This document shows positions 1 to 64,000 of a stretch of 64,000 nt of DNA, in pieces. Under the pieces are notes generated by a model. The model worked only from the letters and a program-made list of their open reading frames with translations, had not been told where the DNA came from and did not search any database. Numbering within the stretch: position 1 is the first letter of the stretch; each line of letters opens with the position of its first letter. The stretch is from the NCBI GenBank assembly GCA_963833125.1, contig CAWHWX010000001.1, positions 96,001 to 160,000 on the forward strand, in the 5' to 3' direction. The position numbers and the translations under genes are program-made. The DNA comes from Candidatus Bathyarchaeota archaeon. Its GTDB lineage: Archaea; Thermoproteota; Bathyarchaeia; 40CM-2-53-6.

Positions 1-120
1 GCGCGAACGCTTGAAAGAACAATTGCTCGGCGGTTCTATGCGCGATTAGGGATACACTTCTCTGGAGTTCAGACTTACAATTTGACTGATTACGTCGAAC
101 ACGCTGCAAGGCTAGGCTGA
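1..120 (+). CDS. 3' end of a hypothetical protein truncated by the window edge
   Basis: Frame 1 is open from base 1 to TGA at 118-120 (ARTLERTIARRFYARLGIHFSG...RLG*); no family recognised. Confidence 0.3.
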   Translation, partial: ARTLERTIARRFYARLGIHFSGVQTYNLTDYVEHAARLG

Positions 121-215
121 GCAGGTCCAAACACACTCGCCTTGCTCCCGAACCGGTTCCTATAGGTAGTGCGCCTATCCCCATTCGAACCATAGTCGTT
201 CGTCGCTCGAAAAGT

Positions 216-243
216 GCGTGTGTATCTCTTGGTGCGCACACAC
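216..243 (+). repeat. 28-bp dispersed repeat copy
   Basis: GCGTGTGTATC-TCTTGG-TGCGCACACAC; outer arm ATTCGAACCATAGTCGTTCGTCG upstream. Confidence 0.85.
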
Positions 244-277
244 ACTTAGAACGAAGGACCGAAATGTCCAACTTGCA

Positions 278-1015
278 GTGAACTCAAAGGTAATCCCGTG
301 TTCTTGTGTTGCCGCAATTCCGTTAATCGAGGACTTAACAACTGAGCCGATACCTCCAGGGTCGAACCTGCTCGTTGAATTTGACCCGGCCTCAGAATGG
401 TACAATGCGGCAGTTACAATCACGGCAGGATGGTTAAGTTCAGGCGGAAGGGTACACTACAACGTAAACGTTCGACCCCCAGACACTGTCCGCTCACACC
501 TGAAAAAACTCGGTTTGAATCCGGAGGATTTTGAACGAGAAGACAAGTTGAGAATATACGACTGGTACTCACTCACCCTAGGCCGCAGGTCTGTAGGTAA
601 GGATCCGGTCACCTCGCTAAAAGTGCACGAATTAAGTCCCGATTATGCCAACTGGATGCGAAGCGATGAGCTGAGCGAAAACGAGACCACGCTGAGAATG
701 ATCGAGAACGGCTCGACACTAGCCAGATACAATGATGAGAAAGCGTATGTTGAATTCATCTTGACGAGAGTATTTCCCCGCTCAACACTCTGGAAAGCGA
801 TTCTGATCAGCTCACACGTGAAGGGCTTGCACAGCGATTGGGTCAATGGGGCATTGGAATCAGCAGCCGATGGCGTAATCGATTTCAAGCTAGACGAAAC
901 TACTGACCCGGCGCAGAATCTCATTCGGATTAGGAATTTGAGGAATGTGGGCTTCGACGGAAGGTGGCACAAGCTAAAGACTTCTAAGAGTCACGAAGTC
1001 ACCTTGGTCAAGTAA
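278..1015 (+). CDS. KaiC/RAD55-like single-domain protein, Walker A degenerate (paralogue 1)
   Basis: IPPGSNLLVEFDPASEW...ADGVIDFK...IRIRNLR; similarity to the paralogues begins near 308, where a TTG start appears shifted by a 1-nt indel. Confidence 0.8.
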   Translation: MNSKVIPCSCVAAIPLIEDLTTEPIPPGSNLLVEFDPASEWYNAAVTITAGWLSSGGRVHYNVNVRPPDTVRSHLKKLGLNPEDFEREDKLRIYDWYSLTLGRRSVGKDPVTSLKVHELSPDYANWMRSDELSENETTLRMIENGSTLARYNDEKAYVEFILTRVFPRSTLWKAILISSHVKGLHSDWVNGALESAADGVIDFKLDETTDPAQNLIRIRNLRNVGFDGRWHKLKTSKSHEVTLVK

Positions 1016-1019
1016 TTTT

Positions 1020-1047
1020 GTGTGTGGGTCGGCTGGTGCGCACACAC
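1020..1047 (+). repeat. 28-bp dispersed repeat copy (consensus)
   Basis: GTGTGTGGGTC-GGCTGG-TGCGCACACAC between convergent stop codons at 1015 and 1056. Confidence 0.9.
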
Positions 1048-1055
1048 ACTTGGAC

Positions 1056-1457
1056 CTACTTTCGTTCTAACAGTTCTATCCATATGCCGTTTGGGTCTTT
1101 GACGTAGGCTTCTTTCCATCCTACGTCGAAGCCAATTTGGTATGGTTCCACGACCACTTCGATGCCTTTCCGTTTCAGTTCTTTCACGCTAGCTTCCAGA
1201 TCTTGAACGTCGAAGGCAACGTGGTCGAGGTCTTCGCCGTTAACGTAATGCGAGTTGAATGGGCTCAGGTCTTCATAATGGTTGAGTTCTAGAAGTTGCT
1301 GTGAGTTTGGGCTCTTGAGTGTAACCACACTCCCTTTTGTTGGTGTCGTCTTCTGAAGCGGCTCCACGATAACCATGCCCAAGATGCCCGTGTAGAACTT
1401 CAGAGATTCTTCCATATTTTTCACTCGTATACCGGTGTAGATGAAACGAAAATCCAA
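1056..1457 (-). CDS. VOC/glyoxalase family protein
   Basis: YTGIRVKNMEESLKFY...LDHVAFDV...YVKDPNGIWIELL. Confidence 0.9.
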   Translation of the reverse strand: MDFRFIYTGIRVKNMEESLKFYTGILGMVIVEPLQKTTPTKGSVVTLKSPNSQQLLELNHYEDLSPFNSHYVNGEDLDHVAFDVQDLEASVKELKRKGIEVVVEPYQIGFDVGWKEAYVKDPNGIWIELLERK

Positions 1458-1524
1458 ACTAATGCACCTGTCGTGATCTCTTCTTCGATGGAATGGGTCT
1501 TAAGATCATTGGGGGGTAGGTCTG

Positions 1525-1603
1525 GTGTGTGTATAATCTGGTGCGGACGCCGACAATCGGACCGGTCGTTAGTGTAGGTGTGCGCACCAAGAGATACATA
1601 CAC
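1525..1603. repeat. Inverted doublet of the 28-bp repeat (1525-1552 +, 1576-1603 -)
   Basis: GTGTGTGTATA-ATCTGG-TGCGGACGCCG and, on the minus strand, GTGTATGTATC-TCTTGG-TGCGCACACCT. Confidence 0.8.
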
Positions 1604-1633
1604 GACAAATCTAGTTACGTAGTCACAGTAGCA

Positions 1634-2542
1634 TTAGTCTGTCCGTTTCGAGTTTACTATGCGATTTATGACCTTTTTCTTAAATCCCCCACGTTTTGTG
1701 TTGTCCGGCAAGGCTTGCTCTATTATAGAGCTGTAAAATCGCATGAACTTGTAACCAAAGCACTTCTTGATGCCCGTAAGTTCACTTTTGGTTCGCATAA
1801 GTTCGATCCTAAGAGCATCTCTCTCCTTCTCCAATTCGAAGTAGAGGTCCATGAGCGCCGCGCTTCCGCCACAAAACTTTCGCCTCACCAGACGCGCATC
1901 TTCCAACACCTCAGCATATCGCTCAACAGTAATCTGATGCCTGTGAATTCTACGCCAATAGGTTACCTTAGGAATATGAAGAATATCGCAACTGGTCTTT
2001 CCAATAAGCAATGCAAGCTGCATGTCTTCCGCGTATTTTATTGACGTATCTAATCCTTCAGACTGCAAATAGAATTCTTTCCTGAAAAATAGCTCCGCTG
2101 AACCTGGCCACCATCCTGAAATTATAGCATCAACTAATGTCTTCCCGAAAGGGAGAAATTCATTCGGCCCCTTATCGCCAGTTGAATCAACCCAGTTCGT
2201 CCAAACGTAACCAAGACGAGGATTATCTTCAAATGCTGGCATTACAGCGGAAAGCGAATCAGGCATAAGCTTATCGTCACTACCTAAACATGTTATTACA
2301 GGTCCACGTGCATGCTCAATGCCCACTGCAGTAGCCGCGGAGCAACCTTCATGCTTCACCTGAACTAACGCGATTCGATCATCTGACAATTTGGACTTGA
2401 CAACTTCTACTGTTCGATCAATTGAACCGTCGTCAACAACTAAAACATCCCAATCACTATAATCCTGCGCAATCACCGAATCAATGGCGTCCCCAACGAA
2501 ACGTTCACGATCGTAAACAGGAATCAGAACGGTAACATGCAA
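1634..2542 (-). CDS. Glycosyltransferase family 2 with C-terminal coiled coil (paralogue A)
   Basis: VTVLIPVY...VVDDGS...LGSDD; TTG start chosen by alignment to the neighbouring paralogue. Confidence 0.9.
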   Translation of the reverse strand: MHVTVLIPVYDRERFVGDAIDSVIAQDYSDWDVLVVDDGSIDRTVEVVKSKLSDDRIALVQVKHEGCSAATAVGIEHARGPVITCLGSDDKLMPDSLSAVMPAFEDNPRLGYVWTNWVDSTGDKGPNEFLPFGKTLVDAIISGWWPGSAELFFRKEFYLQSEGLDTSIKYAEDMQLALLIGKTSCDILHIPKVTYWRRIHRHQITVERYAEVLEDARLVRRKFCGGSAALMDLYFELEKERDALRIELMRTKSELTGIKKCFGYKFMRFYSSIIEQALPDNTKRGGFKKKVINRIVNSKRTD

Positions 2543-2590
2543 AACATAACCACCACACCGAAAGAACTCTGCCACGTAGTTACCGTGGTT

Positions 2591-3526
2591 CTACTCTGTT
2601 CGGTACGAATCTCTTATGCAATCCTTAACCTTTCTCTTGAGCCTTCCACGTCTCGTGCCGTCCGGAAGTGCTGCGTCGATTATGGGGCCATACAGTTGCA
2701 TGAACTTGTAGCCAAGGCACTTTTTGATGTCCGTAAGTTCACTTCTGGTTCGCATAAGTTCACTCGTGATGCCCGTAAGTTCACTCCTAAGTGTTCCTAT
2801 CTCCTTCTCCAATTCGCCAAAGTAGAGGTCTGCCAGTGCGGCACTTCTTACCATAAACCTTCGCCTTATCAGATGCACTGCTTTTATCTGCTCATCGTAT
2901 GAAAGCTCATTTTGAATTCTGTGAGGATGAATTCTACGCCAGTAGGTTACCTTAGAAATATGGAGTGTGTCGCAGCCGGTCTTGGCGATCAGTAGAGCTA
3001 ATTGCAAATCCTCACCATATTGTATCGATTGGTCTAATCTTTCGGATTGCATATAGAAGCCTTTTTTGTAGAATAGCTGTGCTGAAGCGCGCCACCATCC
3101 CGAGATTAAAGCCTCAAACAATGTCTTCCCGTCAGGAAGAAAATCACTCGTACCCTTATCGCCAGTTGAATCAACCCAGTTCGTCCAAACGTAACCAAGA
3201 CGAGGATTATCTTCAAATGCTGGCATTACAGCGGAAAGCGAATCAGGCATAAGCTTATCGTCACTACCTAAATGTGTCACTACAGGTCCGCCTGCGTGCT
3301 CTATACCCATTGCAATAGCTCCCGTAACACCCGAGTGCTTCATTTGAATTAGTTGAATCCGGTCATCTGACAGCCTTGACTTGACAACTTCCACTGTTCG
3401 ATCAGTTGAACCGTCGTCAACAACTAACAGGTCCCAGTCATGATAATCCTGGCCAATCACCGAGTCAATTGCGTCCCCGATGAAATATTCACGGTTGTAA
3501 ACAGGTATTAGGACAGTAACATGCAA
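2591..3526 (-). CDS. Glycosyltransferase family 2 with C-terminal coiled coil (paralogue B)
   Basis: VTVLIPVYN...VVDDGSTD...LGSDD; long stretches identical to paralogue A. Confidence 0.9.
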   Translation of the reverse strand: MHVTVLIPVYNREYFIGDAIDSVIGQDYHDWDLLVVDDGSTDRTVEVVKSRLSDDRIQLIQMKHSGVTGAIAMGIEHAGGPVVTHLGSDDKLMPDSLSAVMPAFEDNPRLGYVWTNWVDSTGDKGTSDFLPDGKTLFEALISGWWRASAQLFYKKGFYMQSERLDQSIQYGEDLQLALLIAKTGCDTLHISKVTYWRRIHPHRIQNELSYDEQIKAVHLIRRRFMVRSAALADLYFGELEKEIGTLRSELTGITSELMRTRSELTDIKKCLGYKFMQLYGPIIDAALPDGTRRGRLKRKVKDCIRDSYRTE

Positions 3527-3677
3527 AGTGTAACCTCACACATTGATCCAAATTACATTTATGCTCTTCGGCAACATTACATAAATATTTTTTTTGGGGG
3601 GCCCGGTGGTGCACACATTTAACCACCACTGCCCAGCGTGCGCGTGTCATAAGTTGAAGCGTCGTCATCCTAAAAGT

Positions 3678-3705
3678 GTGCGTGGGTCTAGTGGTGCGCA
3701 CACAC
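3678..3705 (+). repeat. 28-bp dispersed repeat copy (degenerate partner at 3593-3620)
   Basis: GTGCGTGGGTC-TAGTGG-TGCGCACACAC. Confidence 0.85.
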
Positions 3706-3743
3706 GCACTGAGAGAGAAAAAGCGAGCTGACCATCAATCCTT

Positions 3744-4442
3744 TTGGTGAGAGAGTCAATCAGGAATGTCACAAACTTGAAGTACAGTATTGTTCTCAGC
3801 ACGACCGGAACCCGCCTCACTCTCCAAGCATCCGCAAACAATTTCGAGCACTTCACACGAACAAGAAATGATACGGAATTAATCATAGGCACGAACAACC
3901 CCACCTTAGAACAATCATGGGTCACAAAGCCACGCAACGCAAAAATCGTTTGTCGGCCCGACCATCGGGTTTGTTGGAGTGACGCAATAGATGCCTCAAG
4001 AGGTGAATTTATCGTAAACGTGGACGATGATCTCAAACTCGCCAACGACTACCTAACCCGAGCTGACCACATCTTTACGGACCCGACGCTTCAAATGATT
4101 CAACCCACCCTACTAGACGCGGAGGGCTATGTTTGTTTGCGGAAGCATTATCGAAGTTACACCATAAGCGTATTCCGTCGCAACCTCATAGAAAAGTTAG
4201 GGATGGATTATGATGGACGAGGTTCACGCTGGCCCGAAAACAACATCCCCTTTGTCGAAGCGGCGTGGGAGAAGGCTTCCGTTGTAGTCGCCATGAAGAT
4301 GTACGCGGTTCACTACGGTTACCCTACACCCCACGGAGTAGATTCAACAATTGCTCCTTACGGCAGCCGCTTAGATTTCTTGGAAGAGTGGCGTAAAGAG
4401 AACAATTACGAACGTATACCACTTGAGACAATCCTGCCATGA
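3744..4442 (+). CDS. Divergent GT-A fold (GT2-like) glycosyltransferase
   Basis: YSIVLST...AIDASRGEFIVNVDDD (DxD motif in GT2 context). Confidence 0.6.
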   Translation: MVRESIRNVTNLKYSIVLSTTGTRLTLQASANNFEHFTRTRNDTELIIGTNNPTLEQSWVTKPRNAKIVCRPDHRVCWSDAIDASRGEFIVNVDDDLKLANDYLTRADHIFTDPTLQMIQPTLLDAEGYVCLRKHYRSYTISVFRRNLIEKLGMDYDGRGSRWPENNIPFVEAAWEKASVVVAMKMYAVHYGYPTPHGVDSTIAPYGSRLDFLEEWRKENNYERIPLETILP

Positions 4443-4477
4443 AAATTCTTGTTCTAACAGTCGTTCGTCGTGAGAAA

Positions 4478-4563
4478 GTGTGTGGGTCGGCTGGTGCGGG
4501 CACAGGAATTTGAACCGTGGTTCGTTTGAATTTCTTGGGGGTGCGCAGTGATACCGCACGCAC
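4478..4563. repeat. Inverted doublet of the 28-bp repeat (4478-4505 +, degenerate ~4537-4563 -)
   Basis: GTGTGTGGGTC-GGCTGG-TGCGGGCACAG, linker GAATTTGAACCGTGGTTCG, then a minus copy with a short deletion in the spacer. Confidence 0.75.
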
Positions 4564-4608
4564 GAAAACTACAAATCTGCTGTACTAGAGGAGACCCCGG
4601 TGTTCTGA

Positions 4609-5310
4609 TTGCCGAAGATGCCGTTAGTCGAGGACTTGATTAAGGGACCGGTTCCTCCGGGTTCTAATATTCTCGTTGAATTTGATCCAGCCTCCCAGTG
4701 GCTTAACGCATCGCTAACGATTGCTGCCGGCTGGGTGAAGGATGGAGGCAGCGTTAGCTACATTGCCAACTCCCAATCCCCAGACGACATTCGTTCACAC
4801 CTTCGAAAACTGGGCCTTGCTGTTGAGGAACTCGAGAGGACCGATCGGTTATGGATTACTGATCTATACAGTGCGTCGATAGGACAGAAATCCAAAGAAA
4901 GATTCGCGGTTGAATCGTTGAAGGTCGCGGACCTTAGCATTTGGATAGGGAGAGAGGCGATGGGTGATTCACCCGCCCCCGAATTTCTCGTAATAGCGGA
5001 TAACAATTCAATTCTCGATAGATTCAACGCCGAGAGGAATTGGGTCGAATTGTACCTCACCCGACCCATTCCAATGGCAAAGCCCAGACAAATAACCCAA
5101 CTAATAGCGTTCATGAGCGGAATTCACAGTACCTGGGCGTACAAGCAGCTCGAGGCTGCCGTTGATGGTGTCATCGATTTCAAAATTGATGAGGTAAACG
5201 GAGAACGCAAGACCTTCATGGGAATTCGGAACATGCGGAATGTTCATTTCAATTCGCGATGGTACTCATTGAAGATCGGAAAAGACTTCGAAGTCGCCTT
5301 GGAAAAGTGA
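4609..5310 (+). CDS. KaiC/RAD55-like single-domain protein, Walker A degenerate (paralogue 2)
   Basis: VPPGSNILVEFDPASQW...VDGVIDFK...GIRNMR; AGAGGAG upstream. Confidence 0.85.
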   Translation: MPKMPLVEDLIKGPVPPGSNILVEFDPASQWLNASLTIAAGWVKDGGSVSYIANSQSPDDIRSHLRKLGLAVEELERTDRLWITDLYSASIGQKSKERFAVESLKVADLSIWIGREAMGDSPAPEFLVIADNNSILDRFNAERNWVELYLTRPIPMAKPRQITQLIAFMSGIHSTWAYKQLEAAVDGVIDFKIDEVNGERKTFMGIRNMRNVHFNSRWYSLKIGKDFEVALEK

Positions 5311-5333
5311 GTGCGTTTAGCAGGGCGTTCGTT

Positions 5334-5361
5334 TAGTGTGCGCACCAGCCGACCCACCGCA
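5334..5361 (-). repeat. 28-bp dispersed repeat copy
   Basis: Minus strand TGCGGTGGGTC-GGCTGG-TGCGCACACTA followed by AACGAACG; between convergent genes. Confidence 0.85.
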
Positions 5362-5407
5362 CGCAACTTTCTAACAACTCTAGGCGCAATGGGGGCGCAC
5401 TCTCAAT

Positions 5408-5779
5408 CTAGCGATTGCCCGTCATGCCATACCCACTATAGAGCATCAATACGCCCATCAACAGCATAACCGAACCCGAAAGCGTTGAACCTTGCATCAT
5501 CGAGAACACTTGCGCGAGCATAGCCACTCCTAAAACCAACATAATTAGACCGTAGAGCAACATTAGCATTCTAATCGTCGAGCGGTTCTTCATCATATGC
5601 GACGTGAGCAAATACAGGCCGGTCAACAGAACGATTAACCCCAGTGTCAGAAGGAAATAACCGCCCCACCTGGCAGTGGAAGAAACCATCATTCCCGCGG
5701 GTTGAAGAAGCACTAAGCCTGCGACTACGTCGACAAACCCTCCGATGATCCCTATCGCGGCCGAGTAGATTTGCTTCAA
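5408..5779 (-). CDS. Small four-TM membrane protein, function unknown
   Basis: Four hydrophobic Gly/Leu-rich segments in 123 aa. Confidence 0.7.
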   Translation of the reverse strand: MKQIYSAAIGIIGGFVDVVAGLVLLQPAGMMVSSTARWGGYFLLTLGLIVLLTGLYLLTSHMMKNRSTIRMLMLLYGLIMLVLGVAMLAQVFSMMQGSTLSGSVMLLMGVLMLYSGYGMTGNR

Positions 5780-5838
5780 GCCATTACCGCAACCCTATCC
5801 GAGACTCCCAGAAACCATCCATATACAAAAGCGATTTC

Positions 5839-5866
5839 TTGTGTGGGTCGAGTGGTGCGCACACAC
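5839..5866 (+). repeat. 28-bp dispersed repeat copy
   Basis: TTGTGTGGGTC-GAGTGG-TGCGCACACAC. Confidence 0.9.
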
Positions 5867-6097
5867 ACTTTACGATGGGCCACTGGCGGCGGTTCGAATT
5901 AGGACGGTTGCACGAATAGATACACACGCCTGAACAACATGTCCGATTTCTGACGGCACCAGCAGAAGTGTTATTTGCATTTGTATCCAATCGGTTTAGA
6001 CATTATTGAACATACTATGCGTTGGTATTCGATAAATCCACAATCGCTCCTAGATCCAATCCTAAATGAACTGAGGCTGTTTGAGTTGCAGATTTCC

Positions 6098-7186
6098 ATG
6101 CACAAAGTCTTCGAGGATATTTGGAAAATCTATCCTGAAAATATGCTCAAGAACCGCACCTGGCACTGGTGGTGGTGGATTTACTTTTTCGAGAACCCTG
6201 ACGCTCCCGAATTCCCGAGACAGCTAATGGTCCTTTGGGGCACTAGGAATTGCAGAAAGGTTCGCGTGAATGATTTCTACTGGGAACCGACAATCCCAAT
6301 GGAGACTGACGGCAAGCACGCTAGTTTCGAATCGATGGTGGCCTCCTGGTATTATGACGGCAAAAAAATGCACGAACCGCTCCTCATTGATCACGGGAAG
6401 ACTGAGACCGAGTGGGATGACCACTATGGAAGAATCAGGATGGAAGGGCGCAAAGGGGTTTATTCATACGGCGGAAACCGCGAAAAATTCTGGCTGAAGA
6501 TAGACACGGACAGCGTAGGAATTGAACTGTCAATGGAGAAATGGAAAGACGCAATGGCGGAACTGGTGTCAACGGGAAGGAAATTCGTTGGAAACATGGG
6601 ATATTCGATGTTGAAATACAGGGGTCTGTCCTCCTCGGGAAGGATCCGATTAGGCGACACCGAAACCCCAGTCAAGGGTAGATCGTATTTCCAGAAGGTG
6701 CGAATATCTTCACTAACTCCTTGTTGGTATTGGGGCACAGTACAATGGGACAATGGAGCCTACCTACAATACTTTTTGCCCCACATCGGGGTCCCGATGC
6801 TCAGACATTCAATATCCCATGAGAGTACCATGGACTGGGGTGAGAAGATGATTTCAAAGACACTCAACTTCTACGACCCCGAGGAAGGGAAGGAGTATTC
6901 CATGACGGACGTTAAGTTAACCAAGCACTACGAAAATGACCTCCCCGTATTCAATGTGAGCGCAACCTCCGGTCAAAGCGAGCTCAGCATAGAGATGGCA
7001 ACATACGCGAGATGTTGCTGGAACATATCACAACCTCTCATCGGACCAATTTGGTCTGGGATCTTCTACAATGAGTACCCAGCAACGGTCAGGAATTTCA
7101 AATTCAAAAACAGCAATCGAAGCGCAAACAATGATGATTTTGGCAAAAGCTACTGCAACTGCGAGCACACATGGGGGCTGGTTTAG
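6098..7186 (+). CDS. Hypothetical Trp/Tyr-rich beta protein (tocopherol-cyclase/AttH-like fold suspected)
   Basis: Long ORF with TWHWWWWIYFF, GRSYFQKV, WYWG, YNEYP and EHTWG motifs; fold is inference. Confidence 0.7.
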   Translation: MHKVFEDIWKIYPENMLKNRTWHWWWWIYFFENPDAPEFPRQLMVLWGTRNCRKVRVNDFYWEPTIPMETDGKHASFESMVASWYYDGKKMHEPLLIDHGKTETEWDDHYGRIRMEGRKGVYSYGGNREKFWLKIDTDSVGIELSMEKWKDAMAELVSTGRKFVGNMGYSMLKYRGLSSSGRIRLGDTETPVKGRSYFQKVRISSLTPCWYWGTVQWDNGAYLQYFLPHIGVPMLRHSISHESTMDWGEKMISKTLNFYDPEEGKEYSMTDVKLTKHYENDLPVFNVSATSGQSELSIEMATYARCCWNISQPLIGPIWSGIFYNEYPATVRNFKFKNSNRSANNDDFGKSYCNCEHTWGLV

Positions 7187-7213
7187 GAAAACTGTGACTA
7201 CGAGAGTTAGTCA

Positions 7214-7298
7214 TTCGACTGCTTTCTGGGTGTGCACACACACTTTTCAAACGAACGACGTTCCGATTTTGACCGGCCGCACCATTGATACCACACAC
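7214..7298. repeat. Inverted doublet of the 28-bp repeat (half-conserved 7214-7241 +, 7271-7298 -)
   Basis: TCTGGG-TGTGCACACAC, linker ACTTTTCAAACGAACGACG, minus copy GTGTGTGGTAT-CAATGG-TGCGGCCGGTC. Confidence 0.7.
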
Positions 7299-7432
7299 AA
7301 GGGATACGCGTGAAAGTCGAGCTGGTGTGTAAAGTCCGGGATTCCACTGCGCCGTGACATTAACGAAGAATCATAACATAGAAATCGTACAGACGACAAG
7401 CATAGATTTGTTTTGCCAGAGGAGACCCGCGC

Positions 7433-8158
7433 TTGGCTACCGTTATGGTTCCCCCATTCTTGAAGGAACTAGTTCCCGGTGGGTTCGAATATGGTGCCAA
7501 TCTTCTTGTTGAATTTGACTCCGACTCCGTCTGGTACGAAACGTCGCTCACAATCGCGGCTGGCGCAATAAGAGCGGGGATAAAGATTGACTACCACAAT
7601 TTCCAGCACACTCCCGATGACATCAGAAAAGCCCTCGACCGACGAGGATTAGACGTGAAGAGGCTAGAAGATGAGGACATGCTTTGGATCGTTGATAGCT
7701 ACACAGTACAGACAGGAGTTGATAGCTCTAGAGACCGGTCGGATGTTACTGAAGTCTCCGTGAAGCTTTCGGATTGGAGCATCGCTCTGGCTAAGGATCT
7801 TAAGGCAGGCATCTCTGAAGCCATGAAAAAGCGCCTGCATATTGACGATAACACTGGTATCCTGCTTCAGTACAACGAGGAGAAGTCCATCATAGACTTC
7901 TGGCGTACCCGGTATATACCCTATTCGAGAGCACGCGAATGTGTCATGGTACAAGCACTCTTGAAGGGCGTGGCTTCCTCCTCATTCTACAAGCAGTACG
8001 AATCGTTATGTGACGGAATAATTGATTTCAAGAGCGAAGAACGAGAGAACGAAATTCAACATTACGTGAGAGTCAGAAGTCTTCGCGGCAGGGAATGCGA
8101 TTCACGGTGGAGGAAGCTCCGGTTGTCGGATAACGGCGAAGTCACACTATTCGAATAG
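7433..8158 (+). CDS. KaiC/RAD55-like single-domain protein, Walker A degenerate (paralogue 3)
   Basis: LVPGGFEYGANLLVEFDSDSVW...CDGIIDFK...VRVRSLRG; AGAGGAG upstream. Confidence 0.85.
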   Translation: MATVMVPPFLKELVPGGFEYGANLLVEFDSDSVWYETSLTIAAGAIRAGIKIDYHNFQHTPDDIRKALDRRGLDVKRLEDEDMLWIVDSYTVQTGVDSSRDRSDVTEVSVKLSDWSIALAKDLKAGISEAMKKRLHIDDNTGILLQYNEEKSIIDFWRTRYIPYSRARECVMVQALLKGVASSSFYKQYESLCDGIIDFKSEERENEIQHYVRVRSLRGRECDSRWRKLRLSDNGEVTLFE

Positions 8159-8162
8159 AAAA

Positions 8163-8190
8163 GTCAGTGGGTCTCCTGGTGCGCACACAC
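8163..8190 (+). repeat. 28-bp dispersed repeat copy
   Basis: GTCAGTGGGTC-TCCTGG-TGCGCACACAC, 4 bp after the stop codon. Confidence 0.85.
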
Positions 8191-8579
8191 AGAAGTCCGG
8201 TGCCACAAAGCTCTCCCACTGAAACCTTGGTGCCCTTTGGAACTGTTTTATTTCATACCCATTTTTCTTAGGCGATGAGTGCTGCATTCGCGAATATTCA
8301 GACAAAGCCGTAGTTCAAAGCAAGGACATTCTTGCGATGTACTTGTCTTTCTATCCTTATATTGAACCAAGGCGAGAATGCACAAAGTTAGTTGTCATGA
8401 ACGAGAGGGACGAGTCATTTGCAACGATTGACCGCATGTTCTTCTTCTTGTTGCAACTGACCGAAGTCGCCGGAGTCTGAGGAAACAACCGAAATCTCGT
8501 TCCGACGGTAAGTGAAAGACGGAACCAGTCTTCGGCTTCATCTTGGACCCGCGACGTGGAAGATAAGGAGAAAAAATCG

Positions 8580-9809
8580 ATGAGTACTTTCGAGAAACTG
8601 GGTTTAAGCCCAGAAATATTGGATGCTATCAAAGCACTTGGGTTCGAGCGACAGTTTCCGATCCAAGAAGCAACGATTCCGCTTCTGCAGCGCGGAACCG
8701 ATGTGATTGGTCAAGCTCATACTGGAACTGGAAAGACCGCAGCCTTCGGGCTACCGCTCCTGGAGATCGTTGACGAAAAGAATCTGAATATTCAGGCGCT
8801 GGTGCTAGTTCCGACACGCGAGCTTGCGGTGCAAGTAGCAGGCGACATTAACTCGTATGGCAGATTCACTCGCAAGCGTGCTCTTGCGATCTATGGTGGT
8901 CAATCAATTAACCTTCAAATGCGCGCCTTGGAAGATTGCCCTCAGATTATAGTTGGAACGCCCGGGCGAATCATCGATCATATAGAGCGCGGATCCGTTC
9001 ACCTTGACAAAGTCCAGTACGTTGTTCTGGATGAGGCTGACAGGTTGCTGGACATGGGTTTCATTGGTGACATTGAGCATATTCTAACTAAGACTAGAAG
9101 TAAACGTCAAATCGCATTCTTCTCCGCAACTATGCCCAAGGATGTACTGAAACTTGCCCGTAGATATATGAAGAATCCTCGCGAAGTTCTGATCGAACCG
9201 GAGGATCTCAGCGTCAGGGAGATCAGCCAATACTACTACCAAGTGGACCATGAAAGAAAACTTGATGCGCTCCTAAGAATCCTGCAGGACAAAGAAGTAC
9301 AACGTGCCATAGTTTTCTGCCGAACCAAACGCAGCACATTCTGGCTGAACCAATCACTCAGGAGAAGAAATCAAGACGCCATAGCGCTAAACGGTGACCT
9401 CAGCCAACATCAACGCGATAGAGCAATGAACTCATTTCGAGGGGGTCACAGCCGTATACTGGTTGCCACTGACCTAGCCGGAAGAGGTTTAGACATTGAC
9501 GGCGTTACACACATCATCAACTATGACGTTCCTGAGAATCCGTATACTTACTTCCACAGGATTGGTCGAACCGGTCGAGCTGGCAAAACAGGAAGGGCAG
9601 TGACGATAGTATCCGCGGAACAAAATAGCGACTTTCGAGCAATACAATCGATGGCAGACGACCGGATTGAGCGACTTAACTTCACCTCTGGCCCTGGGGG
9701 GCGAGAGGAATCGTGGATATCTAGTGGTGAAACTCGTCGCGCTTTCGGGGGAAGATCACAATACCCAAGGCACCGCCGCCATTCAAACTATCGATATTCG
9801 CGCCGCTGA
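8580..9809 (+). CDS. DEAD-box RNA helicase
   Basis: Q motif, AHTGTGKT, PTRELA, DEAD, SAT, HRIGRTGR; Arg-rich tail. Confidence 0.95.
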   Translation: MSTFEKLGLSPEILDAIKALGFERQFPIQEATIPLLQRGTDVIGQAHTGTGKTAAFGLPLLEIVDEKNLNIQALVLVPTRELAVQVAGDINSYGRFTRKRALAIYGGQSINLQMRALEDCPQIIVGTPGRIIDHIERGSVHLDKVQYVVLDEADRLLDMGFIGDIEHILTKTRSKRQIAFFSATMPKDVLKLARRYMKNPREVLIEPEDLSVREISQYYYQVDHERKLDALLRILQDKEVQRAIVFCRTKRSTFWLNQSLRRRNQDAIALNGDLSQHQRDRAMNSFRGGHSRILVATDLAGRGLDIDGVTHIINYDVPENPYTYFHRIGRTGRAGKTGRAVTIVSAEQNSDFRAIQSMADDRIERLNFTSGPGGREESWISSGETRRAFGGRSQYPRHRRHSNYRYSRR

Positions 9810-9923
9810 AGCTGCGCATTCATGAAATATTGTAGCGGCTAGTATCCTATACTTCTATACTACCGTAAAATCAGCAAACACATAACAAACGTGACGCCAC
9901 GTCGGGTTTTCCGCGAATCTGGG

Positions 9924-10292
9924 CTAGTCAGTGGGACTCAACTGGAGCGCTCCCTTCCTGACAATGATCTCATCCCCACTTCGTATCCATAGAATTCGTT
10001 CCTCTTCGTGGGGTGTGGATTTCAGTTTCAAAAATTCCCTAATATGTTTGGGAACGGCCGCCCTTCCACCTCTACTGAGGATTGTTTTTCTGAAACTCGA
10101 TTGGAGCGTTCCTCTTCTGACGATCACCTCATCGGCCTTTTGTATCCATAGCAGTTTTTCCCTCTTTTGGGGTGTGTATCTCAGTTTCAATACTTTCATT
10201 ACCTGTTTAGGAACGGTCGTCCTTCCGCCTCTGCTGAGAATTGATATTCCGAGAGGAAGTTCGTTTGCCAAATCTGCACGCAGACACTCCAA
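9924..10292 (-). CDS. Tandem AbrB/SpoVT-like DNA-binding protein
   Basis: Two internal repeats ILSRGGR..VPK....LKL..TP...E..LWI...DE.IVR.G. Confidence 0.65.
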   Translation of the reverse strand: MECLRADLANELPLGISILSRGGRTTVPKQVMKVLKLRYTPQKREKLLWIQKADEVIVRRGTLQSSFRKTILSRGGRAAVPKHIREFLKLKSTPHEEERILWIRSGDEIIVRKGALQLSPTD

Positions 10293-10399
10293 ATCACCCG
10301 ACTCTTATTAAGCATAAACGAGTTTGGAGCTAGTTACAAATGTGACCGTCCACAAACCCACGGTTTCAACACCACGCAATTTATCAGCTCGATTTCTTG

Positions 10400-10468
10400 C
10401 GTGTACGCACACCACCCACTTGCAACATGATAAATCGATGAAGATCTCCAGTGGTAGTGCGCACCCAC
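10400..10468 (+). repeat. Degenerate remnants of the 28-bp repeat
   Basis: GTGTACGCACAC near 10401 and GTGCGCACCCACAC near 10457; left arms poorly conserved. Confidence 0.4.
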
Positions 10469-10556
10469 ACCAAAACGGACGCTACATCGCCGGCTTACTG
10501 TGTTGATGGGAACGACAAATGGCGAAGCGGAGTGGGCAATTAAAGCCGGGAACGCT

Positions 10557-11956
10557 TCACCGTGTAGTCGAAGATGAGAGCTTCCTTCTCGAAGTAGCTA
10601 TGGCGATTCCGCCCAGCACTACTGCTATGGCTATCGCCGCATACCCGAGGTACATAGCGTTACTCGTCTGATTCTGAAGATTCGCGAGTGAGTTTTGAAG
10701 AGCGCTTTGGGAAGCTTGTACAATACTTATCTGGTCACTCAACGCGCTTACCGCCGTCTGGTTCTCGACTGCGCCCAGCAACTGGACCTTCACGGATGAG
10801 CTTGCGATGTTTCCCACAATCGTGGTCTTCGAAGCGTTGAACACTCCGATCCCGTAGACTTCATTCTGGATAGTATTTCCCATTACTAGAGTGTCCGTCA
10901 CTGGATCATTGGTGGGTGATAGCACGGCTATTGCCGTCGGAGCTGGCTGGGGAAAGTCGTAGTCCGGTCCGTTTCCGCTCAAGACGTTTCCTATGACGCT
11001 GTTACCCGCCACCGTTGTGTTCGGTGAGCTGCCATCGATGTCAACGCCTTCGGTTGCGCTGTTTACGATCGTGTTATCCTTCACGGTATTATTGACCACG
11101 GGATGTCCCAGGTATGGGCGTCGCCACGACAACTCCTTCGGCATTGCCTGAAACAACGTTGTTAAGGATCACATTGTCCAGCACCCCCTGACCCGGATCA
11201 TATGCAGAAACCACAATTCCGCAGCCTCCGACATTGTTGATGACAGTGTTGTCGGCGACCAAGTTGTTGGTGGATGGGTGGTTTGCACCGGGTGTAGCAG
11301 GATGGAACACGTTTTCGACTATTCCCAGGATCGAGCGGTCCGTCATCGCTGATTCCGATTCCCCCATCACCGACGCTTCCGACAACTGTGTTCCCGATAA
11401 CGGTTGACTGTGAGCTTCCGACGAGTTGTATCGCTTTGTCGTCCAGGATACATGACGGAGTACTGGCGAGGATGTTGATAGGACAAACCTGACTCGCGTT
11501 GAGGACGCTGTTGAACACGTAGTCGAACTGAACGTCACGCGAGGCGTCCTGGACGTATATCCCTTGGGCGTTGGCGTTTTCAACTGTGAGGCCTTCGATC
11601 GTCGTTCCATTCGCATTTGCGCCGGTGATCGCGACGCCATTGAGCGCACCGGCAGCATTGATGATCGTATTTGTCGGTTGTGAGCTTTCTGATTCCAGAG
11701 TCAGCGGTTTGGTTATTGTCACGGATTCGGTATAAGTCCCTGGAGCAATCTTGAGGATTGCGCCAGCTGGTGCGACGCTAACTGCGTAAGTAATGTTCGC
11801 GTAGGGATTGGTTGATGAACCGTTACCTTTGGCGTCGCTTCCGGTGGGGCTTACGTAAATGATCGTCGGTTGCTGACCGTGAACCGCGATAACGGGAAGG
11901 GTTGATAGGAAACAGATAATGAGGATTGTCAGTTCAAACTTCTTGAGGGTCGACAT
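10557..11956 (-). CDS. Secreted right-handed beta-helix protein with C-terminal membrane anchor (split by indels)
   Basis: Signal peptide, YVSPTGSD..G.GS...PY motif, Asn-ladder repeats spread over three frames, C-terminal TM plus RRK. Confidence 0.8.
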
Positions 11957-12053
11957 CTTTCTGCCGATATATTCTTGCCGCACTCGTCTAAGCCTCTCCC
12001 CATTGGTCCGTAGCGTCCTCTAAAATAAATTACACTGAGAGATACTTCGCTTT

Positions 12054-12081
12054 CTTGATGCGCACCAATAGACCTCGCCGG
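12054..12081 (-). repeat. 28-bp dispersed repeat copy (degenerate)
   Basis: Minus strand CCGGCGAGGTC-TATTGG-TGCGCATCAAG. Confidence 0.55.
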
Positions 12082-12280
12082 ATGCGATTGCAGATTATTC
12101 CCAATAGACTGCAACGTGACTCCATAGGCCACGATCGGCTGCGTGACTCGAAGGAAAATCCTCGCAGACATCGTCGGGAGAGTCACTCTCGATTAGAGCG
12201 AGCTCAGTTCGTTCTTAACTTAAATATGGGTCGTTACGAGTTGTCGCAAAGGTATTTCCGCGTGACGCAAAGAAACACAT

Positions 12281-13856
12281 GTGTTTGTGCGTGATGCAAC
12301 TGGCCTGACACGGCAGATCGGAACCTGGGAATCATTCTTGGGGAATATCCTCGCTATGGGGATAGCCTACTTCTTCGTCTTCGAGTTCTTTGCTACTTTG
12401 CTATTCCCGGGAGTGAACCTTCCAATTACCGTGTTGGTAACGTTGATTCCAGGCGTGGTCGTTGCGCTCCTTTACTATCTGTTCACGGTAGCCATGCCCC
12501 GAACCGGTGGAGACTATGTTTGGACAAGTAGGATATTGCATCCATCTCTCGGTTTCATGACAAATCTTCTGCTCACGTTCACGTGGCTTAGCAGCATAGC
12601 TACAGCGGTCGCGTGGGGCATTAGTTATGGCATGGTTCCCTCGCTGGCCGCGATCGGCCTGGTCGACAACAATCCAGCACTGACCAGCCTTTCTGCAATG
12701 CTTAACGTCGCCAATGAACGCCTTTATCTTGACCTCCGTTTTGATCGCCGTCTTCATTCTTCCCATCTTGCTGGGAACTAGGATTTCATTTCGCGTTATG
12801 ATGGTAATGTTTGTAATATCTCTCATAGGCACGCTAGTGACCGCCGCGGCATTCTATTCCGCCCCGCAGGCCACATTTATCGCGAATTTCAACAAATTTT
12901 CGGGCATGAACTATGCCACTACGATTAGCACGGCTGCACTCCCGTTGGGTTTTGCCGCAACAGCGACTCTTACTGGATCAATTTTCACAATGACGAACTT
13001 TCTAGGGTTCTTCAGCTCATCTTACTTCGCAGGTGAGGTAAAGCGGGTTGCACGCTCTCAGGTCATAGCAATGTTTGGCTCGCTATTCTTCCTCATGGCG
13101 ATCGCATTCTTAGTTTACGGCTCGGCTTACTACTCCGCCGGTTCAGATTTTCTCAACGCGATTTCCACCCTAGCTGGAACAGGAGCCACAAGTTACACAT
13201 TGCCCGCGGTTCCGGTTTTGAATTTCCTAGTAGCATTTGCTACACCTAACCCGTTTGTGATAGCACTTTCCGGGATTGCGCTCTTGGCGACGGGCTTAGG
13301 TGGAACAACACTTTTTGCGTTCGTATGCGTAAGGAACCTATTTGCCTGGTCGTTTGACAGGGTAATGCCAACGGCTATGACCAGGCTTGACTCAAAGAGA
13401 GGAGCACCTTACGTCGCGGTGCTCGTAATTCTCGTACTTGCCATTGTCTTCGCCGCTGTCTATTTCTTTACTCCGTTTTTCACTTTTTACGTTTACGCGA
13501 CGCTTAACCTCTTCATAGTATTCATAATGGTTTCAATAGCAGCGATCCTCTTTCCATACAGACAAAAATCCATTTTCGAGGCTTCTCCAAGGACAGTGAG
13601 GTGGAAGATCGGAGGAGTACCATTCATAACGATTCTCGGAATAATAGGTGTGATCGTGAACGCGTATTTTGGTTACGCAACGACTTCCCCAGCCATTACG
13701 CCGCCGCCTAGCGGAGCCGTTCTCCAGTCCCTCGCTTTTGCAAGCGTTCCTCTTACCATAATTGCGGGCTTACTGATATACGCGGTCTCCTATTACGTGA
13801 GAAAGTCACAGGGCATCACTCTAGGCCTCGCGTTCAAACAACTCCCGCCAGAGTAA
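12281..13856 (+). CDS. APC-family amino acid permease (one frameshift near 12715)
   Basis: FVRDATGLTR, AMPRTGGDYVW, FAWSFDR and C-terminal FKQLPPE motifs across two ORFs. Confidence 0.88.
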
Positions 13857-13980
13857 GACGAAACATCGTCACGACACTCACCTTCTCCAAGTCAAGAGAA
13901 ATAGTGGCCATGTTCCATCTCAGTAATGCTACTTCATGCAAGGTTACCTCGATATTAGCCGGACGCGACAACGCCATTTG

Positions 13981-14889
13981 ATGAAAGCAATGGTCAAGAG
14001 AACTGAAGGCAAAGTCAGGGTACTGGGCTTCAAGCTCTTCTACAAGGTCTTCAGTCCCGAGAGTTACAATAGCACGCTCGTCTGTTTGCATGGTGGACCT
14101 GGAGCGACTCACGACTATCTCTTGCCGCTTGCGGATCTTGCAGACTTCGGATTTCGTGTCGTATTCTATGATCAGCTAGGCTGTGGAAGCTCGGAACTCC
14201 CCAAGAACCCTGCCCTCTACATAGTCGAGAGAGCAGTCGAAGAATTGGAAGCTTTCAGACGGACGTTGAAACTCGGACGGATACACCTAATGGGCTCTAG
14301 CTACGGCGGAATGCTCGCCCTTGCATACGCACTCAAATATCAAAGAAATCTCAACAGCATAATCACAACTGGAGGTCTCGCAAGCGTCCCTCTCACTGTT
14401 GCAGAGATGCAGAGGCTAAAGTCTCAGTTGCCGCTGAAGATTAGAAGGATACTCGAAAAGTACGAAGCGCTAGGAGAGTACGAAAATCCCGCATATGAAA
14501 AAGCGGTCATGTTCTTCTACCGGAAACATCTCCTCAGGCTTCGAAAGTGGCCGCCTGAGCAGAATTACACGATGGCCCACCTCAGCAAGCCCGTCTACTT
14601 CACAATGAACGGACCAAACGAGTTCACAATAATCGGAAACACAAGGTATTGGGACGTGACAGGTCAACTTCACACGATACGAGTACCCACGTTAGTTACT
14701 GGCGGGAAGTACGATGAGGTGACTCCCAAGGTCGCTCGAAGCATTCACAGGGAAATTAAAGGGTCGAAACTTGTCACGTTTCGAAAGAGCTCACATCTTC
14801 CCATGTGGGAGGAGAGGGAAAAATACATCCAAACTCTCAGAAGGTTCTTGTTTTCAGTCGACTCTGGACTTGCAATGAGACAAGCATAG
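13981..14889 (+). CDS. Proline iminopeptidase (alpha/beta hydrolase, tricorn factor F1-like)
   Basis: LHGGPG, YDQLGCG, GSSYGG nucleophile elbow, MNGPNEF, SSH. Confidence 0.92.
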   Translation: MKAMVKRTEGKVRVLGFKLFYKVFSPESYNSTLVCLHGGPGATHDYLLPLADLADFGFRVVFYDQLGCGSSELPKNPALYIVERAVEELEAFRRTLKLGRIHLMGSSYGGMLALAYALKYQRNLNSIITTGGLASVPLTVAEMQRLKSQLPLKIRRILEKYEALGEYENPAYEKAVMFFYRKHLLRLRKWPPEQNYTMAHLSKPVYFTMNGPNEFTIIGNTRYWDVTGQLHTIRVPTLVTGGKYDEVTPKVARSIHREIKGSKLVTFRKSSHLPMWEEREKYIQTLRRFLFSVDSGLAMRQA

Positions 14890-14916
14890 AGTTAGTGATT
14901 GAAGGTTCCCTTACGG

Positions 14917-15736
14917 TTATGCTTCAGGTTTTGATAGCCAATATCGAGCGATTTCTTGCGCCGTCGCTATCCAGACTCCTTCATGGGACTTGACATGCGT
15001 TATTATTTTTTCAAGCGTTTTGCTTGGAGCTGGCCTACCTGTAACCAGCGGGTGCATTGTTAGGCAATAGAATTTTCCTTCCTCATATAGGACATCGAAT
15101 TCATCTCGCCAGAGCTGGAACACTTCTTCCGGCGAGTATCCCCTCTCCGTAGTTATCGTAATCGTCGAGGGTAACGGCGCTGGGAAGTTCAACAATATGT
15201 TTCCCATCGTCGAACTTGTGAATGTAGGGTAGATCGTTGTCGAGTGCATCACCCCTCCAGATGAACCCGCCCATCTCATGGAGCAGGTTGATGGTGCTCT
15301 TGCTAGGATTCCAATCCGGAGTCCTGTGTCCGACCGGCCTTTTCCCTAGAATCTTCTGAACAATGTCAACCGTCTTTTGAATATCCATTTTCTCCTCTTC
15401 CTCTTTCATGTTGTAGTATGGGCGATGATCCCATCCGTGAACGGCGACCTCATGGCCCTTGTCTCGTATCGCCTTCACAACATCAGGCCTCTTCTCTGCG
15501 GTTCTCCCAACCATGCAGAATGTCCCCTTCACGTTCTGTCGATCGAGGATTCTCAAGACGCGCCACGTCCCGGCGTTTGTATCATAGTAGCCCTGACTAA
15601 CGTAGAACATTTTGTCCGGTCCGAATGAGTCAATCATTCCCGATTCGTCATCGTTGTCAAAAGAGAATACAACCGCGCATCTAATACCTGGAGGCCATAT
15701 TTTTTCGCTAGACAAACTCTTATCGCATCCACACAA
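14917..15736 (-). CDS. Polysaccharide deacetylase (NodB-like), split by frameshift
   Basis: FSFDND, HEVAVHGWDH, GHRTP, and LTMHP..GRP in the downstream frame. Confidence 0.85.
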
Positions 15737-15875
15737 TTTTCGTGAGAATCAATCTTCGCAGTTGACCCTGACAGAATATTTGAGTTTTTTCATCACGCTG
15801 TGGGAGTGCTCGAGTCGTTCTTTGAAGGGTTTTTGCGGGCGACGGCGTCGAATGGCTCAATCATCGTTTCTGTGT

Positions 15876-15903
15876 GGTGGGGGGTATGCTGGTGCGCACA
15901 CAC
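15876..15903 (+). repeat. 28-bp dispersed repeat copy
   Basis: GGTGGGGGGTA-TGCTGG-TGCGCACACAC. Confidence 0.7.
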
Positions 15904-16191
15904 AGCTTCTTGGGCATCCATCTTAGCCCTTTCGTGACAACATATCATAATGTGAAGCGTTCCTAGTGATACGTGGAAAGGGCGGCTTTTCGATCTTTCT
16001 TCTTCTCGCGTGCTTTCGACTCCCTCTTATCTCTAGCAGCCGTCCACGCTTTCTTAGATGCCCTACTCTGCTTTGCCATACATTAATCACCTCTCAGACA
16101 CAACATAGTACTCACACTCGAATAAGCAACTTCCGACGCTTTCGTAAAACTGGCCTTTATCTGCAACTTACCAGCTGTTCAATTACGAAGC

Positions 16192-16731
16192 ATGAAGGTG
16201 AAGGTCCTCGTGGAACCTATCCTGGCGACTTCGACTGTATACATTTTCGGCGGAGGCCATATCGCTGTGCATCTGGCTCAGTTCGCAAAGGCGCTTGACT
16301 TCGCAGTGATAGTGGTTGACGACCGAGAAGAGTTCGCTAATGGAAAGCGCTTTCCCATGGCTGACGAGGTGAAGTCTGGCGATTTCGTTGAAGTAATCAA
16401 GTCCATTGATTTCGCTGCAGAGGATTGCGTCGTCATAGTGACTCACGAGCACCAGCATGATGAAGTCGTCTTGAAAGAATGCCTCTCCAAGAAGAGACTA
16501 CCCGGCTACATAGGCATGATTGGGCATAAAGAGAAAGTCACAGCAAACTTCTCTCACCTGAAAGAACAGGGCATCACAGAAGAGCTGTTGGCAAGAGTAA
16601 ACGCGCCGATAGGGTTGGACATAGGATCCCACACGCCGGCCGAAATAGCGCTGAGCATAATGGCAGAAATTATCGGCCACAAGCATGGAAAGAACAATAA
16701 AGAAGACTACGGGCCGATGAGAAATCTTTAG
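16192..16731 (+). CDS. XdhC family protein (C-terminal Rossmann domain only)
   Basis: IFGGGHIA, VDDREEFA, YIGMIG, APIGLDIGSHTPAEIALSI. Confidence 0.88.
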   Translation: MKVKVLVEPILATSTVYIFGGGHIAVHLAQFAKALDFAVIVVDDREEFANGKRFPMADEVKSGDFVEVIKSIDFAAEDCVVIVTHEHQHDEVVLKECLSKKRLPGYIGMIGHKEKVTANFSHLKEQGITEELLARVNAPIGLDIGSHTPAEIALSIMAEIIGHKHGKNNKEDYGPMRNL

Positions 16732-16735
16732 GAGT

Positions 16736-16951
16736 TTACTGCGGCGTTGTCTCTTTTGCCCCATCCCAAACCCAATTACAAGTGCAGTCTTTCTCAATGC
16801 AACGCTTTCTTACCGGAGAGCTATTCGCGAAATGATTGATGACGGGGTGCCCGCAATTCTTGCAGCTCACATATTCGAGGGATTGGGTTTGAACGGTAGT
16901 TTGAGGAAGCATGAACGGAGAGCTTGCAGGAGGGGTTAGATTAATTCGCAC
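16736..16951 (-). CDS. Small putative Zn-binding protein
   Basis: CKNCGH...H...C....CTC. Confidence 0.45.
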   Translation of the reverse strand: MRINLTPPASSPFMLPQTTVQTQSLEYVSCKNCGHPVINHFANSSPVRKRCIEKDCTCNWVWDGAKETTPQ

Positions 16952-17151
16952 AACATTTACGCCATAATTCAGCCGCGGAAATTCGTCATGATTAACAAGC
17001 CGGTATATTCCCGAACCGCCATGTCAACTGGAAAACTCAGACACGCCCGCGTTCTCGTGTCTTTCGGTTTCTCCCGTCATCCCAACAAACAACCAAACAG
17101 GCTTTCGTAAGCTAGAATTTGGAATCGAGAGGCAAAGAGACAGTCAGTTGG

Positions 17152-17806
17152 TCAACTTTTCTTTCGCAGAGTAACGAAGAAGAGGTTTCGAGGAAGTTCT
17201 CCTTCCTGGAATTGCTGGACATCCATTATCTCGTATCCTTCTGCCAAAGATTCCACTTGTTTTTCATCAAAGAAACGAACGACGAACCCATCAGTTTCGT
17301 ACATATCCTCACCCCTAGCGATTCCTCTCGCGTAATGCGGATCCTGTTTTGTTCTGACGGTGAAAATGTTCAGGCCGTTAGCTTTGAGAATTCGTTTCAC
17401 CTCTCGTGAAAGAGATTCGAGCTGATCCACTGTTAAGGCCATAGAGTACAACATGTGAGAGTAGCAACCGTCCATAGATTTGCTTGGAAAGGGAAGTGGA
17501 GGTTCGCACGTCATGACACATGGAAATTACTGAATTGGAAAGTCCTAACGCTTGTGCCGTTCTCTTCAATGCGTCTATTGCAGTCTTACTGTAATCTATC
17601 GCATGCACTCTAACACCATGTAGGGCGAAAAATAACGTGTCTCTACCGTGACCACATCCGAGTTCAAGGATGTCGCGGATGTCGTTTGCCTTGAATTGTT
17701 GTAGTGCCCTTTGTGCGGCGAAGCTTGGAAGTTTGCCGTACAGAGTTGGTTCTTTTGAATAGGTGCTTTCCCAATGCTCAACTTGTCTGTTCAGCAGATC
17801 CTTCAT
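17152..17806 (-). CDS. Class I SAM-dependent methyltransferase (frameshifted)
   Basis: ILELGCGHGRD motif I; continues in a second frame (YSHML...RILKANG). Confidence 0.85.
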
Positions 17807-17918
17807 TTTACCAACGCCTGCTTTCAGTTTTCTTTGCTACCTGCGTATTTTCGATAAGCTTGGAGAAATAGAACGATCCCCAGAGTCGTTGAATGTGACC
17901 GCTTCAGAAGTGTGTTTC

Positions 17919-18617
17919 TTACAATCCTGTTAGTCCGGAGTTTACTTTGATGTTCTCTTCGTAGTGATCGGGTTTAGGCGGCCATCCTTCTTTCATGTAT
18001 TGCAGGAAATCTTCTCTTGCCTTCAGTTTCAGTGCCGGGTTGGTTCGACGTTCGAGTCCAATTGTGGATGAAGCATCGCCTGACACGAAGTGGGTCTTCC
18101 CCACGTGGCCAGGCATCACCTCGACGTGATCTTCGAGCTTAAGCAGCTTGTTGAAGATCGAATCATAGAGTTGGTTCGGGTCGCCTCTGCCGAGGTCGGT
18201 TCGCCCCACATCCCCGACTAATAGTGTATCACCCGTCAGTACCGACTTGTCCTCAACGAGAAGACTGACGTGTTCAGGCGCGTGGCCCGGCGTATGAAGG
18301 ACCCGGAACTTCAAGTTGGCTATATGGTATTCTTGCTCTGTTAGAGGAACGAACGGAAACTTGACCGGGCTTGTCTCATACATGTAGATTGGGCAATCAT
18401 TGAGTTTCTGTATCTCACGGGTGCCGGAGATGTGATCAGCGTGGATGTGCGTATCGATAACGCCTACGATTTTGCCCTCTTCTTGCTGGGCTTTCTTCAT
18501 GAACCGTTCAACATCAATCAACGGGTCGACTAGAACGAATTCTTTCCCAGAACCGGCTAAGTAAGTGCAGCATCCAGAATCTTGGGCAATCATCTGGTGG
18601 AGCAGGCGATTCACCAA
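17919..18617 (-). CDS. Metallo-beta-lactamase-fold hydrolase (glyoxalase II/persulfide dioxygenase-like)
   Basis: THIHADH, HTPGH, TGDTL, PGH, STIGLER. Confidence 0.9.
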   Translation of the reverse strand: MVNRLLHQMIAQDSGCCTYLAGSGKEFVLVDPLIDVERFMKKAQQEEGKIVGVIDTHIHADHISGTREIQKLNDCPIYMYETSPVKFPFVPLTEQEYHIANLKFRVLHTPGHAPEHVSLLVEDKSVLTGDTLLVGDVGRTDLGRGDPNQLYDSIFNKLLKLEDHVEVMPGHVGKTHFVSGDASSTIGLERRTNPALKLKAREDFLQYMKEGWPPKPDHYEENIKVNSGLTGL

Positions 18618-18633
18618 CTCATCCAGTGATTAG

Positions 18634-19600
18634 CTAGTGGCGTCGGTAGGGTTGTCCGGTGAAGGTGAATGTTTTGAATAATTCGTATACTTTGTCTGGT
18701 ATGCCTTCGACGACGTTGAGGCCTATGGCTCGGGCTACGTCGAGTGTTATGGGTGTGGCGTGGGACATGTAGCCGCGGGCGAGGAAGTCGGCGACTCGTT
18801 CCGCTTGTTCCTTATCCATCTTTCCCTGCAGGAGCCACATTACGAATGCTTTGGCGTTTTCTATTTCGAGGTTGGCGACATCTGACATTATGACCATGCG
18901 GTCGGTTATGTTCTGAATTGGTTTTGTTTTCGCTAGGGTGGTGATTGAGCCAGCGGGGTACATGCCGTCTGGTGTTGGAATCTGTGGGTCCACGGGGCCG
19001 AGAACGCTGTACTTCTCCATCCGTATCTCACCCGCTGCTAAACTCATTAGAGAACCTCCGGACATCGCGTAGAATGGTACCATGACGGTAACTTTCGATG
19101 GATGGAATTTGATCGCCATAGCCATCATTTGAGCCGCCAACGCGTAGCCTCCGGGAGTGTGGATGATGAAATCTATGGGCGTGTCCGGTGGAATCTTACG
19201 CATCTTCTGAAGAATACCCTCAGTGTCCTCAATTCCAATTTCGGGATCTGCGTCAGGCTCGGTCCAGAGCTCCTTTTTGTGAATCATCGTGAGAACTCTG
19301 GTTCCACGCTCCTTCTCCAGATCTTCGATGATGCTTTGGCGCCACGCTAGAATCCCTGCCTTGGTCGTAGGCCGCTTGAATTCTGTCTCTGCTGGGGTTT
19401 CCTTGGGGCTTAGCGCTCCCTCCCTTTCCTCTGAGGATTCAGTTTCCTCTTCCTTCTCGTCGTCTTCTTCTTCCTCGTCCTTGGATCTCTGTTTTCCATT
19501 GGGTGGGTTAATTTTGCGAAGCACGTAGAGGAGTGCGGTTGAGTTAATGGCAGTAATAGCGAGTAATCCCTAGTCCGAGGAAGAGTTCCGCGTCATCCAT
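18634..19600 (-). CDS. SDH-family (DUF114) ClpP-like serine protease with N-terminal TM and acidic linker
   Basis: IIHTPGG, YAMSGGS, LGPVDPQ, SHATPIT; ATG at 19600 joins via a 1-nt indel to give the TM segment. Confidence 0.85.
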
Positions 19601-19618
19601 CCTAGATCCCTTACTCCT

Positions 19619-20554
19619 TTACTGGTATTGTTTACCCGGCCTGAGGCCGCCTGTGAATTCGATGGTTTCGAAGAGTTGGTGAACTTTCTCAGGCACACCC
19701 TCTACAACATTCAACCCGATAGCGCGTGCCACATCCAACGTGATCGGTGTACTACTCGACATAAACCCGCCAACCAGGAAGTTGGCTACCTGTGTCGCTT
19801 GTTCTTCGTTCATATGATCGATCAAGAGCCATTTCACAAACTCTTTTGCATTTTCTTCCTCCATGCGTGCAGATTCGGCGAGGAGGATGGTGCGGTCGGA
19901 GATGGTTTCGATTGGTTTACGCTTCAGGATACCCATTACCAGGGTCGCTGGCATATCATCAATGAGCGGCTCTAGGGGGGCTAGGATGCTGCATTTCTCC
20001 ATCATGATCTCGTCCGCGGCCAGGACGACGTATGTGCCGTCGGACATGGCGTAGAACGGAACCATAACCGTCACCTTCGCCTGATGATACCTCAACGCCA
20101 TCGAGATCAGGTCAGCAGCAAAAGTCAGCCCGCCTTCTGTGTGTACGATGAAGTCTATCGGCTTATCCGGCGGAGTCTCTCGCACTTGTTGGAGGATTAA
20201 TTCAGAATCCTCAAACCCGATCTCGGGCTCATCATCACTCGCACTCCAAGGCTCCTTCCGGTGAATAAGGGTTAGAACCCTCGACCCACGCTCCTCCTCC
20301 AACTCATGAACCAACTGAGCCCTCCGAGAGAGTATCTCTTCTTTCGAGGGGGTCCTCTCGGTTTCACCTTCAGCCTCATCCTCGTCCTCGTCTTCATCGT
20401 CTTCCTCGTCCTCTTCATCACTCCCCTTCGTTATGGGGGTGGGTGTTTGGGGGATCTGCCAGAAACGGTGTATCACAAAGAGATTGGTCAATGAACTAAG
20501 AGAAGCCACTACCACGATCGCTATGGCAAGGAGTAGGTCCAACTCTTGCATCAT
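19619..20554 (-). CDS. SDH-family ClpP-like paralogue with degenerate catalytic motifs
   Basis: IVHTEGG, YAMSDGT, LAPLEPL, SSSTPIT; N-terminal TM and poly-D/E linker. Confidence 0.85.
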   Translation of the reverse strand: MMQELDLLLAIAIVVVASLSSLTNLFVIHRFWQIPQTPTPITKGSDEEDEEDDEDEDEDEAEGETERTPSKEEILSRRAQLVHELEEERGSRVLTLIHRKEPWSASDDEPEIGFEDSELILQQVRETPPDKPIDFIVHTEGGLTFAADLISMALRYHQAKVTVMVPFYAMSDGTYVVLAADEIMMEKCSILAPLEPLIDDMPATLVMGILKRKPIETISDRTILLAESARMEEENAKEFVKWLLIDHMNEEQATQVANFLVGGFMSSSTPITLDVARAIGLNVVEGVPEKVHQLFETIEFTGGLRPGKQYQ

Positions 20555-20650
20555 GCTTCACCTGTAACCACGTCACAAAATCTAGGTGAGTGTAGTAGTT
20601 GGAGTCTAAAGGTTTTCGTGTATCGAGGACTAGATACCTGCTGGAGAACC

Positions 20651-20729
20651 ACGACTATTCAGTGTGGTGCACACGCACAGAATCCGGGAGGGGTCAAATT
20701 TGAGTGCTCGCACCATCAGACCAACACAC
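20651..20729. repeat. Inverted doublet of the 28-bp repeat (half-conserved 20651-20678 +, 20702-20729 -)
   Basis: GTGTGG-TGCACACGCAC and minus-strand GTGTGTTGGTC-TGATGG-TGCGAGCACTC. Confidence 0.75.
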
Positions 20730-20789
20730 CCTGAAAAAACCGAAAACCAAAACTCCCAGTCTAATAGATGATTATTGTGTGTTCCCCTC

Positions 20790-21491
20790 GTGCCGAGGAT
20801 CCCGTTAATCGAGAACCTAACCACCGCTCCCATACCACCTGGCACGAATATTCTTGTAGAGTTTGATGCTGCTTCGCAGTGGTACAATGCGTGCGTAACA
20901 ATTCTGGCAGGCTGGGTCAAGACAGGCGGAAGCACCTCCTACCTTTTGTCTGCTAGACCTCCGGAGAGCATCCGCTCACAACTTCGCCGTTTTGGGTTAG
21001 ATCCGGGAGAACTCGAGAGTAAGGGCAGGCTTCAGATATGGGACTTTTACTCTGCCACTCTCGGCCAGAGGTCCCAAGAAAAGTACGGCTTCGATTCACT
21101 GAAAGTCGCCGACCTAAGCATAATTATCTCAAGAGGGCAAATGCATCGACAGCCCTCACCGGACCACATGTACATCACCGAAAACACTTCCGTCCTCACC
21201 AGATTCAACGACGAGAAAAGTACGGTCGAATACCTTTTGACAAGAGCGCTTCCGACAGCAACCATAACTAAATCCACTAGCGTCCGCGGCATCATCACGG
21301 GTGTTCACAGTGACTCGGTTTACAGGCAACTTGAGGCGGCCGCGGACGGTGTTGTTGATCTTAAAGTCGAAGAGGTGGAAGGCGAGGTAAAGAATCTCAT
21401 TCGCATCCGAAAAATGCTTAACGCCACGTTTGACGCGCGCTGGCATCCGCTAAAGGTCGACCAAAACTTCGAAGTCACGTTAGATACGTAG
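20790..21491 (+). CDS. KaiC/RAD55-like single-domain protein, Walker A degenerate (paralogue 4)
   Basis: IPPGTNILVEFDAASQW...ADGVVDLK...IRIRKML. Confidence 0.85.
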   Translation: MPRIPLIENLTTAPIPPGTNILVEFDAASQWYNACVTILAGWVKTGGSTSYLLSARPPESIRSQLRRFGLDPGELESKGRLQIWDFYSATLGQRSQEKYGFDSLKVADLSIIISRGQMHRQPSPDHMYITENTSVLTRFNDEKSTVEYLLTRALPTATITKSTSVRGIITGVHSDSVYRQLEAAADGVVDLKVEEVEGEVKNLIRIRKMLNATFDARWHPLKVDQNFEVTLDT

Positions 21492-21508
21492 ACGCTAACT
21501 CGTTTTTG

Positions 21509-21536
21509 GTGTGTGCCCAACATTGATCCCACACAC
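21509..21536 (-). repeat. 28-bp dispersed repeat copy
   Basis: Minus strand GTGTGTGGGAT-CAATGT-TGGGCACACAC. Confidence 0.75.
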
Positions 21537-21628
21537 AAAAAAATTGGGCTTCTACTCAAGGTTAACCTAGCAGTTAATTCCCGAGTAATCGGATGCGCGG
21601 CATCTCAACCCAAGTCTTTTATGCATAG

Positions 21629-23401
21629 TTGATCCTTTCAATTGGGAGCGTATCTTTTTCGTTGAGAACGATCCGCGTTATATTTTTCATAGCTCTCGCA
21701 CTCTTACTCTTAGTTCCCTCCCACCTGTCAAGTACACCGGTTTGGGCCTGTGATCCAAATGATCCTTCCACATGGCCTGACCTAGTGACCAGCTTCGTTT
21801 CTGCGAACAACGTAGTCAAAATCACTTCCGCCCAAACCGATCAGCTAAGTTACATGGTAGGTGGCAAGGTGATAGTAAGCGGAACGGTCACGTTAACATA
21901 TGAAGAGACTGACCTAGTAAGCAGCGTGACATGCGGTTTCTCTGAATCCGTTCAAAACTCTAGCCCAGCCGACCCTTCCGGCGTTACCATAACAATCGGC
22001 GGAAATCAATTTGCTGTAAGCTCCTCCGGCTCCTTCTCAGCCACCCTCACACTCCCGGAATCGGTGAAGACTGGCACCTACAATTTTCCAGTGACCGCGA
22101 CCATGCCGACAAGTACCGTCGAAACGAATTTCGGAGCCGAATCCGTTGACGGATCCACGGTCACAGTCAACACGAATAACTTCGATGTTACTCAATATAT
22201 GCCAACCTTAACGGTCAACCCTACATCCGCCTATCCAGGCGACACGGTTCAGATATCAGGGGACGAGTGGATGCCGAACCAACCTGTATCAATAGTATTC
22301 CCAGGCATAGGCCAAGCACAAGCTTCCTCAGATGGGTCGGGACACTTCAATCCAGTAAGCCTACAACTTGCGCTAGATTACAGTCTTTACACGAATGCCG
22401 GCCTTTTCAAAGGCCCTGCCACGATAACAGGAACTCAAGGGAACCTCAAGGCTACGGTAGACATAACAATCAAAGAACACACCTTGGACATAACTCAAGT
22501 CTCGGTGATGCCAAGCGAAGTTTGGCCAGGAACCGAGATAACAATCACTGGCAAGGTTACAGACCACCAAGAGCCCAACAGATCTGTATCGGGCGTAACC
22601 GTGGAGGCGGGCTGCTCTTTCCTCGTCCCCTCCGTACCTGAGAGTACGACGACCCTCCCTGACGGATCATTCAGCCTAAATTGCCAGGAGGAGTGGACAC
22701 CTGTCGAGGACAAGGTAAATCTGTATGTGATTAACGCGAATTTGCGAGGATACGGGACAGGTAGCGAACCATCGGCCACGTTCGCCGTCAACAAAAGAGG
22801 AACCATCTGCGGCTTAGTGAGCTGGAACTGTGGTTGTTTGATCGCGACAGCAACGTTCGGATCCGAGCTTGCGCCGGAAGTTCAGCTGCTGCGAAACTTT
22901 CGGGATGATTCGATAATGTCGACCCACGCTGGCAGGCAATTCATGCTCCTCTTCAACGCGTGGTATTACTCCTTCAGCCCATACGTGGCCTTCCAAATCT
23001 CAACGCATCCTGCTGGGAGAGAGTTGATGAAGGGCGTGTTATATCCTCTAATCGGAATAATGGCGTTAACATCAGCAACCTACTCTTTGCTTCAGGCTCA
23101 ACCGGAGATTGCTGTTCTAGTCTCCGGTCTACTCGCAAGCTCCCTCATAGGCGCATTCTACATAGGCATACCAGTGGGGTTGCTAAGGGCAAGAATTTCA
23201 CGACAGCGATGGAAAAGCCGGGCCTTGTTGGAGAAGGCGCTGACCTTGATGATAGGTGGGGGGATTCTACTCTTAATCGTCGGCGAGTACTTCTCCACGC
23301 TCCTACTTATGATCTCGACAGCAATGATCGTGCTCTCAACCGTAAGCCTAACCGCAACCATAACCTCATCAAGGATAGCAGCTAAGCTGAAAAGACTCTG
23401 A
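21629..23401 (+). CDS. Surface protein with Ig-like domains and CFI-box-CTERM domain plus C-terminal TMs
   Basis: Signal peptide, Thr/Ser/Val-rich beta domains, GCLIATATFGSELAPEVQLLRNFRD...YYSFSP. Confidence 0.85.
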   Translation: MILSIGSVSFSLRTIRVIFFIALALLLLVPSHLSSTPVWACDPNDPSTWPDLVTSFVSANNVVKITSAQTDQLSYMVGGKVIVSGTVTLTYEETDLVSSVTCGFSESVQNSSPADPSGVTITIGGNQFAVSSSGSFSATLTLPESVKTGTYNFPVTATMPTSTVETNFGAESVDGSTVTVNTNNFDVTQYMPTLTVNPTSAYPGDTVQISGDEWMPNQPVSIVFPGIGQAQASSDGSGHFNPVSLQLALDYSLYTNAGLFKGPATITGTQGNLKATVDITIKEHTLDITQVSVMPSEVWPGTEITITGKVTDHQEPNRSVSGVTVEAGCSFLVPSVPESTTTLPDGSFSLNCQEEWTPVEDKVNLYVINANLRGYGTGSEPSATFAVNKRGTICGLVSWNCGCLIATATFGSELAPEVQLLRNFRDDSIMSTHAGRQFMLLFNAWYYSFSPYVAFQISTHPAGRELMKGVLYPLIGIMALTSATYSLLQAQPEIAVLVSGLLASSLIGAFYIGIPVGLLRARISRQRWKSRALLEKALTLMIGGGILLLIVGEYFSTLLLMISTAMIVLSTVSLTATITSSRIAAKLKRL

Positions 23402-23470
23402 GATCGATCGAACCATAAGCCTGTACGTGCAGGTTGGGCAACGTAATTTGAACCATCGTCGTCCGTAAAA

Positions 23471-23498
23471 GTGTGCGCGCACCATTAGACCCACACAT
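23471..23498 (-). repeat. 28-bp dispersed repeat copy with full outer arm
   Basis: Minus strand ATGTGTGGGTC-TAATGG-TGCGCGCACAC; preceded on + by AATTTGAACCATCGTCGTCCGTAAAA. Confidence 0.9.
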
Positions 23499-23673
23499 GC
23501 GCCGTTACGTCATTTGCTGCTCTCGAAGGCAAGGATAACCCTTCTCACTTGCCTGCCCGAAGCTCTAGGCTAAGGTTCGAGATCAGAACCCTTCGCCGGG
23601 TACACTTCCTACCAAACCATCTGGAACTCTTCCTGAGAGCTAATGTGAATGTAGTACCCTAGTACATTCGAGT

Positions 23674-24180
23674 CTATGGTGCCTGCTGGCTTTCAGGTTG
23701 CCTACGCACTCGCTGAATGGCTTGGAGCAGGGCGTTCTCTGCCGTCAAATACGAGATCAGACCTGTGGTCAGCAGTGTTTCGCAGGCGTCACTCTTCGAC
23801 GTCCGTTTTGTCGCCGCATAGGCTTCAATCAACCTAGCGTAGCCTGCGGGAAGGATCAACGTGAACACATCAGTCTCTCGACCCACATCATCCCTCACGA
23901 TAGGGTAAATTCTCGTTCGGGGCTTATGTGAAGCAGCCTGCTCTAACATGTCAGCCATGCGGCCCAGATGAACCATTGTCTCTAGCCTGTCCCGATTCTC
24001 TTGCTTCCGTAACCCCAGCCACTTCAGAGTTGCTCCGAGAACTATCAGCATCCTCACAAGATCACTCAACGCCCATTTTTCTTTCTGAGCCACACCCCTC
24101 ACCTGGAAGAGAAGCATTCTTGGAACTCGAATCGACCAACGCCTATATCGCGTGGCCACCGTCCCTGTAGCCTCGGCCAC
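23674..24180 (-). CDS. Putative tandem ribbon-helix-helix DNA-binding protein
   Basis: WSIRVPRMLL...ALSDLVRMLI and FTLILPAGY...SKSDACETLL resemble two RHH units. Confidence 0.5.
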   Translation of the reverse strand: MAEATGTVATRYRRWSIRVPRMLLFQVRGVAQKEKWALSDLVRMLIVLGATLKWLGLRKQENRDRLETMVHLGRMADMLEQAASHKPRTRIYPIVRDDVGRETDVFTLILPAGYARLIEAYAATKRTSKSDACETLLTTGLISYLTAENALLQAIQRVRRQPESQQAP

Positions 24181-24186
24181 GTTCGA

Positions 24187-24414
24187 TCATCGGCCTTGCT
24201 TCTCAGGATCCGCCATGAGATTCTTGAGGATCTCATTCATCCTCTGCGCCTCCTGCATTGCTATAATGGTCTTCGTGATTTGTTCGTCAATCGCTTGTCT
24301 TTTCTTGAGCAAGCATTGGTATTTCTGTTCGAGGGCCCTGTCTTCTTCTTTGATTAGAGCGTCAAGGTCCTCAGATGTGGGTACGCGAGCCTTCTCACGC
24401 AAACTCTGCTTCAC
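24187..24414 (-). CDS. Small coiled-coil hypothetical protein
   Basis: 75 aa, charged helical pattern, directly upstream of the RHH-like gene. Confidence 0.5.
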   Translation of the reverse strand: MKQSLREKARVPTSEDLDALIKEEDRALEQKYQCLLKKRQAIDEQITKTIIAMQEAQRMNEILKNLMADPEKQGR

Positions 24415-24450
24415 TTTCCAACCGTCTCAGAATAGCAAGTACGTGGCAAA

Positions 24451-24496
24451 GTTATAACTGTCTATGTTATAGACATATATCATGGTTAGACATATA
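24451..24496. promoter_or_regulatory. Divergent promoter/operator
   Basis: Palindromic GTTATAAC (24451-24458), inverted repeat TGTCTAT-GTT-ATAGACA (24459-24475), TAGACATATA repeated at 24470 and 24487. Confidence 0.5.
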
Positions 24497-24991
24497 CAGC
24501 CCGACCAGAGGCCTGTACCACGCATTTTGGAAGCTCTGGCCACCTCTTCGCTACCTCTCAATAAGTACCAGATTCAGAAATCGTGCAAGGTCGGAAGACA
24601 GACGCTCTACAACGAGATATCACGGTTCAAGCGACTTGGTTGGATTACGATCACAGCCACCGCGAAGTCGCGAGTGGGCCTTCCAGTCGAGTTCTACACG
24701 CTCACGGACTTGGGGCTCTACAGAGCTGGCGACCTAAACCCCCATTTGCATGATGAGGTAAGGACGAGGCTTGGAGGCAAGTTCGAACAATTTGAAACTA
24801 CGGTTCATAGAAACCGGCTGATGCACCTACAAGAGCACTTCAGGCTCTTTCAGAACGCTATTGAGAGAGAAAAAGCTCCGCCCAATTGGTATATGAGACT
24901 TCAAATCAACGCCGACGCGGCGGGACGCGTTCGAGGTTACGCTGTAAGTTACGGTGACTCAACTGTCGCGAAACTCCGCAGAAGTAAATAA
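24482..24991 (+). CDS. Winged-helix (PadR/ArsR-like) transcription regulator
   Basis: RILEALA...LNKYQIQK...RQTLYNEISRFKRLGWI...FYTLTDLG. Confidence 0.7.
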   Translation: MVRHIQPDQRPVPRILEALATSSLPLNKYQIQKSCKVGRQTLYNEISRFKRLGWITITATAKSRVGLPVEFYTLTDLGLYRAGDLNPHLHDEVRTRLGGKFEQFETTVHRNRLMHLQEHFRLFQNAIEREKAPPNWYMRLQINADAAGRVRGYAVSYGDSTVAKLRRSK

Positions 24992-25108
24992 CGGCAGACC
25001 ATGAACCCTGGAGTTTTACGCAATCCACGAACTGGATAGTTCTCGGGCCCATATTCAAACTTGCAAAGCCACCCGAACCGATAGGCGAATGAGCTCCAAC
25101 GGACTTTA

Positions 25109-25136
25109 TTGTGCAGTATTGCTTGTGCGCACAAGA
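25109..25136 (+). repeat. 28-bp dispersed repeat copy (degenerate)
   Basis: TTGTGCAGTAT-TGCTTG-TGCGCACAAGA. Confidence 0.5.
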
Positions 25137-25203
25137 CTGAAACGGACTATCGTTAGGCTAATGATAGAGGAACGATTATGAGCGACTCGCTTGGAGACCG
25201 CTA

Positions 25204-25803
25204 TTGTCTCACACCAAACACAAAGGACAACCCATAACGCGGTTTCGAATCAGGGAACTCGGAAAGCGCACATGGCCCGATTTCGTGCGAATTATGGAGA
25301 AGCACAATGGTGTGTGGGGTGGCTGCTGGTGCGTCACATTCCACCTCAACCGCAACGAGGAAAAAAAGTGGACTGGGCAGCACAGGAAGTTGAAGGAGAA
25401 ACTTGTTCAAGAGAACCGGTCCCACGCCGCCCTCGTCTACGACGGGGCGAACGTCGTTGGTTGGTGTCAGTTCGGACCACCCTCCGAGCTCCCAGCCCGA
25501 ATGGGAGGATTTCTTAAATTGGGTGCGGCGCCTCCTGACTGGAGGATTACATGCTTCTTCGTCGACAGTGACCGAAGGAAGGAGGGCGTAGCAGAAGCCG
25601 CCTTGGGAGGCGCACTCGGTATGATTGCCGCCAAAGGGGGCGGGACGGTCGACGGGTATCCAATCGCCACCCGAGGGAAACCTTACTCGAGTTCATTCTT
25701 GTGGGGTGGAACTGAATCAATGTTCGCCGAGGCCGGATTCCGTCCGATCGGTCATCTCGGCATAAGCAAGCTGGTGATGCGAAAAGCGATTCGCGGTCGA
25801 TGA
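25204..25803 (+). CDS. GNAT family N-acetyltransferase
   Basis: GGCWC, VGWCQFGP, WRITCFFV...RRKEGVA, GYP. Confidence 0.88.
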   Translation: MSHTKHKGQPITRFRIRELGKRTWPDFVRIMEKHNGVWGGCWCVTFHLNRNEEKKWTGQHRKLKEKLVQENRSHAALVYDGANVVGWCQFGPPSELPARMGGFLKLGAAPPDWRITCFFVDSDRRKEGVAEAALGGALGMIAAKGGGTVDGYPIATRGKPYSSSFLWGGTESMFAEAGFRPIGHLGISKLVMRKAIRGR

Positions 25804-25887
25804 TGTCTTCCTAAGGCTTGCAGAGGAGGTGCTCATTGAACCACTGAACGGCCAGATCCGCTTGGTACTCTAATCCCTGCTTCGCTA

Positions 25888-25915
25888 TCGTGTGAGTCTA
25901 TGGGTGCGCACACAC
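25888..25915 (+). repeat. 28-bp dispersed repeat copy
   Basis: TCGTGTGAGTC-TATGGG-TGCGCACACAC followed by ACCAACCGAACGACG. Confidence 0.8.
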
Positions 25916-26164
25916 ACCAACCGAACGACGTTGGAAACGAAAGGTTGACTGATAGATTCGTTCCGCACTTCGGATTCTTCTCTTCACTAATTCGAAGGCT
26001 AGTATCATCAGAAGGACGAGTACTACTAAGCCGAGAGGATACTCAGGGATGGGTGGACTGTTCTTAGTATTAAGTACCAAACCCGCTTCAGCCCAATCCA
26101 CTACAATTCCTCCGAGCGTTGCAGAGACAGTAGTTGGCGAGGAGACGCACGAGCGGGGATTCAT
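25898..26164 (-). pseudogene. Fragment: C-terminal sorting/anchor segment of a surface protein
   Basis: PIPEYP + hydrophobic helix + KRRIR (PEF-CTERM-like) without an N-terminal body. Confidence 0.45.
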
Positions 26165-26664
26165 TTACAGGGAGATACGTTTTGGAACGTTATGGAATAG
26201 GAAAACGGGCGAGTGGGATTATAGACGGGTTGAAGTTTTCAAGGCGACGCCTTGGACGCAGCGTGAAAGACAACGCATATGGGGCTTCTTCAAAGCACAC
26301 AGACCCAAACAAAACTTAGGAATCTTCGTAATCCACGAAAACAAGCTCTACATGTATCCTGTGGAAAAGCACAGCGGTCAGAAAGGCACATGCATTGGCT
26401 GACCTTGATTAGAAATGCCGCGGAATTCAATCAATCTAAGATGAAAATGAAACGATTGCAGCAAAAGAGTTATTTTCCTAGCTCCGACTATAGAGGAAAG
26501 TGGGAAAGCTTGCCGTCTGACTTGTATATTTCACCTCATTCTGAGCAAAGGATAGACGCGTCGCTGTCAAAGGCTCTGTGTGCTCAAGCGGAACGAACAA
26601 ATCTCCATTGCGCCACTCGCCCGCACCAATTTGCGGCGACGAAATCTAAGATTGGAGATTAGTA

Positions 26665-27138
26665 TTGAGCAGCGTTTTGAATCAGGTTCACAAGTTCGAT
26701 GCGGATGCTTCTGGGTTACGTTACGGCTTGCTCGAAATAGAGCCGAAAGAAGAAATACATGTAAAGAGAAAATTTGGAATGAAATTCATTGAGCGAACAA
26801 TGACATTCGAACCATCTGCCAATTATCAAGACTTCGTAGCGTTCAACACGGCGGCAACAATCGATAACATGTCGCTTCCTAGCAACATCAAGGCTGAAGA
26901 CCTTGCCACTCGAATCTCAAACAAACGCATTGAGTTGATTGAGTCTGACGCGGAATTCAAGAAAATGCTTGAATTTGCAGACCGAATCAAGAGCACTTCA
27001 CAAGGACCGCGATATTTACCGAAGTTCATACAATTCTTCTTGGACAGACAAAGAAATGCTGTGAATAACCTCATCGAAGCGTACCGCGAGACTGCTACTA
27101 GAAGACAACAGGAACTTACCGCTGCAAATATTCACTGA
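26665..27138 (+). CDS. Hypothetical protein
   Basis: 157-aa ORF, first of three co-oriented genes in an AT-richer segment. Confidence 0.55.
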   Translation: MSSVLNQVHKFDADASGLRYGLLEIEPKEEIHVKRKFGMKFIERTMTFEPSANYQDFVAFNTAATIDNMSLPSNIKAEDLATRISNKRIELIESDAEFKKMLEFADRIKSTSQGPRYLPKFIQFFLDRQRNAVNNLIEAYRETATRRQQELTAANIH

Positions 27139-27154
27139 CCTTACTGATTTCGAA

Positions 27155-27562
27155 GTGACCTATGGTGCGACACTTGAGGTAATCCTATCATTGGTCCGAA
27201 AGTTCGCGGCACTAATGGCTACTGGAAGAGCCAAATCTAGCTCAGATATATTCAAGAGACGTTTTGATGAGATGAAATTCAAATTATCTCCGCTGATTGA
27301 AGAAGTCGAAAGTGCCCTCATACGCGCCCAAACCCTGAAGTGGTACATGATTCTGTCCGATAGTGCAGACGATGTTGAGAAATCATTACAATTCACTCTG
27401 GACAAAGATGAGTTGAATAGACTACACTGGGAATTCAAAGAGGAGGCAACGCATCTGAGAAAGACGATTATGCGTCTTGATAGTGACGCCTTCAAATCTC
27501 TCGTGCCTGACAGCGAACTCAAATCCAATTTCGACGAGATGGCGATGTCCGTAATTGGCTGA
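27155..27562 (+). CDS. Hypothetical helical protein
   Basis: 135-aa ORF ending 7 bp before the PIN-like gene. Confidence 0.55.
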   Translation: MTYGATLEVILSLVRKFAALMATGRAKSSSDIFKRRFDEMKFKLSPLIEEVESALIRAQTLKWYMILSDSADDVEKSLQFTLDKDELNRLHWEFKEEATHLRKTIMRLDSDAFKSLVPDSELKSNFDEMAMSVIG

Positions 27563-27569
27563 TTGACGT

Positions 27570-28328
27570 TTGTCTCTTCCGCCAAGGCCGATACTCTTCT
27601 TAGATTCATCAATTGTGATGTCCCATGTACTGAATCAGAATCAAACAATAATGACCAAATTCACGAAGGACATACCCAAGTATCACTTGAATTGCGCTGT
27701 GTCCAGCAGCGTGAAATCCGAGACCGTCTACAAAGTAAATCAATTGATTCAGTTTCTTGATAAGGCACTAATTGTCACGATCAAGAACACAATGGCAAAA
27801 CAACGAAAGTTGGATAAAAGGAAGGATTCTGAACCCATTGGCATACGTGATTTTCTGGCCGTGGAAGCGGCGTTCTACCATTTCTATCTTTACGGAGCTG
27901 GTATTGCAGATCTGAAAGCGATTGAGACCTTTGTCGTATGCTATCTTGAGAACAAACTCTCTTCTAATCCCCCAATTACACCTCAAACCGCTTTTATAGA
28001 AATGGTAGCATGGGTTCTCAAGAGAATTTCTGATATTCGCACTGCTCTTGACAAAGCAATCTTACTGAAACAAGAATTAGCTAAAGAGTACACGATTACG
28101 CCAAACCAAGCTGATGTAATCATGCTTGAGGGATTTGGCTTGGATAAGAGAGACGCTGAGCACATAGCTAGTGCCAAACAAGCACAACGGGGCGGAATAT
28201 GCAGCAAGGCTATTTTCGTCACGCTTGATTATACGACAATTATAACATATCAAACAAGGATTTTCAATGAGCCTCAACTAGCAATATGGTGCACAGATCC
28301 TCTCTATTGTGCATACCACACCTTCTAG
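27570..28328 (+). CDS. PIN-domain-like nuclease with large insertion
   Basis: ILFLDSSIV (N-terminal Asp), V.SE, DKRDAEHIASA, IFVTLD. Confidence 0.65.
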   Translation: MSLPPRPILFLDSSIVMSHVLNQNQTIMTKFTKDIPKYHLNCAVSSSVKSETVYKVNQLIQFLDKALIVTIKNTMAKQRKLDKRKDSEPIGIRDFLAVEAAFYHFYLYGAGIADLKAIETFVVCYLENKLSSNPPITPQTAFIEMVAWVLKRISDIRTALDKAILLKQELAKEYTITPNQADVIMLEGFGLDKRDAEHIASAKQAQRGGICSKAIFVTLDYTTIITYQTRIFNEPQLAIWCTDPLYCAYHTF

Positions 28329-28684
28329 CGTGGACCAGTTTTCTACTCGACGCTTAGCTCCTTCAACCGACTTTTTGAAGGTAAAGCTATCAATCGTCAA
28401 ATTCACGTTACCCATCGCTTGGGATTTTTCCCGCTTAGTATATCCATAGTTTCATATTCTTCAGTGCGGCGTTTTCTAAGGTTCCTCGCCGCTTCCGCGT
28501 ATACTTTCACTGTTGTGTAGCCTTCGCGTGCTTCAATTCTCATAACTTATAATCTATCGACTTGTCGTTTTCACTTCATTTCCATTCATTTTCCGTTTCA
28601 CAGAGACTTACGTTCCGTAGAGAGTGCGATTCGCCGACGTTACGCCAACATACCCTCATCGTGCACAACGTATTTACGGCGGCG

Positions 28685-28712
28685 GGGGCGGCGCACCATT
28701 AATACCACGCAC
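28685..28712 (-). repeat. 28-bp dispersed repeat copy
   Basis: Minus strand GTGCGTGGTAT-TAATGG-TGCGCCGCCCC; outer arm ACTTTTACCGACGACGG on +. Confidence 0.75.
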
Positions 28713-28799
28713 ACTTTTACCGACGACGGACGGACGACGACAAAGTTGAATATCTTATCATAAGAGTTAGGATCCTGCGTGTCTGCAGAAGTAATGAAC

Positions 28800-29288
28800 A
28801 TGATACAAAAAATAACTCCATTTCTATGGTTCGATGGCCAGGCCGAAGAAGCAGCGATATTTTACGTTTCCATTTTCAAGAATTCAAAAATTCTGAATGT
28901 TTCCCGCTACACCGAGGTGGGAAATGAAGTCCATGGGCGAGAGCCTGGGTCAGTTATGATTGTGGAGTTCCAGTTGGAGGGACAAAGGTTCATCGCACTC
29001 AATGGTGGGCCGCAGTTCAAGTTCACCGAGGCCGTATCGTTCTCCGTGGACTGTAAGACCCAAGAGGAAGTTGACCGTTTCTGGAAGAAGCTCTCTGAAG
29101 GCGGAGAGGAAGGGCCGTGCGGCTGGTTGAAAGATAAATACGGATTGTCGTGGCAGATCAATCCCACCATCTTAGGCGAATTATTGGGGGACAAGGACGC
29201 CGAGAAAGCGGGAAGAGTTATGGACGCAATGCTCAAGATGAAAAAGATCGACATCGCGGCGCTGAGAAAGGCGTACAAGGGACGATAG
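28800..29288 (+). CDS. VOC family protein (PhnB/3-demethylubiquinone-9 3-methyltransferase-like)
   Basis: [17 protein letters not shown]...ALNGGP.F.F.EAVSF...[14 protein letters not shown]. Confidence 0.92.
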
Positions 29289-29386
29289 TATAAGAGCGAA
29301 GTAACCCAACATCAGGAGGTCCGTCGAAGGAGGGTCCCTCGACAGGTCCCTCCCCCCCGGTTTACCAGGGTGTTCGTTTAGTGTGC

Positions 29387-29414
29387 GTGTGCGCGCACCA
29401 TTAGTACCCCACAC
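29387..29414 (-). repeat. Last 28-bp repeat copy of the array
   Basis: Minus strand GTGTGGGGTAC-TAATGG-TGCGCGCACAC, enclosed by GTTTAGTGTG...CACACTAAAC. Confidence 0.85.
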
Positions 29415-29526
29415 ACACTAAACCCGCCTACTAGACGAGTCTCAAATTGAACGCTGGCTTCCCAACATTAGGCCTTAGATTACAGCTACCGGAGAAGCGG
29501 AGGAAAATTCTCCCAGCAACTCTACC

Positions 29527-30892
29527 TCATTGGACTAGTTTTGGGACTTCGATGTGGGTTGGTTCGTAGTCTTGGAGCTTGCCGGCTAGGAAGGCGTCGT
29601 ATGCTTGAAGGTCGAGTAGGCCGTGTCCGCAGTTGTTGAACGCTATCACTTTCTTCTCTCCGGATTTCTTGCAGCGTAAGGCTTCATCAATCGCATATTT
29701 CACAACGTGCGCCGTTTCCGGCGCTGTTAGCATGCCCTTCTGTTCGTGCTAGGGTTCGTGCGGCTTCGAAGACTTCGGTTTGTGAGTAGGCAACGGAACT
29801 CATGTAACCCTTGTTGATCAGGTAACAGAGCGACGGCGCTTTCCCATGGTAACGGAGTCCGCCTGCGTGGATTGGGGGCGGTTGATACTTGTGGCCAACA
29901 GTGTACATTTTGATTAACGGTGTCATCTCAGCCGTGTCACCGAAATCGTAGGTGTAGACGCCGCGGGTTGTTGATGGGACGGCTTTCGGTTCACAGGCAA
30001 CGTATTCAGTTTCGGATTTGCCTTTCAATTTATCAGCCATGAACGGGTATGCAAATCCAGCGAAATTCGATCCGCCACCAATGCAACCACAGATCAAGTC
30101 CGGGGTAACGTCTATCATTTCGAATTGCTTCTTCGCCTCCTGCCCAATAATCGTCTGGTGTAGGAGGACGTGGTTGAGGACTGAGCCGAGACAGTATTTC
30201 GTATCCTCGTGACTTACGCAGTCTTCGATGGCTTCGCTTATCGCCATGCCCAATGACCCAGTGTTATTGGGATCCGATTCGAGGACCGATCTACCGTATT
30301 TTGTATTCTTGCTAGGCGAAGCAACCACATCAGCACCCATCGTCTCCATCATCGTCCTTCTTCCCGGTTTCTGGTCGTAGCTCGCGCGAACCATGTAGAC
30401 ACTACACTTCAAACCAAAAATCGCCGAGGCCATAGCTAAGGCGGAACCCCACTGTCCTGCGCCGGTTTCTGTTACGAGGCGTTTGGTTCCCTCGGCCATG
30501 TTGTAGTAGGCTTGCGCTATTGCGGTGTTGGGCTTGTGACTGCCTGTGGGGTTGACGTATTCACATTTGTAGTAAATCTCGGCGGGTGTGTTCAGAAACT
30601 TCTCAAGCCTCCGCGCTCGAATTAACGGCGTGGGACGCGGGAGGCGCAGGTACGCATCGTAGATTTCGTCGGGGATCTTGATGAAACGTTCAGCGGAGAC
30701 TTCCTGCATGACGACTTCTTTCGCGAAAAGTCGCAGCAATGGTTCAGGCGACATGGGCTTCAAAGTTCCCGGATCTAGAGGCGGAGGTAGCTGCTCGGGA
30801 AGGTCTGCAAGAATATTGTACCAGTGGGTTGGCATTTCATCTTGGGGCAGGTAGACTGCATGTTCTTTGTCGATAGAGCCTGGTTTACTCAT
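29527..30892 (-). CDS. trpB2: TrpB-like PLP-dependent enzyme (TrpB2), frameshift near C-terminus
   Basis: GSHKPNTA, TETGAGQWG, GGGSNFAG, IHAGGLRYHG, APETAH, GHGLLD. Confidence 0.92.
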
Positions 30893-30988
30893 GAGTGCAC
30901 TATCCTGTTGATTGATGTCGCTCTGAAGCTTCATAGCAGCATTTAAGACTTCGTTGCACAAATATGTACGTCATAGGTTCGACTGCTA

Positions 30989-31494
30989 ATGTGGAGGCAA
31001 ATCTCCGACAAACTCAAAGAATATCCCGGACGGCAGAAGGTCGCAAGAGCCCTAGTAGAATCCGGGTTGGCCATCAAGGAAGGCAACAAGATCTACTGTG
31101 GAGGCATCGAACTCTCGGACGTCAAGATCGCCCGATTCCTAGACGTCGATCGAAGGACCGTAAGGGATACAGCACAACTCATAACCTCAGACCCCGGAAC
31201 TCAAGTCTGTTTTTGAAAAGCTCAAACCTGCAGGCCCTTTCCTAGCCGACGTCGCTAAATTTCTCGGCTACAGTGTAATCGAAATCTACCGCGGACCCTC
31301 ACACCGTTGGCGTCGTGGCATCGGCCGCGGCCTTAGTTGCGAAAGAAAACATCGCCATCAGACAAGCAGTAGCTGACGACCCCGACCTCACCCCGGAACC
31401 AAAGCTAACCCTAGTCGTTGAGAAACAGCCTAGCGGTACAACGCTCCAGAAACTACTCAAGATCCCTGGCGTCATCAAGATTTCGACGTACTAA
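30989..31494 (+). CDS. ACT-domain-containing regulator (COG2150-like), split by indels
   Basis: IYCGGIELSDVKIARFLDVDRRTV; downstream frame IAIRQAVADDPDL.PEPKLT. Confidence 0.75.
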
Positions 31495-31994
31495 CCGCTT
31501 GTCCGAATCTCTCGCTGTGCACTATTTCGCTTAACGGTTTACGATTCTTCTTTCCCTTCGCCTTTGGTTCAATCGGATAGCCAAACGGCATAACCGTAAC
31601 CAGTTTCATCCTCTGAGGCGCACCAAGCAAGTCTTTCACTCCGTCATCATAGAAATTGGTGACCCAACACGAACCAATCCCCATGTCCCACGCCTCAAGT
31701 ACCATGTTCTGAACCGCACGCGCACCATCAATCTCAGGAAGCTTTGCTTGGTCCATCAGAATTGCGATTGCCAGCGGTGCCTTTGCGATGTGTTCGCCGG
31801 TAGGCGTCAATTCGGAGATCTTCTTGAGCGTTACCTTATCTCTGATTACTATGAAATGCCAAGGTTGCGAGTTCTTGGAACTCGGGGCTAGGCGACCTGC
31901 CTCTAGGATTCGTTGGAGGCTTTCGTCAGGGATCGGCTTGTCTAGGTAATCTCGGATCTTCGCGGCGCGTTCTGATGCAGGTGAAAGTATCCAT
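31475..31994 (-). CDS. Nitroreductase family protein
   Basis: ILEAGRLAPSSKNSQPW, QNMVLEAWDMGIGSCW; MDTFTCIRTRR start joins via an indel. Confidence 0.9.
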
Positions 31995-32011
31995 GACAAT
32001 CCTGCGATGGT

Positions 32012-32463
32012 TCACTGTACCTTCTGTGAATTCTTCTCTATGATCTGCCACAGTTCCTCTTCAAGAGTGCCGGCGTGCTGCGGCCGTTCCACGAATCGTC
32101 CAATTTCTCGCCATGCTCGGTCGTGAACTATTACGGTAGGTATTCGCAGAACTCTCATTTCATCAGCAATGTCCCGGTTCTCATCAAAATCTATCACCTT
32201 AACGTTCAAGGCAGCGTTGTTCGCCGCCATGAAAACTTTGGCCAAATCCGGTAGTTGTGCCCTACATTCCGCGTTCCATTCTGTGGCGAAAACAACAAAG
32301 AAGAATCGATCTGTTAAGCTCGAAAACTTCTCAATCACAGCAGATTGGGTTGGTATTCTTGAACACGTTTCTTAACCGTCCCTTTCACGGTTTGGTTTTT
32401 GATGTTATTGATGTAGTCCCGTAGGCCAGGGTAGGGGCCGATAACGTTTCGGAGAAGCGACAA
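32012..32463 (-). CDS. Thioredoxin-fold protein (frameshifted)
   Basis: FATEWNAEC...RIPTVIV...EIGRFVERP; single Cys at the CxxC position. Confidence 0.7.
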
Positions 32464-32644
32464 GTGGTCTACCTACTCGGAGTGTTTAGCTTAATCTATG
32501 AGAAGAAAAACGGTGGCGTCATACGGACTGCATAGTCTCCATTCTGTTGTCCGATTTCCACATGCTAATGGCTGGTTCAATAGGTTATTAGATTTTCGGC
32601 GTACGTTGATGGTGACTTTGCATGGAACATAGACTCGTTGCCGC

Positions 32645-34624
32645 CTAGGATGCGTTGGCCAGCAGGGCTTTTTTGGCAATTAACTCAAACTTGCCATTCC
32701 CAGCCAATTTCTTCGCTACTCCGTAAACTTCGATCTCTCTTCCTATTACCTTCGAAAATTGTTCTTTGCTCAGCGGCATCTCGTATTCATGATTCTTGAC
32801 CATTTGATACTTGATGTCAGCAAGGTTCAAGATCGGCAGGGCCTGCTCATCGAGATCGGAGAAAACTACATCGGCTACACCTGTTCCGTCATCAATTCGC
32901 ACTCGTCCCGTGAGCACAAACCTTCCAGATCGTGGCTTTTTGCAAGATTCGCACCTATACTCATTTTCAGAAGTCCTCAACGACGATCCACAGATTTCGC
33001 ATAAGGCAACTAGCTTGGGGGCTTCAACTACTTCAAGCACCATACCCTTTACCCAGGTACTTAGTTCCGGTTCCAGAGCAATGACGTGTCTTATGTCCTC
33101 CCAGGCAGGTTTTTCCTTTACAATCTCATCAAGAACCTCGATTCGGGAGAGAGGGATTGAACTCAATTCGAAATCTCCGGTCAGTCCAGTCCGAACCTTG
33201 AGCCCTTGAATTCTCACATGCAAGCCCGTACGGAGCTTTAGAACATCCGCGGCTTGGTCTCGCCAGAAAGTAACTCTGGAGGAACTCGAGCCGTCTCGAA
33301 GAGTAAATGAGGAGAGGTTTATCGTTTCACCCTTTTCTGTGACCACCTGCCTGGATAATGGTTGATCACTCACTGAACCCTCCACGGTAACGAGCCCTTT
33401 CGATTGCTGGAGGGTGTTTAAGCTGGTAACAGGTCTAAGCTCTACCGATTTCCCCGAGGTCTTCTGCAGTGCGCCTGACCTGCCTAAACTCAGCATAATT
33501 TCTCCCATTCTTTCGCGAACCGAGACTCCCTTAACTTCAATGACGTCGCCCTCTGCAAGGTCGTTTACGAGCAGTGCTTTTTCGTCCCATAGCGAGAGGG
33601 AAACCATCCCAGATTCGTCCTCAACTATGAGCCTAGCCACTTTGACCGTCTCGCCGGTCTGCCTCTTAATTTCCTGAGGCAGTCCTTTCGCGAGGACACG
33701 GACATAAAGGTCCGCGGATCCTGTTTGATCATTCAGGTCTGCAATCTTGTAGGACTTAGTGCCGGGGATCTTGAGATAGTCGGGCGCGGATTTTAGCAGT
33801 TGAATTTGGCTTCTGCTCTCGACGTGTAATTCGAGTCGGGAGTTTTTGTCGAGACGCACTCGGCCATTCATCATCTGGACTATGTTCCCATTCTTCACCT
33901 CCCTCAATTCCTCAGCCCTCTCATTCCAAGCAACAAGTGGAATGCTTCCAGATTCATCAGCAACTATCGTTCTGAGTACACTCCCCGTTCTTTCTTCCTT
34001 CGCGAATGTGTAGTACCTGGGCTCCATCTGGACAACACCTATCGCGTTCACCTGGCTCGCGCCCTCAGTCAGTTTTCCGAGTGGAGTGAAGAGATCTCCG
34101 AATTCTGGCAAATCAGCCTTGGGCATGTCCGTGGGGTCAATCTGTATGCTGCTTCGTTCACCTGCATGAATCTCTGTGTCTCCGGATAATCCCTGTCGCG
34201 TGTAGGCATGTCCAATTCTCAACACCCGTCCCTGCAGATTACCGGCCCGAGAAAGTACGTCAACATGCTTGTCCCATATCGCGCAACGAGCGCGATCAGA
34301 TTTGTCTGCGATGAGAATTCGCATGACGCGCCCTGGGGTTCCATCTCGTCTTTGGAATTGTTGTGGTGGCCACGTCATCAGGACTCGTCCAGAGATGTTC
34401 ACGTCATTCAATCCGGAAACGAGGTCTTTCACTTGCATGTGTCCGAGGTCCGATCCGCGGGTTTGTATAAGAAGCTCTTCCGCGACTAACCTCGCGGCAC
34501 CTTCGTCTGAAAGCAATCCGCGGCCTTCCTTCTTCTTCTCCTCGATCAAAGCGAGGATCTGTTCAGGTGAAAGCTCGCGGCGTTTGGCGAGTATATCCTC
34601 GACTATAGTTTGGACGATGGACAA
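32645..34624 (-). CDS. rpa: Replication protein A (multi-OB-fold ssDNA-binding protein with Zn ribbon)
   Basis: LSDEGAA.LVA, repeated D.SG.I.L..W OB motifs, CEICG...CESC, RIDDGTG. Confidence 0.88.
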   Translation of the reverse strand: MSIVQTIVEDILAKRRELSPEQILALIEEKKKEGRGLLSDEGAARLVAEELLIQTRGSDLGHMQVKDLVSGLNDVNISGRVLMTWPPQQFQRRDGTPGRVMRILIADKSDRARCAIWDKHVDVLSRAGNLQGRVLRIGHAYTRQGLSGDTEIHAGERSSIQIDPTDMPKADLPEFGDLFTPLGKLTEGASQVNAIGVVQMEPRYYTFAKEERTGSVLRTIVADESGSIPLVAWNERAEELREVKNGNIVQMMNGRVRLDKNSRLELHVESRSQIQLLKSAPDYLKIPGTKSYKIADLNDQTGSADLYVRVLAKGLPQEIKRQTGETVKVARLIVEDESGMVSLSLWDEKALLVNDLAEGDVIEVKGVSVRERMGEIMLSLGRSGALQKTSGKSVELRPVTSLNTLQQSKGLVTVEGSVSDQPLSRQVVTEKGETINLSSFTLRDGSSSSRVTFWRDQAADVLKLRTGLHVRIQGLKVRTGLTGDFELSSIPLSRIEVLDEIVKEKPAWEDIRHVIALEPELSTWVKGMVLEVVEAPKLVALCEICGSSLRTSENEYRCESCKKPRSGRFVLTGRVRIDDGTGVADVVFSDLDEQALPILNLADIKYQMVKNHEYEMPLSKEQFSKVIGREIEVYGVAKKLAGNGKFELIAKKALLANAS

Positions 34625-34877
34625 AGGTTCGTTCGCCTTACAGCAGATTCACTCCAGGAAGTTGACCAGAAATTAACTAAATCCTCTCGTAGCGCCTTTC
34701 ACCGGGCATAACAATCAATGTCCTCATTTCTGCAGTGAAGCACATTAAAATCTTCACTCATTCGCTGAACCAAGCGCCATATACGCATATGGGAAATAGG
34801 TTTCGTTCCACCGAGGGCAACGGGAGGGACCGTAACGAATTCAAGGTTGTCCGACGTAATCTTCCTTGATTCGACCT

Positions 34878-35135
34878 ATGGAAGCTCCGTACACTAAGGT
34901 GGGTCGCATCGAACACTTCTACTCGAAAGCAAGCGTAGCTATTGTGGAAGTCACATCAGCGCTCAAGCAGGGGGATAAGATAACGATTCGAGGTAGCACT
35001 ACGAAGGTTGATCAAACGGTGGACTCAATGGAGGTTGAACATAAACAGGTTCCCCTCGCCGAAGCTGGACAGCGGGTCGGCCTCAAGGTAGCGGGTCGAG
35101 TCCGAGAGAACGATATCGTATACAAAGTGGCATAA
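34878..35135 (+). CDS. Small beta-barrel 'translation elongation factor-like' protein
   Basis: VGRIEHFYSKASVA...GDKI.I.G.TT...Q.V.SM....GQRVG.KV..RVRE.D.VY. Confidence 0.75.
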   Translation: MEAPYTKVGRIEHFYSKASVAIVEVTSALKQGDKITIRGSTTKVDQTVDSMEVEHKQVPLAEAGQRVGLKVAGRVRENDIVYKVA

Positions 35136-35184
35136 GGTTAGAATAGCCCGTTACTGAGTAACGAACGAATAAGGTGCAAGAATC

Positions 35185-35508
35185 TTGGCGGACGTCACAA
35201 TCGAAGGAACCGTACTAGTCGTTACACCCATACAATCCTCGCAGGGTAGACCTATGGTGCAGATGCAATTGGGCGATACGATCAAGGGACCCGTCACGAT
35301 GCCTCTGGACATGGACCGGGAAATGGCCGGGGTTACGATTGCGGTTCAGAGGGTACTTACACAACTGCCGGGCGTCGGCCAGCAACTTGGAACCCCGCGC
35401 CTAATCGTCACCCTAACCGAAGAAGAGTACCAAGAATTAGGGCGCCCGCGGTATCCTGATCACTTGTCGATAACGTTGAAAGTGATCATCCTAACCAGTC
35501 TAACATAG
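35185..35508 (+). CDS. Hypothetical protein, possibly arcadin-1-like
   Basis: QLPG...PRLIVTLTEEEYQELG motif; resemblance recalled, not searched. Confidence 0.45.
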   Translation: MADVTIEGTVLVVTPIQSSQGRPMVQMQLGDTIKGPVTMPLDMDREMAGVTIAVQRVLTQLPGVGQQLGTPRLIVTLTEEEYQELGRPRYPDHLSITLKVIILTSLT

Positions 35509-35518
35509 CTGAACGTTT

Positions 35519-38371
35519 TCAGTCCCAGAACAACCTGGTTCTCGCGTATTCCCGTTCGGCTTTCAGAATGTCCAAGTATAGGTCTTCCTCTGTCCGGTGA
35601 ACCTTTCTAAGAATCCGGGTCGCCGTTGTCGGGCCTACGCCCCGCCCACTCAGAACGACAACCGCCTCTCTACCTTTCGTCTGGACCAAACTGGCGCTAA
35701 AGCAGGCTTGTCTCCACACATGGTCTTCCTCCGGCGTCAACTTCGAGTTTCTTTTCTTCTTCTTCACCACCTTCACGAGCTGATCATTCCGTGGATAAGT
35801 CGCAGCGATAAGGGTCGATCCACATTTGGGACAACGGATCTTCTGCCCTATCTGATCGACCACCCTTATCGCGTCCCAATCACCATTGAAGATGCAGACC
35901 AAACGGACTGTTTCCGATAAGAGACGCTCTCGAACAATGTCAGTCAGCGGCTTCGAAGGAACTACGGGTCTGAGTAAGTCATGCGGGATTATCTTGTCGA
36001 CAATCGGTGTAGCGAAAGGAGAGCACGTGTCGGCTTTTTCTGTGACTACGTCGACTCCAATTTCCCTGTTCAGGATCTTCGCAACTGTTTCTTGAGTAGT
36101 TGGTAGGTCGAATTTTTCGAGAAGAACCTCTCTATTCGTTTCAGTGTTGACCGGTGTTTGCTTCATCGCACGTACTAGCATCCGCGCACGGTTTGTTTTG
36201 TAGTCGGCTTTCCTTTCTATGACACCGAAGCGTCGGGCTACGTGCCAATGTCGCCATGCGAAGAGGTCTGAATTCTGGAGGGCCTCCACGAGAATATTCT
36301 CAACATCTTCTGGGGTGAACTTCAGAAGTTCAAGGGCCACAGTTTCCGGTTCGATTTTGAAGGGACATATGAGCGCTATGCGGTATGGGTCGGTTTGGGT
36401 TAGTACGTTCACTCCATATTTCGAGCTGAGTAGGGAGGCGAGTATCATTGCTAGGGTGTCGTTAACCGTACTACCAAAACACGCGTGGATGATAATGCAG
36501 TTCTCGAATTTCTCGATAATGATGCGCCGATCTGACGGTAATTGTGAATGTTTCAGCTCGGCGCTTATGGTTTCGGTGATCTTGACCAGGGCCTCTTCGT
36601 TAAGTTGGAGTTGCTGCTGTATCTTTCTCAGTTCTTCGGGTTGATCGATCGACCGAAGCTATCTGGGCTCTCAACCTGCCGACTTCTTGAGCCGTTTCAA
36701 AGCTAACTGGAATGATTTCTCCCTCCCAGCTCGGAATAGCGTCAAGTGTGGGAGCCGTGGGCTCTACTTCGACCGAGAGTTTCTCTTCGTTTACGTTGAT
36801 GATCTTCCAGGTTTGTCCATGGATGATGAAGATCGTGCCCCCTTTACACTTCCTGGACACGAATCCTTGATCCAGCGTCCCAATTCGGCGTTTCCTGAAG
36901 AAGTCGAAGACATCGAATCTCTTCACGTCAGGGATGACGGAGAGGTTTTCGTAGTAATAGTCGGAAGGTTCTCGGGTAACGGGCTGATACCACATCGTCG
37001 ATGAGTCTGATTATTCTGATTGAGTCGAGAAACTTTACGAAATCATGTAACTCTTCGCCGTGTGAAGTTGCGATAGGAGTAACAGTGTTGGATGATCTCG
37101 TAGATGTCGGCGAGTTTGGCTCTCTTCAAATCGAGTGCGATGCCGGCTATTTGATGTGCCAATACATCGAGAGCGTTGTCGTGTATTGCTGTCTTCTCAA
37201 TTTTCGCGGCTTTGGCGTTGGCGGCCAACACGGCCGCTTCCAAGAGATCGTCGGCCCATGCGCCTATGATCGTTCCCTGGGCGAGGCCTCGTAAAGTATG
37301 GCCGCTCCGGCCGATTCTTTGAATTAAACGCGTGGACATCCTGGGCGACATGTACTGGACAATATAGTCCACCCTGCCAATATCCATCCCCAGCTCCAGC
37401 GAAGACGTGCAAATTACGCCCTTCAGCGACCCGTCGTGGAAAGCCTTCTCAACCTCTTCCCGAATTTCACGTGAAAGTGATCCATGGTGGACGCGTATCG
37501 GTAACTCCGGCTTCAAAGCACGTAGCTGCGACCCCACCGCTTCTGCTTGTTCGCGTGTATTCGTGAAAACTAGTGTCGACCGTTTGTCTGCAATTATCTC
37601 CCCGATTCTCTTCGATCTCGCAATAGTTGTTGGAGGTAATCCGAACTTATCGGCATCCTTGGCGTCTTCGGGATTCGGGGTGACGTACTCGATCCCAATC
37701 TGGACTTGTCGGAGTTCAGCTGATTTCGCAACCGTCACGCTTCGGTTTGTCCCTACCAGAAACTGGCCGACCTTATCTTCCTCACCCACGGTCGCGGAAA
37801 GCCCTATTCTTTGAAAACTACGCCCAGCAAGGTGCTCTAATCGTTCTAACGCTAATGCTAGTTGGATACCTCGTTTGTCCGTAGCAAGTTCATGAATCTC
37901 ATCAACCACAACCCACATGACACCTTTCAGATGCTCCCGCATCCTCTTACCCGGAAGAATCGCTTGCAGAGTCTCGGGCGTAGTAACCAGCATCTCGGGT
38001 GGTGATCTTGCTTGCGCGGCTCGAGCGCTGGTGGTGGTATCCCCGTGCCTAACTTGGACTTTGATGTCCAACTCTTTCCCAATGTCCGTAAGTCTACGAA
38101 CAATGTCCCGGTTTAGCGCTCTCAACGGAGTGACATAGAGTATCGAGATCCCTCTCGTTTCACCAGCAGACCGACGCTCAATGAACATGTTGAAGATCGG
38201 GAGGACGCATGCAAGCGTTTTCCCGGTTCCTGTAGGGGCGATCACGAGAACGTTTCGACCCTCAAGTATGGGAGGTATGGCGATTTGCTGTATGTCGCTC
38301 GGCTCTTCTAACCCAATACTCTCTAGGTGGGCGCGGATAGGCCGGTGCAATTGCGCGAACGAATTCTCCAT
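35519..38371 (-). CDS. lhr: Lhr-family DEAD/DEAH helicase with C-terminal Zn ribbon (several indels)
   Basis: APTGTGKT, TPLRALNRD, DEIHE, LSAT, TSSLELG, QRIGRSGH, IPSWEGE, CPKCGS; split over at least three ORFs. Confidence 0.88.
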
Positions 38372-38642
38372 CAACCAACTCACCCTACACTATGCAGGCT
38401 CCAAGCCCGCTACCCGTTACCACCAATCGAAAACTGTCTAATCCTGTACTCTGCGGAACAATCATCCTGTTTACGCAGAAGGTTTCTCGTAGGCTAAGTA
38501 TACGAAGATTACAATTACGGCTACGAACGCCAGGAATGTTATGCCGATCTGGAGGAGTCCCCAGAACTCATCAGTTGTCAAGATTCTAACGCACGCCTGT
38601 CGCTAGAAAGGAAATGCCCATTTAAAAAGTACTCAGTCGGAT

Positions 38643-39065
38643 TTAGTACCCGTATCTCTCGCGCGCCATCGATCCGTGACGGTTGAATATTGTGAATCGC
38701 TGTGTTGCGATCTTCTCATACTTACCGAGGGCCGCTGCGATACGTTGGGCGATTATGTGATAACACAAGCCCCGCTTCCGATCCATTACTCGGAAGTAGT
38801 AATCGTCACAATAGCAGAAGGGTATGTCAGGCATGACCTGGTATTGGCTTGTTCTACCCTGAACAACCCACACCGCCCGTCCACTAGGATTAAAGTCGTA
38901 TCGCGTCACCTTCTTTGAATTTGCAAGCTCCCAGCCGTTAGTGAATCGCTCTCCCAACACTTTCTTCAACGACTCACTAAGTTGCGCGGAAAGTTCCTTA
39001 CCCGATTCAAGTTCACTGTAAGCCTTATCCATCAACTCCTTCTCTTGATGGAAAGCAGTTGACAT
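38643..39065 (-). CDS. SWIM zinc-finger protein
   Basis: WVVQG...Y.V....FCYC.D......LCYHIIA. Confidence 0.75.
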   Translation of the reverse strand: MSTAFHQEKELMDKAYSELESGKELSAQLSESLKKVLGERFTNGWELANSKKVTRYDFNPSGRAVWVVQGRTSQYQVMPDIPFCYCDDYYFRVMDRKRGLCYHIIAQRIAAALGKYEKIATQRFTIFNRHGSMARERYGY

Positions 39066-39292
39066 CTTAATTCCAACAACAATGAAACTCGGTGACGACT
39101 CGAATTCTAGAGGCTTCTTTCTCTGAATTCCCTCTATTTATTGACCGAGTATTGATCGATTCTCAACGCGTCCTCGCTAACGTCAGGAAACGTTTTTAAG
39201 TTGTCCCGCTTGGGATTACCCACTCGCGCTAGAAACTTATTCTGCGCGTCGCCTTGTGCTCCGGAATATGTTTTCGGAGGAAAAACAAACTC

Positions 39293-39952
39293 ATGTACCA
39301 CGAACAGAAGAACAATAATCCGAATATGCCGAAATACGTACTGACAGGAACAACCACGATGGGCCTTGTCTGTAGTGATGGAATAGTTCTAGGAACCGAC
39401 ACTCGCGCCACGCTCGGAACATTCGTAGCCCACAAACGAGCTAAGAAGGTCTACCAAATCGACGACCACGTCGCCATGACAATAGCAGGGGGCGTTGCAG
39501 ATGCGCAGAGCGTTGTCCAGACGCTAAGTGCAAATGCGAAACTCTACAAGTACGAAAAAGGGCTGCCCATGCCGATCCCTGCCATAGCACGCCTAGCAGC
39601 CAACTTACTGTTCTCCGCTCGATACTATCCATTCATACTTCAATCCATAATTGGCGGAATGGATGATAGCGGCACTCACATATTCGCTCTCGACCCACTC
39701 GGTAGCGTAACCGAAGAAAAATTCGTGTCAACTGGCTCCGGATCGCCCGTAGCTTACGGTGTACTCGAGCCCGGTTACAAGGAAGGCATGTCCATCAGTG
39801 AGGCCATACCGCTGGTGGTTCGCGCAGTAACTTCCGCGATGAAACGTGACTCAGCTAGCGGCGACAGTTTTGACGTCGCCGTCATAACGAAAGAAGGGTA
39901 CAGAGAATTAAGCGAGGACGAGAAAAAGAAACTGGCCATACCAGCCAGCTAA
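39293..39952 (+). CDS. psmB: Proteasome subunit beta
   Basis: Propeptide then G|TTT, GSGS, RDSASGD. Confidence 0.96.
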   Translation: MYHEQKNNNPNMPKYVLTGTTTMGLVCSDGIVLGTDTRATLGTFVAHKRAKKVYQIDDHVAMTIAGGVADAQSVVQTLSANAKLYKYEKGLPMPIPAIARLAANLLFSARYYPFILQSIIGGMDDSGTHIFALDPLGSVTEEKFVSTGSGSPVAYGVLEPGYKEGMSISEAIPLVVRAVTSAMKRDSASGDSFDVAVITKEGYRELSEDEKKKLAIPAS

Positions 39953-39990
39953 GCGCCCGTAATGAGAATTCTAAGTAACTAAACTTCAAG

Positions 39991-41922
39991 GTGGATTCGG
40001 CAGTGGCTAGACTAGTAGATGATACTCAGGCAAGGATACGCGAAACCATAGTCACCCACATGCCGAAAGAAGCCGAGATCACAAGAATCGAATTCGAAGG
40101 ACCACGTCTCGCAATATACGTCAAGAACGTTGGGCTTCTCCTTGAACAGAGCCACATCGTAACCGAAATCGTCAACCTACTCCATAAGCGGGTTGTGGTA
40201 CGCTCTGACCCATCGATTCGACTAAAAGAGATTGAAGCTGAACGCCTGATAAAGGGAATCGTTCCCGCTGAAGCCGAAATTACTGAGATAAACTTCGACC
40301 CAAGTCTCGGCGAGGTTGTTATCGAAGCCAAGAAACCTGGGTTAGCCATAGGAAAGGATGGGTCCACACTTTCGGAAATCATCAAGACCACGAGTTGGCG
40401 GCCTAGAGTTCTCCGTGCCCCACCACTTCCATCAAAAATCATAGCGAGCAGCCGACACATCCTACACTCCGAAAGCGAAGAGAGAAGCAGGATCTTCCGC
40501 GATGTAGGAGAACGAATCTTCCGTCCCAGGTTATCCAAAACATCATCCGTCTACTTGACGACACTCGGAGGATTCCACGAAGTCGGCAGATCAGCAATGC
40601 TCATAGAAACTGAAGAAAGCTGTGTCCTAATGGATTGCGGCATCAACGCCGGTGCAGACATCCCCCAATACGCATATCCCAGATTAGATTCCGACGACTT
40701 CGACATCGAGAAACTAGACGCGGTCATCCTCTCACACGCACATCTCGATCATTGCGGGCTGATTCCGATCCTCTACAAGTACGGGTACGATGGACCCGTT
40801 TACTGTTCGGAGCCGACGGCGGTGTTGATGACTTTACTGCAATTGGATTACTTGGACATATTCGGTAAGGAAGGAGGCCACCCGCCATATGACCAGAAGG
40901 ACGTGCGGGAAGTTGTCTTGCACACCATACCAGTCAAGTACGGAGTCGTAACCGATGTGGCTCCAGACATCAAACTTACCCTCCACAACGCAGGCCACAT
41001 AATCGGAAGCTCCATAGTCCATCTCCACATCGGCGAAGGCCTCCACAATGTTGTGTACACGGGAGACTTCAAGTTCGGCAGGACCATGCTGCTCGAACCG
41101 GCCACTTGCTCTTTTCCGCGCGCTGAGACATTGATCATGGAGAGTACGTATGGTGGGCCGGATGATGTCATGTCGGATAGGGAGACGGTGGAAGGTCGAC
41201 TTGCAAAGATTGTGAATGAGACTGCTGAGAGAGGCGGTAGAGTTCTGATTCCGACGCTTGCTGTGGGACGTGCTCAGGAGATAATGCTTGTTTTGAACGC
41301 TTACATGAAGGACAAGAAGATCAAAGAGCTCCCGATTTTTTTGGAGGGCATGATTTCCGAGGCCACGGCGATTCACACAGCCTACCCTGAATACCTCTCC
41401 CGCAACCTCCGAGAACAAATTTTGTACAAGGACATTAACCCATTCCAGTCAGAATACTTCACGAATGTGGATCACCCCTCTGAACGTGAGAAGATCGCAA
41501 CGGGACCCCCATGCATCATACTCGCTACTTCAGGGATGATGGAAGGCGGGCCTGCGATAGATTATTTCCGTTACATGGCACCCGACGAGAAGAATACCTT
41601 GGTTTTTGTCAGCTACCAAGTTGAAGGAACATTAGGAAATAGGCTGAAGAATGGCGCCCGTGAAGTTTCCTTGATGGGACGCAACGGCAAACTTGAAGCC
41701 TTGAAAGTCAACCTACACGTCGATGCTGTTGAAGGCTTCTCGGGTCATTCCGACAGAAACCAACTCTTCGCTTTCCTTAAGCGGGTGTCACCTAGGCCTT
41801 CGAGAGTAATAATGGGACATGGAGAAAGACGAAAGACCGATCTATTTGCGCACCAAGTATCAAGAATTCTGAAACTGCGAACGGTAGCGCCCGACCTACA
41901 AGAGAAGTTAAGACTGAGGTAG
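39991..41922 (+). CDS. fttA: beta-CASP ribonuclease aCPSF1 / termination factor FttA
   Basis: N-terminal KH domains, HAHLDH, AGHIIGS, YTGD, GFSGHSD; conserved position after psmB. Confidence 0.95.
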   Translation: MDSAVARLVDDTQARIRETIVTHMPKEAEITRIEFEGPRLAIYVKNVGLLLEQSHIVTEIVNLLHKRVVVRSDPSIRLKEIEAERLIKGIVPAEAEITEINFDPSLGEVVIEAKKPGLAIGKDGSTLSEIIKTTSWRPRVLRAPPLPSKIIASSRHILHSESEERSRIFRDVGERIFRPRLSKTSSVYLTTLGGFHEVGRSAMLIETEESCVLMDCGINAGADIPQYAYPRLDSDDFDIEKLDAVILSHAHLDHCGLIPILYKYGYDGPVYCSEPTAVLMTLLQLDYLDIFGKEGGHPPYDQKDVREVVLHTIPVKYGVVTDVAPDIKLTLHNAGHIIGSSIVHLHIGEGLHNVVYTGDFKFGRTMLLEPATCSFPRAETLIMESTYGGPDDVMSDRETVEGRLAKIVNETAERGGRVLIPTLAVGRAQEIMLVLNAYMKDKKIKELPIFLEGMISEATAIHTAYPEYLSRNLREQILYKDINPFQSEYFTNVDHPSEREKIATGPPCIILATSGMMEGGPAIDYFRYMAPDEKNTLVFVSYQVEGTLGNRLKNGAREVSLMGRNGKLEALKVNLHVDAVEGFSGHSDRNQLFAFLKRVSPRPSRVIMGHGERRKTDLFAHQVSRILKLRTVAPDLQEKLRLR

Positions 41923-41954
41923 ACTAGGCCCCAGCTCAGCGCAGAAAAGACGGA

Positions 41955-42320
41955 CTAGTTTTCCTCGTTAGATGCCACGCCAGTAGCGGTGGCTTCTACA
42001 GGAGAATTCTCTCTCCGACGCCAAACCTTGACGGTAGGCGGCGTCATGACAATTCGTTCCTCGCCGAGTCTTGCGATATCTCCTTGAATTGATTTCACGA
42101 AAGCTAAGAGTTCACTGATAGCAGACTTGGTCTCCTCGACGCTCCTCTTGGCTATAGGGCTGATTTTAACGATCAATATATTTCCCTCAATTATCTCCGC
42201 CTTGATCCTCGGCACATCAGTTGGATCACGAAGCGGGAACGCCTTAACATAGATTGGATGCTGAATTGAAGGATTAACTAAAGGAAACCTTTCGTCTCCT
42301 ACATAATTAGAGCCAATCAA
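41955..42320 (-). CDS. SepF/DUF552 family protein
   Basis: DVPRIKAEIIEGNILIVKI...GDIARLGEERIVMTP. Confidence 0.8.
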   Translation of the reverse strand: MIGSNYVGDERFPLVNPSIQHPIYVKAFPLRDPTDVPRIKAEIIEGNILIVKISPIAKRSVEETKSAISELLAFVKSIQGDIARLGEERIVMTPPTVKVWRRRENSPVEATATGVASNEEN

Positions 42321-42519
42321 ATTTAGTCCAGCTAATTCGAGCGGTTTCTCTCTGGATAACAGTTTAAACGTTTGCGCCCAAAGGGAGGGATTCTAACATG
42401 CCCGTGTTAAGACTTAGGAGGGCCAGCATAGAGAAGTGTGCGGAGGTTGTCACGCACGCGCCTACAAATTCAGCACCATAACACAGCGGAATTACGTCGA
42501 TTTCTACTGGAAAAATGGC

Positions 42520-43008
42520 TCAACTGGGCTTGTTATAGGCCGTCCAAAGCTCGTCACCGACGAAATGAACGTTTTTGATAACCTTACCCTTACTCATCGA
42601 CTTCATTTCCGTCGACTCTACTTCGGCTAGGCCTAAAGCGAGTGGCTTACCGTATTTTTCATCTACAATTACCAGCAGATCGCCCTTAGCAAGATTGCTC
42701 GGAACTTCCCTTATTCCAGGGCGCATAATATCGGCGCCGTTTGCGACATGCGCCACTGCGCCCATATCGACAACAACTCGCGGCAACAAGTTGACAAATT
42801 TATCGAACTTCAACGATGGGAGTAAACCAATTGTTCTCCGCAGGATCCAGGGTGAATTATCCACGAAATACACCATCTCGTCACCGACCTCGAGCTCATC
42901 AAAGCTCTTCGCCGCTACGAGTAATCCTTCACTGCCAGGATAACGACCAACGAATTCTCTAACAAGCCCCTTGACTTCTTTGTCTTTAAGACGGATCATT
43001 GACGGCAA
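42520..43008 (-). CDS. PUA-domain RNA-binding protein (DUF1947, MCT-1-like)
   Basis: VVVDMGAV..VANGADIMRPGI...KGK.IKNVHFVGDELW. Confidence 0.9.
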   Translation of the reverse strand: MPSMIRLKDKEVKGLVREFVGRYPGSEGLLVAAKSFDELEVGDEMVYFVDNSPWILRRTIGLLPSLKFDKFVNLLPRVVVDMGAVAHVANGADIMRPGIREVPSNLAKGDLLVIVDEKYGKPLALGLAEVESTEMKSMSKGKVIKNVHFVGDELWTAYNKPS

Positions 43009-43163
43009 TGAGTTTCAACTCTCATGTTCCTTGGCGACCAGACGCGAAATCATTCGAAGGCGCTTCCAGCTAAACTGGCTAGTAGGTTACGTAGCCTAAT
43101 CTTTAATTTGGAGCTTCCTCTTTTACGGAACCCTTACGTCAACAAATCAGGTCAGAAAAAGCA

Positions 43164-43394
43164 ATGTCAGCAGTCGCCGATAAGATCTTCGAAGAGAGCC
43201 TCAGCAAAACCGTTCTCGTGGAACTGAAAGGAAGCCGCACCATACGCGGGAAACTCTACAGCTACGACCAGCACATGAATTTAGTCCTCGAGGACGCGGA
43301 AGACGTTTCGAACCCAGAGAATACTCGGAACATTGGAACGATTATTGTTAGGGGCGACAACGTAGTTCTCGTATCTCCACCTCCGAAACGGTAG
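43164..43394 (+). CDS. Sm-like archaeal protein (SmAP/Lsm)
   Basis: G.L.SYDQHMNLVL and IIVRGDNVV motifs; upstream of L37e. Confidence 0.95.
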   Translation: MSAVADKIFEESLSKTVLVELKGSRTIRGKLYSYDQHMNLVLEDAEDVSNPENTRNIGTIIVRGDNVVLVSPPPKR

Positions 43395-43431
43395 TTTCGT
43401 TAATTTAGCAGATCACGGGACGTGAAAGGTT

Positions 43432-43623
43432 TTGACGAAAGGAACCGCCTCATTCGGAAGACGAGGCCGTTCCAAGACTCACATCCGATGCAGACGATGC
43501 GGACGACACTCTTATCACATCAGATGGAAACGTTGCTCGGCTTGCGGCTTTGGAGCATCCAAGAAACTGCGAAGCTACTCCTGGCAGACGCACACTCTAA
43601 ACAGAGAACGAAGAATCAGGTAG
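43432..43623 (+). CDS. rpl37e: 50S ribosomal protein L37e
   Basis: TKGTASFG...THIRCRRCGRHSYH...CSACGFG. Confidence 0.96.
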   Translation: MTKGTASFGRRGRSKTHIRCRRCGRHSYHIRWKRCSACGFGASKKLRSYSWQTHTLNRERRIR

Positions 43624-43738
43624 CTCCAAGGATACATTCATTTCTTCGCTGGACTGCAAACTTTCAGTCAGATTTCCACCCATTCCTGATCCGAAGGTCG
43701 AGAGTGTGAGTTGCGCTCGACCTTGAATATTCCAGTGA

Positions 43739-44488
43739 CTAAGCTGTCGTGGCTGGCTGAACAGTCGCCACCGGCGGTGGTGGTGCGGCGGCAGGTGCTT
43801 CCGGAGGCTTCTTGAACGTCTCAAGAAACGTAACTGTTACGATCTTTGGCAGGTATTTTTCTACATCAGCAGTTAACGTACGCTTAGCAACTTGCAATCC
43901 TTCTAAGAAGAACGCTTCTTCTGGAATCTCGACTTGGAGGCTAACGTTCTCGATCTTAATCGAAAACTTTTGTCGGTCTACAGATGGAATTTGTTTGTGA
44001 ATTAGGTTGCGTACTTTCTCATCGTCGGCTTCAATGACTTTTTCTAGAGTTATGTCGTATATGAGTGTCTTACCCGCAAATGGGTGGTTGTAGTCTACCT
44101 GAACTCGGCCCGCTCCCACGGAGCGAACTAGGGCTGTCTTGCCGTCTATGTTTACTTGCAATCCCGGAACAGGGTTCAAGCCTTCAGCCGCGAATTTTCG
44201 AAGCGGAACAAGTCGAACCTTCTTGGGATCACGAACACCATATCCCTTGTCTGGAGGGAGCTCGACAGTGGTCGCCTTTCCGATTTCAAGATTCGGCAAT
44301 GCCTCGTCTAGTCCCTTTGGCACCCATCCCTCCCCGACTATGATGAAGAACGGCTCGTAATGCTCTTCCCCGCGGTAGAGCTTCTTTTCCTTAGCTACAC
44401 TCTCCAGCGTCGTCCCAACGGTCTCTCCGCTCTCCTTTACCCTGAGTGTGTAGTTGGCGAGTATGAAATCTCCACTCTTAACTGGCAA
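43739..44488 (-). CDS. slyD: FKBP-type peptidyl-prolyl isomerase (long archaeal SlyD type)
   Basis: GDFILANYT, GLDEAL, YG.RDP, VDYNHPFAGKTL. Confidence 0.92.
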   Translation of the reverse strand: MPVKSGDFILANYTLRVKESGETVGTTLESVAKEKKLYRGEEHYEPFFIIVGEGWVPKGLDEALPNLEIGKATTVELPPDKGYGVRDPKKVRLVPLRKFAAEGLNPVPGLQVNIDGKTALVRSVGAGRVQVDYNHPFAGKTLIYDITLEKVIEADDEKVRNLIHKQIPSVDRQKFSIKIENVSLQVEIPEEAFFLEGLQVAKRTLTADVEKYLPKIVTVTFLETFKKPPEAPAAAPPPPVATVQPATTA

Positions 44489-44764
44489 TCGAATTCACCT
44501 TGAACTTTGAAGGTGGAGCTAAGATTTGGCCGCTCTACATTAATCTTTCAGCACCTGATGGCCTTCAGGATTAAAGCACCCCCGGTCAATGCCAATACGA
44601 ATGCTGCGGTTGGTTTTCTCCTCTAAGGGTTATTTTCTCTGCAGCGGGCCAATGTTATTTCACTCTCACGAGCATCGACTCTTTTTCTGAACTTCTCCGC
44701 TCTTGAGTTTTCAACTCCATTCTTTTATGGCGGTGTCAAAGTGGTCAACGTGCGGTGTGGTTAG

Positions 44765-45835
44765 GTGAAGCTCTTCACTGTTGGACCGGTGGCCTGCTAT
44801 CCTGAAGTGCTTGAAGCGATGGGGCGCCAGATGCTAAGCCATCGGAGTAAAGAGTACCTCACCATGCACTATGAGACCGTCAAACTTTTACAAGATTTCA
44901 TTTCGACGAAAAACGAGATTTTCCTATTCACCAGCACAGGGACAGGTTTCATGGAGGCGTCTGTAAGGAACTGCGTTAGAAAGAAAATGTTGTGCTGCAT
45001 AAACGGAAGTTTCGGCGAACGCTTCGCCGAAGTCGCAGAATCCAATGGCATAACCATCGTGAAACTAGCCCCACCCCTCGGACAACCCATCTCAGTAGAG
45101 GAATTGGATCAGGCTTTGAGGAAAAACCCTGACGTTGAAGCTGTAGCCCTCACCCACAATGAGACAAGCGTCGGCCTCATCAACCCACTCAAAGAACTAG
45201 CAGCCATCGTCAAGAAACATGGCAAGCTACTCTTCGTAGACGCAGTAAGCTCAATGGGAGGTACCGACATCAAGGTGGATGAATTGGGAATTGATGTTTG
45301 TTTTTCAAGCTCACAGAAATGCTTCGGCGTCCCCCCCGGTTTAGGAATGGGAAGCGTAAGCGAACAGGCGCTGAACCTTTCCGCGACAGCTACGAACAAG
45401 GGATGGTACTTCGACTTCAAAGTCTGGGAAGAAGATCAGAAGAAAGGGCATGGGACCCCCGTCACCTCAGTCATACCACAAATCGCTGGCCTCAACACAG
45501 CGCTGAAAATGATTCAGCAGAAGGGCGGAAAGAAATGGTACTTCGACCTGTATAGAGAACGGAATCGCAAAATTAGAGATGGGATCCAAAAAATCGGACT
45601 ATCCACCTTTCCACAGAAAGGCTCTGAGAGCCCCACGGTGAACTGCATCAACGCACCAAAAACCATGGAGGGCGGTGCCGTTTATGAGAACATGCGTCAA
45701 AATGGATTCGAACTGGCGGAAGGATACGGGCCGCTGAAGAAGAAAACATTCAGAATCGGAAACATGGGTTACATAGAAATGAGCGACATTGATCTGATGC
45801 TGAAAACTCTCAACGACGTCACCTCATCCAAATGA
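44765..45835 (+). CDS. Class V aminotransferase (alanine-glyoxylate/serine-pyruvate type)
   Basis: HNETS.G, VDAVSS, SSQKC.GVPPG, FRIGNMG. Confidence 0.92.
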   Translation: MKLFTVGPVACYPEVLEAMGRQMLSHRSKEYLTMHYETVKLLQDFISTKNEIFLFTSTGTGFMEASVRNCVRKKMLCCINGSFGERFAEVAESNGITIVKLAPPLGQPISVEELDQALRKNPDVEAVALTHNETSVGLINPLKELAAIVKKHGKLLFVDAVSSMGGTDIKVDELGIDVCFSSSQKCFGVPPGLGMGSVSEQALNLSATATNKGWYFDFKVWEEDQKKGHGTPVTSVIPQIAGLNTALKMIQQKGGKKWYFDLYRERNRKIRDGIQKIGLSTFPQKGSESPTVNCINAPKTMEGGAVYENMRQNGFELAEGYGPLKKKTFRIGNMGYIEMSDIDLMLKTLNDVTSSK

Positions 45836-45916
45836 CAGTCGACACTGCCTTAGATGTGGAGAGTTGAGAAGTGCTTTTCTGCAAGGCCTCGCCTCTTGAT
45901 GAACTAGCAGTAAACA

Positions 45917-47212
45917 ATGTCGATTAGGCTCGGCAAAATCATGGGGATACCCGTACGTATCCACTACACTCTATGGCTCGTTTTCCTTCTCATCGCATGG
46001 TCACTAGCATACGGCTACATGCCCCATCAATATCCCGGGCTCAGTGAACTAACATACTGGACCATTGGAATCGCATCTTCCATTGTCTTGTTCGTTTCTG
46101 TTCTCATCCACGAGCTTTCGCACTCGTATATCGCGAAAAAGAATGGGTTGCCGATAGCCAGAATTACACTCTTCTTCTTTGGTGGGAGTTTCTGAAATGA
46201 CAGAGGAACCTCAAGATCCTGGGCTGGAGGTTCGCATGGCCGCTGCCGGGCCACTGATGAGTTTTCTCATTGCCGGTGTTCTTGGTGCGATCTGGTACTT
46301 GGGGCAATTTGCTCATCTACCAATCATCATAACGGCCACGGTTGGATATGGGGCGTTAATCAACGCGGTACTAGGCGCATTCAATCTCTTACCCGCCTTC
46401 CCGCTTGACGGTGGACGCGTGTTCCGCGGAAGCCTGTGGAAGCACTCGAACAATCTAATCAGTGCAACACGAACCGCTACGCGAGTAAGTGAAGCTCTCT
46501 CAATACTCATGATGGTTGGTGGCTTCGTAGCGATAATTTTTGGAGACTTCGTGGATGGAATCTGGATTGTAGTGTTGGGTTGGTTCATCAAGTCCGGTGC
46601 AGAAACCAGCCTTAGACAGACGCTAGTTGGTGAATCGCTCAGTGGAGTAACTGTAGGGAACATCATGACATGGCAAGCCTTGACGGTGCCGCCGAACATT
46701 ACTGTTCAACAGGTGGTTTCTGATTACTTCCTTGTCCACCCGCACGGGGGCTACCCCGTCGTCAGCGATGGGCAGCTACTGGGGTTGATTACATTACAAT
46801 GCGTCCGTACTGTTCCGAAGGAGATGCGGAGCTCCGAGACTGTTGCGCAAGCAATGGTACCTATGGAACGTGCAGTGACAGCCCCGCCTAACCTCTCAGC
46901 CTCTAGATGCGGTACACAAGATGGCGCGAGAAGGTAGGTAGGCTTCTAGTTACAGAGAACGGAAAGCTACTCGGCATCGTAACCAGGGGGGATTTAATGA
47001 AAACCATCCAGACCCGACAGGACCCTGAACTAAAGTCAGAGTGGAAACCCCCCTCAGCTACGCCGCCGGTACGCTACTGTATCCAATGCGGCGCTCAACT
47101 CCCCATTGGAACAAGCATCTGCCCGCACTGCAACGCCACTCAACACCCAATGAAGCATCATCGGCTTGCACTGCCCATAATCCTAAGTATCTTCGTTGCG
47201 CGCACTCAATAG
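45917..47212 (+). CDS. Site-2 (M50) metalloprotease with CBS domains and C-terminal Zn ribbon (indels)
   Basis: HELSH, AGP, FNLLPAFPLDGGR, CBS pair, CIQCG...CPHC across three ORFs. Confidence 0.88.
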
Positions 47213-47219
47213 GCGGATT

Positions 47220-48590
47220 ATGGTTTCCTTGCAAGAATTGAGTTTTGAAGAAGCGCCGAGGATCGTCGTTAAACCTCCAGGTCCCAAATCTAAAGAACTG
47301 TTAGCAAAACAATCAGCGCTTGAAACGCGGGCTGTAGTTTACAGCAAGGCTTTCCCCATAGGTATAGATTCAGCTAGAGGGGCGACCATCAAAGATGTTG
47401 ATGGGAACGTTTTCATCGACTGGGTTGCAGGAATCTGCGTACTCAACCTAGGCCACAACAACCCCTTCATCACAGCAGCCGTGAAATCTCAACTTGAGCG
47501 AATTTGGCACGCGCTTGAGATTCCAACCGAAGCGAGAATCAACTTTCTTGAAAAGTTGCATTCCATTCTCCCAGGTCACCTACGTGGTAATGCGAAGGTT
47601 CTGTTGACGGTGACCGGAGGGGACGCATGTGAAGCTGCAATTAGCTTGGCTAAACATGTGACTGGGAGGAATACGATCATTGCGTTCGGAGGATCTTACC
47701 ACGGCGTCCATCAAGGCATCGTCAGCCTAACATCCAGTAGACACTACCTTGAATCGGCGCACACCGTACGATCAGGCGTCTTCCACCTACCCTACCCGTA
47801 CACGTACCGGTTTCCGTTCCCAGTTCAGAAGAAGGGAGACGAGGGTAAGGTCATTCTGAGGTACCTAGAGGATTTGCTGGTAGACGAACATTCAGGCCTC
47901 GATCAGCCGGCCGGAATCTTTGTGGAACCCATCCAAGGAGAAGGGGGATACATTGTCCCACCCGATGACTTCCTCCCCGGCCTGAGAGAAATTGCGAATA
48001 GATTTCAAATCCCACTGATAATTGACGAAGTGCAAACTGGGTACGGTAGAACCGGAAAATTCTGGGGCTGCGAACTCACCAACACCTCTCCTGACATCAT
48101 GTGCGTCTCAAAATCCGTTGGAGCCGGGATACCTCTCTCACTAATCGCGTACAAGAAAGAATTTGATGAAACCGTCCCCGAAGCGTTCCATTTGGGAACC
48201 TACCGGGGTAACCCACTCGCCATGGCCGCCGGCGCCGCGACCATCGACTACATTAGAAAAGAAAACCTCCTCAACCACGTCACCCGCCTAGGTGAAAAAA
48301 TGGAAGCGAGGTTTGAGCAAATCGCTGAGTCCAGCAAGAACGTGGGCGAAGTCAGAGGACGGGGGTTCATGATCGGCAATGAGATCGTAGAGTCGAAGCA
48401 AACTAAGGCACCGTCGAAGCCAAACGCAGTCAAAATGCGAAAGGACATGCTCGAGAACGGACTACTAATGCACACATGCGGCCATTATGGCAATGTCCTC
48501 CGCTTCATGGCACCACTGGTAATCAGCGAAACTCTCCTGGAAAAAGGCTTAGAGGTCTATGAGAGAGCCGCTAAATCCTCTGCAAGTTAA
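47220..48590 (+). CDS. Class III aminotransferase (4-aminobutyrate aminotransferase-like)
   Basis: EPIQGEGG, DEVQTGYGRTG, SK, TYRGNP; adjacent to an aldehyde dehydrogenase. Confidence 0.9.
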   Translation: MVSLQELSFEEAPRIVVKPPGPKSKELLAKQSALETRAVVYSKAFPIGIDSARGATIKDVDGNVFIDWVAGICVLNLGHNNPFITAAVKSQLERIWHALEIPTEARINFLEKLHSILPGHLRGNAKVLLTVTGGDACEAAISLAKHVTGRNTIIAFGGSYHGVHQGIVSLTSSRHYLESAHTVRSGVFHLPYPYTYRFPFPVQKKGDEGKVILRYLEDLLVDEHSGLDQPAGIFVEPIQGEGGYIVPPDDFLPGLREIANRFQIPLIIDEVQTGYGRTGKFWGCELTNTSPDIMCVSKSVGAGIPLSLIAYKKEFDETVPEAFHLGTYRGNPLAMAAGAATIDYIRKENLLNHVTRLGEKMEARFEQIAESSKNVGEVRGRGFMIGNEIVESKQTKAPSKPNAVKMRKDMLENGLLMHTCGHYGNVLRFMAPLVISETLLEKGLEVYERAAKSSAS

Positions 48591-48638
48591 CAGGTGAATA
48601 ATAAAGAACGCCGCTCGATGTGGATAGGTGGAAACACA

Positions 48639-49955
48639 TTGGCCATCGTTACAATAAACCCATACACTGGGCAGAGACTGCATGAGTACCAAGAAGAGAG
48701 CATTGACGATATCAAAAGTAAGATTTCTTCATTAAAGGAAACGCAGCTGAAATGGAAGCGCGACCTGGATGCCAGGCTTGAGAGACTGAAAGAAATCAAG
48801 AAGAAAATGGAAACCGAGCTGCCAGCGCTCGCCGCACTCATGAGTACCGAGATGGGGAAACCCGTCGCGCAAGGTGAAGCCGAAGTTAAGAAGTGCGTTT
48901 GGGTAATTGATTACATAACCGAAAACGCAAGCACAATGCTTGCCCCGGAACAGGTAAAGACTGACGCAAAGAAAAGCTACATCAGGTTCGACCCGCTCGG
49001 CACAATTTTTCTAATCATGCCCTGGAACTTCCCCGCTTGGCAGGTCATGCGCGCAGCCATCCCAGCAATGGCAGCAGGTAACACTATCTTGCTCAAGCAT
49101 GCCTCAATCGTAACAGGAACCAGTCTCAAACTAGAGGAAATCATAGGCTCGGACATTTTCAAATCCACCATCTGCCGAGGCAGCGTCGCACTGAGCGCCA
49201 TCAAATATGTTGACGGCGTTTCCTTCACCGGCTCCACCGAGATCGGGTCGAAGATTGGGGAGGAAGCCGGGCGGGAGATCAAGAAGGTTGTCTTGGAGCT
49301 AGGTGGTTCTGACCCATACATAGTCTTAGGAAGCGCAAACCTAAACGACGCCATCAAGAACGCTACATTCGCCAGAATCCAGAACAACGGCCAATCCTGC
49401 ATCGCATCAAAACGTTTCATCGTCGACGACAAGATCTTCGACAGCTTCTACAAGGGCATGAAGGAACAATTTTCAAACGTCAAAATCGGCGACCCGCTCG
49501 ATAAGACCACTTTCCTAGGCCCCCTCTCAAGCAGCGAACAGAAGCAAACCGTAACGAAACAAATTGAGGAGTTAAAGCCAATTGGTAAAGTCGAAGCACT
49601 CGCCAACAAAACGGACGGAAACTTCGTTCCTCCAACGATCGTTCGCACTGATGCCCTGTACGATCAGGAAGTGTTCGGTCCAGTCGCGATTCTCAAAAGA
49701 TTCAAGACAAACGAGGAAGCGGTCAAAATAGCGAACGAAACGCCTTTTGGGTTAGGTGCTTCCGTGTGGGGGAACCCCGAAGAAGCGGAACGACTCATCC
49801 CATCGATAGAGACAGGAATGGTATTTATCAACAAGATAGTTGCCTCAGACCCACGGCTACCGTTCGGAGGACTAAAGAAAAGCGGGTTGGGAAGCGAACT
49901 CTCCCGGTATGGACTACTCGAGTTCACAGCCAAACGTACGGTTTGGATAAACTAG
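48639..49955 (+). CDS. Aldehyde dehydrogenase (succinate-semialdehyde dehydrogenase-like)
   Basis: IMPWNFP, FTGS, LELGGSDP, GQSCIASKR, EVFGP, PFGG.K.SG. Confidence 0.92.
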   Translation: MAIVTINPYTGQRLHEYQEESIDDIKSKISSLKETQLKWKRDLDARLERLKEIKKKMETELPALAALMSTEMGKPVAQGEAEVKKCVWVIDYITENASTMLAPEQVKTDAKKSYIRFDPLGTIFLIMPWNFPAWQVMRAAIPAMAAGNTILLKHASIVTGTSLKLEEIIGSDIFKSTICRGSVALSAIKYVDGVSFTGSTEIGSKIGEEAGREIKKVVLELGGSDPYIVLGSANLNDAIKNATFARIQNNGQSCIASKRFIVDDKIFDSFYKGMKEQFSNVKIGDPLDKTTFLGPLSSSEQKQTVTKQIEELKPIGKVEALANKTDGNFVPPTIVRTDALYDQEVFGPVAILKRFKTNEEAVKIANETPFGLGASVWGNPEEAERLIPSIETGMVFINKIVASDPRLPFGGLKKSGLGSELSRYGLLEFTAKRTVWIN

Positions 49956-49980
49956 CAAACCAGACTACCTTCAGACCAGG

Positions 49981-50460
49981 TCAGTGCGGTTTGCCAGCTT
50001 TCTGCAGCCGATCCCTGTGTCTCTGCTCACCCTCTCTCCACCGTCTTTTCTCTTCGTCGGTTTCCGGTGCGAGTGTCGGTAGAATTATTGGTTTTTTGTC
50101 TTTCCCGAGGCCGACGTAGGTTAGGAAGCACGTCCCAGCATGTCTTACCTCACCGGTGAGGGGATTTTCAGCCTCCACCCGGACTCCAAGCTCCATTGAG
50201 GTATTGTGAACGTAATTCACTGAGGCTTCTAAGCGAAGCATATCCCCAATGTAGGCGGGAGCTAGGAAATCCATTCGATCTATTGAGGCGGTTACTAGGT
50301 TACATCGGGCATGCTTTAGTGCAGCCAACCACGCGGCCTCCTCAATCAAACTGAGAATTCTTCCGCCGAACACATTACCCATCGCGTTAGCATCCATAGG
50401 TAACATTATCCTCGTCACGGTAACGTACGATTCTCTAGGTGTCTTGCTTACTTGACTCAT
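49981..50460 (-). CDS. Acyl-CoA thioesterase (hotdog fold)
   Basis: P.DAN..GNVFGG, VTASID...F..P. Confidence 0.9.
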   Translation of the reverse strand: MSQVSKTPRESYVTVTRIMLPMDANAMGNVFGGRILSLIEEAAWLAALKHARCNLVTASIDRMDFLAPAYIGDMLRLEASVNYVHNTSMELGVRVEAENPLTGEVRHAGTCFLTYVGLGKDKKPIILPTLAPETDEEKRRWREGEQRHRDRLQKAGKPH

Positions 50461-50653
50461 AACAATCAAAGGACATAACAGATGTGCATGCTGTAAGACT
50501 TTGCATCTCAAAACGATCGGGCGACCCAGTCTGAGCTGCCCTAACTCTCGTTAGGAACTAGCAAGACGAGAAGGTTGAAAGAGCTCGGAAGAATGGTATT
50601 AGATGCCCCAGGTCGGCTCTTCTATGCTTCAAGGAAATTTCAGCAGTTCACGT

Positions 50654-52768
50654 ATGGAGCCGACACAGGTTCGGAGAACGTCATCTCATCTACTGAAGAG
50701 CCTAACCTCTCTAACCCATTATTTCTTCCTCCTCATCTTGGTAGCCAGTTTGATGAATCAGTCTCTGGTTGTCCCAGCTCTATCAACCCAATCATCTGGA
50801 TCGGAGACAAAGTATGCGAAGCTCGGGTTGGAAGCTGCAAACTGGATCGCTTCATTCCAAGTAACACCGCTCAACGACACATGGGGTATACCATACAGAG
50901 ACGAACGAGCTTGGGGAATGGATCCGTACTACTTTGAGAATGGAACCATAACAGCCGGAACGGGAAGCATCGCGGGCGGAGAACGACAAAAACTAGCGTA
51001 CCTAATCGGAGGACATGACGCGGGCGAAGGAGCTAACGCCGCTCTCGACGCTTACCTAGAAACAGGGGATCCAAAGTATTTGGAAATCTTCAACGTTTAC
51101 TACGGATATTTCCAAGGTTCCCAAATACCAGGCACGAGAAGCATAACCCCTGGGCACGCTGTACTTAGCGCGAATGGAAAAAATATTAGCGTTGATAATT
51201 CCGGATTTTGGGCAGAACAAGCCAGCGTCTCGGCTGGCGCCAATGGTAATTATGGAAGCGAAGACGACCGCACTACGCTTCAAGCGATTTATCCCGCCGC
51301 TGAACACGGAAACCCGATCGCTACAACTCTGATTGCATATTATCGCTTCACACACGACCCGACCGCACTCGTCATGCTCAACCGGTATGGAAGTTGGTTA
51401 GTGGCAACACAGATTCATAGTGGAAATTATTCCGGCGCTTTCCCCGTCACTCAATATTACTTCGGAATAGGTTGGAAACCGAGAATGTACGAAACCACCG
51501 AGTCAGCGTGGGTTCTCACAGAATTGTACATGCTCACCGGAAACAAAACTTACCTGAACTCAGCTGAGGCCGCGGGGCAGTACATGCTCTCAAGGCAATT
51601 CATCGGCCCCGAATGGGAGGACAAGCCAGTTTACGGTGCACTGCCGTATGAGTGGAATGATACGCATTATTCAAACAGTGTTTCCACCAATCACGCTGGC
51701 TTCACGATCCTTGCTTGGTCACAACTCTACAGGCTAACGCAAGATCAACGATACCTGACTGCGGCGGAGAAATATGCCAATTGGCTCCTCAGCTTCCAGG
51801 TCACTAATACAGATGCGAATTGGGGAAACCACACCTATGCTAACGACAGTATGGCAGTAGGAGGATATTACTACGGTTACCAGACGGCAACACATCAATT
51901 CGGTTGGCGGGTCGCCGAGTCATTATGGAGCGCAGCCTACGCAATACCGGCACTCCTAGTGATCTCACAACTCACAGGCGATAGCGACTACTACGATTCA
52001 GCCCTGCTTGCAGCCGACTGGCTGACCCAAATGAGATACCCAGACCAGGCCCTTATGCCCGTTCAGGCCTTAGCGATCATCAAGTATCCAATCTCAAGTT
52101 GGTGGGGCCTCTTCCCACAATACTACCAACTCGACATGCGCGAAGTGGAAAAAGCCGGCATAGTATCTTTCGTCCAGGCAGGAATGAAGAACGAGTCCTC
52201 TATTCGAGACCAAGAAACGACCTGGTTCGAAAAAACCTTCGGCGTCAATTTCAACCTAATCGATTACGCGATGGCAAGTCGCGGCCCGACATTCATGAAG
52301 ATGGCGTGGAGTTGGTGGCCAAACGTAGGCTTCGAACCAAGATATGGCGGAGACATAGCATTCGGAGCGTTTGCTATTAATAGCTACCTAACATTCAACT
52401 CTAGTTCGTATGAGGCGGCTCAGATTCTTGAGCAAATCGGCCAGATGACTGGAAACGACACAACCTCTCTCCCTCAGAACATCACATCTTCATACTACGA
52501 GGCTGCCAACCTCGTGACCGCCGCCCAAGAGAACTTCAACCTAGGCTGGTACACAGTCGCGAAAGGACAGATCAACGACGCACTCACCTACGCAAAAGCA
52601 GCACTAAGCGAACTTCAACCACTCATCCCTCTTAGACAAAACAACACAACCCTCCTAACACTCCTGGCAGGCGCAGTCGCCATTATTCTCGTATCGAATA
52701 TGTATTGGTACAAACGATTAACCGGAATGACCAAGCACCGCATTCGTCACAGGAAAAGGCGAAAGTAA
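50654..52768 (+). CDS. Secreted, C-terminally anchored alpha/alpha-barrel protein (glycoside-hydrolase/cyclase-like)
   Basis: N-terminal hydrophobic segment, repeated LY.LTG...Y..AA...A.WL...Q motifs, C-terminal TM plus basic tail. Confidence 0.7.
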   Translation: MEPTQVRRTSSHLLKSLTSLTHYFFLLILVASLMNQSLVVPALSTQSSGSETKYAKLGLEAANWIASFQVTPLNDTWGIPYRDERAWGMDPYYFENGTITAGTGSIAGGERQKLAYLIGGHDAGEGANAALDAYLETGDPKYLEIFNVYYGYFQGSQIPGTRSITPGHAVLSANGKNISVDNSGFWAEQASVSAGANGNYGSEDDRTTLQAIYPAAEHGNPIATTLIAYYRFTHDPTALVMLNRYGSWLVATQIHSGNYSGAFPVTQYYFGIGWKPRMYETTESAWVLTELYMLTGNKTYLNSAEAAGQYMLSRQFIGPEWEDKPVYGALPYEWNDTHYSNSVSTNHAGFTILAWSQLYRLTQDQRYLTAAEKYANWLLSFQVTNTDANWGNHTYANDSMAVGGYYYGYQTATHQFGWRVAESLWSAAYAIPALLVISQLTGDSDYYDSALLAADWLTQMRYPDQALMPVQALAIIKYPISSWWGLFPQYYQLDMREVEKAGIVSFVQAGMKNESSIRDQETTWFEKTFGVNFNLIDYAMASRGPTFMKMAWSWWPNVGFEPRYGGDIAFGAFAINSYLTFNSSSYEAAQILEQIGQMTGNDTTSLPQNITSSYYEAANLVTAAQENFNLGWYTVAKGQINDALTYAKAALSELQPLIPLRQNNTTLLTLLAGAVAIILVSNMYWYKRLTGMTKHRIRHRKRRK

Positions 52769-52815
52769 CAAAAGTCTTTTCAGCTTGAAACGTCTTGAAC
52801 CAAAAGGACTTGTAA

Positions 52816-53526
52816 ATGGCTAGAATCTCGAGACGACAATTCGTTTCAACCTCAGCTTTTACTGCTGGCGGCTTTGCTCTAGGTTACGTAACCAAGAGCC
52901 TTATCCTGTCACAAATCCTACCGTCACCCGAACCCGCGGTAAACACCCCCGGCGATGCCTTGAACAACCTGATGGCGGGAAACGCACGTTTCATGCAGGG
53001 TTCACCGATTCACCCGAATCAGTCGGCAGAACGGCAGGCGGAAGTGGCTCAGGGGCAACACCCGTGGGCGGCGATTCTTGGATGTATTGACTCTCGAGTG
53101 CCCCCTGAACTTGTCTTCGATCAGGGATTAGGGGATCTCTTCGTGGCGCGGACGGCGGGCCAAGTTATCGATAATGTCGTTATAGGCAGCCTCGAGTACG
53201 CTGTCGAAGAAGGCGTGAAATTGGTAATGGTGCTGGGTCACCAAAGCTGCGGAGCGGTAAAGGCGACTATCCAGACCCTTCAAAGCAACGGCCATGCCGA
53301 CGGCCAGATCGCAACATTAGTTGAGGCCATCAAACCCGCAGTAATGGAAGCACAGTTCGAACCAGGAGACCTACTCGATAACTCGATAAGAGCAAATGTA
53401 GCATTGGAAATTGAATACCTGAAATCATCGAGTCAAATAATATCGCAAGCCCTAGCCCAAGGTTCAATCGACTTGGTCGGCGCCATTTATGATCTTGGGA
53501 CTGGCGCGGTAACCGTAATGTCGTAA
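52816..53526 (+). CDS. Beta-class carbonic anhydrase with twin-arginine signal
   Basis: SRRQFV, GCIDSRV, GHQSCGAV. Confidence 0.93.
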   Translation: MARISRRQFVSTSAFTAGGFALGYVTKSLILSQILPSPEPAVNTPGDALNNLMAGNARFMQGSPIHPNQSAERQAEVAQGQHPWAAILGCIDSRVPPELVFDQGLGDLFVARTAGQVIDNVVIGSLEYAVEEGVKLVMVLGHQSCGAVKATIQTLQSNGHADGQIATLVEAIKPAVMEAQFEPGDLLDNSIRANVALEIEYLKSSSQIISQALAQGSIDLVGAIYDLGTGAVTVMS

Positions 53527-53614
53527 GGTATAACCGAGCGCTCAGAAAAACCCCGTCCGATACTAAAATCAAAAGAGAAAATCGGAGCCCGCACAGACAT
53601 CAGACTAGGTAGGC

Positions 53615-53695
53615 CTATGCTACCATTTCCTCTTGTCTAATGTTCTTGTCGTGCTCGGTACCTAACTTCATCTTAACCTTACGTTTCTTAGCCAT
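53615..53695 (-). CDS. 26-aa basic microprotein
   Basis: MAKKRKVKMKLGTEHDKNIRQEEMVA with GGAGGTGA Shine-Dalgarno just upstream. Confidence 0.5.
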   Translation of the reverse strand: MAKKRKVKMKLGTEHDKNIRQEEMVA

Positions 53696-53827
53696 CTCAA
53701 CTCACCTCCAAGCTTGACTAGAACAAATGAAGCCCAACCGAGTATTTAGCATGGTTTGGAGAAAAAGTCTGCATTGGAGAATGTTCCGCATTTCCACTTA
53801 GTCGAGCAACTCCACTCCCATTCGAGG

Positions 53828-54106
53828 CTAGGCAGAGTTTCGGTCCATGTAACGATCAGCAATCACCCTGGCTCTCTCATACGCACCAATCCAATCCCTC
53901 GGTCCCTTGGCACAACCCATTCCAATGAGCTTACCCTTCAAATCATTGCTCGAGATCGGATTCGTCTCAAACGCGAGAACCGCATAGCACCGGTTGGGCT
54001 GCGCAGTGAAAATGTCGATCATGACATACTTGCTCTTAGCTCGTCTTTTCCAAAGGAAAGGATTGCCATTGATCCCTCTGTCTACAACACGCCATGCCCT
54101 TGTCAA
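53828..54106 (-). CDS. Hypothetical protein
   Basis: 92-aa ORF downstream of the methyltransferase; no family recognised. Confidence 0.3.
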   Translation of the reverse strand: MTRAWRVVDRGINGNPFLWKRRAKSKYVMIDIFTAQPNRCYAVLAFETNPISSNDLKGKLIGMGCAKGPRDWIGAYERARVIADRYMDRNSA

Positions 54107-54159
54107 GATTCCATCACGGCTAGTCAGCTTAGTCTAGGAAATTAACCGTAACGCCATTA

Positions 54160-55050
54160 TCATTGGGCTGGTGGCTTCCAAAAATCTAGCAGATATTCGA
54201 ACGTTGTTCCCATCGTGATGTAGTTTGATGGCCAGCCGAAAATTCCAACTTTGTTCACTATGTTCGTTCGATCCCAAATGATCGTATTACGGAACTCGTA
54301 GCCTGCTCCGACAAGGGATTGATGGATGTTGATGTGGATTGGGATTCTTTTTCCGTACCTCTCGCTCTTCCACCACATATCTGGAACGTTGATGACTACA
54401 TGACCGTGCGGCTTTAGAAGAGGAAGAAGCTTCGCATAGACTCCCTTCACCTCTTCCGCATAGCGTTCAACTTCAAGCGTCCCCAGATCCTTTGGGTCTT
54501 GACTGTACTGCTCAACCCTTAGGAACTGCTTGTTTCGCCTGAGGTCACCGCGTCTACTCTTGTTGAGTCGGGCTCGGTTTAGCAGGTTCGCGTAGGGCGG
54601 CGACGTGAAGATTAGGCTGAGAGATTCGGGTTCTAAATATTCCGAAATGCTTCTAGCGTCGTCACAGATCACAATCTGTTTCGTTCGCCTATCGGGTTTG
54701 TTGTTGGAGACACGTTGTTTGGAGATGTGACAATAGGTGGGGTTTATGTCGAAACCGACTCCGTTTCTTTCAAGGTCACTGCAAGCAACGAGAGTCGTCC
54801 CGATCCCGTTGAACGGGTCTAGGACCAGCTCGCCGCGATGTGTAAACAGCTCAATGACCCTCCGAGCTAGGGCGATTGGCATTACAGCGGGATGGATCTC
54901 TTTGTCTCGGACATCACGCCCTTCGTAGAAAACCTCCCAGACACCTATCTGAGCCTTAATCCATTCCTTCGCAGTCAAACAATTCAGGTGATTCTCAGGG
55001 CAGTTGCACAGCCTCTCCCCTGAAAATTCAACCCTCTTAGGAACCTGCAT
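54160..55050 (-). CDS. DNA amino-methyltransferase (N4-C/N6-A)
   Basis: HPA, VLDPFNGIGTT (motif I) preceding FTSPPY (motif IV). Confidence 0.9.
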   Translation of the reverse strand: MQVPKRVEFSGERLCNCPENHLNCLTAKEWIKAQIGVWEVFYEGRDVRDKEIHPAVMPIALARRVIELFTHRGELVLDPFNGIGTTLVACSDLERNGVGFDINPTYCHISKQRVSNNKPDRRTKQIVICDDARSISEYLEPESLSLIFTSPPYANLLNRARLNKSRRGDLRRNKQFLRVEQYSQDPKDLGTLEVERYAEEVKGVYAKLLPLLKPHGHVVINVPDMWWKSERYGKRIPIHINIHQSLVGAGYEFRNTIIWDRTNIVNKVGIFGWPSNYITMGTTFEYLLDFWKPPAQ

Positions 55051-55080
55051 AGAACAAACCCTGCCTCATGAGCCGCGATT

Positions 55081-55407
55081 TCAATATCGTGGCGTCGATG
55101 GATCTATCTCCAGTGCCCACTGATCGATGCCCCCTTTGAGGTTCTTCACTTTCTTGAATCCACGCTGACGCAGGAGGTTTACTACCCATGCACTTCGTTC
55201 TCCGACATGGCAATAGAAAACGTACTCATTGTTGGGGTTAAGATCGTTGACGCCCGTCCAAAATTGGCCCATGGGGATTAACGTGCTTCCTTCTATGTGG
55301 CAGAAATCGTACTCGTAACGTTCTCTCACGTCGACAAGGCGAACCTTGGTTCCGCTGTCGATTAGGTGCTTGAGGTTTTTGACGGTAATCTCAAACTCCT
55401 CTTCCAT
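55081..55407 (-). CDS. Rhodanese-domain protein
   Basis: LVDVRE..EY...HI.G, YCHVGERS, NLKGGIDQW. Confidence 0.92.
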   Translation of the reverse strand: MEEEFEITVKNLKHLIDSGTKVRLVDVRERYEYDFCHIEGSTLIPMGQFWTGVNDLNPNNEYVFYCHVGERSAWVVNLLRQRGFKKVKNLKGGIDQWALEIDPSTPRY

Positions 55408-55473
55408 TCATCTTGCCTCGATTTATCGATCTATGCTAGTATCGGATCCCTGTGGTGAGTTGTGATTGTGTGG

Positions 55474-55821
55474 CTAGGCAACATAGAAGTAGGTTTCTCC
55501 GTCCTTCTCGCTGGCGATTATATCGCCTCTATCGGCTAACTCTCGCAGTTTGACAATGAAGAAAGTTTCTCGTGCCACACTAATTCTAATTTCGTGCTCT
55601 TTCACGTCGACTTCACTTGGTAACTCAACCGGTTCTGAATAGGGTCGAGATGGTGTAGGAAGAAGTGCTTGATAGATCTCATCCGAAGAGAACGCTCTTC
55701 CCTTATTCTTTGCCAGAAAATCAATAATATGAGGTTTAATCATGAAATCGGGCGACTCGAATTTCTTTTGGGATAACGTAGCAACGCGCAACTTCCTTGC
55801 CTCAGCAACAGGAATCGGCAT
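55474..55821 (-). CDS. Putative winged-helix protein
   Basis: IIDFLAKNKGRAFSSDEI...LRELADRGDI...ETYFY. Confidence 0.6.
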   Translation of the reverse strand: MPIPVAEARKLRVATLSQKKFESPDFMIKPHIIDFLAKNKGRAFSSDEIYQALLPTPSRPYSEPVELPSEVDVKEHEIRISVARETFFIVKLRELADRGDIIASEKDGETYFYVA

Positions 55822-55898
55822 GGCTCAAAGATACTTTGAAGGTTTCGATAAGAATTTCGCATTCAGGCGTGTCGCAGAAATCATGTGTCTTCTCTGAT

Positions 55899-55926
55899 TT
55901 GTGTGCGCACCAATATACCCGCACAC
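55899..55926 (-). repeat. Isolated 28-bp repeat copy
   Basis: Minus strand GTGTGCGGGTA-TATTGG-TGCGCACACAA. Confidence 0.85.
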
Positions 55927-55983
55927 ATGAAAACGATTGATCTCCTTGGTCTTCATGAATGACGGTTAGAGATGTAAAGGGGG

Positions 55984-56370
55984 TTAGTCTAGAACCATCT
56001 TTACAAATTTGGGTTTAATCTTGAGTATGATTCTGTCCCTATCGTTCCACGGGTAGTCTTTGCCGAGATATTTTCTGGCCAAGCGATTGATGTGATCTAA
56101 TGCGCCTTGCTGCGTTTGTTCGATAACTTTTCCTCTTATGAACAAATGTCTGTAAGGATTCTTCTCTTGGGTCATGCTAATCGCCACCCTTGGATCTCTT
56201 GAAATATTCTTCTGTTTGGTCCTTCCAGGAACAGTGTTTACCAAAAGCATGTCTCCAACACGATCGATCCACACGGGAGATACGTGCGGAGAACCATCAG
56301 GCATCGAAGTAGCCAAATACGCAAAATTCTTTCCCTCAATTATTTCAATCGCTTCTGGGTTGAATATCAT
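55984..56370 (-). CDS. PPOX-class (pyridoxamine 5'-phosphate oxidase-like) F420-dependent enzyme
   Basis: AYLAT..PDGSPHVSPVW...K.KNI.RDPRVA. Confidence 0.9.
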   Translation of the reverse strand: MIFNPEAIEIIEGKNFAYLATSMPDGSPHVSPVWIDRVGDMLLVNTVPGRTKQKNISRDPRVAISMTQEKNPYRHLFIRGKVIEQTQQGALDHINRLARKYLGKDYPWNDRDRIILKIKPKFVKMVLD

Positions 56371-57096
56371 ACCCCGTCTCTCTGTCGAACGCTAATAACT
56401 CCTAGAATAAAGGAATCTCTTAAGACATGACCTGTCGGTAATGCAGAAGACTCTCATTCACTTACTCGTGTCGCCTAATGGGATATCGGACGTGAAAGGG
56501 GTTCAGCCAATAAGATCATTGGCTCCGAAACTTGCTTTCAAAATATGCTGCGGTTAATTCTGAATTTGAACGCAAGATCCGGAGTCAACCCACTTATCAC
56601 ATCACGACATAACTGATCGAGCAAGTGGTTTGAATGAGTATGCTAACGATCTTCCTAAACAGGCTGAGCCACGTTGTTTCCATTCCTCGATTGCTCAATT
56701 TCACTTATGCGAGTCTGCTTTGCTTAATGAGACCGACACTTGGTTCTATACGTGTTAGGGAATGGGCGTCGATCAGAGAGAAGAATCAGTATGGTAAGGT
56801 CAGGCTGGTAATGCGATCACATGACGAAGCAGTCACTCGCAGAGTGATGCTAAGGTAGACAACAATCCAGGTGAGCGTAGGGGATTCTGATCCAAATTTA
56901 ACGGTAAGTATACGCTGCGCACCGTGCTTTCTGACTCTCAGTGGACTTTTTGCCCATCAATGTGAGTATTACTGATGTTCTAGCGGACATTTCTGCGGTA
57001 GTAGGCAGTATGCAGGGCTATCTTGTTTGCATATAATTGCCCTTCAATACAAGAGATTCAATGGCTGTGACAAGAAAATAGTCGCGTGAGATTTCC

Positions 57097-57657
57097 TTAC
57101 AGGGTCTTCTTGAAGATCCATCGTTCACTGCCCAGCTTGCGTTCCTTGGTGAAGCCCAGGGAAGCGAAGAGATCAGGGGTCCCGTTCCAAAGCAAATTCG
57201 ATGAATGCCTCTTCCGAGGATCTACCGGGTAACCTTCAACCACTTCCGCGCCGTGAGCTTTCATGTAGTGAAGAGCACCTTCCAAAGCCGCAGCCGCCAC
57301 GCCTTTCCTCCTGTAATCGCGGTCAGTGAAGAAACAGGTTATCCTCCAGAGATTCCCAGGCGTGGGTCTATAGTCCTTCATGTTCTCGATACGTGGCAAT
57401 TCCTCGCTTGGACCGAACTGGCACCAACCAACAGGTTTTCCGCCGTGATACACGATTACTCCGTGCGCTTTCCCTTGCATCACTAGTGCGTGTTTCTTTG
57501 CTTTGTTCTGCTCTCGATTCTTATCCCTCCAACCTTCCGCGACCTGATAGAACATGCACCAGCAACCACCTTGCACCCCACCGTGCCTCTCGAATAACCT
57601 CTCAAAATCAACCCAAGTTGAAAGCGACAACTCCCTAGTTTCATAATGAAGACTCAT
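57097..57657 (-). CDS. GNAT family N-acetyltransferase (paralogue of 25204-25803)
   Basis: GGCWC, VGWCQFGP.EELP, WRITCFF, RRKGVA, EGYP. Confidence 0.88.
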   Translation of the reverse strand: MSLHYETRELSLSTWVDFERLFERHGGVQGGCWCMFYQVAEGWRDKNREQNKAKKHALVMQGKAHGVIVYHGGKPVGWCQFGPSEELPRIENMKDYRPTPGNLWRITCFFTDRDYRRKGVAAAALEGALHYMKAHGAEVVEGYPVDPRKRHSSNLLWNGTPDLFASLGFTKERKLGSERWIFKKTL

Positions 57658-57906
57658 CTTGGGACTCTTCCTACCCTGGATGACCAAGTCGTGGCGAGAC
57701 TTCTGCCTTTATGTTCCTGAAGGTTATGAGGATGTCACTGTGGACTTGCTTCGTGACGGCGAAATACGAACGGGGTCATTGGACCGTCTTTTCTGAAGTA
57801 CGCTGTTCTCCTTCCGGGATCAGTAGGATTTTGACCCGAAACTAAGTCGGAGTTAGACTATTACTGTTCGCTTCAATAATCACCTGGTTGTGGAGACGAC
57901 GACGGA

Positions 57907-58368
57907 ATGAGGATTTTGTTTGTCTGTTCTGGCAACACTTGTCGAAGCCCTATGGCTGAAGGAATTGCTCGCAAGATGTTTGGAGCCAATGTTCATGTCG
58001 AAAGCGCCGGAACCCACGCCCATGTTAGGGACCCCCCGGCCGCCAATGCTGTGAAAACTATACGTGACAAATTCGGAGTGCACATTTCGTCACATCGATC
58101 ACGAAGCGTAAATGAAGTGCACATCGAAGATTTCGATTACATTGTTCCAATGGCCGACGATATTCAAGACGATCTGAAGAAAAGCTTTCCAAGCTTAGGC
58201 AAGAAACTGATGCCCTCATGGGGAATAGATGACCCCTACCGCGGCGACCTCCACACATATCAAGAAACGGCCACTAAAATTCAGAAACATATGAAAGAGC
58301 TTTCCACTTTCCTCAAAAATACAAAGAAACGACTCAACGACGGCAAAGATGAACACGAGGGATCCTGA
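57907..58368 (+). CDS. Low-molecular-weight protein tyrosine phosphatase/ArsC family
   Basis: ILFVCSGNTCRSPMAE, SAGT, IDDPY. Confidence 0.92.
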   Translation: MRILFVCSGNTCRSPMAEGIARKMFGANVHVESAGTHAHVRDPPAANAVKTIRDKFGVHISSHRSRSVNEVHIEDFDYIVPMADDIQDDLKKSFPSLGKKLMPSWGIDDPYRGDLHTYQETATKIQKHMKELSTFLKNTKKRLNDGKDEHEGS

Positions 58369-58402
58369 CCTCAATATAACGTCACATATGGAAGGGTGAC
58401 GA

Positions 58403-58717
58403 GTGAGATTGTTGTATGCGTTGCGAGCAGCGTCGGATGGCATCAGGTTAACGCTGAACGTGAAGCCGCTGAGAAGCGAAACCAAACTGATCTGCGAGCC
58501 GGATGGAACACTCACAATCCATGTCGCTGCGCCTCCGATAAAAGGCAAAGCTAATCGCGAGATCGTAAGATGGATGTCCAAGACGCTCCGAACATCATCC
58601 TCGAATGTGCAGCTAGTTGCTGGCGTCCATTCGAACGTGAAAGTCATCCAAATCACAGGAATGACTGAGGTTGAAATCACCTCGATATTAGGGATTAAAG
58701 CGGATGCGAGGAAATGA
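58403..58717 (+). CDS. DUF167 (YggU) family protein
   Basis: VKP...V.APP.KGKAN.E......L.......V.LV.G. Confidence 0.85.
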   Translation: MRLLYALRAASDGIRLTLNVKPLRSETKLICEPDGTLTIHVAAPPIKGKANREIVRWMSKTLRTSSSNVQLVAGVHSNVKVIQITGMTEVEITSILGIKADARK

Positions 58718-58880
58718 AATCAACCAGCTCCAAGTGCGTTTCTATCTAGTTTCTCCCCTGGTGTGTGATCATTACATCCAGACACGGGAGCCACGATACG
58801 GACTTGAACTCGATTAAGGTCAGAGTCGCCTTTATAGAGCGGCTTCCTCGTTATTTTCATAAGATCAGGAGTAAAATGGA

Positions 58881-59045
58881 ATGGCATTAGTCGTTAAATC
58901 AGCGGTACGTACTCGGTTGAAAGGTATGAGGGCTTCTGGAGATTTCTTCAAAGCTTTGGACAAGCACCTAGCTGATGAATTGGCAAAGGCAGTCGCCAGA
59001 GCCAAAGCAAATGGCAGGAAGACTCTAAGGCCGGAAGACCTCTAA
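58881..59045 (+). CDS. Short archaeal histone-fold protein (54 aa; absent from the ORF track)
   Basis: MALVVKSAVRTRLKGMRASGDFFKALDKHLADELAKAVARAKANGRKTLRPEDL; histone RKT....D motif. Confidence 0.88.
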   Translation: MALVVKSAVRTRLKGMRASGDFFKALDKHLADELAKAVARAKANGRKTLRPEDL

Positions 59046-59261
59046 GCTCTCCCCTTCTTGTTTCATTTAATTGTAGCCTCGCTCTTGTTGTAACAAATGG
59101 CCGAGACGTACCGGCAACCTGTTGCTCAGAGTTTGAGTAGGAGATTCTGACCCCAATTTACCTGAACATAACTACCAGTACACCATAAGCCGGGGTTTGA
59201 GGATGAGGTAGGAGAACCGATATAGCGTTGATCATTGTTCTCTAGTGGCGTCGTTTTGGCC

Positions 59262-59375
59262 ATGTTGCCTAAGTTCGAGAAGGAAGGGGAACGGTTTGTG
59301 TGTGATAAGTGTGGGTTCGAAACGAACAGTCCGGAAATCTTCCCTCTGCACAAGAAGAATTGTCCCAGAGTCTAG
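59262..59375 (+). CDS. 37-aa zinc-finger microprotein
   Basis: MLPKFEKEGERFVCDKCGFETNSPEIFPLHKKNCPRV (CxxC-x12-H-x3-C). Confidence 0.6.
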   Translation: MLPKFEKEGERFVCDKCGFETNSPEIFPLHKKNCPRV

Positions 59376-59450
59376 TACCCTCTACTCCCCTTCTATCGAG
59401 TCCCACGCACGAGAAGTATACGACGTGAAAGGTGCGCTGCTTGTTCGGAG

Positions 59451-59660
59451 GTGAGTGTTTTGGTTTGGAAAATCATTGAATTAGTAGGCGAATCGAAAGA
59501 GAGCTTTGCGGACGCAACCCGAAATGCAATCGCTGAAGCAAGTAAAACAGTTAAGCAGATGCAATGGTTCGAAGCTACCGGCTTCAGGGGAACTATTCAG
59601 GACGGCAAAGTGAGTCAATTCCAGACAGTAGTGCGAATCGGGTTCAAGGTCGAGCGATAG
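59451..59660 (+). CDS. Dodecin family flavin-binding protein
   Basis: KIIELVG.S..SF.DA..NAI..A.KT......WFE...G.I.DG.V..FQ....IGF. Confidence 0.92.
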   Translation: MSVLVWKIIELVGESKESFADATRNAIAEASKTVKQMQWFEATGFRGTIQDGKVSQFQTVVRIGFKVER

Positions 59661-59788
59661 TCAAATTACTACGTCAGTTCCCTATTTTAGCCGGATTCCC
59701 GGTGGGTTACTAGGACTCTCGTCCACCACTTGACACATCATCAACAACCCCATCACTAGACGTAAACTACGGGTTTGGGCGAGCTTGA

Positions 59789-59930
59789 TGGCGGGTCCGG
59801 AGGGATTTGAACCCTGTCGGCCACTTTCCTTTAGTTGTGGCTCTCGACCTTCGGGTATCCCCCATCCGGTTAAGAGCTTCGGCCAAAGCTGAGCCTAGTC
59901 CGCCGCTCTACCTGGCTGAGCTACGGACCC
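59789..59930 (-). tRNA. tRNA-Lys(CTT) with three introns and encoded CCA
   Basis: Exons 59930-59900, 59877-59871, 59856-59843 and 59813-59789 join to a 77-nt cloverleaf GGGTCCG TA GCTC AGCCAGGTA GAGC G GCGGG CTCTTAA CCCGA AGGTC GAGGG TTCAAAT CCCTC CGGACCC G CCA. Confidence 0.88.
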
Positions 59931-60006
59931 GCTGAAGGCCTGTGAAAGTTTGCTCGCACATTAAAGTATTCTCGGCGACAAGGGACATTGAGGATGCGTC
60001 TGAGTC

Positions 60007-60810
60007 ATGGGGGAATTAATCTTCATAGGCTTAGGCTTGTACGACGAACAAGGCCTATCACTTCGCGGACAAACCGAAGCAAGAACCTGTGATCGAGTCT
60101 TCGCAGAATTCTATACCAGCGTGATGCCCGGACTGAAAATAGAAAAGCTCAGCGAAACGGTGGGTAAACCCGTCCAGATCCTATCACGCATTGATATTGA
60201 GGAGGACGCAGAAAAACAGATTCTGTCGAAAGCTAAGACGGAAAAAATTGCGATTCTGGTGGCGGGAGATCCGATGGTGGCAACAACTCACGTTGACCTA
60301 CGCCTACGAGCTCATAGGGCAGGTATTCGAACTCGCATCATCCACGCAGCCACCGTAACGTCCGGAGCAGCGGGAGCGACCGGTCTACAGTCCTACAAGT
60401 TCGGCAGAACCATCACGGTACCTCTCGCAACAGGTGACAACCTACCTGAGAGCATTTACGCGGCGCTCAGAGTCAACCTTGAAGCCGGCCTACATTCACT
60501 AGTTTTACTCGAAGTTAACGCTGAGACTAAACAACACGTAACCATCCCCAAAGCACTCCAAGGATTACTCTCCCTCGCGGCCCGAACACAAAACCCAGTC
60601 ATAAAACCGGAAATGCTGGTTGTGGGTATAGCGAGACTGGAAGCACCAGACATGATTGTTCATGCCGCAAGCATCTCGGAACTTATGCAGGTTGATTTCG
60701 GTAAACCCCCACACTGCCTCATCTTTCCCAGCACCCTGCATTTTGTTGAGGCAGAGGCCCTGCAAGTTTTCTGTGGCGCACGGAAAGGCTTGGTGACTTC
60801 GGAACATTGA
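60007..60810 (+). CDS. dph5: Diphthine synthase
   Basis: LIFIGLGL.DE, EFYTS, GDPMVATTH.DL, GLQSYKFG. Confidence 0.95.
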   Translation: MGELIFIGLGLYDEQGLSLRGQTEARTCDRVFAEFYTSVMPGLKIEKLSETVGKPVQILSRIDIEEDAEKQILSKAKTEKIAILVAGDPMVATTHVDLRLRAHRAGIRTRIIHAATVTSGAAGATGLQSYKFGRTITVPLATGDNLPESIYAALRVNLEAGLHSLVLLEVNAETKQHVTIPKALQGLLSLAARTQNPVIKPEMLVVGIARLEAPDMIVHAASISELMQVDFGKPPHCLIFPSTLHFVEAEALQVFCGARKGLVTSEH

Positions 60811-61085
60811 GCGCATTCAATGAAGATCCAATGTCCCGAGCCCGCAGATACATTGCGAATCTCACAGCAGACCTCGAGAAAACATCCACACTGAAGGCGA
60901 ACACGTTGGTCAAAACATCCAACATTGATGGAGTCACCGATGCAATTCACCGTTATCTCCAAGACGCACATCACTACCTAGACCAAGGACTCGCAACAAC
61001 CTCCCTAGCATCCGTAGCCTACGCTGAAGGTTTACTCGATGCTCTGAAATTCCTAGAATTAACTCAACCTCGAAATGAGCAGTAA
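60807..61085 (+). CDS. DUF357 family protein
   Basis: Y..DA.HY...G....SLASVAYAEGLLDAL; typical neighbour of dph5. Confidence 0.85.
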   Translation: MSAFNEDPMSRARRYIANLTADLEKTSTLKANTLVKTSNIDGVTDAIHRYLQDAHHYLDQGLATTSLASVAYAEGLLDALKFLELTQPRNEQ

Positions 61086-61761
61086 GGCATTTAGTCGTGA
61101 GATGGCGTTGGTCGAATGCCCGGCGGTTGAAATGAGTGCAGATGAACGGACTCTAATTAAAGCCGCCTACCTCGCGCAGCTTAGGCACGGTCCCTTTACC
61201 GAAAGGACTGTCCAAGACACAATGAAGCACGACGCAATAGCCCGCCTGATAAACTCAAAACATTTGGTTCCCCAACAGACCGACTCCGAAACCCGCTACA
61301 CATTATCCGAGCAGAGCCGCAGACAAATCAAAGTCGTACTGGCGGGTGGCGTCTACGACGTTCTGCATGTAGGACACTTGGCTGCACTCACAGAAGCAAA
61401 ATCGTTTGGTGATGTCTTGGTAGTGGTTGTTGCTACCGACATTACCGTCGAAACATTGAAGGGAAGAAAACCGGTCGTGCCGGAAGAAGATCGGCGCGCC
61501 CTCGTCGAAGGCCTAAAACCCGTTGACATTGCCATCTTAGGGTATGAGGATGTTGGCTTCGGATTTGAACAAGTTCTGGCGGAAGTTAAACCAGATCTCG
61601 TCGCGTTCGGTTACGACCAAGAGAAGCTAGAAGAAATAGTCGTGGAAATCATTCAACGCCACCGCTTGGGGATTGAGGTGGTTAAGTTGTCGAGGTTTGA
61701 TCATGAGAAGTATGCGAGTTCTAGTTTGCTGAGGCAGAAGCTTTCTGAGGAGCTGAGCTAA
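61075..61761 (+). CDS. ribL: FAD synthase (cytidylyltransferase family) with N-terminal extension
   Basis: GGVYDVLHVGH, KPD....GYDQ, SSS; adjacent to riboflavin kinase. Confidence 0.8.
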   Translation: MSSKAFSREMALVECPAVEMSADERTLIKAAYLAQLRHGPFTERTVQDTMKHDAIARLINSKHLVPQQTDSETRYTLSEQSRRQIKVVLAGGVYDVLHVGHLAALTEAKSFGDVLVVVVATDITVETLKGRKPVVPEEDRRALVEGLKPVDIAILGYEDVGFGFEQVLAEVKPDLVAFGYDQEKLEEIVVEIIQRHRLGIEVVKLSRFDHEKYASSSLLRQKLSEELS

Positions 61762-62434
61762 ACGCTCTCATCTTCACCGTGTCCCCATCCTTAATTCGCA
61801 ATGCTTTTCTCAAATATTCACTCGAGATAATCTCGACGACATCGCCTTGGTAGTGGGTTCGGACTGGAGAGATTAGGGCACAGGTGAATTTGTCCGCGAC
61901 CTTGCCCTGAAAGCATTTGGCTGGGCCGAAGCTTCTATTCCCGTCGGTAAATCCCTCGATAAGTATGAAAGGTGAAGCTTCAAGCATACGCACTTCCTCT
62001 TGATCCTCTTTCCGCACTCGAAGGTTCAACGTGCCGGGGTAGGGTTCGAAGCCGAGCTTTGCAACAAACTGTTTTCTATACCCCTCCTGATTCATGTAAT
62101 AGGCTCCCTCCCCGAGTCCAGAGAACAGGGTGCCTTCGAAGACTAGCTCAGCTTTCTTCATTTCAAACGCTCGTTTGAGCGTCAGAAACATGTTATCGAG
62201 ATGTTTAACGCCGCCGGAGGTGATTTTTATGGATTCACGACGGCCTAACCTTACTCTGTGAATGAATCCCATCTTCTCCAGTTCAATTAGGTGGCGGGAG
62301 GCTGTTTGCTGAGACGCACCGAGAAGCTTCGCGAGTTCGGTTGTGGTGAATATGACCTCGTCTGGGTAAGCGCCCACCTCTATGAGCTTGTAAAGAGTTA
62401 TGAGGAGGCTGGGTTTGATTTCCTTATTCGCCAT
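61721..62434 (-). CDS. ribK: CTP-dependent riboflavin kinase with N-terminal HTH
   Basis: SQQTASR HTH, SGLGEG.YY, PYPGTLN, RTH. Confidence 0.93.
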   Translation of the reverse strand: MANKEIKPSLLITLYKLIEVGAYPDEVIFTTTELAKLLGASQQTASRHLIELEKMGFIHRVRLGRRESIKITSGGVKHLDNMFLTLKRAFEMKKAELVFEGTLFSGLGEGAYYMNQEGYRKQFVAKLGFEPYPGTLNLRVRKEDQEEVRMLEASPFILIEGFTDGNRSFGPAKCFQGKVADKFTCALISPVRTHYQGDVVEIISSEYLRKALRIKDGDTVKMRAFSSAPQKASASAN

Positions 62435-63063
62435 TTTTCCTTCGTTACCTCTTCATGAGCAAGCTTGATCGGAACTGGACCATGTGCTGTGAGGCAGTGC
62501 TTGACAATTCTAACCGCGTCTCTCAAGGATATCTTGTGCCCCACACTGACATAGATGGTTTTCCCACTCCCCGGAAGAACCAAACTCTCAGCAATCTGGC
62601 AACCATCCTCGTCCAATACATGCTTCCCTTTCACAGACCCGTAAAGTAGACTCTTCGCAACACCAATGGTAGGGCGGTCTAGGGCCAGGCCAACGAAGCA
62701 AGCTAATCCAAATCTCCTTGGGTGCGCGAGTCCATGAGCATCTACGATGCAAACGTATGAGTCAGCCTTCAACCGGCGGACGGCTCGAAGAACTCCGGGC
62801 CCTTCTCTGAACGCCAGAAGACCTGGAATATATGGGAACCTGGTTCGCTCCTTAACAGTCTTGATTCTTAGCGGCTGGAGCGTGTTGTAATCGGTTAACA
62901 CCGCCGCGGCTAGGGTTGTCCCGTTGAAGTAAGTTGCGTCGCAGCCAACGAGCGAGGTGAGGTTCTTCGGGAGATCACTTGTCTCTTCCACACGAGAGGC
63001 GAGCCGTTCTTGCATTGCCACTCCTTTATTCGAGGTAATATTGGATGGGATCCTAATTCGCAT
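62398..63063 (-). CDS. nfi: Endonuclease V
   Basis: FPYIPGLLAFRE, VDAHGLAHPRRFGLA, IGVAKS, YVSVGH. Confidence 0.94.
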   Translation of the reverse strand: MRIRIPSNITSNKGVAMQERLASRVEETSDLPKNLTSLVGCDATYFNGTTLAAAVLTDYNTLQPLRIKTVKERTRFPYIPGLLAFREGPGVLRAVRRLKADSYVCIVDAHGLAHPRRFGLACFVGLALDRPTIGVAKSLLYGSVKGKHVLDEDGCQIAESLVLPGSGKTIYVSVGHKISLRDAVRIVKHCLTAHGPVPIKLAHEEVTKEKWRIRKSNPASS

Positions 63064-63748
63064 GTCGTCCGCTTTTTGGTTGCTTGGACTTGGCTCCGAG
63101 TCTGCGTTCTACGCCTCTTAGGGCTCTCTCCAATGAAACCCGGCGAAGATCCGTTGCTACGTCGCCGCACGTGGTTTCGAGTATTCTTCGGGCGGCGTCG
63201 AGTTTGTGGCGGTAGTTTGGTAGAATTGAGGTTCTATCGAGGGACATGAGGTCTTCATAGAGGCCTTCCATGGTTGAGAGAAGTTTCTGCGCTTCCTCGG
63301 CGTTTCCGCGGCGTAGCGAGTCCAGAATCAGCCTTCGCATCTCACCCACAAAGTCGAGCATGCCAAGCAGGTAGGCTGTGCTGCCTGTTCCAACTTCACT
63401 TAGGGTTGCAACCTTTCCGCTTTTTTTCAGTTGAAAGAGGAGTTTGGCTTCTGCGTATTCTTGGAAGGCAACAAGCACCTGTCCGAATTGGGGGAGTTCG
63501 GAGTGGGCGGAGAGCAGGGTTTGAAGCTCGTCGAGGGATTGCTTGGCTTCGGTTAGTGTCTTATTTGCTTGGGATAGGTTGCCGCGATGGACCTGAATGA
63601 TCGCCCAGCTGCACAACCTCGTTGTGCTTCTAGTTATGGTCTGGAGCTCTTCCCTCGCTTTGTCATAGGATAATAGTTCTGCTTGAATTTGATGCATGTC
63701 GCTCTTTGAGAGCATAAGCGCTCGCTGCACGCTAACGCCCTGAGGCAA
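63053..63748 (-). CDS. Translin family protein
   Basis: REE, QEYAEA, YLLG..D.VGE.RR, R.KLD. Confidence 0.85.
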   Translation of the reverse strand: MPQGVSVQRALMLSKSDMHQIQAELLSYDKAREELQTITRSTTRLCSWAIIQVHRGNLSQANKTLTEAKQSLDELQTLLSAHSELPQFGQVLVAFQEYAEAKLLFQLKKSGKVATLSEVGTGSTAYLLGMLDFVGEMRRLILDSLRRGNAEEAQKLLSTMEGLYEDLMSLDRTSILPNYRHKLDAARRILETTCGDVATDLRRVSLERALRGVERRLGAKSKQPKSGRHAN

Positions 63749-63768
63749 TTAAACGAATGGAACCGAGT

Positions 63769-64000
63769 TTACTTTATGACCGCTTCGTGTTCTTCGCGTA
63801 TTCCGCTGTTAGTTATGATGAGCATGTCGATCCCTTCTCCGCTCCCGATGTCCCTTGCTGAAGCGGCTTTCACGGCCTTACGAACTAAGCCCTTCGTCAT
63901 CAATAGCCATGCCGTCCTTGAAGTCCGATTCGAGGAGACCCATTGCAATCTCTGACCCTGAGCCGATTGCGGTGAACTTGTCTTCGATCACCGACCCCAA
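63769..64000 (-). CDS. psmB: Second proteasome beta subunit, 3' part (truncated by the window, one indel)
   Basis: LGSVIEDKFTAIGSGSEIAMGLLE...AVKAASARDIGSGEGIDML. Confidence 0.85.

Follow-up and report, generated by a model that had tools for sequence, protein, structure and literature searches.

The first 29 kb of the window (the whole 64,000-nt stretch of archaeal DNA that was analyzed) raise the question of what the 28-bp motif is that occupies most of its intergenic gaps, and of how the unrelated accessory genes between its copies came to lie side by side. An earlier note, made from the sequence alone, had proposed an undescribed recombination site at which gene modules are captured and shuffled. 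We consider it likely, with a probability of about 80%, that the motif is the junction of casposons and that the region (positions 216 to 29414) is an insertion island of casposase-less elements. Casposons are Cas1-dependent transposons that target the 3' ends of tRNA genes. As the motif corresponds to their joint of terminal inverted repeat (TIR) terminus, target-site duplication of 14 bp (TSD), and TIR terminus, the site would not be an undescribed one.

All 18 primary copies were present where they had been placed, with the leftmost coordinates of minus-strand copies lying 2 nt below the earlier values. On a position weight matrix trained on these same 18 copies, whose scores are circular for them, 17 reached 23.5 to 42.9 bits and the copy at 12052 (previously 12054) reached 16.6 bits. 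Four of the six degenerate copies proposed earlier were recovered as weak matches (3593, 10.8 bits; 7214, 9.4 bits; 10441/10451, 8.1 bits; 25109, 6.9 bits), while those at 4537 and 20651 stayed under 6 bits and are recognizable by eye only. Across the whole genome (3.07 Mb), 111 matches scored at least 12 bits and 79 at least 18 bits, whereas a randomized version of the largest contig (519,621 nt), generated with a first-order Markov model and scanned on both strands, yielded three matches, each below 14 bits, which rules out chance. Likewise, the reversed strict 21-mer pattern had no match in any of 41 genomes, or in any of the 59 genomes of a further search. The roughly 80 copies in this genome are concentrated in a few islands. 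Their intergenic location was confirmed, as 5 of 84 matches of at least 16 bits lay wholly within an open reading frame (ORF) of at least 150 aa, compared with 3,436 of 5,000 random positions. Convergent, divergent, and tandem gaps all contain copies.

The motif is tripartite, with a linker of 14 nt between GTGTGTG and CACACAC. The previous description of two 11-nt arms around a 6-bp spacer holds for the outer 7 nt, which are inverted repeats, but not for the rest of the arms, and the variable 6 nt form the center of the 14-nt unit. Exact GTGTGTG...CACACAC pairs no more than 60 nt apart occur 22 times in the genome, with a spacer of 14 or 16 nt in 17 of them. The most conserved block is TGGTGCG, and the reverse complement of the linker reads 5'-CGCACCA followed by 7 variable nt. 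A tRNA gene with an encoded CCA ends in these 7 nt, CGCACCA, and the "long" motif copies run on into ...ATTTGAACC, which corresponds to a T-loop in reverse complement. Short runs with a period of 49 to 70 nt also exist, in which the unit is the linker plus the tRNA-like stretch (three copies 52 nt apart in genome L014).

The motif tail directly follows real tRNA genes ending ...CGGCCGCACCA, both in this genome (C16:463652-463744 and contigs C6, C18, and C29) and in a genome from another family (L026). In one genome of 36% G+C content, 16 of 17 copies have one and the same 21-mer, which matches the tail of that genome's own tRNA gene. Judged by the TSD and its overlap with a tRNA, as set out in portions of PMC4779613 and PMC6977970, the CGCACCA start of the linker reverse complement and the tRNA-like stretch of the long copies agree with family 2 casposons. 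In the best explanation, the elements would target an intron-containing tRNA gene, which has the acceptor GCGGCCG and an encoded CCA, at its 3' end. GTGTGTG would represent the last bases of one element's TIR, the linker the 14-bp TSD, and CACACAC the start of the next element's TIR. Decayed copies of the last ~30 to 40 nt of this tRNA, seen as the long motif copies, could provide further targets that elements carry with them as landing pads.

Real Cas1 elements in congeners have the same parts at their ends and in their flanks. In related genomes, Cas1 genes are located in the islands that contain the motif. A 16.3-kb Cas1 element in congener G014 (C1:1330252-1346549) has ends that are alike over ~140 bp and start with (CA)n. 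It is flanked by identical direct 14-mers, GGTCTAATGGTGCG, the right one of which adjoins a tRNA-like stretch. Its Cas1 (407 aa) matched the Methanosarcina mazei casposase (PDB 6OPM) over residues 4 to 402, C-terminal HTH included (E = 3.9e-74). An 8.6-kb Cas1 element in G013 (contig C3) also has identical direct 14-mers, GGTATAGTGGTGCG, as flanks, and a KaiC-like module of one gene in G019 is bounded by two GTGTGTG-CGCACCATTGATCC-CACACAC joints that are identical and in direct orientation. Junction copies were detected on both sides of four of nine Cas1 loci, on one side of three, and nowhere within ~10 kb of two; at one examined Cas1 element, the 21-mers were inverted, not direct. Three annotated Cas1 elements carry defense-type cargo. 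No PolB domain was detected among the subset of ORFs submitted from these three elements, and the PF00136 and PF03175 matches in G014 are on contigs other than those of its Cas1 elements. Without PolB, these three elements are not full casposons by the usual definition.

The recombinase had been predicted to be encoded outside the window, and a PF01867 profile search of this genome (88% complete), window included, indeed gave no match. The rest of the genome also lacks a casposase, save for a 46-aa remnant of its C terminus at C1:351565-351702, in a second island (57% identity, E = 2e-7). Cas1 was likewise absent from six motif-rich congeners (G007, G011, G016, G018, G019, and G021) and from G034. 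As there is no casposase gene in this genome nor in these seven further motif-rich genomes, the array may be a fossil. At the genus level, motif and Cas1 agree. Among 59 genomes of the family, the strict motif was present in 20/22 genomes of g1, 10/10 of g15, 2/22 of g2 (as single copies), 0/3 of g3, and 0/1 of g14, and Cas1 was present in 12/22, 4/10, 0/22, 0/3, and 0/1, respectively.

In the window, the leftmost copy (216..245, +; 37.2 bits) reads GCGTGTG, linker TATCTCTTGGTGCG, and CACACAC and lies upstream of KaiC-like gene 1 (300..1015, +), which has a Pfam KaiC match and no Walker A motif. This copy has its linker in common with 1574- (24 nt, 96% complementary). The next copy (1020..1049, +; 42.9 bits), at which metagenome contigs stop or diverge, separates KaiC-like gene 1 from a convergent glyoxalase gene; its linker, GGTCGGCTGGTGCG, recurs unchanged in 4478+, in direct orientation, and in 5332-. 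In the composite at 1525..1603, the linker of long copy 1525+ (24.7 bits) is followed by a decayed tRNA-like stretch and faces short copy 1574- (30.6 bits). The copy at 3678..3707 (+; 39.6 bits), in a divergent gap, forms the right end of a two-gene GT2 module (1583-3698) with 89% identity to G016:C1:1330400-1332516, and this alignment ends inside motif copies. Long copy 4478+ (35.3 bits), with the linker, the ...ATTTGAACC stretch, and the degenerate inverted copy near 4537, spans 4478..4560.

Further Pfam KaiC matches were obtained for genes at 4609-5310, 7433-8158, and 20775-21491. Copies follow KaiC-like gene 2 (5332..5361, -; 28.7 bits), occupy a divergent gap (5839..5868, +; 40.3 bits), form a long copy with a degenerate one at 7214 (7269..7298, -; 24.7 and 9.4 bits), and separate KaiC-like gene 3 from a DEAD-box helicase module (8163..8192, +; 36.6 bits). 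KaiC-like gene 4 has a long copy upstream (20700..20729, -; 33.7 bits) and another copy after it (21507..21536, -; 29.3 bits). KaiC-like genes are the commonest cargo, with 19 loci in the genome; a junction lies no more than 70 nt from one end in 12 of these and on both sides in 6. A weak copy (12052..12081, -; 16.6 bits) ends a beta-helix surface-protein module (10457-12062) with 90% identity to G016:C2:519176-520792, which is bounded on both sides by the motif there. The remaining copies mark the left end of a small ultra-conserved module at 15882-16185 (15876..15905, +; 30.8 bits), a convergent gap (23469..23498, -; 34.7 bits), and an isolated site outside the island and the range described earlier (55897..55926, -; 31.3 bits). 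The segment between 25888+ and 28683- (25888..28712) probably represents what is left of a casposon of a second type, without its casposase. Copy 28683- ends TGGTGCG-CCGCCCCCGCCGCC, as do both ends of a Cas1/HNH/TIR-domain element on G014:C3, and ORF 26049-26402 resembles a gene within that element (81% nucleotide identity over 224 nt, 66% amino acid identity over 85 aa).

Comparison with related genomes revealed a between-species mosaic, in which window modules recur singly elsewhere, at 89 to 96% identity and with other neighbors, and the motif marks joints between independently distributed modules. A one-gene module encoding a 3-demethylubiquinone-9 3-methyltransferase-like fold (28683..29414, between 28683- and 29385-) is 96% identical over 699 nt to a module on G016:C2, where it occupies another locus in reverse, with different neighbors and with the linker of one side inverted. 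The helicase module (8202-9883) occurs at 92 to 95% identity in G013, G021, G018, and G003; it is 95% identical to that of G013, the core of which is only 71% identical, versus 91% for G016 (core, 76 to 87%). Synteny breaks occur at the motif, as had been expected of a shuffled array, while the adjacent core region (34001-54000) is collinear over at least 20 kb, with ~71% identity to most congeners and 76 to 89% to G016 and G019. At motif positions, contigs from four metagenomes stop or diverge, and several different neighbors are found there. Island indels without the motif exist as well (e.g., 17042/18636).

A tRNA 3' end is also where archaeal integrases usually insert, and according to part of PMC6563490 the att sites of thaumarchaea are short. 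The copies could thus be decayed attL and attR sites of tyrosine-integrase elements that integrated repeatedly at a tRNA 3' end, with the modules as their remains. The long copies do resemble a tRNA gene over its final ~40 nt, and this genome encodes archaeal-type integrases, one of them beside a tRNA gene (C28:109575-110435). However, neither G018 (98% complete, 5 contigs, 27 copies by a looser pattern) nor G034 (96% complete, 17 copies) gave a PF00589 match, and the window island has no integrase inside or adjoining it. Integration scars should be direct repeats, but the orientation of 110 adjacent pairs was near random (58 direct, 52 inverted). Transposition better accounts for a fixed 14-nt unit between inverted 7-nt flanks and for the Cas1 elements, whose TIRs are long and whose direct duplications measure 14 bp, and we regard the attachment-site explanation as very unlikely. 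Quite unlikely, too, is a host element (two-way terminator or protein-binding site) among whose copies homologous recombination shuffles genes, the nearness of Cas1 being due to variable islands. The AAAAGT...ACTTTT around the 7-bp inverted repeat resembles a two-way terminator, terminus conservation extends over just ~9 nt, few adjacent pairs have a linker in common, and many motif-rich genomes lack Cas1. Nevertheless, the motif is also found in divergent promoter gaps (3678, 5839, 15876, and 20700) and clusters in few islands rather than tracking genes genome-wide. Such an element would also leave aside that real Cas1 elements have the 14-nt unit as their TSD and the heptamers as their TIR tips, that motif and Cas1 coincide by genus, and that the 21-mer in the 36% G+C genome matches its own tRNA gene tail.

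Inverted pairs ~50 to 70 nt apart resemble REPIN doublets, and inverted sites with the same center flank modules in a pdif-like manner (216+/1574- and 4478+/5332-). A REP/REPIN-like or MITE family with an HUH or DDE transposase as its mover is nonetheless hardly credible, and so is a Xer site of the dif kind as in Acinetobacter pdif modules, as a search of this genome for the Y1 transposase PF01797 gave no match, PF00589 was not found in G018 or G034, and the inverted repeat is limited to the outer 7 nt of the 11-nt "arms." REP/REPIN sequences with a RAYT were rejected as well given the clustering of copies in islands. The earlier suggestion of a XerA-like or HUH enzyme is thus not supported, while Cas1 casposase occurs in 12 of the 22 genomes of the genus.

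Under the casposon explanation, the island would be a tandem and nested array of ~20 elements of 0.05 to 5 kb, each with 0 to 4 ordinary accessory genes, that may retain just (CA)n termini of ~9 nt and the 14-bp linker. Module termini in the window are indeed conserved over ~9 nt (CACACACAC) at each end, which is much shorter than known TIRs. We infer that a family-2-like Cas1 casposase moves the modules in trans, or did so until recently. A module would be excised as a circle, the joint of which is the 28-bp motif, and the circle would re-insert at another 14-bp site; by this route the array would behave as a cassette system. The cassette logic proposed earlier therefore appears largely right, although the system belongs to a known kind, the casposons. 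In M. mazei, mini-casposons (TIR and TSD around marker genes) were mobilized in vivo, and an element took its own TSD to a new site as the reverse complement, according to sections of PMC10359463; parts of the published M. mazei work also describe one site left behind upon excision. Identical direct 14-mers are predicted by simple tandem insertion, but 7 of 110 adjacent junction pairs have identical 14-mers (4 direct, 3 inverted; 2.1% for random pairs), so that TSD carrying and flipping of orientation as reported for M. mazei, or later TIR-TIR recombination, would be needed.

More tentatively, and with considerable doubt, the array could represent a natural, integron-like gene-cassette system driven by Cas1, and a living stage between casposons and CRISPR. 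Gene-sized pieces with only (CA)n as ends would be excised and re-inserted at 14-bp sites that they carry themselves, by a casposase often supplied by another element or cell, and arrays of 28-bp part-palindromic repeats with captured DNA between them would result. If so, single accessory genes move across species via Cas1, and the array is a living example of the long-postulated intermediate between casposon and CRISPR array.

Among known systems, family 2 casposons (M. mazei, Aciduliprofundum boonei) are alike in the 14-bp TSD starting 5'-CGCA, its variable center, the tRNA 3'-end target, and the full-length casposase with an HTH tail, as found in G014. For M. mazei, part of PMC4779613 describes a 14-bp TSD that overlaps the tRNA 3' end, its 5'-CGCA being invariant and its six central nt variable, and part of PMC6977970 describes a casposase that requires 30 bp of the tRNA in addition to the TSD. 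In contrast to the one or two elements per genome of that family, tens of junctions (~80) are present here, in a Nitrososphaerales-like archaeon. Most units are 0.05 to 5 kb long, with ordinary accessory genes and without casposase or PolB; their termini are conserved over ~9 nt, and linkers occur in both orientations. A casposase inside the element is found in the congener elements but not in the window modules. Laboratory mini-casposons similarly place nonautonomous cargo between casposon ends and TSDs; they are engineered, whereas the modules here are natural, numerous, arrayed, and known from sequence. No dense array of casposase-less cargo modules was found in print, and it is this form, in which the modules are small and densely arrayed, that remains new.

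Integron arrays and Acinetobacter pdif modules also have a short site between small, unrelated accessory-gene modules that recur elsewhere, and the proposed circular intermediate would likewise hold one site copy. Unlike in those systems, there is no IntI/Xer and no attC/dif architecture here, genes have mixed orientation and their own upstream regions, and the enzyme family is Cas1. The core of attC is GTTRRRY, which by inspection is missing from the motif, and no PF00589 was found in or near the window island or in G018 or G034. A Xer/dif site was also rejected, as the inverted part of the arms is confined to their outer 7 nt, and the motif matches neither attC nor pdif, as the earlier note had stated. 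In Tn7-type islands, repeated site-specific insertion likewise piles up whole and decayed elements (a comparison drawn in part of PMC4779613), but by another enzyme; here, the target is multiplied and carried within elements, which accounts for islands at several loci. A CRISPR array, in which direct repeats follow at a regular period with spacers of ~26 to 72 bp, was rejected on account of spacing from 50 nt to 5 kb and both orientations. CRISPR arrays nevertheless resemble the island in their Cas1-family integrase and in a part-palindromic repeat of ~28 bp that is duplicated with each insertion beside leader-like sequence, whereas inserts here are gene-sized and unequal and the repeats lie in both orientations.

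An earlier note on this DNA had read the region as a cassette array split by recombination sites of an undescribed kind, and had proposed a genome-wide scan for its 28-bp motif (GTGTGTG, a 14-nt linker and CACACAC) and a comparison of module order between relatives. All 18 motif copies that it listed were confirmed in the window. With a weight matrix built from these copies, 79 sites of at least 18 bits, grouped in few islands, were found in the studied genome (metagenome assembled, 3.07 Mb, 39 contigs, 88% complete, 7% contaminated), of which the window covers C1:96001-160000, while a Markov control gave essentially zero. Seventeen sites lie in the window at 216-29414 and 14 at C1:321-353 kb of the same contig; the remainder are on contigs C14, C16 and C28 and on small contigs, which are strain variants of larger contigs. 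Placement is intergenic, as had been claimed: only 5 of 84 sites (at least 16 bits) fall within long ORFs (at least 150 aa), compared with 69% of random positions. The motif is genuine, and its occurrence is not random. Convergent, divergent and tandem gaps all contain sites, which excludes a simple promoter or terminator role. An isolated strong copy (55897-55926) lies inside an otherwise collinear core part, and an intron-containing tRNA gene (59792-59930) is located 4 kb beyond it.

When window positions 1-20000 were compared by BLAST with the remaining 22 genomes of the genus, matches were module sized and ended at motif copies. These included a GT2 pair module (1583-3698), a DEAD-box helicase module (8202-9883), a beta-helix protein module (10457-12062), a 300-nt module (15882-16185) and the KaiC-like genes; further along, a methyltransferase-fold gene (28691-29389) is 96% identical in G016, one of the compared genomes. 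Elsewhere in the genus the window modules are separate or differently ordered, and the 14-mer that adjoins a given module end can point either way. The control region (34001-54000), in contrast, is collinear over at least 20 kb in G016, G019, G014, G018 and G013, with an identity of approximately 71% to most genomes and 76 to 89% to the closest two. The breaks in module order fall at motif copies, as the earlier note had anticipated. In G016 and G019 the island adjoins the same core block as in the window. For the helicase module, identity is 95% to G013 and 91% to G016, which departs from the ranking of core identities and suggests that modules have been transferred between species.

Assembled contigs from four metagenomes stop or change neighbours at motif positions. 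As the short side of these joints measures 22 to 32 nt, approximately the motif length, they demonstrate altered neighbours and not excision. Some indels in the island are without a motif. The assembly itself holds strain- or species-level variants at 92 to 96% identity (C6, C29, C39 and C11 versus C18, C32 and C16), in which one side of each module-sized replacement coincides with a junction copy, and its contig ends tend to fall at the motif. On C29, an insertion of approximately 1.7 kb with a duplication of approximately 33 nt is present at the 5' end of a tRNA gene. Directly past the helicase module, the window carries a tandem repeat (9936-10252; two units of approximately 158 nt, 74% alike), in place of which other genomes have a hairpin and a junction copy.

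The genome has 22 exact GTGTGTG/CACACAC pairs, of which 17 have a spacer of 14 or 16 nt, and no heptamer joints lacking the linker were found. The 14-mer follows the pattern GG(G/T)-variable-TGGTGCG, and its reverse complement begins with CGCACCA. In approximately half of all copies, termed "long," CACACAC is replaced by ...ATTTGAACC..., the reverse complement of a tRNA T-loop. The tRNA genes of the studied genome are intron rich and encode CCA, and those ending in ...CGGCCGCACCA are directly followed by 7 nt and CACACAC; a genome with 36% G+C from a different family shows the same arrangement. The motif therefore consists of the final 7 nt of a tRNA gene and the 7 nt that follow it, enclosed by two inverted heptamers. 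The anticodon arm of the tRNA genes ending in ...CGGCCGCACCA reads UCC (Gly) by eye, and ARAGORN assigns Ala to one copy.

Long copies were also considered as functional tRNA halves or minihelices, but by eye their T-stem and acceptor are unpaired. ARAGORN reported no tRNA in the window and none at the long copies of G034 (a compared genome from another family), and in the window the tRNA at 59792-59930 was the sole Rfam match at the gathering threshold. Genome-wide tRNA counts were 7 with ARAGORN at default settings and 22 with the Rfam tRNA model at E values up to 0.01 (18 above its cut-off); some tRNA introns are at non-canonical positions. Long copies additionally occur in runs of two or three with a period of 49 to 70 nt (L014 18914-19047 in G019, G000 C1:321642-321778 and G013:C39:263-356), the unit being the 14-mer plus the tRNA-like stretch. 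These runs look like repeated insertion of a mini-element of approximately 40 nt that recreates its target.

The most common cargo is a KaiC/RecA-fold family of approximately 235 aa without a Walker A motif. It is encoded at 19 loci in the genome, 4 of them in the window (300-1015, 4609-5310, 7433-8158 and 20775-21491) and 15 elsewhere; a junction lies within 70 nt of one end in 12 of the 19 and on both sides in 6. These genes were rejected as the mobility factor, being unlinked to the motif in G034. The core of the 300-nt module, a stretch of approximately 185 nt (15956-16139), is 91 to 95% identical at at least 12 places across congeners with a core identity of approximately 71%. It has multiple copies in some genomes, always near junction copies, and no Pfam or Rfam match. 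Its minus strand, read by eye, has at approximately 16030-16146 a 38-codon ORF for a very basic peptide, with a GAGGTGAT-like sequence upstream.

Which enzyme acts on these sites was addressed through the candidates. The earlier note had suggested looking for a XerA-like or other recombinase or an HUH transposase. Tyrosine recombinases do not track the motif: PF00589 had no match in the motif-rich genomes G018 (98% complete) and G034 (96% complete). No Y1 transposase was found in the studied genome. A cluster of six tyrosine-recombinase genes in 13 kb, with arginine-rich proteins, is located at a contig end (C16:556-13451); it is bacterial-looking and could represent contamination or foreign DNA. 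Cas1, on the other hand, does track the motif across 59 family genomes surveyed with a strict 21-mer. By genus, the 21-mer and Cas1 were detected in 20 and 12 of 22 genomes (g1), 10 and 4 of 10 (g15), 2 (single copies) and 0 of 22 (g2), 0 and 0 of 3 (g3) and 0 and 0 of 1 (g14). Cas1 genes within motif islands encode 404 to 412 aa, and one casposase-bearing genome has 11 Cas1 matches.

In the studied genome no Cas1 gene was found, the sole remnant being a 46-aa casposase fragment in the second island, and searches of seven further motif-rich genomes, including G034, found no Cas1. The enzyme for such genomes may reside on unbinned DNA. In G034 (36% G+C), 16 of 17 copies carry one identical 21-mer, equal to the end of a tRNA gene of that genome, which points to a recent spread of the motif there. 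The same genome (L026-L039) has a pilin-like gene (by eye) flanked by two copies spaced 730 nt apart, with a tRNA gene upstream, and a TPP riboswitch (L031 6891-7001, 59.9 bits) near a junction copy. An AmoA search gave no match in the studied genome or in any control and is thus uninformative.

Congeners carry Cas1 within elements of their own. The clearest case (G014:C1:1330252-1346549, 16.3 kb) has ends alike over approximately 140 bp that start with (CA)n and is flanked by identical direct 14-mers, GGTCTAATGGTGCG, the right-hand one abutting a tRNA-like stretch. The Cas1 of this element matches the M. mazei casposase (PDB 6OPM) from end to end, with E = 3.9e-74. An 8.6-kb element on G013:C3 also has identical direct 14-mers. 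The element on G014:C3 (L050 8058-17142) encodes Cas1, an HNH nuclease and a TIR-domain protein and ends in inverted 21-mers followed by CCGCCCCCGCCGCC; no target-site duplications were seen outside its heptamers. The same ending is found at window position 28683, and window ORF 26049-26402 matches a gene within this element. Around five further Cas1 loci, an inverted-repeat search found no motif-type terminal inverted repeats (TIRs) at L055, L056 and L058, and two of nine Cas1 loci have no junction copies nearby. Among the ORFs of the three annotated Cas1 elements that were submitted to Pfam, no PolB was found, and the Cas1-bearing elements appear to be casposons without PolB. Their cargo (G014:C1, L053/L054; G014:C3; G013:C3, L051/L052) is of defence type: AIPR, TIR-domain protein, HNH nuclease, DndB-like protein and DNA methylase.

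Overall, the motif is best read as a casposon end/target junction, and the region as an island whose cargo modules derive from casposons but lack the casposase. The cassette logic proposed earlier largely holds, but casposons, to which the system is assigned, are already known and not an undescribed kind. Should casposases move the modules in trans, archaea of soil, sediment and peat would have in the Cas1 integrases a means of exchanging genes one at a time. The 21-mer also offers a simple way to locate casposon islands in metagenome-assembled genomes, from whose bins the casposase is often missing. In a full-text literature search, no account was found of arrays whose cargo modules lack a casposase, nor of this array form, copy number or PolB-less relatives; TIR and target-site duplication (TSD) supplementary tables (PMC6563490, PMC4779613), a possible source of related sites, lie outside that search.

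In PMC9939771, casposons are portrayed as usually rare, large and present approximately once per genome, their main interest being that the CRISPR adaptation machinery probably descends from them. Here, two genera of one family, as well as a single genome from a second family, carry the casposon end-and-target signature in tens of copies per genome, and it frames single ordinary genes that are nearly identical in species with approximately 71% core likeness. If the modules are indeed mobilised in trans, the arrays would be a natural test system for how repeated insertion beside a leader-like sequence could have led to the first CRISPR arrays. Adjacent junction pairs share a 14-mer in 7 of 110 cases (4 direct, 3 inverted; random pairs, 2.1%), pairs are direct in 58 and inverted in 52, and module termini are conserved over approximately 9 nt only. 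This mixed picture could be explained by travelling, flipping linkers, by nested insertion into landing pads of either orientation, or by recombination between termini. Engineered mini-casposons are reported to be mobile in vivo, their excision leaving a single site, and a circular intermediate has been proposed (PMC10359463); the joint of such a circle would read TIR end-TSD-TIR start and so correspond to the 28-bp motif. As described in PMC4779613, the TSD of M. mazei family-2 casposons is 14 bp and overlaps the 3' end of a tRNA-Leu gene; its 5'-CGCA is invariant, while six positions at its centre vary. Tandem copies have one TSD in common, and solo TIRs exist. According to PMC6977970, the M. 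mazei casposase requires 30 bp of the tRNA gene in addition to the TSD, and the long copies observed here fit this complete target.

Follow-up and report, generated by a model that had tools for sequence, protein, structure and literature searches.

The motif at positions 1020–1047 of the window, the whole 64,000 nt stretch of DNA analysed here, raises the question of whether a short sequence with two inverted arms is a recombination site, an RNA hairpin, the binding site of a host protein or a member of a family of interspersed repeats. Direct reading of the window at 1020–1047 gives GTGTGTGGGTC GGCTGG TGCGCACACAC. The left arm and the reverse-complemented right arm agree at 8 of 11 positions, as stated in a sequence-only reading that took the motif for a dif/lox-like site of 11-6-11 geometry with fixed polarity. 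The same reading described both arms as alternating purine–pyrimidine tracts, which direct reading confirmed for positions 1–7 and 17–28 of the 28-mer. The unit is composed of short GT/CA arms (GTGTGTG ... CACACAC) flanking an asymmetric conserved centre, GGGT[C/A]-NNN-TGGTGCGC. Its best-kept bases are those of this asymmetric centre, namely, TGGTGCGC and GGGT, and the unit is often preceded by a T-run and followed by an A-run.

To count the copies, a register-anchored scan was combined with a 28-mer scan. The former detected 17 window copies with at least 17 of the 25 consensus bases, and the copy at 21509–21536 was added from the latter. Summing both scans, the window contains 18 copies of GTGTGTGGGTC-NNN-TGGTGCGCACACAC, with 0 expected by chance. 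The 28-mer with its six middle bases left free matched both strands of the window 10 times at three or fewer mismatches, while the same pattern gave 0 matches in 100 dinucleotide-preserving shuffles.

From the left end of the window, the first copy (216–243, plus strand, 22/25 consensus bases) is located upstream of a KaiC-like gene, and the flagged copy (1020–1047, plus strand, 25/25) lies between convergent genes, 4 nt past the stop of a KaiC-like ORF ending at 1015 and next to a glyoxalase ORF ending at 1056. Three inverted doublets were identified. The first, 1525/1576, has a degenerate left member (1525–1552, plus strand, 18/25) and a right member at 1576–1603 (minus strand, 20/25). The second, 4478/4538, joins a variant copy, here called A′ (4478–4517, plus strand), in which GCGGGCACAG stands in place of the right arm and is followed by the B-box word GAATTTGAACCG, to a degenerate, shortened and uncertain partner copy (4538–4563, minus strand) 45 nt upstream of the KaiC-like start at 4609. 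The third, 7227/7271, consists of a copy at 7271–7298 (minus strand, 17/25) and a partial right half on the plus strand at approximately 7227–7250. Other copies in this part are at 3678–3705 (plus strand, 24/25) in a divergent intergenic region, 5334–5361 (minus strand, 19/25), 23 nt past the stop of the KaiC-like ORF 4609–5310, 5839–5866 (plus strand, 24/25) and 8163–8190 (plus strand, 23/25), 4 nt past the stop of the KaiC-like ORF 7433–8158. Homology to two related genomes begins 12–17 nt to the right of this last copy. Further along are a weak and uncertain copy of which only the centre is left (12054–12081, minus strand, 15/25) and a copy at 15876–15903 (plus strand, 20/25). The copy at 20702–20729 (minus strand, 21/25) lies 45 nt upstream of the KaiC-like start at 20775, and that at 21509–21536 (minus strand, three mismatches) lies 17 nt past the stop of the same KaiC-like ORF, 20775–21491. 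Two copies are positioned between convergent ORFs, one at 23471–23498 (minus strand, 23/25), with a reverse-complement B box downstream, and the other at 29387–29414 (minus strand, 21/25). The remaining copies are at 25888–25915 (plus strand, 21/25), 28685–28712 (minus strand, 17/25) and 55899–55926 (minus strand, 22/25), and homology to a related genome, L098 (94%), stops exactly at the last of these.

Seventeen of the 18 copies lie within 1–29.4 kb of the window, where the genes look accessory (KaiC-like paralogues, glycosyltransferases and ORFs without family). The rest of the window carries RPA, proteasome, FttA, LSM, SepF and similar genes, and the gene content of the window is archaeal. 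The spacer triplets reported earlier (GGC, TCT, TAG, GAG, TCC, TAA, TAT, TGA and CAA) are all present in window copies, and TGG, described as almost always ending the spacer, follows the variable triplet in 16 of the 18, the exceptions being 25888 (GGG) and 21509 (TGT). The two halves of the motif are coupled. The heptamer GGTGCGC occurs 23 times in the window, compared with 6.9 expected from base composition, and by our own reading 13 of the 23 occurrences have the left arm at a fixed distance. GTGGGT[AC] occurs 22 times, compared with 13.7 expected, and lone left arms show no excess over chance, because 7 of the 22 occurrences carry the right half at a fixed distance.

The repeat is not confined to the window. 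Species-representative genomes were scanned with GTGGGT-N{0,12}-TGGTGCGCACACAC, which detected at least 125 loci, and flanking sequence was taken for 80 of 125. The pattern gave at least 126 unique matches, including at least 112 in archaeal records, from at least 25 assemblies labelled Bathyarchaeia, Bathyarchaeota or 'archaeon'. Among the 112 archaeal matches listed, the gap was 4 bases in 108, 5 in two, 7 in one and 8 in one. A gap of 4 corresponds to the 11-6-11 geometry, and the scan had allowed 0–12 bases; the claim of constant spacing, made from the window alone, was thus supported on a wider sample. Six listed matches with other gaps (0, 1, 1, 6, 6 and 8) look like chance, because they are in bacterial records and inside long ORFs. 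Eight listed matches with a gap of 4 or 3 are on contigs labelled Acidoferrum, Methylomirabilota, Terriglobia, Caldilineaceae and Ignavibacteriales. One bacteria-labelled motif contig (L061) encodes an archaeal TBP and others bear further copies, and these contigs are probably mis-binned. Among the loci listed, the stretches closest to the window showed 92–96% identity to it. An nhmmer profile seeded from the window detected 193 copies (E≤0.01) across the window and 286 kb of loci. The motif represents a family of short repeats, interspersed between genes and specific to a lineage, in Bathyarchaeia from soil and peat. A 14-base motif string had no match in the literature in either orientation, and a literature search on intergenic palindromic repeats in Bathyarchaeia returned nothing relevant.

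What is conserved in this family was examined with attention to how the copies had been collected. In 126 of the 193 copies, 20 of the 28 bases were dictated by the scan pattern, and the profile itself was built from the window copies and their conserved centre, so that the apparent invariance of the centre is partly due to copy detection. The other 67 of the 193 copies were not selected by the pattern, and 52 of these 67 align to the profile without an indel. The logo of those 52 copies has its peak at T15 G16 G17 T18 G19 C20 G21 C22 (1.2–2.0 bits) and a second peak at C24–C26, with about 1–1.4 bits each at G5, G7, G8 and T10. Position 12 is T in about 60% of them, and positions 13–14 are free. 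The two arms are unequally conserved. The central 4-mers (positions 11–14) CTAA, CTAG, AGGC, ATGC and CAGC account for 72 of 170, and these classes are common to several genomes, a point that counts against the REP-like reading preferred below.

The arms showed no compensatory evolution. The mean longest helix was 6.69 for each arm with its own partner and 6.69 with permuted partners, and among position pairs in every register none exceeded permuted pairing, bar one trivial case (0.94 compared with 0.93). In the 67 pattern-independent copies, 61.2% of cells were paired, compared with 63.3% in shuffles, the covariation score was 0.101, compared with 0.120 in shuffles, and RNAalifold predicted no consensus structure and no pairs. 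As single-stranded DNA, single copies fold weakly (−2.9 to −9.0 kcal/mol). For intact copies the folding energy is −8.6 to −9.0 kcal/mol in DNA form and −11 to −14 kcal/mol in RNA form, the lowest z being −3.5, while the copies at 8163 and 23471, in which an arm is changed, keep the centre and have lost the hairpin potential (z of +0.45 and −0.07). The constant spacing, the lack of compensatory change, the broken-stem copies that keep the centre and the occurrence of both orientations at genes speak for a sequence recognised as a DNA word rather than as an RNA hairpin. The logo and covariation comparison proposed in the sequence-only reading thus gave position-specific conservation at T15–C22 and no covariation, spacer length did not vary freely, compensatory pair changes did not dominate, and the preference for a DNA site, which had been drawn from spacing, is retained.

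These data bear on the view that the repeat is an RNA or single-stranded DNA hairpin at gene 3′ ends, acting as a terminator, an mRNA stabiliser or the substrate of a Y1 HUH enzyme. The arms can pair, the intact copies do fold, the copies favour 3′ ends and convergent gene pairs (see below), and the first inverted doublet (1525/1576, span 1515–1612) folds strongly as single-stranded DNA (−21.9 kcal/mol, z −5.0). Against it, covariation was absent in every register, the strongest conservation falls, asymmetrically, in what would be the loop, and the centre persists where the stem is broken. In addition, the two orientations found after homologous gene ends would give transcripts with different loop sequences, and the T-runs stand before the stem, not after it. 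The Y1_Tnp family, the Y1 HUH transposases including RAYTs, which we take to be PF01797, was absent from the 357 ORFs scanned (~350 kb). We consider a hairpin function improbable.

We then analysed the position of the copies relative to genes. Of the 193 copies, 44 are at locus edges, 29 are inside greedy ORF calls and 120 are classifiable. The classifiable copies comprise 43 between convergent genes, 64 between tandem genes (29 and 35 by orientation) and 13 between divergent genes. For co-oriented tandem pairs, a median of 37 nt separates the copy from the upstream gene, compared with 151 nt on the downstream side. Six of the 29 copies inside ORF calls are the bacterial chance matches, and the rest are in ORFs of 90–180 aa. 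Pfam analysis of 12 of those short ORFs found no family in 11, and in the twelfth the domain is downstream of the copy; among the scanned ORFs, no Pfam-supported coding region contained an archaeal copy. The Pfam scan left aside 37 of the 315 called locus ORFs, 21 on bacteria-labelled loci and 16 on short loci. The copies are thus intergenic, biased towards gene 3′ ends and indifferent to gene orientation.

Adjacent copies in all sequences were in the same orientation in 46 cases and in opposite orientation in 30. Twelve of these 76 adjacent pairs are 760–860 bp apart, and copies bound single genes at ~0.8-kb spacing. Within the window, the part left of 16 kb has 8 plus and 3 minus copies and the part right of 20 kb has 1 plus and 6 minus copies, GC skew along the window shows no switch, and a chromosome-scale polarity of the copies is weak. 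The fixed polarity claimed earlier therefore applies within the repeat, whose centre is asymmetric, and fails at the level of the genome.

A T4 run is present within 14 nt upstream of 50 of 189 copies and an A4 run downstream of 48 of 189, compared with a background of ~4.7%; the reverse arrangement was found in 17 and 16 of the 189 copies, respectively. A promoter function was rejected, as the copies have in general no fixed distance to starts.

The most regular association is that with a family of KaiC-like ATPases, which has 10 members of roughly 230–300 aa that are 21–59% identical. All 10 genes have a copy 4–68 nt past the stop, compared with 91 of 387 ORFs overall, and these 3′ copies are in the orientation of the gene in five cases and opposite in five. 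Five of the 10 genes also have a copy 45–53 nt before the called start, and homologous 5′ regions of KaiC-like genes abut copies of either orientation. The well-kept copies at the KaiC-like 3′ ends look more like the result of host-function selection or constant renewal than of passive decay.

A serious alternative, at a probability we put well short of even, is that the repeat would be the site of a host DNA-binding protein with an architectural, insulating, roadblock or regulatory role, which would read the asymmetric centre on double-stranded DNA in whichever orientation the site lies. If so, it may be that the T-runs facing the site are archaeal oligo-T terminators that keep the site untranscribed or aid the bound protein, a refinement to which we assign the same restrained probability. 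The near-invariance of the centre across at least 25 assemblies, the placement in either orientation relative to genes, the 3′ copies preserved beside diverged KaiC-like genes and the flanking T4 and A4 runs are all consistent with such a site, as is the separation of the blocks G7–T10 and T15–C22 by roughly one helical turn. The distance to start or stop codons is, however, not fixed overall, the neighbouring genes identified by Pfam around the copies are functionally unrelated, and no candidate protein was found. Doublets, mosaics, flips, synteny breaks and an IS insertion, as described below, are typical of repeat families rather than of operators.

In addition to the unit itself, the flanks of the copies contain a second module, the B box, ATTTGAACCGTCGTCGT, whose words are enriched there up to 10-fold. 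The right arm of the A′ core is GCG[G/A]GC... in place of GCGCACACAC, and the B box is usually attached to A′. Among 189 copies, 21 have the B box with the A′ core on their left and 25 have its reverse complement on their right, which gives direct (A′-B-A) and inverted (A-B′-A′) doublets. An alignment of 21 A′-B-A composites contained no conserved structure and no compensatory pair, and the composite was rejected as a non-coding RNA. CGTCGT-type words are present on the left of 48 of 189 copies and ACGACG-type words on the right of 45 of 189; left and right words co-occur in 11 copies, with 11.4 expected, and an extended flank palindrome was likewise rejected. Read backwards, A′ ends in ...GCCCGCACCA with an GGTTCAAAT word 16 nt upstream, as in the 3′ end of a tRNA, and the A′/B variant has a T-loop-like word with ACCA at a tRNA-like distance. 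The T stem cannot pair, ARAGORN detected no tRNA at the copies, and the sole real tRNA in the window (59792–59930, minus strand) has no motif after it. The identity of A′ as a tRNA gene was rejected on these grounds, while its derivation from a tRNA is left open. Rfam gave no family match at the copies.

Comparison between assemblies showed that synteny breaks occur in excess at the copies and that copies flip relative to conserved flanks. Thirteen of 50 internal alignment end-points were within 25 nt of a copy, compared with 3.4 expected, and for intergenic end-points only, 10 of 24 were near a copy, compared with 3.2 expected; these counts are from eight sequence pairs with reciprocal hits counted twice, and many of the loci are short and copy-centred. 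L098 is homologous to one locus in its left flank and to another in its right, and its homology to the window is that which stops at the copy at 55899. In two locus pairs, L107/L022 and L099/L097, the same conserved flank abuts a copy in opposite orientations, and the flip junction is the exact end of the CACACAC arm. A crossover inside the site does not produce such a flip, which could be generated by exchange within the orientation-identical arms or by repeated insertion. No usable orthologous pair with presence/absence polymorphism and clean borders was found among the loci compared, so that the mobility of the repeat is inferred rather than observed.

Another way to combine these observations, which we regard as quite improbable, is that an archaeal system for DNA shuffling, so far undescribed, uses the 28-bp unit as its exchange site, with copies that swap flanks or invert their centre. 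Both events are conceivable because the GT/CA arms are identical in the two orientations. Such a system would reassort single-gene cassettes, each bounded by copies, among loci and genomes; the small KaiC-like ATPases, with a copy 3′ of each and another near the 5′ end in most, would be the clearest case, and the partner might be a novel protein or an RNA-guided recombinase of the IS110 kind.

An IS110-family element is inserted in the left arm of the repeat. In one genome, an ORF adjoining the motif encodes an IS110-family RNA-guided transposase, with matches to PF01548 and PF02371 and a score of 264 bits against NF033542 (cut-off 140). Two IS copies are 99.8% identical over 1365 nt and a third is partial, all three loci (L003, L006 and L086) being of that one genome. 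The left boundary of the IS is ...TTTTGTGTGTG (TTT[T/C]GTGTGTG) and the right boundary is GTGTGGGTC-TAG-TGGTGCGCACACAC; since both IS copies share these boundaries, the insertion is into the left arm and in one orientation. On three more contigs, repeat copies are directly adjoined by remnants of the IS right end, and a fourth contig carries a remnant of the left end. The left end of the IS contains AGACCCAC, antisense to the target to the right of the junction, and GTGTGTG, in the sense of the target to the left, 18 nt apart. Only 1 of 2000 shuffles matched both target sides as well, and judged from sequence, the two segments fit bridge-RNA guides. Rfam gave no match to the IS left end, and no paper joining Bathyarchaeia with IS110 was found in the literature.

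The nature of this enzyme is relevant to the original proposal of a tyrosine-recombinase core site, either dif/lox-like or the border of an attC-like cassette. Like Xer/dif and lox/FRT sites, the motif places two inverted arms of ~11 bp on either side of 6 bp, the spacing being fixed and the middle asymmetric, and the variable central triplet, the single genes bounded by copies at ~0.8-kb spacing and the homology breaks at copies would also suit such a site. The dif site is single-copy (PMC8371274), unlike the motif here, which has 18 copies in 64 kb and several per contig elsewhere. The middle differs from that of Xer/dif and lox/FRT sites in containing near-invariant bases: TGG belongs to the nominal spacer, and the peak of conservation at T15–C22 straddles the spacer/arm border, whereas in Xer/dif sites the protein contacts are made in the arms, cleavage takes place where the spacer begins and ends, and the spacer is not the most conserved part. 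The unequal arms, the mixed orientation in arrays and the flip against the same flank, which by our reasoning is impossible by crossover inside the site, are further differences. Neither Phage_integrase nor any other tyrosine recombinase family was detected by Pfam in the 357 ORFs scanned around the copies, and the recombinase seen there belongs to the IS110 type, which combines a DEDD and a serine domain. The likeness to dif and lox thus did not survive beyond the geometry, and we consider a tyrosine-recombinase site highly improbable. One arm of the Escherichia coli dif site presumably begins with a word like the conserved centre here. Integron attC sites stand one to a cassette, all oriented alike, beside intI and attI, and such a site was rejected on the mixed orientation of adjacent copies and the lack of an integrase among the same 357 ORFs. 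A CRISPR array, in which repeats alternate regularly with short unique spacers, was rejected on the distances between copies (0.06–26 kb), with genes between them.

In our preferred reading, to which we give about an even chance of being correct, the motif is a REP-like repeat family whose copies are kept alike by a trans-acting factor and serve as landing pad and seam. A sequence-specific factor would recognise the unit as a word of double-stranded, or transiently single-stranded, DNA. The copies might be kept alike by turnover or copying through a trans-acting enzyme, as non-autonomous and possibly domesticated mobile DNA, and they would affect the genome mainly by offering landing pads and seams for recombination within the chromosome's flexible part. 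If the repeat works as REP/BIME elements do, such systems reach an uncultured archaeal class without a RAYT in sight, and the question becomes by what enzyme or selective pressure hundreds of 28-bp words stay alike in different species. If it is instead a host-protein site, it would be among the most abundant cis-elements known in an archaeal genome. The repeat is a natural archaeal target for an IS110-family RNA-guided recombinase, and the motif can be used to mark genome seams and variable regions in MAGs of Bathyarchaeia and to flag mis-binned contigs.

IS110 elements are described as inserting into REPs (PMC11208160, PMC12288879). The target sites of the IS110/IS1111 group include REPs for IS621 and ISPpu9, attC sites and transposon ends, and insertion at one defined point and in one orientation was observed here too, together with IS left-end segments that match both target sides, as in bridge-RNA guides. 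The present case differs in that the host is archaeal and the three IS copies are in one genome. A survey with RepRanger (PMC12306157) claims intergenic palindromic repeats for Euryarchaeota and Crenarchaeota, similar to those found here, but uses stem-loop criteria alone, and the sections of the survey consulted contain no mention of Bathyarchaeia or of this motif.

Comparison with REP, BIME and REPIN elements revealed both differences and similarities. Classical REPs have a GT[AG]G tag at the hairpin foot, whereas the 5′ flank here is T-rich or AAAGT and the only GTGG of the motif is inside the left arm, at positions 5–8. The most conserved part here is the asymmetric centre and not the stem, which consists of ~7 bp of GT/CA and whose structure is not maintained. 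REP/RAYT systems include a cognate Y1 HUH gene with repeats on its flanks (REPtron), and no Y1_Tnp family was seen in the 357 ORFs scanned around the copies. The repeat has an archaeal host, while RAYT classes have been described from bacteria in the text consulted (PMC6006769). Membership in the REP/BIME group is thus not established. In agreement with REP, BIME and REPIN elements, which are imperfect palindromes of 20–40 bp with many intergenic copies and a 3′-end bias (PMC3733652, PMC6006769), the motif is a short, imperfect palindrome that is high-copy and extragenic. As in those families, singlets are accompanied by doublets and mosaics with linker modules, and the repeats are lineage-specific and shared by related species (PMC3733652, PMC6006769). 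Both are targets of IS110-family elements and hot spots of rearrangement (PMC11208160, PMC3733652, PMC6006769). By analogy, our best reading is that this repeat of Bathyarchaeia would be closest in its working to the bacterial REP/BIME elements.

The 28 bp repeat is closely associated with a family of KaiC-like ATPase genes. In the window, members of this family were found at 218–1015, 4609–5310, 7433–8158 and 20775–21491, and further members were found in repeat-bearing loci retrieved by the genome scan (L056:2062–2760, L001:335–1228 and 1249–1947, L004:778–1512, L070:1252–1950 and L024:2050–2871). The called ORFs encode small single-domain ATPases of 233–298 aa, which form two subgroups and one distant member (L024); every match to the curated KaiC models fell under the cut-off of the model. 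All 10 genes carry a repeat copy 4–68 nt 3′ of the stop codon, and five of them have an additional copy 45–53 nt upstream of the called start. The orientation of these copies was not constant.

Between genomes, the repeat was present in opposite orientations beside the same conserved flank (L107:297–324 versus L022:214–241, and L099:301–328 versus L097:297–324). The same flip relative to a shared conserved flank was detected among paralogues in the window (1020, 5334, 8163 and 21509). In the flipped repeats, the junction with the conserved flank lies at the exact end of the CACACAC arm.

The repeat family includes a second conserved module, ATTTGAACCGTCGTCGT, which as a rule follows a variant core, the form with a different right arm. 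This module was identified in the window (4506–4517 and 23515–23523) and at many other loci, such as L050:295–312 and L051:1965–1982. Read in reverse, the module looks like a T loop, with ACCA coming after it at a tRNA-like distance; despite this likeness, tRNA detection at the module sites found none.

Of the 18 repeat copies in the window, 17 lie within 1–29414, a region of accessory-looking genes. This region also contains a tandem pair of family-2 glycosyltransferase paralogues (1634–3526, minus strand), with 74–81 % DNA identity over stretches of 188–300 nt (repeat families D1 and D4), and a unit of approximately 159 bp in two tandem copies of 74 % identity (9936–10252), where overlapping ORFs occupy both strands and none matched a Pfam family. 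The housekeeping-rich remainder (29415–64000) has only one copy. There, an Lhr-type helicase (35522–38383, minus strand) is apparently split into three successive ORFs, carrying in order DEAD and Helicase_C, WH_Lhr and DEAD_assoc, which could reflect frameshifts, a split gene or an assembly error. An M50 peptidase that also has CBS and zinc-ribbon portions is divided among three overlapping ORFs at 45917–47212 (plus strand), possibly due to a frameshift. A tRNA gene that is interrupted by a long intron and has an encoded terminal CCA (59792–59930, minus strand) scored 30.6 bits with Rfam (gathering score, 29), and was not called by ARAGORN.

The archaeal repeat, with its exact geometry, was also detected on contigs of bacteria-labelled MAGs (the Acidoferrum-labelled L019, L061, L064 and L088, together with L035, L040, L046 and L124). 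These contigs are probably mis-binned; L061 carries an archaeal TBP gene besides the repeat.

Finally, the left arm of the repeat carries an inserted IS110-family element, which encodes an RNA-guided transposase of 356 aa. Three copies were found, all in a single genome (L003:662–2025, L006 at the same coordinates on the reverse strand, and L086:329–624). Right-end remnants of the element adjoin repeat copies on three further contigs, and a left-end remnant was found on a fourth. The left end of the element contains segments matching the target on both sides, and in this respect these segments resemble the guides of bridge RNAs.
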